Positions 1 through 64,000 of a stretch of 64,000 nucleotides of DNA are shown one piece after another (the stretch's first letter is position 1; every line of letters starts with the position of its first letter). The position numbers and the translations under genes are program-made. This DNA comes from Orbicella franksi. Taxonomy: Eukaryota. Under the pieces are notes generated by a model. That model was not told the DNA's origin, did no database searches, and worked only from the letters and a program-made list of their open reading frames with translations. The stretch spans positions 28,210,001-28,274,000 of the forward strand of contig OZ116703.1 of assembly GCA_964199315.1 (NCBI GenBank), in the 5' to 3' direction.

Positions 1-893
1 AATATAAAATAAGTACGATTTCTTTGTTCGTTCGTGCAAAAATGAGAAAATTAGAAATAATTTATATGCAACTCAAGAGCTGTATTCCGATGGTGTTAGG
101 AGAAGCCAACAAATGAGGTGTTTAATGAGGCAGGTGAAACTGATCGATAGTTATTCGAGTTTGGGTTAAAATATTGAGCGTAAAAGGTGATACTTGAGCA
201 AATAGTTCCTAAGGAAAGAAATTACGCTAATTTCCTATCCTACAGCTGCGAAACACCTTTTAAGACTGTATTTAATATCCTAACAAAGAGTATAATTATG
301 CTCAACTTTTTTGTCCTCTTTAAAAGCATAAGTTTCCCTGGGGATAGGGGGTTACAGTTCTTCTACCCTTAAACTGTGTTTCTTGATCATTTTTAACCAA
401 CGTATTCAACCAACGTTCACTTAATGCATCGGATTTTTTGAAACAAAAACTGCTAAGAACAAATACAGCAATCAAAATTTCAATATTTGTTTTTGTAGAT
501 TTTTGGTTACTTTAATAAATTATCCAAAAACTGATACATCAAAATTCTCAAACGAACGAAATACGAAAATTCCAAACTATAGCTCAAATTACCTCAAAAT
601 ATACTTCTAAAACAGCGTTAATTGAGAATCAAGTTTGCGTTTCTACTCTTATACTGGCTGTGACATAGTTTCTCGCTTTTACTTAAATTAACTCCGTGAC
701 GACAGCACATCTCAGGGGCCGAAAAGGTAGAATGAACTACACGGGTGTAATACATAACGTGCTGTACTAGGAATATGTCCTTATTGCTTCGAAATCATTT
801 TGCAGACCGACACAAGCGTTCTTATGTCACCATTTTCATGCGCCTCCAATTTATTGTCAAGCGCTTAGCGCTTTGTACTCAACGAAGAGCGTA

Positions 894-2547
894 TATGGAA
901 AGCCATAACTTTCTTATGTGGTTGTTTATCATTATTTGGTGTGGTTTCTTCATAATGTGTTGTAGCTACTTCATTACGTTGTGTGGTTTCTTCATTATGT
1001 GTCGTAGTTACTCCATTATGTTTTGTGGTTTCTTCATTATGTCTTGTAATGTAGTCCTGACGTGGTGCGTTTTTATCATGATGTGGTGTAATAACTTCAT
1101 TACGTGATGTGGTTTTATCGTGATGTATTGACGTTGTTAAGTTATGTCTTGTGCTCTTGTCATGATGTAATGTGGTTACGCTATTATGTTGTCTGGTATC
1201 TTCGATATGTGGTTTGATCATTACGTGCTGTGGTTTCGTCTTTATGTCTTCTTGACCTCACTTCCGATACCAAGCTCTAGTACCCAGGCTTCTTGCTATC
1301 ACGAAATAGTTGAACCGGTTTTAAGATGGGTCCCAGTTCCTTCTCTTCCCCGGTGTTAAAGACAACAAAATGGCGAGAACAAGCAACGACAATTTGTCAA
1401 CTATACTTGACAAGATGCACCTTGGGCTTCTTTAATATTGAGAACTTCCAGCTTGAAAAGCTAACTGTGGATCAAATATGTAAGCTATCTTCTGAAGAAA
1501 TGGACCCTGAACATCTAGGTCCTTCGACGTAGACGGCCTTTCTTCCTGTTTTCGACTCCTTCATGATCGACCCTATGAATGCTGTCACTGAGCCTCATCC
1601 TCTGAACCTTTATTTTCCGATCTGCCAGTATTTAGCAGTCCCTCTCCACAGGATGGATATTCCCTAGTTATTTCCTCTACAACTTCATCAAGCTGACCCT
1701 CTGTTTTTTTCTGTGAGCTGCAACTGACTGAGGCCGTAACAACCCATTCTTCGATAAACAGTACTTTCTGAAACAGAAAGTAACGACGCAATGTCTTTAA
1801 TATTAAAGCCATCCTCCAGGTACCCCTCTAAAACTGACTTAGAAATTAAGTTTTCAGGAGCGCCACAAACTTGTTTTCCTGGTTTCCTCGACGGTGGATT
1901 GCTACCGTAGCTTAAACACTCTAACCTTAAATTCATCCCTGCGTTGCGATCGTTCACACCTAAAAGTTCCATTTCTTCAGAAGATAGCTTACGTATTTGA
2001 TCCACAGTTACCTTTTCACGCTGGAAGTCCTCAATAAGATGACCAAGGTGCATCTTATCAAGTATAGTTGACAATATGTCGTTGCTTGTTCCCGCCATTT
2101 TGTTGTCTTTAACGCCGGGGAAGAGAAGGAACTGGGACCCATCTAAAAACCGGTTTCACCAGTTCGTGATAGCGAGTGAAGCCATAAAAAAGACATAAAG
2201 ACGGATCCACATCACGTAATGATCAAACTACAAAGCGAAGATAACAGACAACATAACAGCGTAACCACATTACATCATGACAAGAACACAAAACATAACT
2301 TAACAACCTCGATACATCACGATAAAACCACACCACGTAATGAAGTTATTACACCACATCATGATAAAAACGCACCACGTCAGGACTACATTACAAGACA
2401 TAATGAAGAAACCACAAAACATAATGGAGTAACTACAACACATAATGAGGAGACCACACAACATGATGAAGTAACTACAACACATAATGACGAAACCACA
2501 CCAAATAATTATAAAATACCACATAAGAAAGTTATGGCTCTCCAATA
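894..2547 (-). mobile_element. Internally deleted IS3EU-type DNA transposon with ~600-bp imperfect terminal inverted repeats
   Basis: 6-bp direct repeat AGCGTA at 888-893 and 2548-2553. Termini TATGGAAAGCC...GGCTCTCCAATA (TAY..RTA). Arms ~894-1504 and ~1965-2547 are reverse complements. Internal transposase remnant. TAY..RTA ends with a 6-bp TSD match the IS3EU description as I recall it. Confidence 0.75.
1505..2098 (-). pseudogene. Frameshifted, truncated N-terminal part of an IS3EU/integrase-core-type transposase
   Basis: ORF 1688-2098 has an HTH-like segment (GFNIKDIASLLSVSESTVYRRM). Shifted frames continue EGQLDEVVEEITREYPSCGEGLL, then ILADRKIKVQRMRLSDSIHRVDHEGVENRKKGRLRRRT and xVQGP. 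This motif series normally precedes the DDE core, which is absent. Three frameshifts. Confidence 0.75.
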
Positions 2548-3158
2548 AGCGTAGGATGTGTTTTTAAAATTTCTGCACAAATAAATAATACAAGCGAGCA
2601 CAATTATCGCGATCTGCTGATTTTGCAAACTGTCCAAATCAATATTTAATTTCGATATTGTGCATATGAACAAGCAATTTAGACAGTTTCATGCGCAAGA
2701 TAGACTAATTAACAAAATAGGTAATTAATACGCCTTCATTGCTCTGACTACTAAATTAGACTCAGCTTGTAGCCTCGCAGTTCTCTAATTTTTTCTTATG
2801 TAAATTGTCAGTTCAGGCCACAAGTACAATTGAACGAGACCGGAAACTTCACAAAAAAGAATTCTTGGCAACCAGGAAAACTTCGAAACAACCTGACCTG
2901 CTCTTTTCAGCTACAATATTAGTTTTTTTGTTGTTTTCTTCAATTTCAGGTTACCGTGCGCAAACGATTTCTTTTTAGCAGCTTCACCTTAACTTTACCA
3001 AGGGAAATTTCATCGTTTTATTTTGAACGTTTTGTTTGTAATTTTGGTGGGATATAATTTTTGCGGTTTTTTTCCACCATCCGCAAAAAGTTTCCGCAAA
3101 AGAAAAAGTTCCCTCAAAAATGTTCTCCCGAAAAAATTTCTTACATGTGATGTTTGTA

Positions 3159-3844
3159 CAGTCGAACTTCCGGTTGCGACCACCTCTCTTCAGCGACCAC
3201 CTCTCTTCAGCGACCAGTTTTCCAAAATACCAAAAGTTTCCACCACCTCTCCTCAGCGACCAGTTTTCCAAAGTACCAAAAGTTTCCAAGTCAAATCGCT
3301 ATATTTGGAACCTCTTGTAAGTGACCACCTCTCGTAAGCGACCGCGACCACTTTCAGAGCTAATAGTTTGAAATTTTTAACCTCACGTAAGCGACCACTT
3401 TACAGATCTGACAGATAATAGAGCAGAAATTGGATAATAATGTGTTGTAATAATGTGTTGTTTTCAGAGCTAATAGTTTGAAATTTTTAACCTCACGTAA
3501 GCGACCACTTTACAGATCTGACAGATAATAGAGCAGAAATTGGATAATAATGTGTTGTAATAATGTGTTGTTTTCAGAGCTAATAGTTTGAAATTTTTAA
3601 CCTCACGTAAGCGACCACTTTACAGATCTGACAGATAATAGAGCAGAAATTGGATAATAATGTGTTGTTATTATCGCTTTCGGATAGTTCAAGAGACGGA
3701 AATTTCTCAATAGGAAATACCTTTTTTCTCGAAATTGACTTTTTTTTTTATGAATAAGCCTCTGCAGTTACTATAAGCTAATGAGGTAAAATTTTGACCC
3801 AATATAGTCTAAGTTCTCGTAAGCGCTTACGGGAGGTTCGACTG
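3159..3844. mobile_element. Tc1/pogo-like MITE
   Basis: TIRs CAGTCGAACTTCC and GGGAGGTTCGACTG. TA on the left flank, TG on the right. Internal repeated GCGACCAC motifs. Confidence 0.65.
3352..3669. repeat. 110-bp tandem repeat, ~2.9 essentially identical copies
   Basis: TTTCAGAGCTAATAGTTTG recurs at ~3352, 3462 and 3572. Confidence 0.9.
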
Positions 3845-4156
3845 TGGAGTAAAATTTTTTGAAGAAAATTTATGCGGGAACTTTTATTTGCGGAACGTGG
3901 AAAAAACCGCAAAAAAACGCAAAATTATTGCGGCACGCTGTGTCCATCAAGGATGCGCCAGCAGTCAGTTAGTGCCTTGATTTTTCTAGTCGGCGCCTAC
4001 CACTTCATATAAGTTGACAACAAAAATCATATCCTTGTCAGCGGTGTCTCAAAGAAAAGTGTAGGAATTACACATGGTGGACGAAGTGAGAAGCTTGGTT
4101 CAGATCTTTACTCCTAGAATTTAGAGTTGTGCTTCTTGTTGCACGAGAGTTTCACG

Positions 4157-7100
4157 ATGGCAGAATATGTTCATCAAAATCTGGAGGGCATGTTGCCTGA
4201 ACTGGAGGAATTGGAGCGGATGGGAGTGTTTTCAAGCGATGAAATCAGGTGAGGAATTTAACATGTTTATTTGAATCGAATAACGCCATTACTGCATAAT
4301 TTGAAAGCGTTGTTTTTACAATACAAGTAAAGTTTGTCTTTCCCAAAAGTAGAGACAAAGTAAGCGAGGGTTTGAAGTTTGTGTCGTTGTTTACTAAGCT
4401 TAATATATTAGCTTTCTATAAGCTTATAAAGCTTATAAATAATTATTACATTGTAAGGCTTCTGTTGTTGTCTTTTAGTCTGCTTTAGTATGACTTGCAT
4501 GATTTCAGTCACCCTTTGGGTTTCAGCATCTTCATCGGTTGAAATCAGCGAGTCAATATATCATGGTTCAACTTAATTAAACAGTGTAACAAGCACTTGC
4601 ATAGACAATATGATCATCTTATGCTGCAGATAAGACGAGATAGAGGTACAGATTCCCAACCTGGCTATACTGTAAAATTTCAATCTTCATAAAAACACTG
4701 AGAACTTAGGTAAACCATTTTGCTATGATAATATCACTATACAGGACTATCATTCGAAAGAGAAGAGAGTTTGAATACCGCTTGCAGAAGAGGATTGTTC
4801 AGAAGACAGATTTTCTAAGATACATGCAGGTATTATGTAGATTCCATGTTGTATAGACATTTTATGTGGTGGTCTGACTGATATTTCTTTTGCTGTAAAC
4901 CAATAGATTTCATTTACTCTGATTTAAATGCATGTCTGTGCCTGGGCCAAGTTGGTCCACAGCCCAAGGACTGTCGTTATGTTTTGAGTCACCCCTTGCC
5001 TTGATCTTCATACTCATACATGTATACTGTAACTACCCTGTTACTTTAGTGGTGAATATTGCATCACCAACAGTCAAGTTCAACTGTAACATCAAGGGCC
5101 CATCAAGTATACTCAGCCATAATAAGGAGTTACCGGTTAGGGCCTTTGATGACAGTCTTAGAACTGGCTCTAACATGTATCTTAGTTTCTACAGTCATAG
5201 CATGAAGTGGCTAGAGATTCTTCTATCTGCAGTACATAATGCAAATATTAAAATAATCAAACTAAAGTGTATCAAGGTTACTGTAGTGTGCATATACAGT
5301 AAGTACTGCCAGTAATAACTTTAAAAATCTTCAGATCTTTAGAATATATTAAGCAGCTATGTTGCCATGCAACTGATGAAGAAACTAGAAACATAATAAA
5401 TGAATATAGTCTCAGCGTCCCTTACTTTCAAGTTAGAGTTGTAATTTCTGACAAAGTGTCTTAGTTATTAAGTATTCTTTTGCTGGTTTTGTTTTCTGTT
5501 CATTATAGTATGAGATTAACCTGGATTTGCTGAAGAAGAAAAGAAAGTTGGTAAGAACCTAAGTTGCATAACATATGAATTACATTTTTATTTGCAGTTT
5601 GTTGCAAACATATGTATACATGTGTGGCTGCATTCAAGGTTTGAGGATAGAGGACTGAATTTGTTTTTATATACTTGTAGTTGCACATTATATATACTTG
5701 TTTTCTTGCAAATATTCCCCAGTTGATGGTAATGTTTTGTAGCACATGTGTATATAATACAGCTCTCTTCCATGGATCATTTCTACCGACACGTATAAGC
5801 TATTTATGTTCTTTTTTGGGTATGGGTGCTAAAGTACAATGTAGAAGTTGTGTCACACAGGGTAGACTACGAGTAATCCCTCTTTCGCTTAGTCCGTTGT
5901 GCGTAACGCGAAAGAAAACCGCGAGAAGTACAACACCTTGTCAACGCTCCTAACATAAGCCAATCATATTTTTGCATTGTGAGAGCAACGCATAATTCAA
6001 ACTCTAGGGCTTAGGCGGTAGTCCCTCCTTTTGCACGCTCCTCGCCCCCAGGATTTTGCGTGGCCATTTTTTTCTCGCGGTTTTCTTTCGTGTCACGCAA
6101 GATGGACTAAGCGAAAGAGGGACTACTCGTAGTCTACACACAGGGAATTATGATTATGTACAAGTGCTGTATTCCTGTTTAGTGTCAGTATGTTTCTATC
6201 AGATAATACATGTGCATGGTGTACATGTATTTCATTTTAAATGTTATATTTCAGAGACTTGGTATTAAACGGAATTTACATGGAGAGCATGCGGTATTGA
6301 GAAGAATGCACAGTCTTTTTCAGGTAAGTTTAAGTTTACCGGTAAATCAAGGGAGACGCATTTGCCTCATGGCTAATGCTTGTTTTCATTGCTATATACA
6401 TTGTATATGTTATTATGTGTTCTATAATTCACTTTACTGTTTTTCCTTGCAGAATGCCTTGAAGAAATTTTTGGTAAGTGCCATATTTACTTACTTACAA
6501 TACATTATATTTCTTACTTACACGAGGTAATGTAATGTATTGTAAGTGATATATGTTAGTAATATAGCATATTTTAAGTAACTCAGTAATTTTATGCAAG
6601 GTTTTGGAAGTACTGTAGGTAATGTGGCGTATGTAGTAAGTAGAGTACTTTAAGTAGGTTACATGTATGCAAAATAACATTTTGTAAGTGATAATTGTAA
6701 ACTCAGAATTTAGCAAAGTATAAGACGATTTTAGTATTGTGTTGTAAACTGTAAGTTTTGTAACGTAAATATTCTGTAATTGTATTGTAATATGACAGAG
6801 TAAATAAATTAAAAAAAAAGTGCCACATTTTGACAATCATGCTTCCAATGTTCCATCTACATTTCTTCACAGGTCTACAAGTGACTTATTCACTGATACT
6901 GACTGGTCTAGTAACTCAACTGATAACTTGTTGGCTCCTGAGAGCTCAACTTACTTTAATATGTTTTAATCCCTCTATCTAAGTAGCCTAACAAATGGTA
7001 AGTGGGAACTTAAATTGTTACATAAAGTACATGTAGATTTCCACAGATCATACAAAAATGTACATAATTATATGAAATTGTATTGTTTTTCTTTTTGATC

Positions 7101-8834
7101 CTAGGGGGACATCAAACTCTGGATTCAGTACATTGAGTTCTGTAAACACATGGTAGGAATTTAATTACATGTAGTATGTGTTATTTTGTTTGTTTTGTAA
7201 TCTAGATAATATTATATTATTAAAGAAATAGAAAACATGTACCATGTTTCTATCGAGTTATACATGTAGGGTGAGTGGAAGTTTGGGAGAACGAGAAATG
7301 CTGTGGGAGCATGAGCTGCAGGCAACTGTTTCCACAGCTTTTTTGAGTTCTCCCAAACTTTCATGAGTGTTTCTATAACTCAATAGAAACGTGGAGAACA
7401 TGTTTTATATTTCTTCTAGAAAACACCGCGACAAAAAAAGAAAAACAGCTTGTTTACTTTGATCATCAAAATGTAAATTCTCTTTGCTTGCGCCATCATC
7501 ATGTCAACAGCTCGTGCTAGTTCTGTGTTTCCATCGTGTTATAGAAACACGATTTTTAACCAGTCAGCGTGCATATTTTCTTAGAAGTGAAGTGAAGCCT
7601 TGGAGCCGAATGGCTCATAGCTACCAGAGCTTATCCCGGTTTCTGTAGCATGAAGCGGCTAGGAGTATTTCTACTCCCTCTGGACGGGATGCTAGTCCAT
7701 CGCAGGTCACTCCCCCGCAATTTGTTAGGTGTCCCCAACAATTCGCCAGTACCCATTTATACTCCTGAGTGGAGAGAGGCACTGTGAGAGTTAAGTGTCT
7801 TGCCTAAGAACACAACACAGTGTCCCCAGCCAGGGCTCGAACCCGGACTGCTCGCTCCCGGAACGAGCGCACTAACCATGAGGCCACCACGCCTCCCTAT
7901 TTTCTTAGGGCTGTTTCTAATTTAATTTTGATTTCAGGCTTTGTTCATACATTCATGAGGATTAAGTTCTCCCTTGCTGGCACCCTATATGTAGATATTT
8001 TCGATGCAAATAACTTTCAGTTGTTATAAATAAATTTAATCAGTCTTTTGAGTCGCATTGCATGCACATCTGTGTCAAATATACAATCGAACAGTCAAGT
8101 ATTTGTACTTTAATTTCAGCTACTTACTGTTATTCAAATTGACAATTATACAAATATTTACTGTCTCTTGTTCTTAGGGGAGTGTAAGGATTCTTGGAAA
8201 AGTTTTTGCCAGAGTTTTGCAGTATCATCCAAACAAACCAAGTATGACATTGCTTATAGTACTATACAACATTTGATACATGTGCACTGTATTCACTAGT
8301 TACATGTATAAGACTGTTGTTTATTAGTGGATACTGGCAAATAAAAGACAGCCATTTTTTTTTTCTAAACGTATCATTTTGATAACACTTGTAATGAGAA
8401 TGGGGATAAAAACACAGATGGCGTACTTTTTGGTGTATAATTTCTCTTTTCTTCTCTAATATCTTGCTGTATTTTAGGGCAGTATATTATACATGTATGG
8501 CTAGCTTTACTATAAAATCACTGGGAAGATTTTCAATTTCACAAGGTGTCCAAGGGTCACTGATTTTTTCTAATACCAATGGGGCTTAAATAAAGTAAAT
8601 ATTGCTAAATGCTTCTGGCCATGACCTGTACTGCCTGAAAATCAGATTGAAGTTTTTGAAGTTTGTGCAAACCTTTTGTTTGAAAATTTCTCATGGTTAC
8701 CAAACACTTTGGAAGACCAGTGCACAGTATTTCAAATTTCCTGAGTATGACATGAGAGTTTTGAAAGTGAAGAATGATCATTGCAGTAAATTTTCCAATT
8801 TAAGCAATTGGAAAGGAGAAGCCTGAAAAAATCA

Positions 8835-8868
<34 letters not shown>

Positions 8869-11800
8869 GATACCAGTGTGATGCTCTACCAACTAAGCTA
8901 TGAAGCCACACATTGGGAGCGAGGTCAATTTATTGAGTTCATATCTTGCGTGAGTAGTGAAATGATGTGAAGTTTATATGCTTATGTGAAGTTTATATGC
9001 TTAAATTGGAAAATTTACTGTGATGATCATTCTTCACTTTCATCTACAACCACAGTTCGTATATGAATTATTTCATATAAACTTCACATCACATGAGAGT
9101 TTTGTTTGTCCTGATTTCAGACCTCTGGATTATGGCAGCAAAATGGGAGTTTGAAGAAAACAAGAACATTCCTAACAGTAGATCGTTATTACAGAAAGGA
9201 CTGAGGGTTAATCCTTCTTCACAGAAGCTTTGGTTGGAGGTAATACTACATTGAACACAAGTACAATATTTATGTGCAAAAAAAAAAAAAATGTCAGAGT
9301 ACAGTACCTGTACAACATGCACCTGTAATGTAAAGGTGGGCTGTCAAGTTAGACATCTGTTTTTTAAAACAGGTAAATAGTTTAATTGAGACACAGCTGT
9401 ACAATCATGTAGAGCAATTTTGACTCAAAATATTTTACAGTTGTCTTTTGTCTGTCCTGAGGAACAGATTGATTTAAATAGTTATGCCATAATTAATGTA
9501 CCAGAGGGAGATCCGGGAAAGGGGTTGAGGGAGTTGCAACCCCCAAAATTTGACTTCATAGGGTTCGTGCATTCGCATGTTTACTTGTTTTTCTTCTGAA
9601 TTTTTTAAGTCAGTTTAGCGGATGTGTTATTGTGACTTGTCCCATATTCATAATAATTATAATCAGAACAGATGGCAAATAAAACTCAAAGTGCCATATT
9701 ACAGTAAAGTGACTACAGTACATGTACATGTTTTACATTGTATGATGCATGCCAGTGGTCTCTTTTTTTATTACGTGCTTGTTTTCTGCAGTATTTCAGA
9801 ATGGAACTCCTTCATGTTGAAAAAGTAAGTCTGACATTATAATTTATTTAATAGCTTTAATCTTTAAGCTGTTTACTTGTAATACAATGTACATTGTAAG
9901 CAGTTAATGCACATCCAGTCATACAGTAAGGAGATCTTAAATGTGGCTGTCCCTGGCTCATGCACTTTGCTGTTATTTTTTTTTCTTTGTTAGATTCATA
10001 ATAGAAGGAAAATTCTTGGATTGAGTGCAACAGATGAGGAACAGGTATGTACCATTGCTATCCATCTCATAGACAGCAGTCTGCCGACCGGCTGACAGCA
10101 AAACGCCGACTGGTTAGCTCAGTGGTAGAGCACTGGACTAGCGTACGGGAGGTCGTGGGTTTAAACCCCGGCCGGACCAACACTCAGGGTCTTTAAATAA
10201 TTGAGGAGAAAGTGTTGTCTCTGTAATGACATCTGCAAATGGTTAGACTTTCTAGTCTTCTCGGATAAGGACGATAAACCATAGGCCCCGTCTCACAACC
10301 CTTCATAATTAATTCTGTGGGACGTAAAAAACCCCTCACACTGATCAAAAAGAGAAGGGGATGTAGTTCCCGGTGTGGTGGACTCTATCTCTTATCTGAT
10401 GGTTAAATGCTCAGAGATATTAGCTGCATAAGCTACTCTGAAATCTGAGGGTAAATATTAAGTTATGTATGTATGTATGTATGTATGTGTAGCAGTACAC
10501 TCAAAAGAGAATTATTGGAAGTTGAGAGAGTGTCAGATGTAACTTGTATAATTATGTCAGAGTTTCTTGAGACACATAAAACTTGTTATGATTTTATTAC
10601 TGTAACTGGGAATGGTAGTTTGGAAATCAATGTTTGTCAGCTGGCAAATTGAAGCCAGAGAGAGGGAACCATGCTGCTACAGTACATGTATATTTATTCT
10701 ATTAAGAGATAATTTGTATTGGTTATCAAATGGTGCTGAGCTTGAAATTAGGCATTTCCTGGGCATTTTGGCAAAATTCTTACTACAGTTCAACCTCTAT
10801 TAAACAGCCACCCTCAGGGAAATGGATAGTGGCTGCTTAAAAGGGGTTGGCCCTTAAAAGAGGTAAAAACAATAGAAAAACCCTCACTGGAACTTTGATT
10901 ACTGGCCCCTGATAGGGATTGCTGTTAATAGGTGGCCGCTTAATAGGGGTTCGACTGTAATAATTTTTCGAGGCTTTAGGTGATATCTACCTTCACATGT
11001 ACATGCAGTAACAGTCATCATGGGGGAGGGCAGAGGAGGTACGTGTAGGTTTATCCTTTCAGGTACAGCATTGTGGGCCTGAGGCCAAAGTTTTGTAATC
11101 TTTGTTAAACTGCAGTAAAAATATATTTGAATACCATTAAATTATGTATGATCTATAGACATTAATTTTCTTACACTCGTGTTCATGTAACCACCCATGG
11201 GCATACTGACTAAATGATTACTGCATCGAGAGTCAAATTGTGTGGTCTTAACTTTTGACTGGTCAACATGTACTCTTTTCATTAATTTTCCAGGGAGAAG
11301 AACAAGTCACTGCTGAATTTCTGGCAGGAAAAGTTCCTGAAATTGTTTACAAAAAGGCAATACAGAGTATACCAGGTGCTGTTACATACACAGTATTATT
11401 ATATAGACATGAGTGTTTTACTGGAAAATACACCACTCGTAGAATTCATACAAAACCACATCCGGGACTCGAGTGGCATATTTTCCATATCCTCATTAGT
11501 AAGGATATCAATGATTTCACTGATATCAAGTTTGTCTCTTAAATTGTTCTTAAATTTGTTCATGTATCATCGAAACATCTTCGGGTCTTCCTCAAAAGTC
11601 TTTGGCAATCTTCGGTAATCTTCGGCAATCTTTGGAAACTTCCAGAAAATGTTCGGCAATGTTCATGTGACCTTCGGATGAGTTTTGGAGAATCTTCGGA
11701 GATCTTCAGAAAGTGGTCAGAAATCTTCGGAAAATCGTCAAGAATGCCGTCATCAGTATGTCTATATAATAAAAAGAACAATACACATTAGCTCGAAGAT

Positions 11801-14800
11801 ATGAATTTTATGTTGTCATGGCAAGGACAATATCTCATGAGTGAGAGCAGCAAACGAGTGAGATGTTGCTCTTGCCATGAAAACATAAAATTCATGTCTT
11901 CTCGCCATCGTGTAATATCCTCTATTTATTGGTCCGTAAGTTGTTAGCAATGTTACATGTACAAATGTAGTTGCTAGGTGCCATAGACAGATTCGTCTCA
12001 CGTGTCTACATACTCGTTGCTACCCAATTCAGATCATGTGATGATTCATTTGGGAAGTTACAATAATAATTATTGACCTGTTTGTACATACTCGAATACA
12101 ATCAGTTACGTATGGCAAATTGCATATTGTACAGTTGTAGCCTTTGAATCCATCTATTGACTATTAATTATTTTTTACAGCTGCACTGCAACATTTTAGA
12201 ATTGATGGAAAAACAAACAGCTAATGTCTTTCTATAGTTAGTCAAAACTGTTTGAATGGAAATGTCAAGAATTGTTACAATGAATAGTCAATGAGTAATG
12301 TCATGATGATACTTACATTTATTTTTTTCTCAAGCATCTGAGCGGGCCGGAATCCTAAATCCTTGAATTTGATTGCCTAATCATACACACGTGACCGGTC
12401 CAGCTTTTTATGATATGGCCCACAGGCCACATTTTTTCCCTGCTGCTTAAATTTTGCTCCTAAAAGTTAGTGGCAATTTTCAATCTTTTGCCTTTTTTTA
12501 CACATCCATCGACGATTAGTCAGCGTAAGTTTATCTCTGTTCAATTTAAAATGGAAAGGAAAGTCACTGTAAGTAAATTCAATTGAGTGTTTTGAAGTTG
12601 CGAGAGTTGCTTGGTTGTTTGTAGCTTGGCGCTGTAATGGTGCATAATCCTGTGCTTCTCTCGCCATAAAATTTGAGTCAATTTCAGTTGAGTTTGCCTC
12701 TCTGATCGTTGCTGTATTTAGGAGAATTTCTGTGGAATACACTTAACAAATTTCTTCACTTTCTGCTATTCAATTTATGGTAGAAAAGTCTGATGTCAAG
12801 TGAAATTAAAAGCAACGACTGACAGAAACTGTTTTTGTAGTAAGACTTCGCACGAAATTTCATGCCACGAAAACAATTTTGGAGAACTTAATTGGTGAAA
12901 TAAATGCAAATAACATAAAGTAGTTCGAAAAAAAATATGTTCTTCAATACATCTTTCTTTGTCTACTATCTGACTTGCTCGCTGCCAAGATTTTTTACAA
13001 ATTGTTAGTAGACGGTGTGCAAGCCGATTCAATGATATGAGCTGTTTAAACAAACCCATTTGTAATCTGTAAAACCAATGTACCGCAGGAAAAAAAATAA
13101 ACATGTTATGGATAGGCTTCAGGCTTGAAAATGCTGCCTTTGACCTGCGGCCTCGGGCAGCATTTTCAAGCCCTCTGTCACAGTTTTTCACTATACGGAC
13201 CTCCCACCTGGCATATAACATATATGTATTTGTTTTCAGTAATCTTAAGTCAGCCATTAGTCTTTGTTTTGAATGTTCTACATCTGTAACACAGCTACCG
13301 TATGTCAAATCACAACTTGAGAAATTATATATAGTTGTAAAAAAAAAAAAAAAAATAATAATAATAATAAAAAATAAATAATACGTGTACAGTGTACGTC
13401 CATGGTTACCCATTCACACTTGCCTGGCTGACTGTAAGGGTATGGCAAAATGTAATTTTCTCGAAATATAAGTAATATATTTAAGTAAATGCAACCTTTC
13501 TGTATTGTACTTTTCCAGACGACATCAAATTTAGAGTATCCTTCATTGAAGTTTATCGCTTGTTTGAAAATACAAAGGATGGCATTGATATGGTGTATGA
13601 CAGGTACTGTCTACATGGTTTCTGCTTCTTTTTTTTCACTGTTATCGCTACTCTAACACCTTGACTACTTTATCAGTATTATTTTTCTATAATAACCATT
13701 AGTTGACTACATGGAGTTAGTAAGTCAAGACTTTCATTTCAATGTGACCAGGATAGAAGACCTGCGTGAAAATCAACTAAGGCTGATGTTGCTTCCTCTC
13801 TAAATATTGTAATTTATTTTATATGATTTATTATTATCAATGTTCAAATCACAAGTGTAGCTACCTCTCGATGTACATGTAAATTAACATACATGTAATG
13901 ATTCCTTAAAATTCAAAATAGTAAGGGTTTGTGTGGGAACATAATGCTTGCCCAAAATATTGCAGAATGTTAAAATTACAGTACATGTACTCATTGGCAG
14001 CTGCGGTCAGTACTGCATTTAGATTCTCTTTTCTCTGATATCTGTTTCAGTCTGAGTTTTGTGGGTTTAATGTCTGCCGATTTTAGCCAGTTTATTTGTG
14101 TGACATGCAACTGTACAATAACAGTTGGGAGCTATAATGATTGTGAGACAATTTAGCCCTACAGAGAGACAATTCTGCCCCTGGTGAGACAATTCTGCCC
14201 CTTGCAGCCACAAGATGGCAGATTGTGAGATTGAGAACTTTTCATTACTGTCAGGGGATAGTAACCTTTATATATGCACATGTGTACATTACAGCTTTGT
14301 ATAACTGTAAACTTGGTCTAAATCAGCCCACAAGTCAGAAACAAGGAAAAAAGAGCAGATCATTTTGTGGTGGGATCTAAAATTTAAATTGTGAAAATGA
14401 GAATGTGAAAGGGGCACAAAACAGCCCCATCGGGAAGAACTGATTTTTAATTCACCTCACACAGGTGGACTTTGAAAATCAACATCTGCAGAGGCATAAA
14501 ACAGTTAAATCAACAGTAGCCCCATCAGGGAGATGTTTACTTCACTTTACACAGGTTGTCTTTAAAAAGTGGTAGCTTTTACATTGTATGATTGTCTTTT
14601 TATGCTAAACAGCTTGTTAAAAGACTTTCCTACCTCTGAGGAGGTCTGGAATTTAGTGGCTCGTCGAGCCATTGATGAAGCCAACAGTCAAGTAAAAAAA
14701 GGAACAGCTGTAATTACAGGTTTGTGATTCTCATCTCAAATATTTGTTACCACCAATAACGGAAAGTTGTATTACGTCCTATCATTGCACAACTTCCTCT

Positions 14801-17800
14801 AGGGTTTCATCAATGTTACCATGGATACTCATTAGTAATCAGCTGACCTTGCTCCTTTAAATTGAAAATCATTGCAGATAGTCAGTGGTGTGAGCTTGAG
14901 ACAGAAATGAACAAGTTGTATCACCAGGCAGTGGAGCAAGTCCCAACAGGTGATTGTTACACCTTTACCCTTGATATGTCTTAACCCTCTTGCTATTGCA
15001 ACCAGGTCTGGTACTCAGGGGTTTATAGACCAGTTAATGTTTTCTCCTCACCTGCGGATTGCATGTAGCTTCATTACCAAGTGCCTGTTCGCGGCTGATT
15101 GGCTTGCTAGCAAGAATAATTATGCTGTGCAGATTGTAAGTCACTAGCAGTCAACTCCCGCATAGTAGACACCTCACCATTACAGACACTGCTGCAGGAG
15201 TTGAAGTTCTGGCAAAGACAAACTACTGAAAAAAAATCTTGGTACTTAGAGACTTCGCCAGTTAAGGCTGGCTTTCACTAGTGCACAAGCATAGGCAAAA
15301 GCAACATACACAGGATGGAGTGAGGTGCTGTTAAGTAACACATTTTGTTGGGAATCGTATAACAAAAGGTGCGAATTATCAACATTTTACTGCATCTGCG
15401 AATGTCGCGTATGCTGGGTACAGTTGTATACTGTGTATGTTTCTTTTGTGCCAGTGAAAAACACCAAATAATTGTAGTTTCTAAGGTGTCAGGTTTGGGG
15501 GGTTGACTGTATGTGGTGTAAAATGTACTATCTAGAGATTCTCGACAGCGATCATACATGTAGTACATGTTAACAGCTTGCAGGGAAAGTTTTAATGAAA
15601 TAAAGCAAGTTTACTGAACGTAAAAGAAACTGCTGCCATTATATTAGGTTAACCGATTGTTTGATGTTGCTTCCAACAGATAAAATGTGGCAATTTTATA
15701 TCAGTACTTGTATGGAATTGATGGCTGACGGCTCCCATGGGCAAGCAAAAACGGTATGTTCATACATACACTATAACTACATGTAGTGTTTTTTGGTTTA
15801 GAATTAAAACAATAAACTTTGTGTTGTACGTGTAGGCAAATTTAGGGTTGGTGCTCAAGTGCCTCCAAAGACCTTTTAAACTCATCAACAATCGATGAGC
15901 TCGGGGAATGGTGCCGTCACCCTGAAAAAAACAGTGGAAACGCAGGATGCGGGATAAGCCAAGCTGTAAAATTGCGGCGCCCTTGCACAAATCCCCTGGC
16001 CACCCCAAATTCACTGTGAGGGAGACTGCTGGCCAGCAATCTTGTTTCGTGTTTAACTTAACCTAAATTACATTTAGCCACATTTAACTTTTCTTCATCA
16101 TGGTTTTGCACCATTGCTGTAAAAACTTTGTATTATACATGTAGACAAATTTTAGGGTTGGTGCTCAAGTCTCTCCAAAGACCTCAGTAAGCTTTTATTT
16201 TTTCCACTTTGTCATGGTTTTGCATCCTTGTCGCAACCAACATTGCTTCTGTTTCTGAACTTCCTGGATCTGCGGCTGATAAAGTTGTTGATGCTAAATG
16301 TATTTGGTATTATGTATTTTTCCGACCTGTTCATTAATACATATATCTTTTTGATGATTTTGCTCCACAGAGAGTGCAGAATGTTTTTCAGTTATTTTCA
16401 GAAGCAGAAAAAGCCAAACTTCTTAATGAAGATCTTTATAAAACATGGGTGAGTGGCAAAGTGACCAATCAGCCATATCATTTCAATTTTTTTAGTCCAG
16501 TTTACTTGCACATGTATGTATTTCTGAATGATGTACTTGCAGTACAAATTAGATAAATATCTAGAATCTAGCTCTTTCTGACAGTTACATGTACGTTATG
16601 AGGACAAGGTGTCAATAATAATGAATTGCAGCAGGTCAGAAAATACTTCTAAGGGGCCTCACCAAATATTGATTGTTGAAGGTTTTGCAATAATCTGCCA
16701 GGTTACTGAGTTAACCTTTGAGTAATTTTCACTGGAACACTCCCGCTAGGAGAGGAAAGTTTGCAACACTTGGTATGAATACTTCGCTTACTTTAACAAA
16801 TTATAAGAACGTTATACCTTTATTACTTTTCAAGTGTTTTACATTCATATGGTGTACATGTAGGTCAGCGTTCTGCTTCAAGCTGCACGGCCGAAACAGG
16901 CCTTGTCAGTGTGTAAAAGAGGGACCCAGTCATTTAAAACCTCAGTGAGTTTGTGGAGTGAATATATGAGATTACAAGTCCTTAATCAAGGTAAGAATGA
17001 CAAACGTCTGCATTTGAAACCGTGTTAAATTTATACATTTTTACAATGAGAGGAATTTAATAGCCAGAAAAATGTATGTGTACATGTAATACATACACCT
17101 CAGCTCTAGTCATCTTGCAACCTTATTTGTTCTGCTTCTTCTGTTCTCTGAAGTTTCTGGAAGGCTGATCTGCCTTTGATTTTCGTTCACAGGTAAACCA
17201 GAGAAGATTCATAATGAATTTTCAAACGCCTTAAAATGCGTGGATTCCAAGGTAAGAAAACTCAAGCCTGGAATAATCGTTTGGCCTACAAAGTAATAAA
17301 GGTCCTTCCAACAAAGACTAGCCTGTGTAGCTTGGCGGTTTATGCTCTCGCGCTCAAATTGCTTAAAAAATTGCTCAAAAAATTGCTCAAACCTCCGAGC
17401 TACGTAGGATAAACAAAGACAGACAAAAGTCTTGTGGTACATACACATGTATAAGCGTGGAAGAATCTGGATGCGGAGTTGAATCGTCCAGAGTCAAAGC
17501 CACTTGGGGTCATTGCGTTTTAGAGTTGAAATTGAGGCGACACTTTACTTTCACAGTGCCTCTCTTTACGCGGGTGTATATATGGGTACCAGAGAACTGA
17601 AATAGACAAATATCCCATCCAAGGGGCTTCAGTTTCATTACTCCAAATACAAGAATGACTACTGTTTACTAGGAAATTAAAAAGAGTCATATATGATGAT
17701 GTTCAAAACATTGCGCATAAATTGCTACATGTACCTGTGAACATGGTAAGTTTATAGATGTTACTTCCTACTTGTTTTGTAGGACTCACTGTCACTGTGG

Positions 17801-20800
17801 ACTCAGTGGATAGACTGGTGTGTCGCCAGCAATCCAGGACAAGTAGAAGAGGTGTTTGAAGTAAGTTTACTTGTTGTTGTGTCATTTGGTTCGTTTGTAC
17901 TGCGGCTAGGGCTGACGTGATATAATTAGATGCAGCCTCGTTCCCAGGCACTCTCATATTCCCTCCTGGAGGCCTGGGAACGAGGGCATGCAGAAGAATG
18001 GCAGACAAAGTTTTGGTCTCAGACGAACATGACCTACTTGTTCATAAATTTCTAGAGCAGTGCTTTGTTGTCTGTTACAGTATCAGGGTTGTACCATATG
18101 GTTAGTCCAGGTAATAACATGCTACCGGACGATCGGTGCTGTTAAATCGAGAAGATGGGCGACAGAACAGGTCACGGTTCTTTTTTCTGTGATTGTTCGA
18201 AATGAACGTACTTTGTAACAAAGTTTTGTTAACGTTTTCATAGGAGGGCAATTGGTTTTCACAGGCGGGCAAATTGCTTTGAACTAAACTCTCTTCTAGA
18301 TGATTTAAACCAGGCCGGTAAAATCCGGCCCTTGAAGAAACCCTTTGTGAAATTGTTTTGCTTGGCCATAGTTAATAGAGGGAAAAGCTAACAAACAGGC
18401 CTAGATTTATGGAGGTCCTTGACCCTGCACATCTTTTGTTTTATGCTCGTCGAGTATGCATGCATTACATAATCGCAATGCTTCTTTTGGTTAGTTGTAA
18501 GAGCACACCTAACCACCTTTTGCATTTTGCCAGGCTTTGTACAGGGTCACCCCCAAAATAACAAACAAAAACATACAGCAAAGAACTTTGCTAAGTTTCC
18601 TAACCATTTCCCTCAGTTAACTATGGCTTGGCTAAAGCATTTTGTACTAGTCTTATGAATAAATCAATTGGAACTTAGTAAACGGAACTAAGAGAACTCA
18701 ACTTGCTATAGCCTTGAGGACGGAAGTTTTCGCAGGCTACCGTTTAACTTGTAGGAAATTAGATATTGGCTAGTCTATCATTATCGTAGTTTGGATTTGT
18801 GTTGCCTGGCTTCTCCATTACCATATGTAGTCGTTTTGCACAAAATAAAGAGTCGAGAGACGGCCATACTTTTACTAATAGTTCATATACTTGTGTCTTG
18901 TTTCAGCTTTCGTTAGAATCGTGTCTCGACATCAGGACTCCACTGAAGGAGAAGTATGTCGAATGGGCAGTCACGACAAAAGGGATTAAAAAGGCTAGAA
19001 AACTTTACAAAAGGTAAGAATTTTTTTAATAATAATTTTAATTTACAAAACATACAGTTACTTGCATTGGTTATATTGCAGGTCTTATTACAACACTCGA
19101 CTTACAGAACAATACTTACGTTATAAGTTAATAAAGATGGTGAATTTTAAGCTCGGTAATGAAATGTGAAGGTGAATTAATCAACATGACACGAGCGTGG
19201 GACAAAGAAAAATTCCGAGTCCCCGACAGGAATCGATCCCATGACCTCCCGAACACCGGGCGGACGCTCTATCCACTGAGCTACGAGAACTCATGGAGAG
19301 CAAGGTCATTTAACTGAGTTCATATATGATAGGTGTCCTGCATACTGCTAGGATCAACGCTATCGAATTCATCGTGAGTAGTGATAAGTTAATAAAGATG
19401 GTGAATTTTAAGCTCGGTAATGAAATGTGAAGGTGAATTAATCAACATGACACGAGCGTGAGACAAAGACAAATTCTGAGTCCCCCGACAGGAATCGAAC
19501 CCATGACCTTGCTCTCCATGAGTTCTCGTAGCTCAGTGGATAGAGCGCCCGCCCGGTGTTCGGGAGGTCATGGGTTCGATTCCTGTCGGGGACTCAGAAT
19601 TTTTCTTTGTCCCACGCTCGTGTCATGTTGATTAATTCACCTTCACATTTCATTACCGAGCTTAAAATTCACCATCTTTATTAACTTATCACTACTCACG
19701 ATGAATTCGATAGCGTTGATCCTAGCAGTATGCAGGACACCTATCATACATGAACTCAGTTAAATGACCTTGCTCTCCATGAGTTCTCGTAGCTCAGTGG
19801 ATAGAGCGCCCGCCCGGTGTTCGGGAGGTCATGGGTTCGATTCCTGTCGGGGACTCAGAATTTTTCTTTGTCCCACGCTCGTGTCATGTTGATTAATTCA
19901 CCTTCACAATACTTACGTTACTAGCAATAGTGTTACTTACGCTGGCAACACAATACTCTATTACAATTGAATACTGGCATTGCAGAAAATATAATAACTT
20001 ACAATACCGGCTACTTACACTACCAACAATACAAGACTCTACTTACAATAAGTACTTGTATTACTTGCAGAACATATATTTACTTACAATACTTACATTA
20101 AGTTACGCGAAATACTAAGGTAAGATATCGGTTTGTGTCTTTGTGTACGTGGTGTGTACAAGCCGTAAATTTTACTGCCTTCCGCCTAGTGTTGAAAACA
20201 CTCTTACATGTAGCTCTCAGTAGTAAAGGTTGTTTTGATGCCCTTAAGGGTTATGTCAATGTTGACTTGATTTTGTTTCGACTTTCGTTTTCTCCCTTTT
20301 AGGCTGATTCAAGCACGACCTTTTGCCATTTCTTTCTTTCGAAAATGCATTGATTTAGAACTAACACAGGTAAGCGGGTCAAAAAACTAAAAATACAGCT
20401 AGTAATGACACCCATTTTTCCTAATGAATGCAACCTGCTTGTTCCCAGGACTTTAACTTACTCCGAAAGAATGAGTTAAGTTGACCGCGAAGAGAAGACT
20501 GGTGTGGAACCTGTCTTATACGTCTCTCTACAATTTGAATTGACAGCAAATTGGAGTAACCAACAAGAGAGCGCACTACAAAACCGAATGACACAAGCTT
20601 TTAACGTTCTGGTAGCAAGCAAAACAAAGATTGGACATCAGTAAACTGTTTTTCGTTCAAATGCAGCTGCCGAAATAAGTCAGAATAAAACATGTTTTCC
20701 CATGAAACAAAACAATGTTAATTTAGGCATTTTTTTTTGGTGGGTGAACACGCAACTGTTTTTAACGTAAAATGAAATCATCGCAATGTGATTCTTGTAG

Positions 20801-20955
20801 CGTTACGCTTTACAGGATATTCTAATTTGGAGCTATGATTTATACCACTTTTAATCCTATTGTCCCTTATATGGTTACTCAGGTTAAGCCCAGTGTTAAG
20901 CGCGCCCGCGATCTGTACGAGGCAGCTGTAGATCATTTTGGGACTTCTCATCCTG
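4157..20955 (+). CDS. UTP6: U3 small nucleolar RNA-associated protein 6 homolog (HAT-repeat SSU processome factor); 22 exons traced, 3' end not located
   Basis: GT-AG exons with consistent phases: 4157-4248, 4745-4829, 5509-5550, 6255-6323, 6453-6473, 7105-7152, 8178-8241, 9121-9239, 9792-9824, 9994-10044, 11294-11375, 13519-13603, 14613-14719, 14878-14949, 15680-15753, 16371-16448, 16864-16990, 17193-17251, 17783-17860, 18907-19013, 20303-20369, 20883-20955 (1633 nt, 544 codons, no stop). Translation includes MAEYVHQNLEGMLPELEELERMGVFS, EFEYRLQKR, LWIQYIEFCK, LWIMAAKWEFEEN, YFRMELLHVEK and LYEAAVDHFG, all recognisable UTP6 motifs. Confidence 0.95.
5863..6136. mobile_element. Non-autonomous AcademH-like MITE
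   Basis: ~60-bp TIRs TAGACTACGAGTAATCCCTCTTTCGCTTAGTCC / GGACTAAGCGAAAGAGGGACTACTCGTAGTCTA. 9-bp TSD CACACAGGG at 5854-5862 and 6137-6145. TAG..CTA ends with a 9-10 bp TSD is the AcademH signature as I recall it. Confidence 0.7.
7235..7580. repeat. Interspersed repeat, unclassified
   Basis: Internal inverted segments (GTTTCTATCGAGTTATA / TATAACTCAATAGAAAC; AAGTTTGGGAGAAC / GTTCTCCCAAACTT). Confidence 0.45.
7584..7897 (-). mobile_element. tRNA-derived SINE
   Basis: Minus strand begins GGGAGGCGTGGTGGCCTCATGGTTAGTGCGC (A box) ... GGGTTCGAGCCC (B box), has the central motif GTGTTCTTAGGCAAGACACTT and ends in a (CTTCA)n tail. A decayed + copy lies at ~17480-17620. Confidence 0.8.
8764..9090. mobile_element. 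tRNA-like repeat insertion with back-to-back inverted arms (family 1)
   Basis: 14-bp direct repeat ACATGAGAGTTTTG at 8750-8763 and 9091-9104. tRNA-like cloverleaf on - at ~8835-8907. 8764-8806 is the reverse complement of ~8998-9041. Confidence 0.75.
10105..10488 (+). mobile_element. tRNA-derived SINE with (TATG)n tail
   Basis: Head GCCGACTGGTTAGCTCAGTGGTAGAGC...GGGTTTAAACCCCGGC (A box and decayed B box), a unique body, and a (TATG)6 tail at ~10464-10488. Confidence 0.8.
10786..10957. mobile_element. Tc1/pogo-like MITE
   Basis: TA|CAGTTCAACCTCTATTAA ... TTAATAGGGGTTCGACTG|TA. Same terminus type as 3159-3844. Confidence 0.75.
11390..11930. repeat. Interspersed repeat with an internal (TCTTCGG/A)n-like array
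   Basis: Repeated ATCTTCGG motifs at 11575-11735. A similar decayed array in the opposite orientation lies at ~62470-62760. Confidence 0.55.
12310..13225. repeat. Probable non-autonomous transposon in UTP6 intron 11
   Basis: CpG-richer block inside CpG-poor intron. Inverted segment AGGCTTGAAAATGCTGCC / GGCAGCATTTTCAAGCCC at ~13110-13150. No credible protein. Confidence 0.4.
17934..17987. mobile_element. Minimal MITE/hairpin
   Basis: CCTCGTTCCCAGG (17936-17948) and CCTGGGAACGAGG (17973-17985) are perfect inverted repeats. Confidence 0.6.
19124..19907. mobile_element. Inverted multimer of a 261-bp tRNA-like unit (family 2) forming a ~340-bp stem
   Basis: Left arm is ~1.5 units on -, right arm ~1.5 units on + (unit starts 19510 and 19771). 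Junction microhomology ATGACCT at 19503-19509. Direct repeat CAATACTTACGTTA at 19110-19123 and 19907-19920. Confidence 0.85.
19908..20110. repeat. Degenerate ACTTACAATA-type minisatellite (also 19090-19123)
   Basis: Recurring TACTTAC / ACAATAC motifs. Confidence 0.6.
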
Positions 20956-21052
20956 GTGAGTGTTTTGTTTGCAGGGGAGGGGTGGGTGGAGGGTACAGAG
21001 AGAGCTTAGAAACTTACGTAAATAGACTATTTTACAGTTGTGTGCATAGTTA

Positions 21053-21229
21053 CCTGGCCTATGAATGCAAGCGAGGCTGCAGGTGACCTTGCTTTGATAC
21101 AGACCTCTCTGCTTTTCTCATTTAAATGCCAAGTAGTTAACATAAGAACAACTTTATTTACACAACAAAAGCAGCGAGGTCTTTAACAAAGCAATGTCAC
21201 CTGCAGCCTCGCTGCCATTCAAAGGCCAG
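21053..21229. mobile_element. MITE with ~35-bp TIRs
   Basis: CCTGGCCTATGAATGCAAGCGAGGCTGCAGGTGAC / GTCACCTGCAGCCTCGCTGCCATTCAAAGGCCAGG. Confidence 0.7.
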
Positions 21230-21457
21230 GGGCCCGTTTCTCGAAAGCCCCGGAAACTTTTCGGGCCCATAAAGCCAGTTTTAGTTCATCTGTATCTAAA
21301 AACGGAGAAGTGTATACGCCTGAAATTTCTTGTATGAAGGGAACCTCTGTTCATATTAAGATTATGTGGGCAAAACAGCTCTGTAATCGTTAAGTTCGAG
21401 ATTTTGTTATGGCTTTCCGGGCCCGAAAAGTTTCCGGGGCTTTCGAGAAACGGGCCC
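21230..21457. mobile_element. MITE with ~40-bp perfect TIRs inserted at the end of the preceding MITE
   Basis: GGGCCCGTTTCTCGAAAGCCCCGGAAACTTTTCGGGCCC and its exact reverse complement at 21419-21457. Flanked by CAG and CTG. Confidence 0.8.
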
Positions 21458-23439
21458 CTGGTCACTGAACAGACAACTGTAAAATGGTCCGCTGACAAAT
21501 AATGTATTCAGTCAGATGCAAGTCTTCTGTCGCAACTTAGAGAAACCTACCCTCCACGTGCCTGTTTTCGCTGTAATGTTTTTCTAATCACATGCAACGA
21601 GACTTTCACACGCATTGTCAGTATATAAAGAACTCATAAGAATCTGACTGGTAGTTTTACGAATTTGAAAATGATGCCGAATGAGTCATCGAAACGCCTT
21701 TCGAAATTATTGTCGCTAATTTTTATTCTTAATTGTTTATCCAAAGCTTCCGTTATTACAACGTCTTTGTAAAAGTTATAAGTTCGGTGCAATACATTTG
21801 TGTAGGCTTGCGCTAATAAATGTGTTGAAAGGAGAGAACTCTTGATTTATAAGCGATAGTTTTAGCGGGAACTGCGCTTGCGCTGTACTTTTGATCGCTG
21901 ATACAGAATAACACGTGCGTGTTGTTCGTAAGTGAAAAAATAGATGTTAACAGCACAATGCTGCATGCTGGGTTTACACAATGATTGACAGGTGCCATTT
22001 TATGAGGTCGACTGTTAGTAAGACAATTTGTCTGACTGAATGAAACGCAGGCAAAAAAAAAAAAACTCTGATTTGAACGTTCTTCTTCTTGTTAGTTTTT
22101 TCCCCAGTGATTTGCTGTGACCAATGACATCAATACTTCGTGTTTTCGCTTCGTTTTGTCCTTAAAAGGCTAGTTTTTCTCGGTATTTCTGTGATGAAAC
22201 TTACTCAGCATGGCAGCAGTATATTCTGTCAAAACATTTGTACAATTTCCGTCCTTGTCGTGTATATTTTACATCACCTTATTTTTGTCTGGCTCGGTGT
22301 TTGTTTGTGTCTTGCACGTGCATGTATTGTGCGGTGTATACACAGCTTGTGCCGGCTGTCTCGTGAATCACTGTGGGACTTCGTACCTATGTCAGTTTTG
22401 GGTTCCTGTCTCGTCGAAGGAGGGCACGGTGGTCAAACGATTTGTGCCTCGGGCTATGAAGTCAGACTGAATTGATCATTACACAGAAGTGTTGTGTTCT
22501 TGGGCACGACCGGCACGCAATTCATATAGCTTCCCACGAAACCTAGGTGTTAAAAAGGGCTCTGCCGTGTTGTTGGGTCAACCTGAAAAAGAACAAAAGC
22601 TGGGAGATGTACACTGTAACAGCGTTTTGGCATTACGTGTATATTAAGGAGGAGAGACTTGATATGATTTTTTGTGGTACCTTTTTTTTATGGAAACCGG
22701 GATTAGGCGCCAACTCCGAGAGCTCGCTTCCTGTCTCGTCTCATAACGCGGAGAACGCGAATAAGCAAGAATAAATGTATTATTGTTAACCGTAATAATG
22801 GTAGTAAACGAAAAACATTCGAAATTGCACGAAAAGTGCATGTATGCATTTTGAAAAGTTGTTAAAAGTCATTCCATTATCTCATGGAAGAGAAAGTAAT
22901 TTTGACGAAAACAAGTTTAATGAATCATCACGTGAAAACACCAGTCATTTGACGTATTTCTCTACGGTTTCATTTTTTTGGATCGCTGTTAGTGTCAATA
23001 GGAGATTTAATGGTATTTAATGTGTATTCATAGAGTTAATCTTGTTAGCTTAGGTGGAAAAATCTTGACTGAAAAAACCGAACAGTCAGTCAATTTTTTA
23101 ACTGGGGAATTCTTTCTTCATGACGGATCGTGAAAGATCAGATCGGAAAAAAATTAAATCCGCAAAAATATACCACAGTCAAAACAAACTTAATTTCTAA
23201 TGCGATAAGCTTAAGGTGATGGGTTGATTTGTGATAACGTCACGTAAACTGAGGATTATGCCCGGGGATTGTGCGTCCTAAAGAACTTAGTGGCACCGAG
23301 AATTCCTCGTAGTAATTATTCGTGAAAAGAAAGCCAAAACTTATTAGACAAATCAAACGATATGAAACACAGAACCAGTTGTTCAGTCGTTGAATTAACA
23401 GAGCAATTCTCAAACATTGTTGCTGTAAAATACCCCGAA

Positions 23440-23877
23440 ACCCAGAGGGGCGGGGGGCGGTATTCCCTATAGTGGCCCATACGGGAGGCTCCGCCCGAAA
23501 GGGGTGCCGTATTCAGGCCTCAGGTATATTAAAGCGGGGCAGGGATTTCACAAGTTGAAGTATATGAATTGGTAGGGAAATCTGTCATTTAGTTATTTAA
23601 AAGGACCTTTAATTATAATATTTCGAACCGGCGCCTTTTATGGCTGTATCATTTTAGATATTAGGCACTACATAAAAATGACAAGACGACTTCCTTTTCT
23701 GGCGATTTATTCTTAATGCGAGTCAGTTGTGAAAGCATGTGAAAGGAGTACTTTTTTCAATTAAAGGTATACGAAAGAGTTACCTTTTCTTTCAAAATGG
23801 TATACAAAAGGGTAAGGGGTTGGACTTCGCGACGGAGCTTTCTCGCATAGAACTTTGTAGAGCAGTCCCCCCTGGGA
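23440..23877. repeat. G/C-tipped interspersed repeat, MITE-like
   Basis: Starts CCCAGAGGGGCGGGGGGCGGTATTCCC and ends GCAGTCCCCCCTGGG. Confidence 0.45.
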
Positions 23878-25995
23878 AAACACAAAAGTACCAAGGATTT
23901 CTCAATCGCATAAAAAGGATATTTTTGTTTAGAACTAAGTTTAGATTTAAGCTCCTTGGGTGAACATTCGGAGGAGTTTTATTATGTAAAGGATCTTTAT
24001 GTTGGATGTTAAGCAGATGGATTTTCGGTAGGGGTCTTAGTTAATTGCTATGAGGTAAATTAAAGTGATTTCGATGGATTCAAAGGGAGTTTTCAGGAGG
24101 TCACGGATCGGCCGTGTCCAACAGTTCAGCTGTAATTATCACCTTTGTGCTCACAACAAGATCAGAGTTAGAACCATGAAATTGTTTATGTCTATGGGTG
24201 AATTTTATGCCGAGGCTAGTTTCGTTGTGGACTAAAACAAAAACGTAGAATTCAAGAAGGACTGATTATCTGGGGTACTAAGCCGTTCAATAATGGTTGC
24301 TAGACCCATTTTGTTGGCTGTTTCCGTAAGTTAAGGCGGCTGTATAGATTTTTGAGTACGAGAGAGTCGGTGCTACAGAACTGTTAGCTTGTGTTTTGTA
24401 CGGCTCGCAATCTAAAAGCGAGTAGAACTCTGGTTAACAACAATTAATATCTAATGGGTTACACATTTGGTTTAGAAAAACTGGAACAATCATTTGCAAA
24501 CGATATAATTATTTAAAGGAGCTTGGCACGGGGTTAAACTGTCCATTTAGCCTTTAACTTTAGTGAGTGAGAAGTGCGCTTTCTTTTTTGCTCTAGGTAT
24601 TTAGTTAATATGTCTTTTTTTATGTCCCTTTGCTTCTTTTTTTCCTATTTTGTAATCGGCTCACCGTAAACGGCTGGATGGCTTTCACGACGTAGCTTTT
24701 AGTAATACTCCACAACGTCATTCTTTCAAAACATTTGGAGCAACTATTAGTGTATTTCCAGAAACAGAGCAAATCGAGGTTTGAAACAGCAAATATATTT
24801 TTTTGTTACATTAGACGTTCGATGAAGTCAGAGCATATTTAAATGGCTAATTTAGCACACTGCCCCCGAGGTAAATTTAGCGATTAAAATATGCGCCATT
24901 TTATTTTTTAAGTCAGTATTTTTTCCATTCTGGTTTTTGTTTTCAAGTCTTGCCGTTTTAGCGGTTTCAGGTTTGAGCCGTTGTTTTCTTAGCCTTTGTT
25001 AAGCCTATTACCTTCAAACACTTTCAAGACTTTGTCCGTCTTTTTTTAATACGCAAAAATAATAGCGTGGCTCTAATCCCCATCATTACACACGATTGTG
25101 GATATCGGTGAAATTTTTTTTGATTTGTGGTGTAATCCTTGTGAATGACCCTGTTGTCGATTACGTAAGGAAAAAAAAAGGGGTTTTTGCCGGCGTTTTC
25201 TGGAAAAAAATCTGGTAGGCATTGACAGTATTTTGTTATTTGTGTAAGAAATGATTATTTTTCCCCTTTCATCGTGTTTTCCTAGGTGTGCATCTACAGT
25301 ATTGTTGTCTGCTATCGCTTTGACGCGCTGCTTTCAGCGAATTTTCTTCAGTTTCTTTTTTCTGGTCTATGACTTCGTCCAATTTAGCAATTTGTTTTCC
25401 CCAAGGTCAGCTCAATGCAGTTCATTTTCACCCTGCTCATTTTTTGACAATTTATTCTCTTTCTTTGACGGGTTAGTATTTTTGTATGGTTGACACGTAT
25501 TAAGAGATTTTATTCGAATTGCAAAAAGCGCAACTAAGCTTCTTTGGTAAAACAAAAGGGATTCCGAATGTTCTTTGCAAAAATTGGATAACGAAGAGTA
25601 AAACTGTAGAGAATCAAAAAAGGTTATTCGGTGTTCTAATGTTCCAGGTTCGAAATGCAAAGCTCTGTTAAACTCTTGTTCATCAGCTCCCTGTTTTGAA
25701 TTCAGTTCCAAAATTTGAGGTAACTCTGCTGTACGAATACGAAACCTAAGAAACGATGTGCAACTGATTTCAATGGAATGTGTTTTGCTGTTTTTTTTCT
25801 CCTACTTGATAATGAAGTAAACAGTCTGACTAATATGTTGAAAGCGTTTAATCCGTTCAGGGATTCTCCAGTCTGCTCTACCTATGGAAGCAGGGGATTG
25901 TCGGGTGAATCCAATTGCGGTGAAAAGTACCCACATTACCCCGTATTTGAAGCAGATTCTGTTTGTAGACTTTCAGGAAGGACATGAATGACACC

Positions 25996-26370
25996 CAGGG
26001 CAGGAAAAAAAAATTGAAATCCACTTGCCCAGTGGGCCAGTAAATTTCAGTTTTCACTTGCCCCTACTTAAATACTACTTGCCAACGTGCCGGCCAGTAT
26101 GGAAATCAGAGGACAAACGTGAACAAAGTATGCTTGGATTCCTAACTAATCCATGGTTTCAACCTAATGGTTAACTAATCTTACAGTCTTAAGCTTTGAA
26201 GTAGTTTCATTTATCGAGCTGACATTTTCATTCAGACTTGCAAGACTATTGAGGCTAATAATATTATCATTTTTCATGTGCCCACCGGGCCACTGAACTT
26301 CTATTTTCACTTGCCCAACAGCAAAATCTACTTGCCCCGGGCGATCGGACACGCTTTTTTACCTGCCCTG
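25996..26370. mobile_element. hAT-type MITE
   Basis: TIRs CAGGGCAGG.AAAAA / TTTTTACCTGCCCTG. 8-bp TSD ATGACACC at 25988-25995 and 26371-26378. Internal CACTTGCCC repeats. Confidence 0.85.
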
Positions 26371-26636
26371 ATGACACCCGACCAATGTCCAAGAGACATT
26401 ATGTCCCGTGTCCATAGAGAAGCGAATCATGATTACTGTAACACGCTGTGTGTTTCTTATTTCTCCCAGATCTGTGGCTGGACTATATTCGCCTTGAACT
26501 TCAACATCCTTGTGGTAAACTAGACACCGCTGGAGAGCTGTATTGGCGGGCAACCAAGTCTCTTAACGGGGAATTTACGAAGGAATTTGTCGGACTTTAC
26601 TCTTTGCTGCAGGCGGGCCGTGTATAAATTAAATAA

Positions 26637-27043
26637 TAGGGACCTTAAGCAATGACGACGTCTGGAAAAATTTGGTTTATACACTCCTTTTCTCTCCCAT
26701 ACCCAGCTCGTCGCTGGCCCGCTTTTTCGATCGTCCCCACTGACCGAGAGCCGGGAACTGGCCACAGTTATCTAGATCTGTTCAATAGGCCGATCGGTCT
26801 AAAAACCTGCTAAAACTAAATATGGAATGCCAGGGATAAATTTCAAAAGGAAATACGAAAAATTAGCCATCGTGGCCCACGTTCTCCAAAATGCTCAGAA
26901 CTTGGACATTGCACGATGTTGTGCAGAGGACGGCTAGGAAATGTACAAAGACTTACAACGTACGTGCACAGCCACTGTTCTGCTCATTTTGATGCCGTTG
27001 TTGTCGCCGTTCCGTTGCCGTTGTGGTTTGCTTAAGCTCCTTA
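26637..27043. repeat. Interspersed repeat with AGGGACCTTAAGCA / TGCTTAAGCTCCT ends and nested fragments
   Basis: Imperfect terminal inverted motifs and subterminal GACGACG / CGTTGCCGTTG repeats. Confidence 0.5.
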
Positions 27044-30000
27044 ATTGTTTTTTCTTAAAATACACCGAGGTCCTCTCTCACTTACCAAAACTGAGATGAC
27101 AAAATCATCAACTACGTTTTGAAGTCTTGAATTAGCAAGAAATAATCAGAACTAACATTGTACAAAAGAGTGGCGGAAAAAAAAAGCGAGAATTGTAAGG
27201 TTTCTCACCTTCACAAGCCAGAAGTACAGGCAGCCAAAAGCCTTGATCTGGATATCTTCCAGCTCTAGGCTAATGATCTGACTCACGGATAGCTCAGACA
27301 TCTTATAACATTTAGCTTGAACTTTTCAAGTTCGCCGTGCCTAATCCGTCTTCATCTGCGCTATTGTTGTGCACATCGTTATTGCATCAGATTTTACGTG
27401 ACCTCCTCGGTGTTTCACCTTTTAAATAATTTGAGTGTCTCTTTATTGAAAGGGCAATCCCCCGGATGGTATATCATGTTTTCATAATCGAGGCCGGGAG
27501 CTTATTAGCCGCAAAAGAAAGCGACGATGACTAAAATGCATCGAAATTGCACCAGAGTGACAATTTTGATTGCTTGATTTTTGTCGCAAAGTCAAATTGG
27601 ATGAACATTAATCCACTCCAGTCCTCGTAATCCAGTGCTTCTTGTCCAAAATTCTTGTACTGTTTGGCTCTTCAAAATCTTTTTATCCAATTTACTTATT
27701 TATTTCGTGGCATTGGGTAATATAATATGAAAATTACGAAGGAAAAGTTTCTATAATTAGCTGAGACTTATTATTTTGTATATTATGAGAATATTTGGTG
27801 ACATGCAGCTGTAGGTCAGAAATGTTACTGTTTTAACATGTATGGACGATGCAAATGAACCTCAAATACAGTTCTATTTTTGAAATACCAAATTGCATAC
27901 AACGTTGACTGGTGGTGGTGTGGTTATTCGCGGTTCTAGGTCAAACAGTTGAATGGCTCGCAGAGCCTGGTAACTGTTGATCCGCCCGAAAAGCTCAAAG
28001 CTTCCTTGTCATCAGCAAGCTGCCTAAGACGATCGAAAACACAAGTGGGGGAAAATAAACAGGTACAGGCGAGCCATGCTTAGAAATGTTGCATGGTCAC
28101 ATTAATACTTTAGCTCGAGAATCAATGAAACCCTTTGTAATGGCAGACAAAAAAAATGGATGTTGCCTTCGAGTCCGTCATAGTCCCTTGGTGTTCTAAA
28201 ACCATTTTGTTTTTTATTTGTTTGGAGTCATACTTAAAACTACAGCCGACGTAATCCAGTGGAATCTCAATTTTCGGAACGAAAATTTTTTTTTTCCTTC
28301 ATGAGAGCAAAAAGAGTACTTCCAATAATCTGAAGATTTGTCTGTACGTGACATTCCTGCTGTAGTTTAAATATGGCCAAGACAAGTGCCAAGAAAGGGC
28401 TACTAGACTTCCTCAGACTCCTCTCGTAACATTCGCGGAGGCTTTGTCTGATTTTTTTCAAAAATTAAAAAAAAGTGGATTGTGCCAACGGGAAACAAGC
28501 ATGGGAAGTCTTTACAGTGCCGAACAGTGCTGTGATCCAGACAGCCTGAAGACGTAATTATGAATGCCAGCCCTGCGGAAACCATTAGTCTTGTCTGTTT
28601 CGGTGTTCTCTCTCAGGTCACGGAAAAATTCGACTGCGCGCATTCCGCACTTCGTATTGTTTTTAATAGCTCTCTCAGAGTATCTTCGCAACCATAAAAT
28701 TGTGCACTGGTTATATGAGAGTTTTTTCCCTTCCTATCAGAACGTCGTTAGGCTCGTGTTCCGGCGATTGTGAGTACGGGCCACCACCCTCAAGTTCATC
28801 AACACCATCAAGTTCATTTATCAATGTCTGTAATCTGAATAAAGTGTGGATTTTCTTTCAGTTTTTTTGGAAATTGAAAATGAAAAAGGCTGGGTTATTT
28901 TTGTGACCTTTGGAATTAGAATGGACTTAGTGGAATCACGATTTGAAATGAAATCGGCCCATGTGAAAAAAAAAAAAATATATATATATATGAATAATCA
29001 TGTTTTGACACAGAGTTTCTATTTACCCAAATGTTTTCACCTAAAGGCGGGACTTGTGAGAGAGTGACTTTTTGCGGCGGAGCCGGCATTTAATGTCCTC
29101 GCGAGGACATAAAATTCGCGAGAGGCAGGGACTTCCTCGCGGCTTCGAATTCACCGCTTTTGTAAACGGCTTCGCTACCAAAAAAAAAATTACTCCCGCG
29201 GGAAATTCCGCCAGCTGCGCAGGCTGCTTACTATGAATTAAAGAGTTCGCCTCGGGCATACAGTCCTTTTTGGCGGGAAACCATTTAAGTCGCAAGTACC
29301 TCACAAGTTTGCGCGGTTTGTGATAGACGCGCAGAATCCCGGCAGAGGCGAGATATAACATCTGCTACCCAAGCTACCTCCCAAGGCCCAACGCGGGCAA
29401 ACGAATGTAGTTTTGGCGGGAAGCCAAGCGGACTTGAGTTATACGCTCTTGTCAAGAACTGTCTTTCCATTCTTTGAGAGAAACGTAATAATCGCATTAA
29501 TCAGTTGGTGTAGGGTATAATTAGCCAATGTTTTCATCGTAAAACGATGCCATCTGTACTCCTTAACACCAAAATAATTTTGTAAATTGGATGGATGTAG
29601 TATTAGTAGAGATATGAGCCACTGATCTTTTAATGATATCATACCCAATAACGTTCTCTGTTTACCTTTAGCATTCCTTGTTACATTTTCCCAGTTTTGA
29701 AGATAAATGAGTAAAGTATGTGAAACAGTGTAACAGTTAGACAAATTCTAAAACTTTCTTCACTTTCCCTTTATGAAAATGGCGAAAAATCAAGCTTCTT
29801 CGTCTCGTTGGAGTGTTGAGTGGCTGTGCGTATTAGCCTCTTTACGTGCAAGCATATCCTGTTCCGCTTAATTTCTTCGCGTGGGTAAGTCGTTTTTGTG
29901 TTGTCTTGGTGCAAAGTGACAGCTTATTCTTGTCTGCCGAAAGAAAGACAAAGCAAGTTTTCATTGTCTCGTTAACGTCACAGTTACATCTCGGCTAGAT

Positions 30001-30637
30001 GCAACATCAGAATCATTCAATACGCAAGTGCAATTTTTTTGTGGGGGAATGGTGACATCCCACTGTTTAATAATTTCAGCTGTATCATTTTTAAAGGTTT
30101 AACCACAGTCTGGTAATAAACAAAGTACTTCGCTAATGATGGTAAGGATTTAAGAATTGAGACTCAAACTAATCGCATTTCCATTTAGTTTACTCGACGT
30201 CTGTAAACGAATTGCAATATTTACAAAGCACACAGATAGCACACAGCTATCACTGAGAACTATGCGAGGCTTTAGACTCCTGTCTGATACCGCAGTTTAC
30301 GACGTTTTCATCATTAATCTTCTCGATGCGAATTTTTTGGAACAGAAACTTGGCCAGTCTTCAAATTATGAGCTTCAGACTACATTACGTACTCGAGTCT
30401 CGCGCCATCGGGCGCACATTATATACTTCTATCACACGAAGTCAACACAGTGCCAGAATTGAATTCAGTCCGGCCGCGGGGTCAATAAAATCCCGTCTTT
30501 GGTCCAAAGAACATTTGTAATGGGAGATATTTTGGATCTTAATTTTTCGTCTAGCGTCGCGTCAAATGTTATTTAGTGTCCAGTGTCTGAGCGAAGCGTC
30601 CACAGGGTGTAAGGAGGTAAACAGAACATTTCTGAGC

Positions 30638-30644
30638 TATAAAA
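30638..30644 (+). promoter_or_regulatory. TATA box of the noggin-like gene
   Basis: CTATAAAAG 55 bp upstream of the ATG at 30693. Confidence 0.6.
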
Positions 30645-30692
30645 GCAAATCGGGCCTAAAGCATTAGACATTTGCTTCTGTAAGCGTAAAGC

Positions 30693-33600
30693 ATGAAGAC
30701 GTTACTAATCATCGCGACAACTTTGCTGCTTAATGCGGCGAAAATTTCGCAATGTGTTCACGCTCGGAACTTTAAAGGTGGTAGCGGTGTGCACATGATT
30801 TACCCACACGAGGGATCTCATCCTAAAAATGACCTAATAGGCAGTGGTCTGCCATTAAAGCCAGTTGAGAGCACTCAACCAAAGAGCATAGACGACTGCG
30901 AGGAACAACTTCAGAAACCGAGCGAGCGTGATTTGAATGAGAGGCGACTTCTCAAACGCCTTGGAGGCAAGATAGATGAGCGCTTTTTGTCAGTGACTGA
31001 GCCCTCGCAGATGTCCGACGAACCGATCGTGCAACGAGTTTCACTGCGTGGCATCACGACCGCAGAAAAAAACTTTCTCAGGCAGGTTATCAGGAACGAG
31101 ACTATACCTAAGATGGGTAAAACGTCCCTATCTGTTGAAAGGTTTTTGATGAAATGGCTCATTCACAAATCGGACTGTCCTGTGGAAAGAACTTGGAAGC
31201 ACTTGGGAAACTGCTATTGGCCGCGGTGGATCTCGGTAAGTAATTAGAAAAGGCTTGAAATGCTGTAGAGCCAGCTAAGCAATTCATTTTTGTGCTTTAA
31301 TGCTTAGGATCCCTTTCTATGTCACCAATTGTGGCGACTGACTGAAACCGCCAGCATATATGAGATCATAAATTTTTGGCCTAGTGGTATGCCTCGGGCC
31401 ATTTTTCATTTGAATGTAAAATTTATTTTTGGCTTGAGGCTGTAGCCGTTATTTTGAAATGTTGCCATGTATAAGAGCTCTTCGCGTACGAGTTTTCCAG
31501 GCAAACCATCAGGAGTCCGTTCGTTTTATTTGAAGAAAAACAGACAATTGTCGATGAATTAGAGAGGAAAGGAGAGCAAAAGCCAGCTTACTTTGCATGT
31601 TGGTGCAGATTTGCGTGTCAGAACGATAAAGATTGGATTGTAGCCTAACACGACTCAATCTTTCATAAACAACTGCCTGGAAGTGTAATAAGTGCTGCTT
31701 GTATTAAAGCGATTTAAATGTAGACCAGACGCAAAAAGCACCTGTCGAACCAAGGTCAAAGATTCACGACAGAAATAATATTCTGTAGAAAACTGGATCA
31801 TATGATACACTTGTATTAATCACAACAATAAGATTTCATATGCTGTTAATATTTCGAACTTCAGTATATGAAAAATGTCAAAAAACAGCCCTATACAGCT
31901 TGAGGTGGGAAGAAAAAGAATTGTTGCTGACTCAGCTGCATAGTAGTAGAGTGTAGGCATTCAAGTATTTAGAAACGTCAGCGGTTTAATTAATTGGGAC
32001 TACTGAATTAACTCGAACAAAGCGGGTCTTTAGTGGTTGCACTCTCGTCTGTCATGAGCAGAACAATCGACCGTTTAGTCGTTAAGAGCCGGGCCTGTAC
32101 GCTTTCACTTGACTCTTGAACCCAGCTTTGCAAATGACACAAGCCAAACAATGCGTGGCTGTTGTATAAGGATCACAGGGTCTTAGGAACGTATTTGGTC
32201 GCTAATTTTCTACATCTTGGGTTTGAATACCGACAAAAAAAAAATGAAAATCGTTTGTGGTCATCGTTCCCGATGTCGAATTTAGCTGGCTTTAAAGTCA
32301 GGTTAAACGAAAACAAACGAGAGATGTAAAAAAGAGTCCAAGAAGAAGAACCTGATCAACTAAAAGTATGCAGGTTTCTTTTCGGTCCGGTATAGCTCAG
32401 TAGAAAAATACTCCCAAAATAATCCCAGGAGTATAAAAACAACGTAAAACAATGAACAAACAAAGGATTTTAATGTCGATAGCGGAGTAATGCTTAGTGA
32501 TACAAGTCAACTTTAGGCTTCCTTGGAACACCGGACTACCATTATCTACAATTTATAGTTTTACCAGCGTGCCCTCCTGCGCGCTGCGCATGTAATTAAT
32601 TCAACCGGGAAATACTTGCGTCAAAAAGTTTCTTTTCTGAACCGAAAAGAGATATTTAAGAACCAACGTTCTGTCGAAGGCGAAAGTTGGAGTGTACTTA
32701 GCCACAGCAATTTTATTGATGGTTCAACCGTGAACTGTGCCTTCCTCGAAAAGTTATTTTTATTGTGCACTTACTGTCTTTATTTGCGTTAAGGTAACTT
32801 TCAACAAAAATTCGCGTTCGGCTCAGTTTACCTCTGTACGGAGTAGTTTCAGGTATTGACTGCAAACATACCACAATGTGATCCAAGAACGAAACAGAAA
32901 GACGATCCGAGCATCCCTAGCATGATTTGGCAGCCATCAACACATATGGATATATCTATCAGACAGTTTCAAATGACCGCTGCTTAGACATTCATACCAG
33001 ACCCTGACAGAAGGAGCCAGACCAATGTTATCTTTCTTACCGGCTTAATCAAATTAATCAATTACGCTTAATACCTCACGTTCTATAAATGAGCTTAGTG
33101 GTATTCCGGACCTTAACGTGCTCTGAGTTTCCGGGTACCGATTGGCAGGACATTAAATTGTGCCTTTTCAAATTTGTGGAAATTATGCTAAACGGGCCGT
33201 TAATGTTTTTGTGGCGTTAACGAATTCAGTGAGCCTGAACAAGCAGTCTGACAAGAAGAAGCAAAGACCCTGACAACCAGACAAGGGTTGCAAGTATGCG
33301 CTTTGCAAAATAACTGACAGAGGCCACGTTTTCATGGTCAAGGCATTTATCGAGTATGGCAATCTACGATTAGCACAGTCGCGTCTAGAGCAGAAGTCGT
33401 CACTAATGCCCTTTTGTTGAGAACACGTCGTTTCTGATGCGTTTTGATCTGCCGTTCACACTCAAACGACCCAAAATTCTCATGGTGTTCATGGAAAACG
33501 CATGCATTTGAAGCGCTGTCCGCTGGAGTGGAGACATCCGAAAACTGAGCCCTAGCGTACTGGCGTGGTTTTTGAATTGACGGAGGTTTCCAAAATGCTG

Positions 33601-34559
33601 ACGTCATTCACATTATGTCCGCATGCGCAAATGACATTTGTGGTGTTTTCCTATAGCATTTTAGCATAAGCGTTTTCGAGCAATTCAATGTGGACAGCGT
33701 GAAATCAGTTCAAACGGCAGTGTGCTGATGCAGAGTTTTCGTCTATACGCTTCATCGAAAACGCAACGTTTCAGAAAAGCATTACTATGAACGGGGCCTT
33801 AATGACTACTTTCTTCATAGCTGCTATGTAAATCCTTAAATAAGGAGATCAGTGGCTTTCAAATGGTATATTGTAAACAGGCGGAGAGTCTTTATTTGCT
33901 GATTTAAGAAAAACTGCCGTTCGCCTTAGGGGATAAAGGGTTAAGTAAACCGGAAACATTTTCTCCGACGTGTAGGTGTAGAGAGAGGGTCAAACTCCGA
34001 AACACACGCTAGAGTCTTTTAAGAACTTGTTAAAACATTCCCTGTCATAAATAGAGTCATGTTATGACGTCATTCTGGAAACATTACAAAACATAGCGTT
34101 CATTTTGCCAACGAAATATTTCATGTTGAAAGAATCCGTTTTGATCCTATTCCATTTCACGCATTACTATATTTCCTTTAACCCTTCTCCAAGTTATTTT
34201 TTTTTGCGTGAAACTGACTAAGCAGAAAGAGTTTTCAGGCTGCTAAGTTTACCTTAAAATAATGGATTAAAGAACGTAGTTTTCCTTCGCAGATGGGCCG
34301 CTGTGTAAACAAGCAGTGCTCGTGGCCTCATGGGATGTCGTGTGTTCCCTCTGATCCAGTCTCAGTGATGATGCTACGATGGCATTGCCGCAAAGTCCGA
34401 GACGGGCGGAAAGGGAAGAGACCTGGGGCCCAAGCTTCAAATATATCTTGTCGGTGGTCGAAGTTCCGTTATCCTATAATTAATAATTGTACATGCAAGT
34501 GCAAAGAAAAGCCTCATGTTTCTGAAAGACTGTTGCCAGTGCGACCTCTTGGAAATTAA
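30693..34559 (+). CDS. Noggin-like protein (NLG-type, 269 aa, secreted); exons 30693-31235 and 34293-34559
   Basis: Signal peptide MKTLLIIATTLLLNAAKISQC. Clip-like region LPLKPVE...KPSERDLNERRLLKRLGGKIDERFLSVTEP. Then CPVERTWKHLGNCYWPRWIS, donor GTAAGT at 31236, acceptor TTTCCTTCGCAG, and MGRCVNKQCSWPHGMSC...LRWHC...CRWSKFRYPIINNCTCKC, the full nine-cysteine noggin pattern. Confidence 0.92.
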
Positions 34560-35871
34560 GTTAAAAGGTAAAATGCTCTAAGTGGTGGTATGGCAACCAA
34601 AACGAAACTATACTTCATTCATCCGAAATATATGTAAAGCTCTATCTTTTGAAACTGATGGCCTCGTAATGCCTAGCAAACAGTTAGCTCCACTCCTTAT
34701 ACCTCGAGCCTTCCAGGAAAGGTGATGGGAACTGGCATGGGGTGGATGAACGGAGACTGGGGACTAAGACGGTGTGCATTTCAATCTTAACAGTATAACA
34801 TAAACGATACTTTTCCAACATAGCAAAAAATAACAGATCTGAAGGGAATGCGAGAAAACAAAACAAAGAGGCAGACGAATACTATTTTGTCTTTTGCTGC
34901 TGCAGTACATGGTTGCAACGAATTTGTATTCTCTTCAGAAATATTCTGTTAAGTCTCTGACACTTTGCAGAAAATCTATTTATGTCGATGATTCTGGATA
35001 GCCGTTTGATTCATAACACTTTGACAAATGAGGTTCTAGTTATTTCGAATATTGCGAAAGAACATGACCTGAAAAGATTAAATGATTGCTTCGAGTTAGC
35101 GTGAAAATCCAGGCATATCATATTCTGGTTCGAGGTAGCGTTACCGAGGGTCCGAGGTATCGTACGTGGCTGACCGTAGTTAGTTTAGTTCAACACGGCT
35201 TAGCCACTGGATGGCAGTGATTTTCTCTTGCCTGGTGCATAATCTTCGTAAAATCCTGCGTCGTAGCTCCATTTTTTTTTTTTAGAATACCTCTCTTCTC
35301 TACCCCGTCCTCTTCATCTACTGCAGTCATCAGTACAACTGGAAAGAAACGGAAACGACGGGATTATAAAAACATTTCAAGATTTCTTTCTTCAGATCGA
35401 CTGAAGAAATAGCGCTTAAATTTATAGTGAAGTGGAAACGTGATACAGCCATAAACGAGAGGTCGCTCGAAAATTGAACGTTGTTTAAAGAGGCGTGCAT
35501 TCAGGAACGTTTCTGCGTCGTGTCGGCTTAAGCTCCTCCCAAGCTCTCAGGTTATAAGCTAACGCAAAGACCCCTAACAGGCTTACAGCAGGATTTTGCG
35601 ATATTTATAAATGATTTAGTGGGTGCCAAGCACGTTCGTTAGGAGGCAATCTAAATAAATAAAAATCGGCTTAAAAGTAAAACCATTTAACTTTTAGTTG
35701 ATATAGCCTTGTTAACTGCTACGATATCTTTGGCCCCCCCTTTTTTTTCTTTTAGATCACATTTCGTTTTTATATCGCTAATAAGATGACATAGACCTCT
35801 ACAGAGTCATTATAGAGTGATACAATGTCAATTTTATAAATTGACCTCGTATACCATTTTATGGTATTTTA

Positions 35872-36104
35872 CAATGGTTGATCTAGAGGCCAGGAGGGAC
35901 CCCGTTAATAGAATGTCAGTGCCGGAGGCCCGAAAATCCCCTTTACTCTCACAAACAGCTTTGAAAGTGAAATAAGCTTCACCCAAAATCAATCTGTCTT
36001 TTTTTCAGGAGCCAATAACTCCTACTTCTTTTAAATATAAAAACCACATTAACTCCAACTCTTCCACCCTGACCCTCCTTGTGAAGGCCCCTAGGTCCGC
36101 CATT
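35872..36104. repeat. Decayed MITE
   Basis: CAATGGTTGATCTAG ... CTAGGTCCGCCATTG imperfect TIRs. Confidence 0.4.
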
Positions 36105-36789
36105 GCCCTTTACAAAGACTAAGTTGGATGCGTGTCGTTCAAGTGCTCTTGAAATATATTTTCCATGCGTCCATTGTAGCTTATATTATTCTATTTTTAG
36201 ACACGAGTCTCCATGAGTATCATTTTTATCTTATGTGTTTTGATTGTATTGCGTTCTTGTGTTTGCTTACGTTATGTACCTGACTGCCTCTATATGATTT
36301 TGTTGTAGTATTGCTGTGCGGTCGTTCTATCCCATAACATGGTTATTTCAGGTAGCCAATACTCTTAGCTTCCCTAATTTACTGACACGATTTGTAAATT
36401 ACGAATAAAGAATGGGTAAAATAAAGCGTTGTTAATTAGTTGTTGTTGTTGTTAAAAAGAAAGGAGGTAAAAGAAAAGGGGCATTACTTGGTTAAATATT
36501 CAGAACAGTCATTTATTCAACTTGTTAGTAGTATAAGGCCGTCTTGCCTGTTTGGTTCTTTATGCTGTACAATAAATTCTCTATTGAACAAGTTTGTTCT
36601 ATAAAGATGGCTGCCGATACTGGCGTCTTTTTTGGCAATTTTTTGAGCCTCAACTGTTCTTGGTCCATAAACAGGCAAAAAAAAAAAAAAGAAAAAAAGA
36701 ACTTGGTCATGTCCAACCTTTCTCGTTCATGGAAACTGGAAAAATTAACGCGACCCGAGTTTAGTGACCAGTGGTAGTTGTTGAATTAA

Positions 36790-37135
36790 GGCCGCTGGCG
36801 CTTATTGTTTCTGCGCATCCTTACTGCGCACGCAAATTCACACGCCACGTCATGCATGACAGCGCGCGCTAAGTAATAAAATGAACAATGATAGGGCAGA
36901 TGGCCATTGCTATAGCTTTGCCTAGATTTAACGATCTTGGACGTTCGGTGACCCATATTTTTCTTTCCAGAAGCAGAGTTTATTTACAATTATCTCCACA
37001 TTGTCCAAAAATGAACAAAAAATTAATGTGGGAAGTTAAAAAATTTTCAAGATTTCTGTTCGCGGGACATCAAATCCTGCCATCTTGCGGCTGCAAGGCG
37101 CGTGAAACTATGGTCGCTAAATGCGAACTTGTTCT
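36790..37135. mobile_element. TTAA-flanked non-autonomous element A (Kolobok-like)
   Basis: TTAA|GG...CT|TTAA (TTAA at 36786-36789 and 37136-37139), with RR..YY termini. Confidence 0.5.
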
Positions 37136-37139
37136 TTAA

Positions 37140-38535
37140 GGAAACTCACCAGTTGACTAAATTCACTTAATGGGTCCACTTAAACAATATTTAGCAGAGA
37201 ACATTTTACTTCAAAGTTCTAATTGCAATATTTTTGGGCTTACAGACACTGTGGCCTTATTTGCTAACGAAGCCCAACTTTTTTAGATTTAAGGTGTCTT
37301 TCCGGTCATGTTCTCTCCAAAACGAAGTCGGTGACCCCCCATTTTTTTTACATTTCTGACATAACTAACTCATCATTTTACAGTGGTAAGTGTCTTAAGA
37401 TGAAGAATGTGAATTCCACCTGATCTCACTACATGTGTCAAAACTTAACTCAGAGATGAACCTATAGCTTTACAGTGGAATACAGAAATAAAACTTCAAC
37501 TGAAAATTAGCAGCTCCATATCATGTTCACATACATGAACATGTACATATAGAGTAACATCAGTCCTTTACCTTGGGACTACAATTAAATGAAACTACTA
37601 TAGAACCCATCACAAGGGAACACAAAAACAGAATGTGTTAATCTGTCTCTATTAATTGAATACAAATCTTGGAAAGTTGATTATTCGAAAAAGTTAGTTA
37701 GTTAGTTACTTAGTTTTCCTAACTGTTCCAGCTTATGCCTGTTGAATTTTTATTCAATTTTTAAAATGATTGTTATCATGCTGTACTTCTACTACATGTG
37801 TTCTGCTGCTGTAAAAATTATGTTATTTATAACTCAATTAAAAATATATAATCTGCGTGTATAGGAGACTTTTGGCTACAAAAGCGTTTACGCGCTACAT
37901 AGCTTTACTAACGCTACTTAGCGTTACGCTACTTAATTAGCGTTACTTACTAACGCTACTTAGCGTTTATGTGCTACAGCATGGTAGTCAGTATTTCAGT
38001 GGACTTAATAAGAAAGAAACTGTTCCTATTAAAAGCGGTGGTCATATTGATTTTATTATGTAATAAATAATTATTTATTATAAAATGATTTTACCACAGA
38101 ACAAATTCAGCCACATAAAGGGTTGCAATTAGCAACCTATGCATCACATTTGACCAAAATATGTTTATTTTCCCGTTTTTGACTGCAGTACCACGAAGAA
38201 CTCTACAATGATCAATTTCTCGTCTCTTTTTATTCAACTACCTTTTCTACATTCATCCAGTAGGCCATTTCCAAGTTGCCTTTTGCCTCTGTGCCAAAAC
38301 GAGTCTAAGTGCGAAACCATTCATACGACTTCCGCCTACAGGTTCATTTTCGTGCAAATCAAACTCAGTTTTGCACGACGACTCCTTTTGAAACTGAGGC
38401 ACAAAGAAACATTCATCCATGAGCTGGCTCACAGGAGCCTATGATTTTTACATTTCTGACATAACTAGCTCATCATTTCCCAGTGGTAAAAGTCTCAGAA
38501 AAAATCAGTGTTGGAAAATTTTCGCGCGAACGTCC
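37140..38535. mobile_element. TTAA-flanked element B (Kolobok-like), interrupted by ~1.05 kb of unrelated DNA
   Basis: TTAA|GGAAAC...CGTCC|TTAA. A 46-bp segment occurs at both 37344-37389 and 38444-38489. Confidence 0.55.
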
Positions 38536-40145
38536 TTAAATACTTTATTTTTAGGCAAAGCGCTTAAAAAAGTTCTTCATGTACCTTAATTGTCTACAAT
38601 TCGCCCCTGTAGAGTCCCAAGGTTGAATACTGGCTATGTTCACCTTCTTGGAAAGGCAAGGATGAGGAAGTCCTTGCAGAAAATGGCATAGATGCCAAAT
38701 GATCAAGTTATAAAGACGGAATAATTCTACCGATTAGGAGATACCCACAAAAGACACTTTAAAAGTAGAAATCTTGAAATTAGTTGTGCTTGAATTGAAA
38801 TGAAGTGAAACTCTTCAGCATTGGTCTAACCCTCTAGTCTTGTTACTAAATGAAAGCCTTGCATGTTGTGGGTAATACATGTTTGGAAATTGAGACCGAA
38901 TTGATGTTAAACAAACTGATCAGATTTTTTTTTGATATGTTTATATTTGTGGCTTTTACACAACTTTCTTCCTATCGTATCACAGTCCCAATGTTGCCAA
39001 CGAACAATCCGAGCACGCCCTGCGTGCCTATCTTGGCAAACGCCTGACTGCCTTCAGTTTACAGGCCTTGGTCCGTAAAAAGCCAACACAACTGAGAATA
39101 AGACACGTTGTCCATTTAAAACGTGATGATCAATTTCAAGATCCCGAAGACAGATGTACAGCTTCTTCCTCGCTTTTGTTTTAAGAATATCACAAAGGAC
39201 TTCAAGAACCAACTTCTTGAAACTATTTAACGAATTTTCATGCGAAAGACCTTTACCTTCTTCTGGAAGAAAATATCATTTTACGAGTACGAGTGAGTGC
39301 GTGCTTTACTCGAGAATGTTTTTATTCATATTATTGTATGCTCTATTGGTTGACGCACAGAAAATCTCTATGAAACATTCTGATGCAGCAAAACATATTT
39401 TCCACAATGGAATCCCGATTTTACGGTCATCGATTCAACGATCAACATTCTTTGTGTGAGTTCGTTATATAGTGAATGTACTGTGAAGGTCTCAGTGCAT
39501 ATGATTAAGAGAAAAAAAGAATCGAATTTACAATCCTCAAGAAATGCCGTGGGAAACTGGATTGTTTAATTTAAGAAATGCTCTTCCAAAAACAAAAAAC
39601 CAACACTTAACATTCAGTCTGACTCCATTAAAGCAAAACTTTTTATTTGACAGTTCAAGGGCACCACGCTTGGTATTTTTATTTTTATTCATCGATTATT
39701 TTTATCTCTTAATCACATGCACTGAGTCCTTCACACGTACATTCACTATATAACGAACTCACATAACGTATCTTATTTGAATTTGAGAATGATGAATATC
39801 GCTGGTTTTTATTCTTAATTGTTTATCGAAAACCTTAGTTATTAGAACATTCTTTGTCCCGGCAAAATTTACAGCCGAAATTGTATGGCTTTGACTGTTG
39901 ACGGTTAAAGATAAGCCCCCTTTTTGACGGTTGACGGTTAAATTTTAGATCATTTGACGGTTGATGGTTAATTTTTCGAAATGAAGTTTATAACATGAAA
40001 TTAGAGTGCAAACTTGGCTGTGATTTGTCACAAATGGATACAATTTTGCCCATATTTGAATAGGTTCAATTAGTCCTATAATTTGTGCATTAAAAAATAG
40101 GTCTTTGGTCTTCAACTTTTCCTTTGTTACCGCTGGACGCATTAA

Positions 40146-41940
40146 GAGGCCCTGCGCCTAAGAAACGACCGATGATTTCCGGCTAAAAAATAAAATCGGC
40201 CGATTTTTATCTCCCAAGTAGAGGTTACCGAATACTATTTAAAAATGAATTTCTTTTGTTTCAGTTTAGCTTTAAACCAAAAATATCGAGCCGCAAACTT
40301 TTTCCGTCTGATAGCAGCAAAATCAGGCCGAAAATAAGCCCGCAAAATACTGTTCAGAAATTACTATCGCAACGCAAAATAATGAGAAAACTACACAGTG
40401 TTGAAGAAAAAGGCCTTTTAATGCAATATCATTCGATAAACATCAAAAAACTGCCTGAGAGATTAAAAAATAACGTTTCAAATGTTGCATACTAAATTAG
40501 ATGGAGCGTTGGAGCTGATTTTAAAATAATTATTTCTCAAAAGTCCAACGCTTTTGAAAGCAATCACAGTGATGAATTAGACATTGGAGGGATACACATC
40601 ACGTTTCTGGAAAAACATTTTTCGGCCAAAGTATATTGACCTTGTGCAAAACGTTCAAAGTTACCGTGTTTACCGTTATCCTGTTACTTCGGCGAAACAC
40701 TTTTCTTTTGCCAATACGGCCGTGGATAGCGTGTTAAACGCCACTTTAAACCTTGCTAGGCATTCAAAGACCATCCTGAGTAGAAGGACGTAGAATTGAA
40801 AGAGACAGGAAGATGAAAAATACACAGAAAAAGAAAATAACTCGAAATTACCATCTGCTAACGAAAGTTGAATCTGGAAAATGTCGTCGCGTGACAGCGG
40901 CCATTGACGTCATTTGTACAAATAGCGGCGGAATGCAAACGAATGCACAAATAGGGAAACAATTTTTCCCGGCCAGAAAACGTTTAGTGGAACAATGTTA
41001 TGTTATTTTTCACCAATGATGGTCACTCAAAGAGAAAAACTTCCCCAACCGCCACACCGTTTTGGCCGCAGCATGATCTGAGTTATGGGGTCACGACTGG
41101 ATCCCTAGCCGCTGACCGCCCGAAGGACATTGCAGACTCGTTTTCCCACGCTCTTGCGACTTGACGTGACAAATGACGTCAATGGCCGCTGTCACACGAC
41201 GACATTTTCCAGATTCAACTTTCGTTAGCAGATGGTAATTTCGAGTTATTTTCTTTTTCTGCGTATTTTTCATCTTCCTTTCTCTTTCAATTCTACATCC
41301 TTCTACTCAGGATGGTCTTTGAATGCCTAGCAAGGTTTAAAGTGGCGTTTAACACGCTATCCACGGCCGTATTGGCAAAAGAAAAGTGTTTCGCCGAAGT
41401 AACAGGATAACGGTAAACACGGTAACTTTGAACGCTTTGCACAAGGTCAATATACTTTGGCCGAAAAATGTTTTTCCAGAAACGTGATGTGTATCCTTCC
41501 AATGTCTAATTCATCACTGTGATTGCTTTCAACAGCGTTGGACTTTTGAGAAATAATTATTTTAAAATCAGCTCCAACGTTCCATCTAATTTAGTATGCA
41601 ACATTTGAAACGTTATTTTTTAATCGCTTCGGCAGTTTTTTGATGTTTATCGAATGATATTGCATTAAAAGGCCTTTTTCTTCAACACTGTGTAGTTTTC
41701 TCATTATTTTGCGTTGCGATAGTAATTTCTGAACAGTATTTTGCGGGCTTATTTTCGGCCTGATTTTGCTGCTATCAGACGGAAAAAGTTTGCGGCTCGA
41801 TATTTTTGGTTTAAAGCTAAACTGAAACAAAAGAAATTCATTTTTAAATAGTATTCGGTAACCTCTACTTGGGAGATAAAAATCGGCCGATTTTATTTTT
41901 TAGCCGGAAATCATCGGTCGTTTCTTAGGCGCTGGGCCTC
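40146..41940. mobile_element. Foldback-like element with 772-bp TIRs and a 251-bp spacer, TTAA TSD (Kolobok-like termini)
   Basis: TTAA|GAGGCCC ... GGGCCTC|TTAA. Arms 40146-40917 and 41169-41940 differ by about a dozen substitutions. The ORF track shows mirrored ORF pairs. Confidence 0.85.
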
Positions 41941-44811
41941 TTAATCGCCTGCTACCGAGACTAGAAGTCAAAAGACTTGCATAGTCTATAAATGTATTTT
42001 TGTGGCATATCAAAACGATCATTTTTGAACACCATACACACCAAACATTTCGTAAACGGTCAATGCCAATTTCGCGACACTTGGAAATTTTTTAACTATC
42101 AAGGAATTTTTCTCTACGAAAAAAAAGAAAATTTGTAAGTGACCACCCAGTATCGAACCCGAAACCTATGTTTCCTAACATCCCTCTTCTACCACGACAC
42201 TACGCAAAAATTAATTATAAAAAGTGACTTTCTTAAATATCAATGATAATGTTGCCCCCCCAACCATCAAATAAAAGCTAACCGCAAGCAAACCAGTGTG
42301 AATATGAACAATCAAGCATTTGGCAAGTGCGTTTTACTCAATCAACAAATTAAAACCAGTTTCTACCTTGTCCAGGCCTATACTAAAGCAGATATGGCAT
42401 CGTCCATTCTGAAAGGCTTGGTTACCAATGATGGCATCGACCGTTTACGAAACGGAAATCAGCAGCATAGACACCATGCTTTAGCCGCAAGGGTCGCTGA
42501 ATTGTACTGCCAGGACGCCGAAACCCCCTTCACTCGACAAAAGTTTCCCGCCTCAAGATTCCTTTTACCTTCTTTGAAGGCCAGGGAAAGTTCAGTGAAG
42601 CCTTTTTAAAATCATTCAAAAGTCAAGTAGCGGTATTTTGAAGGTCCTCCCGCTGTAACCGAATGAACTGGGTCTCGCTGAACAAAGTATAGGTATCAAA
42701 GGTATTTTTGATTTAGTTCGTTTCTACGACTTTGCTACTCTTGGATTGTGTAATCCTTGGTAAAATTATATAAGGTAAATCCTCTGAGATCCAACATATA
42801 AACAATGTTGTTGCCTTGATCCCGTCTCAGATGAATATATCACTTTTGCACTTGACAGTATTATTTAGCTTTGTATCGCATTCAGTCAAGCACTCTAGTT
42901 AGGTTTCATTAAAAATAATGCATTGCAGCCATCAACAGTGCCAGATATGTTTTCGTGATTATCTCTGTCGATACCAAAAAGTTTCATTGGGATAGCAAAC
43001 GGACAAAGAAAGCTAAGATTGTCTCTTTCGCTTTCCCTTAATTCCCTAATGTCAATAAAGCAGAACTGAGATCCATCCCGTTCAAAGCAATCAGAGCTAA
43101 AAAAGAAGTCTACCTACTGACACGATCTTACAACTATCACCTGTAAACCTTAGTTTGTTTCTTTTATCTTCGTTAAAAGTTATAAAGATCAAGATTCGTG
43201 GCTGATTTGCAAAGGAAGTGATTATTTTTTGTTTATGTGATTTTAAATGAAATTTACGCTTTATGTCTTTGAGCAGGTGAAGGTTCCTTTTTTTTTTTTT
43301 TAAACCTCACTTTCATTCAACTTCCGTTTTTCCCTAAATTAGTGTATTCCGGGAACAAGATTTACTCCGAAATGAGCGCTTGTGTGGTTATTCCAGAACA
43401 TACCCTGTTGCTTTGAAGTACGACTGAACAAGTACGGATATTTCAGAGAGGTATGAGAGTGATTTTTTACTTTGGTAAGCTCAATCAAGGAAATGGTGAA
43501 ACTTTAAATTAATTGTTTAAGGCCGAATCATTTCTTTCCAAAGTGGTTTCTAGCGGCGTTCTCCTGCGAGAATATGAATATATGAACACATGAGCATATG
43601 ATCGGCACTCGCACGGGGATATGAACAAAAACAATATTTTTGCTCTCAATATTTATAATGGCTTTAGATATCTTATTTTTCTGAGTGATGTTCCCAGGTA
43701 TACTGCTCTGAAATTATCGTATGAGTTTTGAAAATTAAATGTAATTTATGAGATTTTGGGTTTGAAGTAATTCCGAGAAATCGAGGAACTTCGGATCGAA
43801 GAGATTGCTGAAGAGATCGTCTTGTTTTGGAATTTTCTTTCTTGTTGAAAGATCAAGCGTTGTATTGAGTTGTAAGCAAGGTTCGAAAAACGGTCATTTC
43901 ATGCATGCGTGTAATTTAGATTTGTTTCCAGGAAAACCGAGTGATCGACTTACTTACGCTAAAATTACTAGATGTGTGAGTGAGTTTTTGATGAAGCAGG
44001 AAGTTCGACATAATTCCAAGAAATCGAGGAACGTAAAAGTAATTGTTTCATGAATAATACATATCTCCTAGATATGGCCCTGTTTGTTTTATTATATTAT
44101 ATTTTTTTCACAAACTTTGTAGGGCGAACACTGAGCGAAAGCAAACCATTTTAGCCAAACAACGCCGGATTTTCGTCTAGTGAGAACGCGGAGTCAAATT
44201 TCTCAGTCAAGGCAAGTTATGCATGCTCGCATTAATTGGAACCCTATTCGGTGAAACATTTATTATGTAAGAATCAAAAATATTGTTTTTCTGCTCTTGT
44301 TTCCTTTAAGTGACGTCGTTTAAACGTGCGGTTGCTTTCTGTGGCAAGAATTGTTTTCTGGAACCCACTGAGTGTCTCCTGAGTTGGCAATGTTCTGACG
44401 GATTCCTCGAAAGATGTTCTTTAATTGACTTTAGTTTTGAATAAATTAGTACGTGTATTTTGTTCGTTTTGAAAACATTCAGCTGGTTTCCCAACGAGTG
44501 TTCGTCAGTAAGATTCATTATTAAGATCGAGAACGTTTGGTATATCAACTGATATGCAAAAAGGTAAGTTTTGAAACGGGAAGGTGCTTGCCAAAGTTTT
44601 GGTTTTTGCATCAGAACTATAATGGAAATATGTTGAGCATTTCAGATCGATTAAGATGCACTTAACTGCCTTTTATCTACCTAAATCTGAAAGAACAATA
44701 ATAGTGCAAGAGTACTATCGTATAGAATTAAATGGGAAAAAAAGCAAATCTAGCTATTTAATTAAAACAAACTTTCCATCTTCACACAGTTTTGCTAGTC
44801 TTGAGCGTGAG

Positions 44812-45192
44812 ATGGAGGACCGAGCAATGCTAGCGACATTGGCTTTTGAAGCCTCAGCAACCTACGAACAAGTCCGGCCGAGTTATACAGTTGAATCTGT
44901 AAAGTTCCTCTTGAAAAAGCTTGGCATCCTAGAGCAGGAGAGAGTGCAACCCCTCAGTATACTTGAATTAGGCTGCGGTACAGGAAAATTCACTCGAGTT
45001 ATGATGGAAGTGTTAGAGGGTGTCGACGCACGGGTAATAGCGAGTGATCCAACTGATACCATGATACGACAGTTCCAAAGAATTTTGCCTAAAGTCGAGG
45101 TGCTCCAGTGCTATGCTGAGAACATTGGTAGGTTTGCTTTTATCTTATTTATGTCACCTTACAAAAAAACAAAAAAACAAAAACAAACAAAC

Positions 45193-45228
<36 letters not shown>

Positions 45229-46639
45229 AAACAGAATCGGAGCATGTTTAAGGTCTCTGCACGGTGACAAGGATCATCCGACAGTTACTAGCTAAACTCA
45301 GTCGCGGAAGCATTCCGATTGCTTTAAATACAATTATGTAGTTGGATTCTTGCGCTGATCATGAATATGATTGTCGAAAGAGGATAAGAAGCCTTAAAGT
45401 GTTTATCTCAAATACTTCAAGAACACTTGAAATGATATCGGGGTTAGGTTCACACGATTTGAATGAAAATATGAAAGAAACTTTTTACAATAAAAGCAGA
45501 AATTCTCGTGCGCTCATTGGCTAATTTTTATTGTCAATGAACGAATAGACACATGATTTATAATCTATGCGATAATTTATTGTAAAAACAAAAAGACGTC
45601 AGTTTATTAAATATGTATGCAGACACAGCTTAAATTTTCCGAGCTCTCGACCTTCAGGTTTCCATAATATTAAAATAGAACTCTAGCATTATTAAGTTAT
45701 CTTTAATCATTGAACACGTGTACTTGAAAAAGAAAAACCTCAGGACACGTTACAGACCTTAGAGTAGTTAAATTATGTTAGTTATTTGCGTAGATTTTTA
45801 TGTGTAGATGTATTTATAAGTTTTATAAATCTATTAGTACTCTATCTCCCTATCACGGATTTTCGTTCTCTGATTGGCTACGCTACTCACTGTCTATTGT
45901 GTTGTAGATAGTGAGTAGCGTAGCAGTGTGCCCTTGTTAACAAATTGACGGCCGCTTCTTCGCGTTTTCGAAGTGTGTGTGAAGAGGATTTAGATAAAGT
46001 TTTGAACGACTAGTAGATTTATACTAAAACAGTCAGACTACTCGCGTTCGATTTCTATCGCGCGATAGTTCAGTCGGGCTTAGCCATCGTCAACTATCAC
46101 ATGATAGAAATCTCGAGCTCATGATCTAATTGTTTAATATAGCTCTTCCAGACTCGAGTGTTGATGCAGTTGTGGCAGCCCACTGTTTCCACTGGTTTGC
46201 AAACCAAGATGCTGTGACCGAGATATACCGGGTATTAACCCCTGGGGGATCCCTAGGAATGATCTGGACCATCCCAGATGAGTCGGTTCCTTGGGTGAAA
46301 GATGTGTCAACTTTTTTTCGCCCACTGGAGGAAGACTTCAAGTGCACTACTTCTAAAGAAACCATGGGGAAAGTTTTTGAAGAAGTTAGTGAGCGCTTTA
46401 CTGTCGAGAAGGATTCTAGTGTTAAGATTTCGTGGCAGGTTACCTACGATGGCTGCTACAAGTGCTTCGCTTCAAAGGGCATTTTGCAAAGTAGCTCGGA
46501 TGAAATCAAAGGACAGTTTAAGACTTGGTTCGATAATGTTATGACAAAGCATTTTCCTGTAAGGAAAGAAAACCAGAAGTTCACTTTTCCTTTAGTTTTC
46601 TTGATCTGTTGGTGTAGAAAAATCAACCACGAAATTTAG
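44812..46639 (+). CDS. Class I SAM-dependent methyltransferase (Methyltransf_11-like, ~270 aa); exons 44812-45127 and 46143-46639
   Basis: YEQVRPSYT, motif I ILELGCGTGKFT, VIASDP, AENI, phase-1 GT..AG intron, then ALPDSSVDAVVAAHCFHWF and EIYRVLTPGGSLGMIW. Stop TAG at 46637-46639. The start codon is the best guess; an upstream exon via the AG at 44788-44789 is possible. Confidence 0.88.
45178..45230. repeat. (CAAA)n/(CAA)n microsatellite in the methyltransferase intron
   Basis: Direct reading. Confidence 0.9.
45835..46138. repeat. Interspersed repeat ending just before the methyltransferase exon 2 acceptor
   Basis: CTGATTGG motif, internal hairpin (TTTCTATCGCGCGATAGTT / AACTATCACATGATAGAAA), end TCTAATTGTTTAA. 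Confidence 0.45.
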
Positions 46640-47879
46640 GTTTTTGTGGTACATGAGGGAGATAAGCCCCTAAATGGTCGGCTTTCCTTATATTCACATC
46701 GTCTTCCAGAATATTTGTGAAGGTATCCCTTGTTTATTACATCACGGTCAACCCAAAATCCTATAAAAGCGTGTGCATGACTTTTTGTTAATTTTGCAAA
46801 TGTCCAAATCAATGATGTATTTAGATATTGTACAAATAAAAATTTAGACAGTTCCGTGTGCGACATAATGATAGTTTTACTGCAACCTCAAAGCTTTACG
46901 AATACACCGACGAGAAAATAACACAAAGTCTATTAAGCCGTTACTACTTATGTCAAGTTGTGTCTCAACTAGAGTTCGCTCCATAAAGCCCAGCTTAAAG
47001 GAAACTAAGAGCTTTGGAGTCACTCCAAGTTTTATACTGTTAATACTTAGGACGCTTAAACGCTTCGGACGCTTGAAAATTTCGGACGGTTTTATTTTCG
47101 GACACCATTTTTGTCGGAAATTAAAATCGTCCGAAGTTTTTTGCAAGTGATATAAAAGGATTTAATGCTGCCCAATTTGGAAATGATTAATTGAATTAAA
47201 AAGGCAATTCCTCTGAATAGCAAATTGGACTCGGCCTACGGCTTCGTTCAAAAAATTTGGCTCTCGTTGCAATTTGTCTTTTTTTTTCATTCAGTAACAC
47301 AGTAATTACTTTCAAGCTATATTCCCTCGCAAAATCTCTTAGTCACGATGGGGTAAGATCGTCTTAGGACGAGTACAATTTTCGGATTTCAGGAACAAAA
47401 TACGGAAAACCGAAAACTATTGAATTGTTTTGCACTTTTACCTTTTAGTTGAACGTTGAATAGCGATTTAAGCCTTGAGTTTACTCTGAAATGTTGCTTG
47501 GAAGAGCGAGTAGTCATTAGGCCCTTTGCACGATCCGGTCACATGGTACAAAATCACACATGCTGGAACGCAGGTTGCACAGTGGGAAGTCCCACTGTTC
47601 AACATGCGTCCCAGCATGTGTGATTATAGTAATACGTTCTCTTGCGTGTTATTTCTCCACTTATTTTTCTATTTCGTCTTGCTCACGGGCGTCATTTTTA
47701 TTGTTGTGATGTATTTTGTTTCTGTCATCGTGGAAAGAACCCAAACAGTGCTCATCTTAATAAGGAAAATTTCCAAATAGCCCCGTGCATTTTCATGTAC
47801 TACGCATGGACTCTATTTTAACGGAATATATAAAAACAATAGCCTCTATTTGGCGCGAAAATATGCTCGGATATTAGGA

Positions 47880-48960
47880 GAAAACGTGGCTTATATGGGA
47901 CTGGACCAATCAGAAGACCGGATTTCGCCTACGTGACCACTGTCGATCAATCACATTGCAGGATTTCAATTAAGATAGCGGATGAGGAAAATGGTACTCC
48001 CTCGGCCAACCATTTGGACCAATCGGAAGGCCGGATTTAGCCCACGTGACCACTCTTGACCAATACGGATTTCATCAAAGATGGTGGAACTGAAGATTCG
48101 GCCCTAGTCTCCTTTTAGGGAAAAGTCCCGGTCAAAATCTGCAACCAATCAGAAGACTGGATTGGGTACAAGTGAACCAATAAATGATATGAGCAAAGCG
48201 AGCACTAATTTTTGGGTGGGCAAACGCCCTACGCGACTGTACTCGCTCGCGTCAGCCTTTACCGTTGCTTGGGTCAACCTTTACTTTCGCTCGCGTCAGC
48301 TTATTTATAAATCGCGTGCAGCGACTTTTTTCGCAGTGAAAAGCTAGCCAATTAGATTGCAGGTCAGGTTGAATGGACCAATCAGAAGGCCGGATTTGTA
48401 ACCACGTGATAACCAAGATGGCGAAAGCTTAAAATATCAATTAATTTGACCAAAAAATCGATTAGTTTTACTCTCGCTCGCGCCAGCTTGTTTATAAAAA
48501 CGCGTGCAGTGACTTCCTTTGCAATGAAAAACTAGCAAATCAGATTGCAGGATTCGGGTCACGCTCGCGCCACCATTTACTCACTCGCACGTGCCTGTGT
48601 TCATCTCGCGTCAGCTTTTTACTCTCGCTCGCTAACACGCTAATAAAAATCACGTCACTACAGAAAAATCAACTCTAAAAATTTACTATTGGGACGTGTG
48701 CCGAGTCCTAGTGACTGGCGCCCAAAAGATTAAAATAAAGTTTAGTGTGTGCGTTTTACAGAACAGCAAACTTTACTTTTCTTGGTGGTGTACGCGTAAC
48801 TTTTGGGACTCCCCGTGACGTGGACATCCCGGTTGAATCCGTAAGTACTGGGTTTCAATTAAGTCAAAATGGCCGCCAATAAAACATTTGAGAAAAGCCG
48901 GCGCAACGTAAGCAAGCAGGCTCTAATTTTTGGGCGGGCAGCACGCTCACGTGACGAACC
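47880..48960. repeat. Cluster of short direct repeats rich in CCAATC, CACGTG and AAGATGGCG
   Basis: GGACCAATC(A/G)GAAG(A/G)CCGGATTT at ~47903, 48016 and 48375. An ~85-bp duplication at 48270-48362 and 48465-48550. Confidence 0.7.
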
Positions 48961-49269
48961 AATGACTTCCGTGGAGGAGGATACCCTCTTCCTTTTGCTG
49001 GTCGCGTGTCAGCAGAGGGGGATACTCCCATCCCCTGTTCCTCTCGCGTCGTCTGATGGCGTCAGTTTTTTTCTCTCGCGGCAATTGCCTGTTTTCATGT
49101 GACGTCATCATTTTTGGTCAGCATTTTACTGTCCCCCTTGTTTGTTTGTTTTTTTTCCCACGAAGTCTTTGTTTGATCTGTTCCTTGTTCTTGGCATAAT
49201 AGCCTCTCCAATATTCGTTTAACCGTTCCCTGTTGTTATGTCCAAGGACAAATAGACGAGCATGGAGGC

Positions 49270-49738
49270 TATTGCTGGTTTTCAGTGTCACGCAATTCGA
49301 AATATATCAAAATAAAAATCAAAATCGGTCAATAGATAAAGTCCAGAATCTGGGAAATGAAAGAAGGTAAATATGCAAAGACTCTCGCCAAAATTCTGGT
49401 CACAGCAATTTTTCTTATGCGAGATACGCGGAGCAATTTTTTACCCAAATTTATAGAGATTTGTAAGACTTGGACTGTTTAGATAGCCAACCAAGTTCCC
49501 CGAAATAAGTCACTTTTTTAACCATCATGACAGCTCTGTAGGCCGTCATGTAAATGCCGAGTCATGCAAAAGCTTAGAAATTCAAGCGTAATGTATTACA
49601 AAACCAAGAACCCATTCGGAGCGAAAATTGGTATGAATATTAGTTTTCAGCTGATCTTATACATCATTAAAGTAAAACCTCTGGAAGATCAATAGTTTTG
49701 TAGTTCGAATTTTAGTGACGTCACGTGAAAACCAGCCA
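49270..49738. mobile_element. MITE-like element
   Basis: ATTGCTGGTTTTCA ... TGAAAACCAGCCAT imperfect TIRs. Confidence 0.5.
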
Positions 49739-49920
49739 TTGTGGTTAGCAAATGTTGTTCATAGTTCAAATACTGCAGGGAGGGTGACGCAAATTCTCGG
49801 AAGTGTAAACTACGTATAATGCTTCGCTAGCTGTTTTCCAGGCCTGGAAACAAGTTGAAATAGAGCAGTACGAAGAAACCCGGTAGACGAAGCAGTTTGA
49901 TGATCCGAGGGCCCCATAAA

Positions 49921-50065
49921 GTAAGAGTAGTCCCTCTTTCGCTTAGTCAGTCGTGCTTGACGTGAAAGAAAACCACGAGGAAAATAATGGCTGCGCGAGA
50001 TCCTGGGGACGAGAAGAGGTCTCGCTTGACAGTACCAAGCGAAAGAGGGACTACTCGAGGTCTAA
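49921..50065. mobile_element. Decayed short relative of the AcademH-like MITE at 5863
   Basis: GAGTAGTCCCTCTTTCGCTT ... AAGCGAAAGAGGGACTACTCG, the same TIR core as 5863-6136. Confidence 0.65.
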
Positions 50066-52178
50066 CGGCCCTAAACAGGCTAGCTGTTCGAGGGTCGTTC
50101 ATATTCAACAAAAACATACTCGCAGAATCCAAAATAAAATTACCTCTCGAATACAGGCCAGTCCTTCTCGGCGTTGCTTTCCAATGGCTTAAGATCAAAA
50201 GAACCCTCTACTGTAGACAAGCCGCCAAATTGGTAACCAACGCCGAGAGGAGTTTGGGACAAGTTTCTTAGAAAGAACTTTATTAATGAAAATCGCGGGA
50301 TCTGCACTGAACGGAGTTCAGCAAGACAAAAGCTAGGGTTGCTAGACTTTACTATAGATTAGAAACATTTTGATATCAGAAGATGACCACGGCATATTAA
50401 CATATTTGATAATACTCAGTTCATTAGTCCTCTCCAGTTTCTCCCAGAAAAAGCGCTTGTATACAAGGCCCCCAACTATATTGTAACTTTAAACTCATTT
50501 GTCTGTTAGAATGTTACCGGTATTAAAGATTATAAAACTAATTTTAAACGTATTGAGGTGACCTTTGATTCGAAGAAGGATTGCAATTCTTTTAAGAAGC
50601 GCATGGGCGGTCTGCCCATCAATCTTTAGCTGACTGTCAGCGCACGACCATTGTTTGATCGGAAAAATAACCCGCGTACTAGTCTTAAAAGTACGGTACT
50701 GCTCTAAAAACGGAAAGGAGTGTCGCTCTTTGTTTCCGCCCCTTGAGTGATGAACACAAAAGGTACAACAATTCCAATCAAATGTTCCCCCGATGCAGTG
50801 TGTGTTTCCTTTGACGTGGTTTTGTGTGTGCGGCTTTTGTCTTTGCAAGTATCCTTACTGACGTTATTTGTATAGGGTATTATTACGAGCTGTGAGCCGC
50901 AGGGAAGTTTACTGAGATCATTCAAGTTGCTACCACATGCGTATGAAATGTTCTCGCCCAAATAAACACACTGATATCCGTTAATGGAATCTTGGCCTTG
51001 AAAAGGAAATATTTATATCTCCACCCCCACAATCAGAATCTAAGACAGCAGCGCTCCATACCTAAAGCATATGTGACTATGTGTTTTCGAATTCACCCTT
51101 GTGTGCGGGTCATTTTATTTTTAGCTCCGTTCTTCCGACTGTTGACAATGGCTAACAAAAGGACAATGAAGGTATGGAAACTATTTCTCTGGGAGTTATT
51201 AGGGTTCAAATTAAAACTCGGTCAACTGCAAATTCTAGAACAAAGGGAGGTAAATCGTAAGATCAGTTTTAGCAAGACCTTATTAAGTCCTTTATAATCG
51301 TTTTCCGTTTTGTTTTTCAAAAAGAATGTATTTTTAGAAGCGCTTCAGAAAAACCCATAACATTTGTTTGCATAGAGACATACAGCTTAAAAAACATAGG
51401 TCAAGCCAGCCGAAGAAAGTGAAAGGAAGACAGACAAACGGATAAAATATCATAAACTCTGAATGATTTTAATTAAATCGATTCACTGTTTTTCATACAT
51501 GTGACTTTAAGAATGCTGTGAGGTAAACAAAACGTGACTAACGGCACTCTAAAGCTGTGCTAATGCTCATAACGTTTTGTCCATCAACATGTCTAGATTT
51601 AAGTCGACACTATAATTGGTACACATACAACTGTGTAGGTAACAGTATCGAAACATAAACGCTCTCTTAAAAATAAATTAAACATTTCGTGGTAAGTTTC
51701 CTTTAATAGTTAAGTTCAATCAGCCTCCTCAAGGCCATTCGTTCATTAATTCAAGTTTCTTTCGCAATTCGTGACCGATCTCTAGTATTTCTCTTCTTTC
51801 TCGTCACTGTACGCTGTCCATGTTAAAGACAATAGTGGTTTTTAAAAACTTGTTGATTTAGCTTTAGTGGTCCAAAATTGGCCGGAAACGGCTCTCTCTA
51901 TCTCGCTGCCGATCTACGCGTGTCGGAGACATTAGGAAGTGTGTTTTAAGGCGCAGATAGTACAAAGCGTAAAGTAAACTCAGATGTTCTTTAATGGACG
52001 CCATAAGGCGGTGGGATTGTTTCATCATAGCATCTCAATTAGTATACTACCGTACTTTCTTAAAAGTATGTTTAACACCTCTTGAAAAGCGCTAAATACG
52101 GCTAAGGTTATTTTACAGATAATACAATCATTTCTTGACGTGCTGTAACTCTAAGCCCGTGAATGAGGTGCGAATTTG

Positions 52179-52184
52179 TTTATT
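52179..52184 (-). terminator. Candidate polyadenylation signal of noggin
   Basis: AATAAA on the minus strand ~290 nt after the stop codon. Confidence 0.35.
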
Positions 52185-52474
52185 CTGACCCTGGTATTCA
52201 GTTAATTCAACAATCCTGCACGGGACTTTCTGTTCGTTCATGAAAAGGCCACTTAAACGTAACTAACCTGTCAAATAAACGCGGCGCAAATATAAGCAGC
52301 AGCTCAAAATCCATTGTTCTATAGTGGACAAGTCCAAGTTCTTCATCTTCTGTGCCTTTTCTTTCACTTATTTCCTTCATTAAAAATTGGAGAAGTCTTT
52401 GATTTTAGGTTCGGATTTGTGACCCCACTTGTCAGACAGTGCAATCCAAATTGGAGTACCCCTGACTCCTGCCC

Positions 52475-53179
52475 TCACTGTGAACACGAACATCTACAAG
52501 CGGTAGTCACGGGATAAAGAAACTTCACCCATCTGCATTTTGTATCCTTCCGTTCGGCGAATGTATCCAGGCAAAACCATCGAAGGACTCCCACGCGTTT
52601 TTTGCCAGAAACACGGCACCTCATCCCCGATGGAAATGAGCACGTTGCCTTTTTAGAACATTTTCCGACATTGATGTGACGAGGCCAATAGCGTACTCCA
52701 AAATCCTCCCATTTCTGGAGCACAGAACAGTGTGACACTTGCCAAAGCCAAAGCTGTAGTTTTTTACTTGCCTTAGGTCCAAGATATCTTTTCATACCGG
52801 GCATTCTGAAATCAAGGTTTTTTATTTCTTCCGGCATGCTCTTTACCAGCATCTTACGCAAGAAGTCCTGCTCGTCTGGAATGGTGTCGTTCTTCTTCAT
52901 CAAAAGCTCTTCTTTGGTTAGCGCAATATATTTTGGGTCAAAGTCAATTCCTAGTTGTGTTTTCATCGCGTCGAGATCAAAGTCGCCTTCTACAGGATCA
53001 CTGGGGTAGCTTTCAGGCTCTGGCGGTACCTTGAGCTTCAACTTGTCTCTTGAGGGTTGCGGACGGACGTCGGGTTTTAGGTGTTTCCAGGGTTGTGCCT
53101 CTGATGAGGTCTGCCAAACAGTGCTCAGAAAGCAAGCAATAACTAGCGTGAATATACTCTTGAACTTAGAGTGTCGCAT
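52475..53179 (-). CDS. NOG: Noggin (canonical type, 234 aa, CDS without intron), secreted BMP antagonist
   Basis: Signal peptide MRHSKFKSIFTLVIACFLSTVWQTSSEA. Clip RPQPSRDKL...DPVEGDFDLDAMKTQLGIDFDPKY. Basic KRYLGPKASKKLQLWLWQVSHC. Then WEDFGVRYWPRHINVGKC..C..GMRC...LRWFC...CRWVKFLYPVTTACRCSC, nine cysteines. Confidence 0.95.
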   Translation of the reverse strand: MRHSKFKSIFTLVIACFLSTVWQTSSEAQPWKHLKPDVRPQPSRDKLKLKVPPEPESYPSDPVEGDFDLDAMKTQLGIDFDPKYIALTKEELLMKKNDTIPDEQDFLRKMLVKSMPEEIKNLDFRMPGMKRYLGPKASKKLQLWLWQVSHCSVLQKWEDFGVRYWPRHINVGKCSKKATCSFPSGMRCRVSGKKRVGVLRWFCLDTFAERKDTKCRWVKFLYPVTTACRCSCSQ

Positions 53180-53929
53180 CTCTAGAAACTTCTCAGTGTA
53201 CTGTCACGTAGGTTAAGCCTCAGAATGGGAAACTGCGTTGGGCGTTCAAGGCGTTCTTTCGGTCCGTGGAGAGAAGTCGTGATCTTGACAGTAACGAGGT
53301 CCTTCTTAACTGCTGCTTTGCTTCATGTGTCAACCCAGTTATCACTGTTTCAAACAATCAAATTCAAAAAATAAATAAATATCTCAAATTATATCCGACT
53401 ACCATCAAGTTCTTATTTACTTTGTCTACTTTTGCTCGTCTTTAAGTCTAGACAATCATTGATAGCATTAAATTCAGTAGCTCGGCTCTTTACGTTAACT
53501 GCCTCTACCTACATACGTTCACTCACTCGCTATCCGTGTATCCCTTTGACGTGGTGCCGAAAATCGGGTTAGTATCGGAAATGCCCCACAGTTTTGATGA
53601 GTTCCGTGGTTTTCAAAATTTTCAAAAAACTTTTGCCCGGCGCTATGCCATGTTTATTAGCTTGCGTAAGACCAACAGACTTGGCGCTGTTAAAATACGT
53701 AGTCTTAATGTAACTCGGATCGCAGCCCGACGTCGACGATACTTATTATTTTGGGTTCATTTCATTTAGTTGCTTTTGGTAATCAGATGAAACGAGGCAT
53801 CCGGCTTTGTGGTTAGCAAAGCACCGTGCTCAAACCGTCGTCTCTCCTCGGCTTCACTGCGCAGTGCGGTCTGTTCGGCTTTTGCAACATGTTAAATAAA
53901 GTCTATCCCAGCAAGGAACAAGGCGCTAA

Positions 53930-53935
53930 TTTATA
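53930..53935 (-). promoter_or_regulatory. Candidate TATA box for noggin, next to a GC box
   Basis: TATAAA on - with GGGCGG at ~53947, ~750 bp upstream of the ATG. This implies a long leader or a 5'UTR intron; a possible acceptor TTTGAAACAG lies on - at ~53345-53354. Confidence 0.3.
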
Positions 53936-56900
53936 AGGTTCACGGTGGGCGGAGATCCAGAGAACAGCCTCCAACGGCTTTATGTCAGCTGAACGAACTG
54001 CTTTATATGTACGAATACTCTTATCTCTCTCCGGTACTTGTCTATTGTTCCTTGGAAATCCATTTAGGTGCTAATACCTCTAATCCTTTTTTATCGCCAA
54101 ATGTGACATTTATTAAAGATGTTCTCACTGTATGCGCGCATTCTTGTGCGCTAGATCATGGACTGCGCGAGTTTTCCTCAAATGTTTTTCTTCGCGAATA
54201 AAATTGATTGCACCGCAGCTTGGTTAATGAAATTTATACCGTACCCGTTTAAGGTTAATGAGTTTAAGCACCTCCTACGCCTGATAGCAAACCTGAAGCC
54301 AGTGATCTGATGACTTGATGGGCCGACTTTTGTCGAGCTTTTCATGAGCTTTAAAGCCTGTTCTGTTATCCATCACGCAGCGACATCAGCTGTCGACAGC
54401 CTCCTTTTACTGTGATCCGCCTGATCGATAAAATGCTAATTATACATTAATTGACCGAGATGCAAAAAGCCTAGCATGAAACTCATACATTAACTTAAGA
54501 GGGCCATTTTCGAATTTCAAGATGAGGATTTAGATTTCAGAGACTTGTACAAGCCAGTCTCGTGTGAAATAAGAGAGCATTTGAAATCATCATGCAACGC
54601 GAAGAGTACAACTGAAATTCTGCTGGCGATTAGCTAGGTGACCAAAACAATCGTATTCCATGATTTAAAGCAAACATCATGATCATCCCTCAGCCGATGC
54701 TTTGGGCGTGTCTGTTTCACAGATGTTTCGCAATAAACACTGTTTAAAGGGTTTTGACTTTCCCTTTGCGATTAGCAAGCACCATTCATTAAGCTAATCC
54801 CTCTTATTACCACTTATAAACCATTGCGGCACGGAGATTCGCATGAGTCGAACCGTATTTCTTGCGTCCGGAACATGCAGCGCGGGAAAATTAACTGCTC
54901 GACGGGTTACCGTGCCACCATTTAAGTACGTCACACCGTCATTGTCACGTTATTATGCTGTGAATAAGATTGCCTACAGATATCTGTTGCTTCCGTTTTA
55001 TTCGTTGAGCCTTGCTGGTGTAATCTAAATGTGCTTATTGATAACTGTGTGGGTGGCACGAGGTAGTTTAAGAAGTCAATTATGACGTTTAAAGCTCTTC
55101 AAGCGTCAGCAACCTCAATTAAAGCGTATTTGTTTTTAATCAATGTGCTGAACATTTTTAAGAAAAGATCTAACGCTGCCCGCCGAAAGAATGTTCGTGA
55201 ACGTGTGTTGTCACGGTGTTTATACTTTGTGCAGTGTGATTCGTGTGAAATAGGACTAATTGGAAGCTGTTCTTCCCGGCATTACACTATTAAAGTGTCT
55301 CGTGACAAAACTTGACACTTTTAATCCGTTGAAACTTTTGTAAAAGATTTTAAAGGCGATTGAAAGATTGAAACCAGGACTGTTATTTTTTCTATTAGAA
55401 AACTTCAAATCATTTTTCTGTGCTCATGGTGCATAAAGCTGTCCGCTAAGAGTGACTGAAGTTCATTCGTGGCATGCCGTCGTTTCAATGCGCCAGCATG
55501 CTGCTCTTAGCAAGAAACTTTTTAAACTTTTTTTCTAAGCTGATTGTTTGTTTTTGGAGAATTATAGACATAAAAGTAGGATCAAAAGAAAAAGAAAAAC
55601 ACAAACAACGCAAAAATGAGTACAACCCTAAAAAAGATGTATACTAGCAAGCATTTATTCTTGACTTTTGATTGCCGGTCACCCAGGTAAGCAATCTAGC
55701 GAACAGCAGCCAGAAGTTTTTTCTTTATAATAAGTTGGAGATCTCGATGAATAGTTACTTAGCTGCAGATGTACTTGAAAAGTTTAGCTCAGTACCCCCT
55801 TAAAACTACAAGAAGGACATCTACATAGAAAATCAGAGTTGACAACACACAACCAGGCATAAATGTATCCAGTGTCACTCTCTCGAAATCGCAATCGGTT
55901 AGTAATCGGTTAGCTAACTGTTAGATGCCGTTCCGCCTTGTACGGTGACCTAAACTGACCGAAACATTTACTGATATCCATGTACCGGCTTTTTCTCCCC
56001 CGTTCGTCGGACATCGCTCTGCCTGTTAAAACATGATAGCGTCGAACGATTGGTTTCCAATAGCTTTTCTTTCGTTCGAGGACTCAAATATTGAGGCTAA
56101 GGATATGTCACTGTGTTATTAATCCGTTAACCAAGGCAAAGTTTCAACAATGTTATGTGGTTACTGTCGAAACACAATGGATTTCAGTTCGGCATCAGTC
56201 GACACCATATTAACGGAAATAACATCTACCAAAAAATTAATTAACTTACCAAAAATTTACCCCTGTTGAATGCATGAACTTTTCTAAGAGAGGCAGAACT
56301 CTATTTCCAAAAATACACCACGCGGCAGCAGGTTCAACTAGGTTAGCAGATGCGGTTAATCAAGTTTCCTTCCGCGGCCCCAAAAGAAGCCGATTTGTAC
56401 TCTGAAAGTGTATTACCGGTTCAGAGAAGGAAATATCGGTAGATATATAACCACAAAGGCGCGCATGTGCAAACCTAAAGACTGGACCAGCTTAAAGCCA
56501 AGTTGGGCCATTTGATTGGTTGCTCAATGGAGTTTGGGATGACGCCTTGAAACAAATACTGTGGTTACGACACACATGTTATCGACGGCCGGTAAAAGTA
56601 CCATCCATGGACAGATTAGAACGAAAGCGACTTATGACACATTTCAGCGAAAAAGTTGCCCGGAATCAACCACTCCTTAAGCTTTGCTCACGTACTTTTT
56701 AAACTAAGGAAGTTCCTTCAATTTCTCTCTTCCCCGCAACGGGGCATAACTGAGTCCTCCCTCCCAAGGGGAGGAGAGCATTCTAAAGTAGAAAATAGAG
56801 AGCCTGGTGAGTGAAGAACCCTTTGTGGAGAAGAAAACCAAATGCAGTTTATGACAGGAGTAAGCTCAAGTTAGTATCATTGTCTGTTTTCGTTCAAAAT

Positions 56901-59900
56901 GAAGTACATTGTCAAGTAGAGTAATGATAAAAATAATAAAAAAAACTTATGTAATCAACTAGACTCATTAAAAAATCAATGGCGTGCCATCAAATTTGTC
57001 GGTAAAAATTAAATAGAAATACATCAGTTGATCAGTCAGAAGAAGAATTAAATATCACAAACTTGGATTTTAAGGGATAAGGCTTTAACGTTTCAATTTG
57101 AATATGCGCGAACTAAAGACACAGTTAGTAGTTACGCGGACTGGCACATTCCTTTGTGTGCTTGACCCATATCTTTGCATAAAATAAAATCATACTGAAC
57201 GTGGGACATGCAGCCTAATTAACTGTGTGCCAAGTTTACCATTTCCCGATTTGCCATGCTTACGGTGAAAAAGGAGTATATAACGGGACGAAGTTATTAC
57301 GGAGATTCCGATGCCTAATAAATCCCTTACATGTGAAAGCGGTTTACTAAAATATTCACTTAGCAAACTAGATATGGTCGCAAGAAATTCGAAAAAGTAT
57401 TGCAGCTGTAGTGAGAAGCCTCAAGTCGTGTTCTCAGTTTCCCAATTACACGTATTTGTCTTTGAGATCAGGCAACTAAAAGACCGCGGAAAGATCTCCA
57501 CATAAATGTATGGAAAACTTTAAACAAGACCTTAATACGCACTATAGATTACTTAGAAGAAAACCGCCAAATGCGATTTCCAGAGTATGATATCAACGTT
57601 ACACAATAACTTACAAACCTGTGTTTTTGATTGAACAGTTTGTGTGACAGCAGCGGAACAGTAGTGTAAGGTAAAATTAAGCACTTATTGACCAGCTCCG
57701 TAATATTTACACTTATAAATGTTTAGGAGGGAAGCCGATTTAAAATTCATTATCACATGATTTACATCTTATTAGATTCTTCCGTTTCAACGGGGCACGC
57801 CGACCAACAATCGAAAAAGAATTTAATTAAAAAACGCTGTCCCTTGCTAATGGTCGATTAGGTGGGAAGAAGTGGTCTTGCCTACTCTCACATAAAATCA
57901 TCTGAGGAAGTTTGTTATCAGACAATAGAAGAATCCTGAAAACAATCCAGAAATCGCAAGTATTGATGAATAAAAAAAAGATCCAAGGAAGATCCAACCA
58001 CACCTGTTCTATTTATGTGACTGTATAAAAAAAATTTCAAACTAATTAGAAAAACTGTAATGGAATTATATCTTATCTCGATGTGATTACTCCAATAAAA
58101 ACAACTGAACATTAAAAGAAACCGACAAAGTTTTACCCCACAGGGCAGAGCGAAATAATCCTCTTTCGTAACGAGCCTAGGTTATACTATAATTATGCAA
58201 TTCCGATGTTTACCTACAACACGCTCTTGAATTGAGACGAACATATAAATCATTGGTTTGCAATAAGTCTTAAGAAAAATTCCGACGGTCAAGACTGAAT
58301 AGAGTGGAGTGGAGTATGGCTCAGAACAGATGAAGTCTATACGGACTTTTATTTACCTGTCCGTGATTCTATGAACAGGTATACAGCCATTCTCAGGTCA
58401 ATTTATAAGAACGACTGTGGTCCCTAAATTCTTAGAATGTAATCTCATAGACAGAGTCTCTTTGCCTTCACGAGCCTTCAGCGGGACTAACACTTATGTG
58501 CAAAGTGCACTTTAATCGCTGTTAGTGGTTTCTAGGTTAGGCAAGACTGCTGTTTTCTAACAAAACATATATCTATCTCCTTTTACTTCGTTTAATGATG
58601 GCCCCAAAGATTGTTTGGAAAACGAGATCGTTTCCGGTTCTGTGCCTGGAGCTGTACATACCCTTCAGCCGTTAATCCGCATTCTTGACAATATTTCAAA
58701 TAAAACCGGTGATAGAGAAACCAATGTTGCACTTTGTCATCTTACGTTCATCGCTAAAGCAATAAGCGACGAGAATTTCGCTCCATAAGAGTTTCGTGAT
58801 GATTTGTTGAAATTTTCAAACATAGATGCACAGATATGATACCAGTGGGTCAAACGTTTGTACAGTAAACTCCATTTCGGCTTGCACCGGACACGTTTAA
58901 TGTGATTTATTGATCTACCCGTCTATGTCAAGGAAATGTTTATTTGCTTCTGAATTACAATCCTGACACGTGGTGTGGTTTTCACTTATTTTTGCAACAT
59001 GCCCCCATTTGAAGTGCTTTTTTAATTTTTCTATCAAGGCGTATTTCTTTTCCTGTCAAGTGCATAAAACTATTCAAATAAACTATAGCACGAAAATGGA
59101 CTTAAAGTGCCTATGTTTGTGTTGGAATCTGAGAACGGTCATAATGAAGTTTCCTAGTTTTTACAGGTGTTGCTTGGAACAGATGGTTAGCAGACAACAG
59201 GCGGGTTTAAAAAGAAAGTCATGCTTACCTACGCAACCTTTTTGATTTATGATAGTTTATGTTGAGTACGTGAGGCATCATGGACCCTTATAAACCTTTA
59301 ACAACGGTGATGAAGACGGTCTGTAAACATCAAACTCCAATGATCTGCAAAACCATTAAGCACATGTAGGCGCCTCAAGACCGGTGCTTGGTGTTTGCAA
59401 GCATAGTGACTCCAGTGGCATAGCCTTCGAGCCGAGAGGGGTATTGAGGGACGGGAGAGTAGGGATTCCAAACAATTTTGGACGGGGTGAAATAGGATCC
59501 TTGAAGCTCCTCAACCAAAATATGGGTGTTGTCAGAATTTAGCCTTTCGTATTGTTCTGCGCAACCCAGGGCTCTGCGTACAACGTGTGCATTGTCAAGC
59601 GCGAAATCACGATGTAATCAATCTTGGGAATGAGCATTGAACGGTTCTGATTTGTCAGAAAATTCAGTGCAATCAGAGATATAATTTGACAGGAGCCTAT
59701 GACATGGGCCCCTGAATTTGATAATTTAGCGGCAGAAAAGGTCTTCTAAAAACTTTCTCAGCCAAGAGTCTACTAATTAGTTATTGTGTTACTCATTTAC
59801 CGCAACCGTTTTGGAAAAGATCAAACAAGGAACAATAATAAAAACCAAGAGTTATTTTAAGTAAAATGGGGCGCTGAGAGGAAGATGGGTGAGGAGTAGC

Positions 59901-60253
59901 TTTGCGTCCCTTTGTCTGGTAGAACAGCAAGAGCTAACTAGTATTCTAAAACATGTTGATAAGTAAATGTCGAAGGGAAGGGTGGAAGGAACGCAAGTAC
60001 AATCAGCAGTAGTGCAAGTAATTGGAATGTAAATGCTTTTGATCTCGATTTACAAGATGGTTACTTGTTAGAAATTAAGATCTGTAGTTTAGCACCTTCT
60101 GGAACGGACCCAGGCGTATTGAAACCTGGCTTGATGTTTTTTTTCTTGAAGAAATTTTAAAACCGAAAACCTCACCTCCCTTCCAAAATTGTTCTAGCGT
60201 GTAGTTTTTCCCTCTGCCTCTAAACAACGTGCCTTAGGATGATTAACGACGAC

Positions 60254-60472
60254 AACCTAATGTTACTTGCATAATCATTTCAGTTAGGTGATTTTAGAAA
60301 AGAAAATGCTTTACGCGGCTGTGTTTTGGTAGTTTCCACACTGCCCTGCTGAAGCGGACGATAAACGAAGAAAACCTAATGTTACTTGCATAATCATTTT
60401 ACTAAGGCGACATCAGAAAAGGAGACGCTTTACGCGGCTGTGTTTGGTAGTTTACGCCCTGCCCTGCTGAAA
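60254..60472. repeat. Two diverged tandem copies of a 119-bp unit
   Basis: AACCTAATGTTACTTGCATAATCATTT at 60254 and 60373. GCTTTACGCGGCTGTGTTT..GGTAGTTT..CTGCCCTGCTGAA in both. Confidence 0.85.
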
Positions 60473-63066
60473 CGTTTTATCGAAAGATGGTGAACATAGA
60501 GATTTACCAGCTGTTTCAGGGGAAGGTCAACTGAGCAAAAATAAATAGTAAGCAAACAAGATTAATGTCTCTGGTCTTGCTTAAGGTCAATTGGTCTATT
60601 TGATTTGTGGTTAAAAGGAGTAACAAGCGACGCCCCAGAAACAAATGCAATGATTGCGACAAAAACACTATTACAGACCCACATGAAGTACTACCTGTCT
60701 ACAAAACAGATTAAAACAAATCGACTTATGATATATATATATATATGCTTAGAAAGAATGTTACCTATCATGAAAGGTGCGTGAATTTAATTTAGCCACT
60801 TGTGTCTATCACTCTTTGTGTCGCAAAGGGTAAATTGAAGCACGTCCGAAACATTCAATCAAGCTAAGGAAAGTCCTCAAATTGATTCTGGTCTTAAACG
60901 ACATTGAAAATTCTTTAACGTAATTAACATCGCAGGCAATTCACTTAGATCCGAAAAAAAGTTAACATTTCTATCTTTTTGTTTAAAACATTCCTTGTAT
61001 GCTCTTTGTGATGGAATCTTTTGTAACAAGGCAACCATAAAAAAGTTCCTTTTGAGTCAATCTGAACATGCGTTTAATTCATGATGCTACTCGGGAAAGG
61101 CGGGAAATCGCTCTGTATCGATGCAGCGGTAACCCCATGTTTCAACGCACTATTAAATCGTGATCATTTACTCACTAGGCATGAGAAAATGTTAAGGGCA
61201 CTCTAAAAGAAACAATGGAACGCCAACCGAAATATAATGGACAGCCGCTGGAACAATTGCACGCTTAGGAAGAATTTAGTAAAAGATTTAAAACTAGCGG
61301 GTTATCTACAACTCCGTCTGACGAAAAAGGTAACTAATTGATGTAAACAAACACAGCGTTCTTTACCTGACCTCCAAAACAATGCAGTTGCTGGTAGGTA
61401 GGTTATATTCCACACTATCAACGTTCTTTGGTGCTAGCTGTCGGCTGAAGTTTCAAACGCCAACCAACAGCACAACTTTGAAAGCGTACGGGCCTAACAG
61501 GGGGTTTATATACGGTAGTAGACACTCCAATTGTAATTTATTATGAGTTTCGCATCTATGTCAAAGAAATGTTTATTTGGTCCTATGTTACAGACTAAGC
61601 TTAAAGGCGTGGTTTTTTATGTGATTTTTGTAATTCCCACTTGAAGTGCTTTTCTCATTTTTCTATCGAAGGTATTATCTAATAGTATAGTCAGAGGAAA
61701 ATACTGATTTAATCACCGAAAGAAAAGCGTCTTTGTTTGTGTAGCTGTCTAGGAAAGTGTATAATGACCCAAACCTTTACTTAACGCTTCAGTTACCGAC
61801 TTCTAGTGAAAATAAATAAACTCTCCAATTAGTGGAACTAACTTAAACATATGGTTAGCAGACCTACAGGCTATTGCATAAGTGTTCGGTTAAAGAAAGA
61901 CAAAAAGCAAGCTTTCATATTGCATGTTTAGATGCGAAGCCTCTATGACCAATCAAACTTCTCTTCTACGTTCATCAAGAAAATAGGCAAATGTTCGGTA
62001 AAGGAGTAAAAAAATAACAAAAGTCATCCTAGTTTTTGATTTATGACAGTTTGCGTTAAATACGCGAGGCCTTAATGGCCCTAATAAACCTCATAGCACT
62101 GTAATCAAGATGTTTTGTAAACATAAAAATGTAATGATTTACGACGCTATAAAGGCCGGCAAATTCGACGCAATTTACCGCAACCCTTTTCTTTAATGCA
62201 GGGGGAGGTGGCGAGGGAAGTCTCAAATTTTCATTCCAGGCAATCTGTAAAGTTGGAGGTCAACAACACCCGAACCTTCATTGTTCTCCGTGTAGCCCTC
62301 CAAGCCTTTGAAAGTATTGTTATCACTAGTTATGTAACCGAAACATCAGGAGTTAAATACATTGTTTATAATTAGTGACACACTTAAAAGGCTAAGAGAA
62401 ATACAATTTACCGGAAACACGGTGCAGAAAAGAGGTAACTTAGTGCAAAAAAAGAAGAAATCTAGCTCAAATACCGACAAAGATTTAAAACGTTAAAACT
62501 TACGAAGAACCATCCGACGTATTTTAAAGTTGGCCAAAGATCGCTTGAGGCCTTTCGAAGACAACCGAAAACATTAGAAATGCTAGTCTTCCAGTCATTC
62601 AAAGACTTCCGAACAGTTCCGAAGATTTCCGAAGACTCGACGATTTTTGAAGTTTTCCTAAGACAACGCGAAGATTGTCGAAGGTCACCTGAGTAATTTT
62701 TAGCTATTTTGCAAAAATATCGTTTGCGTGACCTCCGCGTAAAGTCCACCATGACCCACCATAAACTACTCTCGTCTTATAATGCAGTCCTCCTTTTACC
62801 ACTCTCCGCGACGCTCAATTCTTTCTACCTCCGAGTGTAATGTACCCCTGCCGAGATTTTTCCCGTTTTAGGTTTGTTTCTTTCAGCTTACGTGGCATGC
62901 CTGTGAACTAAATAGGTTTAGCTAAGCACATTGACCTCTCTATAAACAACAACATTTGAACATTTTTTTCGAGGTCTCAATGTATGCAAGCAGTTCGAGC
63001 GACCTCCCAGATGGGACACCAGTAGAGAGTCCCAAGTGGCGGAACCCTACAATATTTGTTGGTCAA

Positions 63067-63220
63067 TAGACCACTTTCGATATATTAAAATTCAGCTTGG
63101 CAGTGAGGCTTAGAGAACACAAACAAAGGAAATTGAATGGCTATGTTCATTCATTTCTTTTGTTTGTGTCCTTTAAGCCTCGCTATCAAGCTGAATTTTA
63201 ATATATCGAACGGTGGCCTA
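63067..63220. mobile_element. Small near-palindromic MITE (TAG..CTA ends)
   Basis: TAGACCACTTTCGATATATTAAAATTCAGCTTG / CAAGCTGAATTTTAATATATCGAACGGTGGCCTA, with pairing continuing inward. Confidence 0.75.
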
Positions 63221-64000
63221 CTCCTGCGTAAGCCGTTCATGCGACCACCCGGATAAGACCATAGTATTTGGCCCCGCACGGCGGTCCCCTTCGATTCATG
63301 CAAACCAGTTCTTCACCAGGCCCAGCCCTAAAGGTATTTCTCGTGCTTCTCGTAAACAAAGAAAAACTGCCGTCATATTCTTTCTTCGTTAATAAAACAC
63401 CAGGCTTAGAAACTCAAGCCACTGTTGCCCAAAGTCTATACACCAATGAATCACGTGTATAGCCAAGCCCCATAATTGCCGGTAGCTCCATGTTACATCT
63501 TACTCCACTCTTAAAGAGATTAAACTTCGTGTTCACGGCAAACAAGAATTTCCATTAGTTAATTGTCTGATGTCACTTTTTGTCGGGTGAGCTCAGTTGA
63601 AATAAAATACTCTGAAAACGAACTTCTACTCAACAAAGCCGCTATATCTATTCCGCCGCACAGCTATCTCAGAAATTCTTCTTCCAAATTGCATACTCTC
63701 TAAATTGAACATAAACAACAGCATCACCTTAAAGCACACGGGAACGACGAGAGAAGGGTTGGCATTTCATACTCAAGTTTTGGACCGCTTCATGTTGAAG
63801 GTGAAAAAGTCTCATAGGGCAGGAAAGTAAGAGTCACGTATACTTGCCGTTTCCCGCGCATGTGATGCTTATGACGTTTCTAATATCTCAAGTCTGTGCA
63901 ATTTTGCAGGGAGCGAAATAAGTAAAAATTACAAATAGTCAATCGCTTTCAGAACAGATTTAGGCTGATGAAGACAAGAGTAAATCATAAACAAACGCCA

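Follow-up and report, generated by a model that had tools for sequence, protein, structure and literature searches.

An insertion built from a 261-nt repeat unit lies at positions 19109-19920 of the window, by which we mean the whole stretch of 64,000 nucleotides that was analysed. The exon at 18899-19014 is seen in RNA contigs and the insert, which belongs to what is called here family 2, is therefore intronic, about 110 nt beyond the donor site. In the inserted sequence proper (19120-19908) a minus-strand stretch of 1.5 units adjoins a plus-strand stretch of 1.55 units. Positions 19503-19763 were taken as the reference unit of this family, position 1 being the A of the heptamer ATGACCT, and the arms were delimited by BLAST against this unit and its concatemer. 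The left arm (19120-19509, minus strand, 1.49 units) has its outer end at unit position ~187-190, referred to below as the B site, and its inner end at unit position 63. The right arm (19503-19908, plus strand, 1.56 units) has its outer end at unit position 145, the A site, where it reads ...CACCTTCACA. The minus arm is 98% complementary to the plus arm over 321 nt and each of them has an internal period of 261 nt. They meet at 19503-19509 in ATGACCT, 7 nt that are common to both arms, which bears out the arrangement of about 1.5 units on each strand joined through this heptamer that a model had proposed from the letters alone (hereafter the sequence-only reading).

The insert is flanked by a direct repeat of 15 nt, ACAATACTTACGTTA, the left copy of which (19109-19123) is 100% identical to the right copy (19906-19920); the outer 2-4 nt overlap with the ends of the element and can be assigned equally well to these. 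The sequence-only reading had recognized this repeat but had given it a length of 12-14 bp. It had also denied the element a head-to-tail polarity, which is incorrect as the 3' sides of both arms point outward, and had rightly described the lack of a simple-repeat tail. No poly(A), simple-repeat or LINE-derived tail is present at the insertion ends, where ...CACCTTCACA on one side and ...AACTTATCA on the other directly abut the target duplication. A one-sided tail (19124-19164, minus strand, unit positions 146-189) is found at the outer end of the left arm only, and the inverted repeat begins at 19165, opposite 19908.

Three tRNA-like parts are contained in the insert, with scores of 42-48 bits against the tRNA family of Rfam. 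One of these is located in the left arm (19217-19290, minus strand, 42 bits) and the others are found on the plus strand in the first unit (19522-19595, 47.7 bits) and in the second unit (19783-19856) of the right arm; all were detected by ARAGORN and by Rfam. Runs of five T (T5) follow the tRNA-like parts of the right arm at 19600-19604 and at 19861-19865. The evidence supports the insert being a retroposed, non-coding, tRNA-bearing repeat which was primed from both target strands.

A sister family of the same build, family 1, is represented in the window at 8764-9090 (minus strand), where a copy is flanked by a 14-nt direct repeat, ACATGAGAGTTTTG. The arm which carries the tRNA-like part of this copy (8835-8907, minus strand) ends at the A site at 8764 and the short opposite arm extends about 48 nt further, to the B site at 9090, so that the copy has one A-type and one B-type end, as in the two-armed copies of family 2. 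A third family was found adjoining a family-2 copy at locus L065. What can be aligned of families 1, 2 and 3 begins at a leader motif, includes the tRNA-like part and ends with the T run, the rest of their units being unalignable. The homology of families 1 and 2 upstream of the tRNA-like part, which had already been pointed out, was confirmed and continues through the tRNA-like part as well.

A search of the 497-Mb genome with the family-2 unit returned 1048 candidate places, all scored matches but one being 93-100% identical, and a 61-nt probe spanning the tail returned 1146 candidates in the same genome. The mean divergence from the family-2 consensus is 1.5% (167 unit copies from 38 distinct loci) and the right arm of the window insert departs from this consensus at 1 of 406 positions, from which we conclude that the family is young. 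Inversions and target site duplications (TSDs), on which the sequence-only reading had made its account depend, are found in other copies too. Two arms that point outward are present at 25 of the 38 distinct loci, and flanking direct repeats of 8-17 nt, most often 14-15 nt, accompany 22 of these 25 copies. The first 2 and the last 3 nt of the repeats usually match the element ends too, which makes the empty site look like CA-N10-TG(T). Elements comprise from 1.5 to about 8 units, the outermost units being partial. The inversion point and the number of units are different in every two-armed copy, meaning that each insertion made its own junction.

The arm ends of each locus were mapped on the unit concatemer. 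Every interpretable two-armed copy (23/23) has one outer end in the interval 142-153 of the unit, at the A site, and its second outer end in the interval 187-195, at the B site. One of these copies, L063, maps to 163; here an internal deletion intervenes, beyond which the outermost bases agree with the B end, and the end was scored as B for this reason. The offset between the two sites is 44 nt throughout the family and the stretch between them is present on one side only, again in 23 of 23 two-armed copies. If each end picked A or B independently at 50:50, such a series of mixed pairs would arise by chance with a probability of ~1e-7. Both ends of the window insert do fall within the unit, as had been claimed, but at two positions fixed for the whole family and not at arbitrary ones.

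This anatomy can be compared with that of the Penelope-like elements (PLEs). Partial tandems are the form described for their insertions, which often have a 5'-truncated copy in inverted orientation beside them and a tail of 30-40 bp, the latter often at one end only (PMC8557442). With the purified PLE protein, cleavage and extension of both DNA strands were observed, and reverse transcription began at two internal RNA sites adjacent to each other, the genomic tail being the stretch between them (PMC11167929). Partial tandems, an inverted 5'-truncated arm and a TSD of variable length are all shared by family 2 and the canonical EN+ PLEs (Penelope/Poseidon, Neptune; PMC8557442, PMC11167929). 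The A and B sites fit the two-start-site model of PMC11167929 directly, and the 23 two-armed copies with one end of each kind agree with it.

The genome from which the window comes also harbours 1018 GIY-YIG candidates. Open reading frames of 788 aa (L066) and 751 aa (L068) encode an RVT_1 domain followed by a C-terminal GIY-YIG domain, with copies that are 97-98% alike, and to judge from these sequences the RT-GIY-YIG elements of this genome are potentially active. Copies of the ORF-bearing PLE family terminate at either of two 3' ends, which are separated by about 85 nt. In the ORF-bearing copy L068 an inverted arm of 254 nt ends at the shorter of these ends and the other side at the longer, with a direct repeat of 11 nt; L043 has the same build, with one 3' end of each kind and an 11-nt direct repeat. 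The one-sided tail between two reverse transcription start sites, which family 2 has in common with the PLEs, is thereby confirmed on an ORF-bearing PLE of the same genome, the length of the tail being 44 nt in family 2, 30-40 bp in the PLE literature and about 85 in the ORF-bearing PLE described here. The likeness to Penelope-mobilised repeats which the sequence-only reading had suspected is upheld by the fixed paired ends, by the one-sided tail and by the same scar on the ORF-bearing PLE. The mode of integration of family 2 is that of PLEs, and to speak of an undescribed class was too strong.

We consider it likely that the family-2 insert is a young copy of a non-coding, non-autonomous retroelement that was integrated by target-primed reverse transcription of the PLE type. 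Judged by the insertion anatomy alone, family 2 probably borrows the enzymes of PLEs. In such an event a staggered break of about 10-15 bp would be made in the intron, and both 3' ends of the break would prime on RNA of the sense strand (tRNA-sense), with starts at unit positions ~145 and ~189. Each cDNA would then extend inward for about 1.5 units, and the two would be united where the unit is complementary to itself over 7 nt. From this there would result arms that face outward, partial tandem units, a TSD and, on one side only, a tail of 44 nt. The enzyme would be an RT-GIY-YIG protein encoded by one of the numerous PLEs of this genome.

The complementarity at the junction can be read from the unit. 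The leader heptamer ATGACCT is complementary to AGGTCAT, which is found where the variable loop meets the T stem of the tRNA-like part, and the adjoining GAACTCA can pair with TGGGTTC, the leader/T-arm complementarity amounting to 13-14 nt in all three families compared. Antisense cDNA 3' ends which reach the leader and the T-arm can therefore anneal, and this explains the 7-nt junction of the window copy. The pairing is visible in the predicted fold of the unit, the z-score of which (-1.7, for a folded segment that included 44 nt of flank) is unremarkable. Changes in this helix among the three families are one-sided only, so that covariation adds no support to the conserved complementarity.

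A different explanation is that of an ordinary tRNA-derived SINE moved by a LINE, in which the inversion would be due to classical twin priming, the second end annealing at a chance microhomology in the RNA. The coral unit and the classical tRNA-derived SINEs have in common a tRNA-related part with A and B boxes (perfect ones in the coral unit), the non-coding nature and the high copy number. Moreover the TSDs are of variable length, microhomologies of 2-3 nt exist at both junctions and the inversion junctions show short overlaps, all of which speaks for this process. However, the ends are devoid of poly(A), of simple repeats and of any LINE-like 3' tail, about two thirds of the copies are inverted, and the two arm ends are fixed, with one of each kind in every interpretable two-armed copy, whereas classical twin priming puts the second primer at variable places. 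In addition, the tandem units are circularly permuted and have a conserved leader upstream of the tRNA part, which does not lie at the 5' end of the mobile unit as it does in classical SINEs, and unlike in these the T5 run stands directly behind the tRNA part and the full cloverleaf is kept. The missing LINE-type tail, the internal terminator and the circularly permuted units indicate that the element is not a classical SINE, and the fixed paired ends argue against ordinary LINE twin priming, so that we regard this explanation as improbable. The reverse transcription with twin priming that had been proposed from the sequence stands as regards priming from both target strands, but is improbable in its classical form.

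A DNA transposon or a foldback/MITE-like element, with terminal inverted repeats and a satellite-like core, might also be suspected from the long inverted arms, the flanking direct repeats and the TG...CA termini that many copies possess. The ends are nevertheless non-equivalent, due to the 44-nt offset, and they are fuzzy by several nt, which together with the 8-17 nt range of the direct repeats speaks against a transposase. The individual inversion point and unit number of every copy and the occurrence of the same scar on an ORF-bearing reverse-transcriptase element do not agree with such an origin either, and we hold it to be extremely unlikely.

Integration of the PLE type has difficulties of its own. 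When the units of families 1 and 2 were compared by BLAST with 23 loci (20 GIY-YIG and 3 longer PLE loci), most of which belong to one family, nothing above chance level was matched; this lack of similarity to the PLE loci compared (one abundant family and a few others) would count against the PLE model. A short word, CACCTTCA, is common to the unit and the PLE family in a non-equivalent position and was treated as chance. A clear flanking direct repeat was found in only 1 of 13 single-armed copies (L065), and there the matching sequence continues past the repeat into the adjoining family-3 units, so that it may not be a true duplication. The PLE model accounts for the missing repeats of single-armed copies only via later deletion or irregular 5' joining, and they also count against it. 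So does the length of the tail, which at 44 nt exceeds the published 30-40 bp, even if that of the ORF-bearing PLE is longer still. Furthermore 111 of 123 family-2 units have an intact T5 run behind the tRNA-like part, at a distance of 4 nt, its place being taken by T6 in family 1 and by T7 in family 3. A Pol III transcript begun at the tRNA-like module should as a result mostly stop before the A and B sites, and it is difficult to see how a Pol III template could extend to both start sites when the unit itself contains a T5 run. These T runs also make the multimeric Pol III transcript imagined in the sequence-only reading unlikely.

The tRNA-gene-like module comprises the leader, the cloverleaf with its A and B boxes and the T run. 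The sequences of the A box and of the B box are invariant across the three families. In the alignment of their cloverleaves 89% of the cells pair, and 6 pairs of the acceptor and anticodon stems are changed on both sides, a number that was reached in none of 500 shuffles, slid controls giving at most 1. This covariation, limited as it is to three independent families, indicates that the fold itself is selected and not the A and B boxes alone. U33 is universal in tRNAs. It is missing in families 2 and 3, the anticodon loop having GGT in all three families, which makes a role in translation unlikely. In the explanation that we prefer, the one of a PLE-type integration, the module is selected as folded RNA in the master copies, where it could serve as a promoter, as a stability element or as a recognition element.

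A ribozyme could not be detected in the region 19000-20000, on both strands, using Rfam at E values up to 10, nor did any other Rfam family besides tRNA match meaningfully at E 10 in this region. The CUGANGA core is absent from both strands of the family-2 consensus dimer. This agrees with the sequence-only reading, which had supposed a tRNA-like fold in the place of a hammerhead. The hammerhead having been looked for and not found, family 2 is by definition not a retrozyme. Six PLE loci gave no hammerhead in Rfam at E up to 0.1, a result of little weight since minimal PLE hammerheads are easily missed. Family 2 differs from the PLEs in having no ORF, a unit of only 261 nt, no detected hammerhead motif and a tRNA-gene-like module.

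The non-LTR retrozymes of metazoans (PMC7229834; bioRxiv 10.64898/2026.07.22.740005) resemble family 2 in their small (170-400 nt) non-coding tandem units, in being dispersed with TSDs of more than 4 bp and in their presence in Acropora-type coral genomes, and both are thought to be PLE-dependent. What defines them is a type I hammerhead together with circular RNA, whereas family 2 is without a hammerhead and is known from DNA and from polyA reads. No tRNA-like part is mentioned in the retrozyme papers that were read (PMC7229834; bioRxiv 10.64898/2026.07.22.740005). For a tRNA-like part in repeats of this sort, the nearest precedent in the literature is Sm-alpha of Schistosoma, since tRNA finders call more than 2300 of its copies tRNA-Gln (PMC2770079). 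Like family 2, Sm-alpha and Sj-alpha are tRNA-derived, SINE-like, satellite-type repeats (PMC2770079). Sm-alpha has an active hammerhead and the coral unit has none, and the likeness is one of published descriptions.

The raw reads of two polyA RNA-seq runs were mapped, and 9 and 344 reads matched out of ~1.5 and ~1.9 billion letters. They run in both directions equally. More than half of them match the element only in part, their unmatched ends beginning precisely at the A and B positions and consisting of sequence that does not resemble the window. Reads that continue into foreign flanks at these sites represent read-through transcripts of other copies and not unit-length RNA. PolyA reads and contigs show read-through transcripts with no discrete ends, and polyA libraries are unable to reveal unit-length, circular or processed RNA.

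It can be asked whether family 2 follows a retrozyme-like cycle, in which the tRNA-like fold would replace the hammerhead, host tRNA enzymes would cut a multimer, a ligase would circularise the product and reverse transcription would proceed in rolling-circle fashion, a cycle that would be compatible with PLE integration. The absence of a ribozyme and the compensatory changes that keep the cloverleaf, including its acceptor and anticodon stems, in three families would suit it. So would variants which are private to one element and yet present in all its units and in both arms (L063, 7/7; L057, L052 and L019, 4/4), as expected if an array is spun from one unit. On the other hand the combined action of RNase P and RNase Z should release the tRNA part and not the whole unit, and the borders of the tRNA show no accumulation of inner arm ends, 4 of 63 being within 5 nt of its 3' border against 2.7 expected and 1 being at its 5' border. 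Besides, 36 variants are common to only a subset of the units of an element, the polyA reads are of the read-through kind, and the length of an array can change at the DNA level. The latter is seen in L005 and L006, segmental duplicates with flanks that are 99% identical, which have 2.55 and 3.55 units and are exactly one unit apart. We find such a cycle hard to credit. Equally doubtful to us is that the module takes over the function which the hammerhead has in retrozymes and PLEs, with host RNase P/Z, tRNA ligase or Pol III defining or circularising the template.

The variants found in all units of an element, those found in a subset and the difference between L005 and L006 show, when considered jointly, that arrays change both at retroposition and at the DNA level. 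As to their origin, rolling-circle copying, template jumps and multimeric templates are not distinguishable here. A mild excess of inner arm ends was noted at unit positions 234-258, just upstream of the leader (14 of 63 against 6 expected, with the concatemer as query and the range chosen post hoc). Inner ends had at first seemed to accumulate at unit position 1, but this was produced by the point at which the query had been cut, and with the concatemer it is the milder excess at 234-258 that is left.

The integration mode of PLEs is known, and what is new in family 2 is a tRNA-bearing, hammerhead-less variant of such elements, a form that is not mentioned in the searchable literature on animal retrozymes and PLEs. 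The transposition of PLEs is still poorly understood, and the model of initiation at two sites and on two strands comes from one in vitro study (PMC11167929). Family 2 offers more than 1000 candidate places of a young, natural 261-nt substrate in which start sites, tail, junctions and target sites can be read base by base. It also suggests that a non-autonomous element of the Penelope type can dispense with the hammerhead and keep a full tRNA cloverleaf under selection, which bears on the purpose of the hammerhead in PLEs and retrozymes. Should the module really replace the hammerhead, family 2 would be a ribozyme-free, host-processed branch of the Penelope-dependent elements. Copies of this kind are moreover liable to be misfiled in genome annotations as tRNA pseudogenes, SINEs or inverted satellites.

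The summed contig depths in metatranscriptome runs are very high. They were discarded as evidence of expression, as they fit the copy number multiplied by an intronic or DNA background, which amounts to 16.5 in the flank against 49 for the exon. Near-identical family-2 sequence is present in runs labelled as four organisms and in many coral metatranscriptomes.

The family 1 copy found in the window (8764-9090, with its tRNA-like part at 8835-8907 on the minus strand) is two-armed, and its build matches that of the two-armed family-2 elements. One of its ends is of the A type and the other of the B type, offset by ~48 nt, and the 14-nt direct repeat ACATGAGAGTTTTG is present on both sides of the copy.

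At locus L065 (1465-2660) a family-2 array is placed beside units of family 3, the third tRNA-like family. The family-2 part (1594-2192), which is 5'-truncated, stops at the A site, one of the two fixed arm ends, and there it directly abuts family 3, the join point in the latter being its own A-like motif (…TTCTTCACCA); more family-3 units are found on the opposite side of the array. This join can be explained either by insertion of family 2 into the start or cleavage site of its relative or by a template switch between the two families. The right flank of the family-2 element of L023 is formed by another tRNA-like repeat (2573-2644), called as tRNA-Ser TGA, which indicates that family 2 was inserted into or beside a different tRNA-derived element.

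In the short arm of the family-2 copy L010 (1917-1977) the final 28-31 nt of the tail, corresponding to unit positions 159/162-189, occur twice in succession and make up the whole arm, as if the B site had been used for initiation more than once. The twins L052 (C11:7625509-7626411) and L053 (C11:7191004-7191906) are one family-2 element in two places 434 kb apart, with identical flanks. Their inversion junction holds 85 nt of unrelated sequence, bordered by both arms, which end at unit position 154. Two further copies, L005 (C5:15415869-15416425) and L006 (C5:15389137-15389954), are separated by 26 kb and have flanks that are 99% identical but 2.55 and 3.55 units, respectively. The number of units was therefore changed after segmental duplication, through either unequal exchange or slippage.

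The family-2 element of the window (19120-19908) is intronic, lying ~110 nt downstream of the donor site, since 18899-19014 is an exon supported by RNA contigs from two runs. In a single contig from metatranscriptome run X1, positions 19052 and 19906 are separated by just 7 foreign letters, the element plus 71 nt of flank being omitted. It may represent an insertion-free allele or a related species that lacks the insertion; on the shorter side its support amounts to only 22 nt, within low-complexity flank.

The same genome contains two apparently intact Penelope-like elements, L068 (995-3821; 751-aa ORF) and L066 (3177-5543; 788-aa ORF), both encoding RT with a C-terminal GIY-YIG. Their family has ~535 candidate places, with 97-98% identity among copies, and its 3' end has two alternatives ~85 nt apart. 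An Rfam scan with E up to 0.1 detected no hammerhead in these elements. Locus L067 (1756-6083, minus strand) has two ORFs: the first, of 1023 aa, matches GIY-YIG close to its C-terminal end, and the second, of 379 aa, lies downstream and matches RVT_1 strongly. This permuted order, with the endonuclease upstream of the RT, is reminiscent of Naiad-type Penelope-like elements.

Follow-up and report, generated by a model that had tools for sequence, protein, structure and literature searches.

The window, a 64,000-nucleotide stretch of the Orbicella franksi contig OZ116703.1, carries two noggin-domain genes that converge tail-to-tail, a noggin-like gene (nlg) on the plus strand and a canonical noggin on the minus strand. 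An earlier note on this DNA had described two intact, divergent genes facing each other about 18 kb apart, one with an 11-aa Cys5-Cys6 loop and no coding intron and the other with a 20-aa loop and an intron; both descriptions were confirmed, the stop codons being 17.9 kb apart and the splice being supported by RNA. The 269-aa nlg product is encoded by two plus-strand exons (30693-31235, 181 codons, and 34293-34559, 88 codons followed by TAA), which match the Pfam Noggin profile with 70.8 bits at positions 22-153 and 50.1 bits at positions 154-211, so that the two exons abut exactly. The phase 0 intron between them (31236-34292, plus strand, 3057 nt, GT..AG) has a GTAAGT donor at 31236 and an AG acceptor at 34291-34292, and contigs of three polyA RNA-seq runs join 31234/5 to 34292/3, skipping the 3057 bases. 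RNA contigs from X1, X2 and X3 start at 30245-30575 and continue into exon 1, which places the 5' UTR at 30245-30692 (plus strand, 5' limit approximate), and contigs from X1, X2, X3 and X5 cover 34292-35500 continuously and run on beyond it, so the 3' UTR (34560-35500, plus strand) is given at its minimum length. Upstream of nlg, the stretch 29864-30678 is conserved with Pocillopora, with blastn blocks of 71-80% identity against L010 and L005. The intron position is the same in Pocillopora, two other coral assemblies and Nematostella, and the spliced product is 98% identical to P0022, a 269-aa protein found in other assemblies.

Exon 1 of nlg encodes a signal-peptide-like N-terminus (a short charged start, then a hydrophobic stretch), a divergent clip region, the first canonical cysteine (C162) and the extra cysteines Cys69 and Cys174, while exon 2 encodes the other eight canonical cysteines, the basic 20-aa Cys5-Cys6 loop (RKVRDGRKGKRPGAQASNIS) and an 18-aa C-terminal tail. 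The residue at the human I218 position is serine in the window nlg and leucine in other coral nlg proteins and is not diagnostic. The AlphaFold2 model of nlg (mean pLDDT 79, core above 90) has as its best PDB matches 1M4U_A (E = 4e-10) and 7AG0_A (E = 8e-8). By analogy with characterised relatives, nlg has most likely changed in how it binds ligands or matrix and would act as a modulator rather than as a simple BMP trap.

The canonical noggin is a single intronless ORF of 234 aa plus TGA (52475-53179, minus strand), matching Pfam Noggin (PF05806) with 170 bits at profile positions 11-211 and aligning with human Noggin 1M4U over residues 38-232 (E = 5e-32). P0062 is identical to this protein, and orthologues of other hexacorals are 50-83% identical to it. 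As in nlg, the N-terminus opens with a short charged segment that leads into a hydrophobic one, the Cys5-Cys6 loop is LDTFAERKDTK (11 aa), the motif RPQPS aligns with human RPAPS and V218 with human I218, and the alignment to 1M4U is ambiguous in the L46/E48 region. The same BMP-contact residues of noggin were reportedly found to be critical by Groppe et al. in 2002. The clip Pro35 motif and the human I218 position are critical for BMP contact (PMC7483449, PMC10869764), and the coral protein is most likely a classical antagonist, predicted to sequester BMP2/4 and BMP5-8. Directly 3' of the stop codon lies a conserved stretch of 1.9 kb (50575-52474, minus strand), which may be a long 3' UTR, a conserved non-coding element or both; blastn aligned 50575-53182 with Pocillopora L010 in one alignment at 70.5% identity and 50636-54861 with L004 at 68% identity, and the alignments with both loci reach past the ATG into a conserved upstream region (53180-54861, minus strand) that may be 5' UTR or promoter.

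Around the pair, the 3' part of a UTP6 gene (16374-26618, plus strand) has exons collinear with Nematostella UTP6, as seen when the window was compared by tblastx with the Nematostella locus L012; the gene called at that locus carries Pfam U3_assoc_6 and UTP6_C. In L005, L007 and L010, too, nlg is preceded by the last UTP6 exon (at about 26450-26630 in the window). Between nlg and noggin there is a foldback inverted repeat (40141-41945, unstranded) with 777-nt arms, 98% complementary, around a 251-nt spacer, and with identical 79-aa ORFs on opposite strands; this 1.8-kb element is likely a transposon insertion that helped to expand the interval. The interval also holds a two-exon class I SAM-dependent methyltransferase gene (44656-46639, plus strand; coding at about 44656-45141 and 46141-46639, junction approximate), whose Pfam Methyltransf_25 and Methyltransf_11 matches are split over two ORFs and which lies between nlg and noggin in the same position and on the same strand in Pocillopora and Oculina.

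Both genes score above the curated PF05806 cut-off (24.1 bits), and a six-frame PF05806 search of the ~497 Mb assembly returned only these two Noggin-domain loci; by our own estimate the chance that two such loci lie within 22.5 kb of each other is about 2 x 22.5 kb / 497 Mb, i.e. about 1e-4. The two proteins share about 27% identity, and the nine cystine-knot cysteines, the last of which we take to form the dimer disulfide in human Noggin (1M4U), are invariant in 69/69 aligned sequences, both window proteins included. The noggin fold was tested by a model for nlg and by sequence match only for the canonical noggin. Both are predicted to be secreted cystine-knot proteins keeping all nine noggin cysteines. 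Each gene is transcribed in RNA runs of one study, and both are found in the metatranscriptomes X5-X8. The genes are already known from O. faveolata, where RefSeq holds a 'noggin-like' (XP_020606328) and a 'noggin-2-like' (XP_020606405) protein encoded on the same 522,614-bp scaffold. The possibility that the pair reflects an assembly error or a pseudogene, with one copy not functional, found no supporting point and was rejected: both frames are intact with the nine cysteines kept, both genes occur in RNA contigs with nlg correctly spliced, the coral orthologues are evidently constrained (57-98% identity), and the same arrangement recurs in independent assemblies of other species, so that we give an artefact practically no credence.

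The linkage of noggin and nlg is observed within Hexacorallia, and the order UTP6, nlg and convergent noggin recurs in Nematostella (genes 3.2 kb apart) and Pocillopora (5.9 kb). On the Nematostella chromosome OW051996.1, UTP6 (+) is followed by the intron-containing noggin2 (P0204, +) and, 3.2 kb downstream, by an intronless Noggin gene (-), collinear with the window; noggin2 (NV2.7393) and noggin1 (NV2.7394) have consecutive gene identifiers (PMC11846459). Pocillopora scaffolds carry nlg (+), the methyltransferase gene (+) and noggin (-), with 5.9 kb from stop to stop. The hexacoral-like assembly ERZ25073755 has noggin (+) and, 5.4 kb downstream, nlg exon 2 on the minus strand, again convergent. 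The noggin flank of Oculina is collinear with the window, and the adjacency of UTP6 and nlg is kept in five assemblies. Two coral assemblies have noggin and nlg on one contig at 45 and 171 kb and in other orientations. No nlg was found within 10 kb downstream of noggin on the anemone-like contig L017, nor, within the same distance of nlg, a second noggin gene in Glandiceps (a hemichordate) or Tigriopus (a copepod). Linkage in other anthozoans, whose absence the earlier note had named as a refutation of its proposal, is present. As the UTP6, nlg and convergent noggin order is common to Scleractinia and Actiniaria, the two genes were already adjacent in the hexacorallian ancestor; the same arrangement in a sea anemone points to an old local duplication, and the locus is best read as an ancient pair of local duplicates that Hexacorallia have kept. 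We found no description of this conserved microsynteny in the searchable literature, and the locus is useful for the history of the noggin family.

The date of the duplication was approached with a maximum likelihood tree of 69 sequences (IQ-TREE, LG+C20+F+G4), in which the loop columns were largely dropped. One side holds coral nlg, Nematostella Noggin2 and long-loop proteins of octopus, spider, copepod, millipede and hemichordate, the other coral noggin, Nematostella noggin1 and noggins of fish, Daphnia, insects and gastropods, many of the rows counted as bilaterian being metagenome or transcriptome proteins whose taxon was taken from named neighbours. The split between the classes has UFBoot 99 and SH-aLRT 96, and each window gene joins the bilaterian proteins that share its loop type; the grouping of the two genes as a recent lineage-specific duplication, which would have spoken against the earlier note, was not seen. 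A recent duplication is also countered by the orthologues and linkage common to anemone and corals. Judged by this split, coral nlg is inferred to be orthologous to the bilaterian noggin-like genes, and the short-loop window noggin is placed with the bilaterian canonical noggins, with p-AU at 0.103 for the cnidarian-only alternative in either case. The proposal that the linkage preserves the ancestral duplication thus stood in part, the hexacoral linkage and the tree split speaking for it, the AU test and the lack of a hemichordate or copepod partner within 10 kb against it. We consider it probable that a single local duplication, an inverted tandem one that preceded the divergence of cnidarians and bilaterians, gave rise to the pair and with it to both classes, and that hexacorals keep the original linkage.

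Alternatively, noggin could have been duplicated in the cnidarian or anthozoan stem, with the longer basic loop of the faster copy acquired independently and its grouping with bilaterian nlg brought about artificially by similar composition, convergence or long branches. The AU test did not reject a cnidarian-only noggin clade (delta lnL 10.9, p-AU 0.103), so the pre-bilaterian date rests on bootstrap support and the loop character; the cnidarian nlg clade itself is moderately supported (88/63), the Nematostella Noggin2 branch is very long (1.35), and a younger tandem duplication would also give tight linkage. Loop length is labile, some noggin-side insect proteins having loops of 24-47 aa, and vertebrate authors argue that noggins that do not bind BMP can arise repeatedly (PMC7483449). 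However, the free tree is better by the same 10.9 lnL units, the class split was obtained under a mixture model meant to resist long-branch attraction, and the cnidarian noggin stem, the longest in the tree (1.2), was not drawn to the cnidarian nlg branch. Loop length moreover sorts with the split (15-55 aa on the nlg side, 4-13 aa on the noggin side) though it contributes little to the tree, and a cnidarian-specific origin appears rather unlikely to us. A different question, compatible with either date, is whether the genes are held together by shared cis-regulatory elements or a chromatin domain, as a co-regulated BMP module of antagonist plus modulator, as the earlier note had suggested. 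The convergent layout is kept in at least four lineages (Orbicella, Pocillopora, Nematostella and ERZ25073755), long conserved non-coding stretches lie beside noggin, and the coral metatranscriptomes X5-X8 contain both mRNAs, although shared presence in bulk RNA does not amount to co-expression. Against such a constraint, robust corals have an unrelated methyltransferase gene between the two, in place at the latest in the common ancestor of Orbicella and Pocillopora. The interval, which ranges in length from 3.2 to 17.9 kb, has also accommodated the foldback insertion, and the conserved non-coding blocks hug each gene separately, blastn detecting none in mid-interval. In the two coral assemblies with re-oriented noggin 45 and 171 kb away, nlg is still beside UTP6 and both genes are intact. 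The suggestion is thus unsupported and the constraint improbable; slow local rearrangement accounts best for the linkage, each gene keeping its own flanking regulatory DNA, with no demonstrated shared enhancer domain.

Taken as a whole, an ancient local noggin/nlg pair retained in hexacorals, with one member a trap and the other a modulator, is the explanation we favour, with a probability of roughly 0.72. On this view, both classes would go back to the local inverted duplication proposed above, older than the divergence of cnidarians and bilaterians, and the hexacoral pair directly downstream of UTP6 would still show the original linkage. The canonical copy, with its RPxPS clip motif and hydrophobic residue at the I218 position, would sequester BMP2/4 and BMP5-8. 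In the nlg copy the N-terminal clip is rewritten, 6 aa are inserted, the loop has a Lys/Arg-rich extension and a C-terminal tail is present, with two extra cysteines in scleractinians; these changes would shift its ligand or matrix binding and make it a modulator, for which planarian nlg8 and Xenopus Noggin4 are precedents. A bolder version, in which the inverted tandem pair predates the cnidarian-bilaterian ancestor and was kept as a push-pull BMP module of a ligand trap and a BMP-promoting or specificity-shifting paralogue, with the ancestral UTP6-nlg-noggin locus intact in hexacorals, seems to us very doubtful. Within such a module, the C-terminal cysteine common to noggin and nlg might even join the two as disulfide-linked heterodimers. 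If it were true, the dispute over one versus two ancestral noggins would be settled and Noggin4/nlg would be an ancient lineage.

All functional statements on the coral genes are made by homology with known systems. With human Noggin (1M4U with BMP-7, 7AG0 with BMP-2), the coral noggin has in common the nine cysteines, the RPxPS clip start and a hydrophobic residue at 218, whereas its loop is longer by 4 aa and the strongly basic KKQRLSKKLRRK-type segment of the human chain is missing from it; nlg has only about 30% identity with the solved Noggin and diverges from it along the whole clip region. The loop insertion, which the earlier note gives as the trait by which noggin-like genes were defined in planarians, is 50-60 aa in planarian nlg. 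Like planarian Smed-nlg8 and the bilaterian noggin-like orthogroup, coral nlg has an extended loop and forms a separate class beside noggin, but its 20-aa loop is shorter than most sampled bilaterian loops (median 33.5) and it has a coding intron, whereas hemichordate and copepod nlg are intronless. As the tree was built without planarian nlg and vertebrate Noggin4 sequences, membership of coral nlg in this orthogroup is drawn through molluscan and other relatives. Noggin and noggin-like are treated as separate bilaterian orthogroups, with one noggin-like gene in Xenopus, and the noggin-like group takes in Xenopus noggin4 (PMC13121700). The earlier note described noggin-like genes as reported to act differently from noggin on BMP/ADMP signalling; for planarian nlg8 an effect contrary to that of noggin, the promotion of BMP signalling, is stated (PMC10545109). 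Xenopus Noggin4 binds Wnt8 and not BMP (PMC4789793), and both serve as precedents for what coral nlg may do. The closest system is Nematostella noggin1/noggin2 (NV2.7394/NV2.7393; Noggin2 is ABF61776/Q0Q622), of which the window noggin and nlg, respectively, are the coral orthologues in the tree. There too UTP6 is followed by noggin2, whose intron sits at the codon position seen in nlg, and by a convergent intronless noggin1, and the loop dichotomy is 24 versus 4 aa, compared with 20 versus 11 aa in the window coral. The Nematostella interval of 3.2 kb has no gene inside, whereas the 17.9 kb of the window coral hold the methyltransferase gene and the foldback repeat; scleractinian nlg has the extra pair C69 and C174, while Nematostella Noggin2 lacks C174 and has a CxxC in its N-terminal region.

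Two Noggin-domain genes (Pfam PF05806), a canonical noggin and a noggin-like gene (nlg), face each other in convergent orientation with stop codons 17.9 kb apart, in agreement with the earlier note, which had placed such a pair about 18 kb apart at 30693-53179. A six-frame search of the whole 497-Mb assembly identified them as its sole PF05806 loci, and by our own estimate the chance of such proximity is ~1e-4. The two proteins are ~27% identical, and in the RefSeq annotation of O. faveolata both genes are found on one common 522,614-bp scaffold. The noggin coding sequence (52475-53179, minus strand) is a single ORF of 234 aa that scores 170 bits against PF05806 over almost the full profile and matches human Noggin, as solved in complex with BMP-7 (PDB 1M4U), at E = 5e-32. 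Its product equals the database relative P0062 exactly and is a single residue away from O. faveolata XP_020606328 (“noggin-like”). In the alignment to 1M4U it retains the RPxPS motif that opens the clip and, where human Noggin has I218, a hydrophobic residue; by homology it would be a BMP-sequestering antagonist. The 286-aa cluster representative P0001 was considered as a stop-loss allele of noggin and rejected: two in-frame TGA codons (52475-52477 and 52365-52367, minus strand) are read as Trp, and the “long form” is a gene-calling artefact of the wrong genetic code in metagenome annotations.

The nlg gene consists of exon 1 (30693-31235, plus strand), ending at a GTAAGT donor, and exon 2 (34293-34559, plus strand), preceded by a polypyrimidine/AG acceptor; the exons match abutting PF05806 profile positions (22-153, then 154-211). 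The 3057-base intron with GT..AG ends is skipped exactly in contigs of three polyA RNA-seq runs, and RNA contigs extend the transcript from ~30245 to past 35500. The presence of an intron in one coding sequence and its absence from the other were thus as the note had described, and so were the Cys5-Cys6 loops of 11 aa in noggin and 20 aa in nlg. The spliced product of 269 aa differs at 4-5 positions from the database relative P0022 and O. faveolata XP_020606405 (“noggin-2-like”). The near-identity of both proteins to those of O. faveolata assigns the window to Orbicella or a very close relative. In RNA contigs of three runs, a 4-nt AATT insertion is present at 34553, right before the nlg stop; it recreates the identical Gly-Asn-stop ending, leaves the protein unaffected and is a neutral polymorphism.

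Each of the nine noggin cysteines is kept in 69/69 sequences. The AlphaFold model of nlg (pLDDT 79, core >90) found Noggin as its best PDB matches, in complex with BMP-7 (1M4U) and BMP-2 (7AG0). The nlg protein departs from canonical noggin in its clip region and also carries an insertion of 6 aa, a loop extension rich in Lys and Arg and an 18-aa C-terminal tail; the loop extension was modelled at low confidence and is therefore probably flexible. Two extra cysteines, C69 (codon ~30897-30899) and C174 (~31212-31214, both plus strand), occur in 7/7 scleractinian nlg proteins examined and in neither bilaterian nlg nor any noggin, whereas Nematostella Noggin2 carries an N-terminal CxxC in place of this pair. 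In scleractinian nlg, C69 and C174 may form an extra disulfide tethering the N-terminal (clip) segment to the core. Precedents for the class are planarian nlg8, a facilitator of BMP signalling (PMC10545109), and Xenopus Noggin4, a binder of Wnt8 but not of BMP (PMC4789793); coral nlg is probably a modulator whose ligand or matrix binding is altered.

The linkage of noggin and nlg is conserved across Hexacorallia. In Nematostella vectensis (GCA_932526225.1, OW051996.1) the order is UTP6 (plus), noggin2 (plus; P0204, ABF61776), with an intron at the matching codon position, and an intronless Noggin gene of 245 aa (minus). The two noggin coding regions are 3.2 kb apart and the entire block is collinear with the window by tblastx. 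In the gene list of Knabl et al. (PMC11846459), noggin2 and noggin1 are the consecutive models NV2.7393 and NV2.7394. Tara Pacific scaffolds of Pocillopora carry nlg (plus), a methyltransferase gene (plus) and noggin (minus), with stops 5.9 kb apart and UTP6 upstream, and in Oculina patagonica the methyltransferase gene comes after noggin, as in the window. In assembly ERZ25073755, where noggin is 50% identical, nlg exon 2 lies 5.4 kb downstream of noggin on the opposite strand, so this pair is again convergent. Microsynteny across other anthozoans, which the note had named as a check of the linkage, therefore revealed it, with the convergent order shared by Nematostella and Pocillopora. Two further coral-like assemblies have both genes on a single contig, in one on the same strand 45 kb apart and in the other divergent 171 kb apart. 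UTP6, placed at 5000-26650 of the window (plus strand), with exons of its 3' part reaching ~26.6 kb, is the direct upstream neighbour of nlg, on the same strand, in five assemblies (loci including the window, L005, L007, L010 of Pocillopora and L012 of Nematostella). Since nlg still adjoins UTP6 in both rearranged corals, noggin is the gene that moved. On one anemone-like contig, the 10 kb downstream of noggin held no nlg. Among metagenome contigs, a profile of both classes gave 52 loci, the long matches being Orbicella-like nlg contigs or single bilaterian genes, and a tblastn rescan yielded no additional contig with both genes. The hemichordate Glandiceps talaboti and the copepod Tigriopus californicus have intronless nlg-type genes, with neither UTP6 nor a second noggin gene inside 10 kb of them.

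The earlier note had also suggested that the linkage may reflect a shared regulatory domain for a paired BMP module, a proposal that found no support here. Comparison of the interval, the spacing, the rearranged assemblies and RNA provided no evidence for shared regulation. Speaking against a strict constraint, an unrelated two-exon class I SAM-dependent methyltransferase gene (Methyltransf_11/25; ~44656-46639, plus strand) is located between nlg and noggin, the distance between the two ranges from 3.2 to 17.9 kb, the interval has taken up a repeat, and the pair is separated and re-oriented in two lineages. The methyltransferase gene holds the identical position in Pocillopora and Oculina and is missing from the 3.2-kb Nematostella interval, which dates its insertion, or its loss, to the time since anemones and corals separated. 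The repeat is a 1.8-kb foldback with 777-nt arms (40141-40917 and 41169-41945), 98% complementary, a 251-nt spacer and an identical 79-aa ORF in each arm, and is likely to be a transposon of the foldback type or a palindromic duplication of recent date. Non-coding conservation, with ~70% identity to Pocillopora and to another coral assembly, borders each gene: a stretch at 29864-30678 that covers part of the nlg 5' UTR and sequence upstream of it, a continuous 1.9-kb block 3' of the noggin stop (50575-52474, minus strand) and ~1.7 kb 5' of the noggin ATG (53180-54861). On both noggin flanks it is unusually long, with ~68-70% identity to Pocillopora and to assembly ERZ25067868. Comparison with Pocillopora and another coral assembly detected no conserved non-coding sequence in the middle of the interval. 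Both mRNAs were present in the RNA runs of one study and together in metatranscriptomes, which denotes presence in bulk tissue and not co-expression.

The noggin/nlg duplication dates back at least to the common ancestor of anemone and corals, since these share both orthologues and their arrangement; a recent duplication inside Scleractinia was rejected, as both already exist in Nematostella. A profile search gave 421 relatives, with representatives named, and 69 sequences entered an IQ-TREE tree (LG+C20+F+G4), a set from which planarian nlg and vertebrate Noggin4 are absent and in which many “bilaterian” rows are proteins without a species name. In this tree, cnidarian noggin and nlg separate and each joins bilaterians, the outcome of the phylogeny that the note had suggested: coral nlg and Nematostella Noggin2 group with long-loop proteins of octopus, spider, copepod, millipede and hemichordate, and coral noggin and Nematostella noggin1 with noggins of fish, Daphnia, insect and gastropod (central split UFBoot 99 / SH-aLRT 96). 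Loop length tracks the split, with 15-55 aa on the nlg side versus 4-13 aa on the noggin side, although loop columns were largely excluded from the tree. In the Lingula genome paper (PMC13121700), noggin and noggin-like form two distinct orthogroups of bilaterians; its counts for noggin-like are a single gene in molluscs and annelids, eleven genes in Schmidtea and one in Xenopus, and it places nlg on chromosomes containing ALGs H and Q; its noggin-like orthogroup fits our nlg clade, since that clade has a molluscan member.

The alternative, that all cnidarian noggin-family sequences form one clade, is disfavoured, being 10.9 lnL units worse than the free tree, but is not rejected by the AU test (p = 0.103). 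The longest stem, that of cnidarian noggin (1.2), did not draw cnidarian nlg to it, which argues against a simple long-branch artefact. We put the probability that the noggin/nlg split is older than bilaterians at about 0.7. The note's idea that the linkage may preserve the duplication that founded the two classes is partly supported, by the exclusion of a recent duplication and by the split in the tree.

There is disagreement on whether the animal noggin family began with one gene or two. A single ancestral noggin, from which copies that do not bind BMP arose repeatedly, is the view favoured by Ermakova et al. (PMC7483449) and by an elasmobranch study (PMC10869764); planarian and spiralian work regards noggin-like as an old, separate class. 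The hemichordate protein P0163 (“noggin-2-like”; L014, Glandiceps talaboti OZ203269.1, gene 10001-10771) has a 22-aa basic loop and lies on the nlg side of the tree. It fits poorly with PMC7483449, according to which invertebrate deuterostomes possess one noggin gene only, Noggin1/2-like, and it bears on that one-type claim. The tail-to-tail pair beside UTP6 in anemone and stony corals offers a concrete ancestral locus that can be searched for in other phyla, and NV2.7393 and NV2.7394 provide a natural system for testing opposite effects of both classes on BMP signalling. No statement on noggin/noggin-like linkage or synteny across anthozoans was found in the searchable literature, which omits much relevant work. 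For coral biology the finding is ordinary, both genes being already in RefSeq. Noggin, nlg and both classes were already known, and their adjacency can be read from the Nematostella gene numbers; compared with these known systems, the conserved pair is no new kind of system and constitutes a modest, real evolutionary observation.
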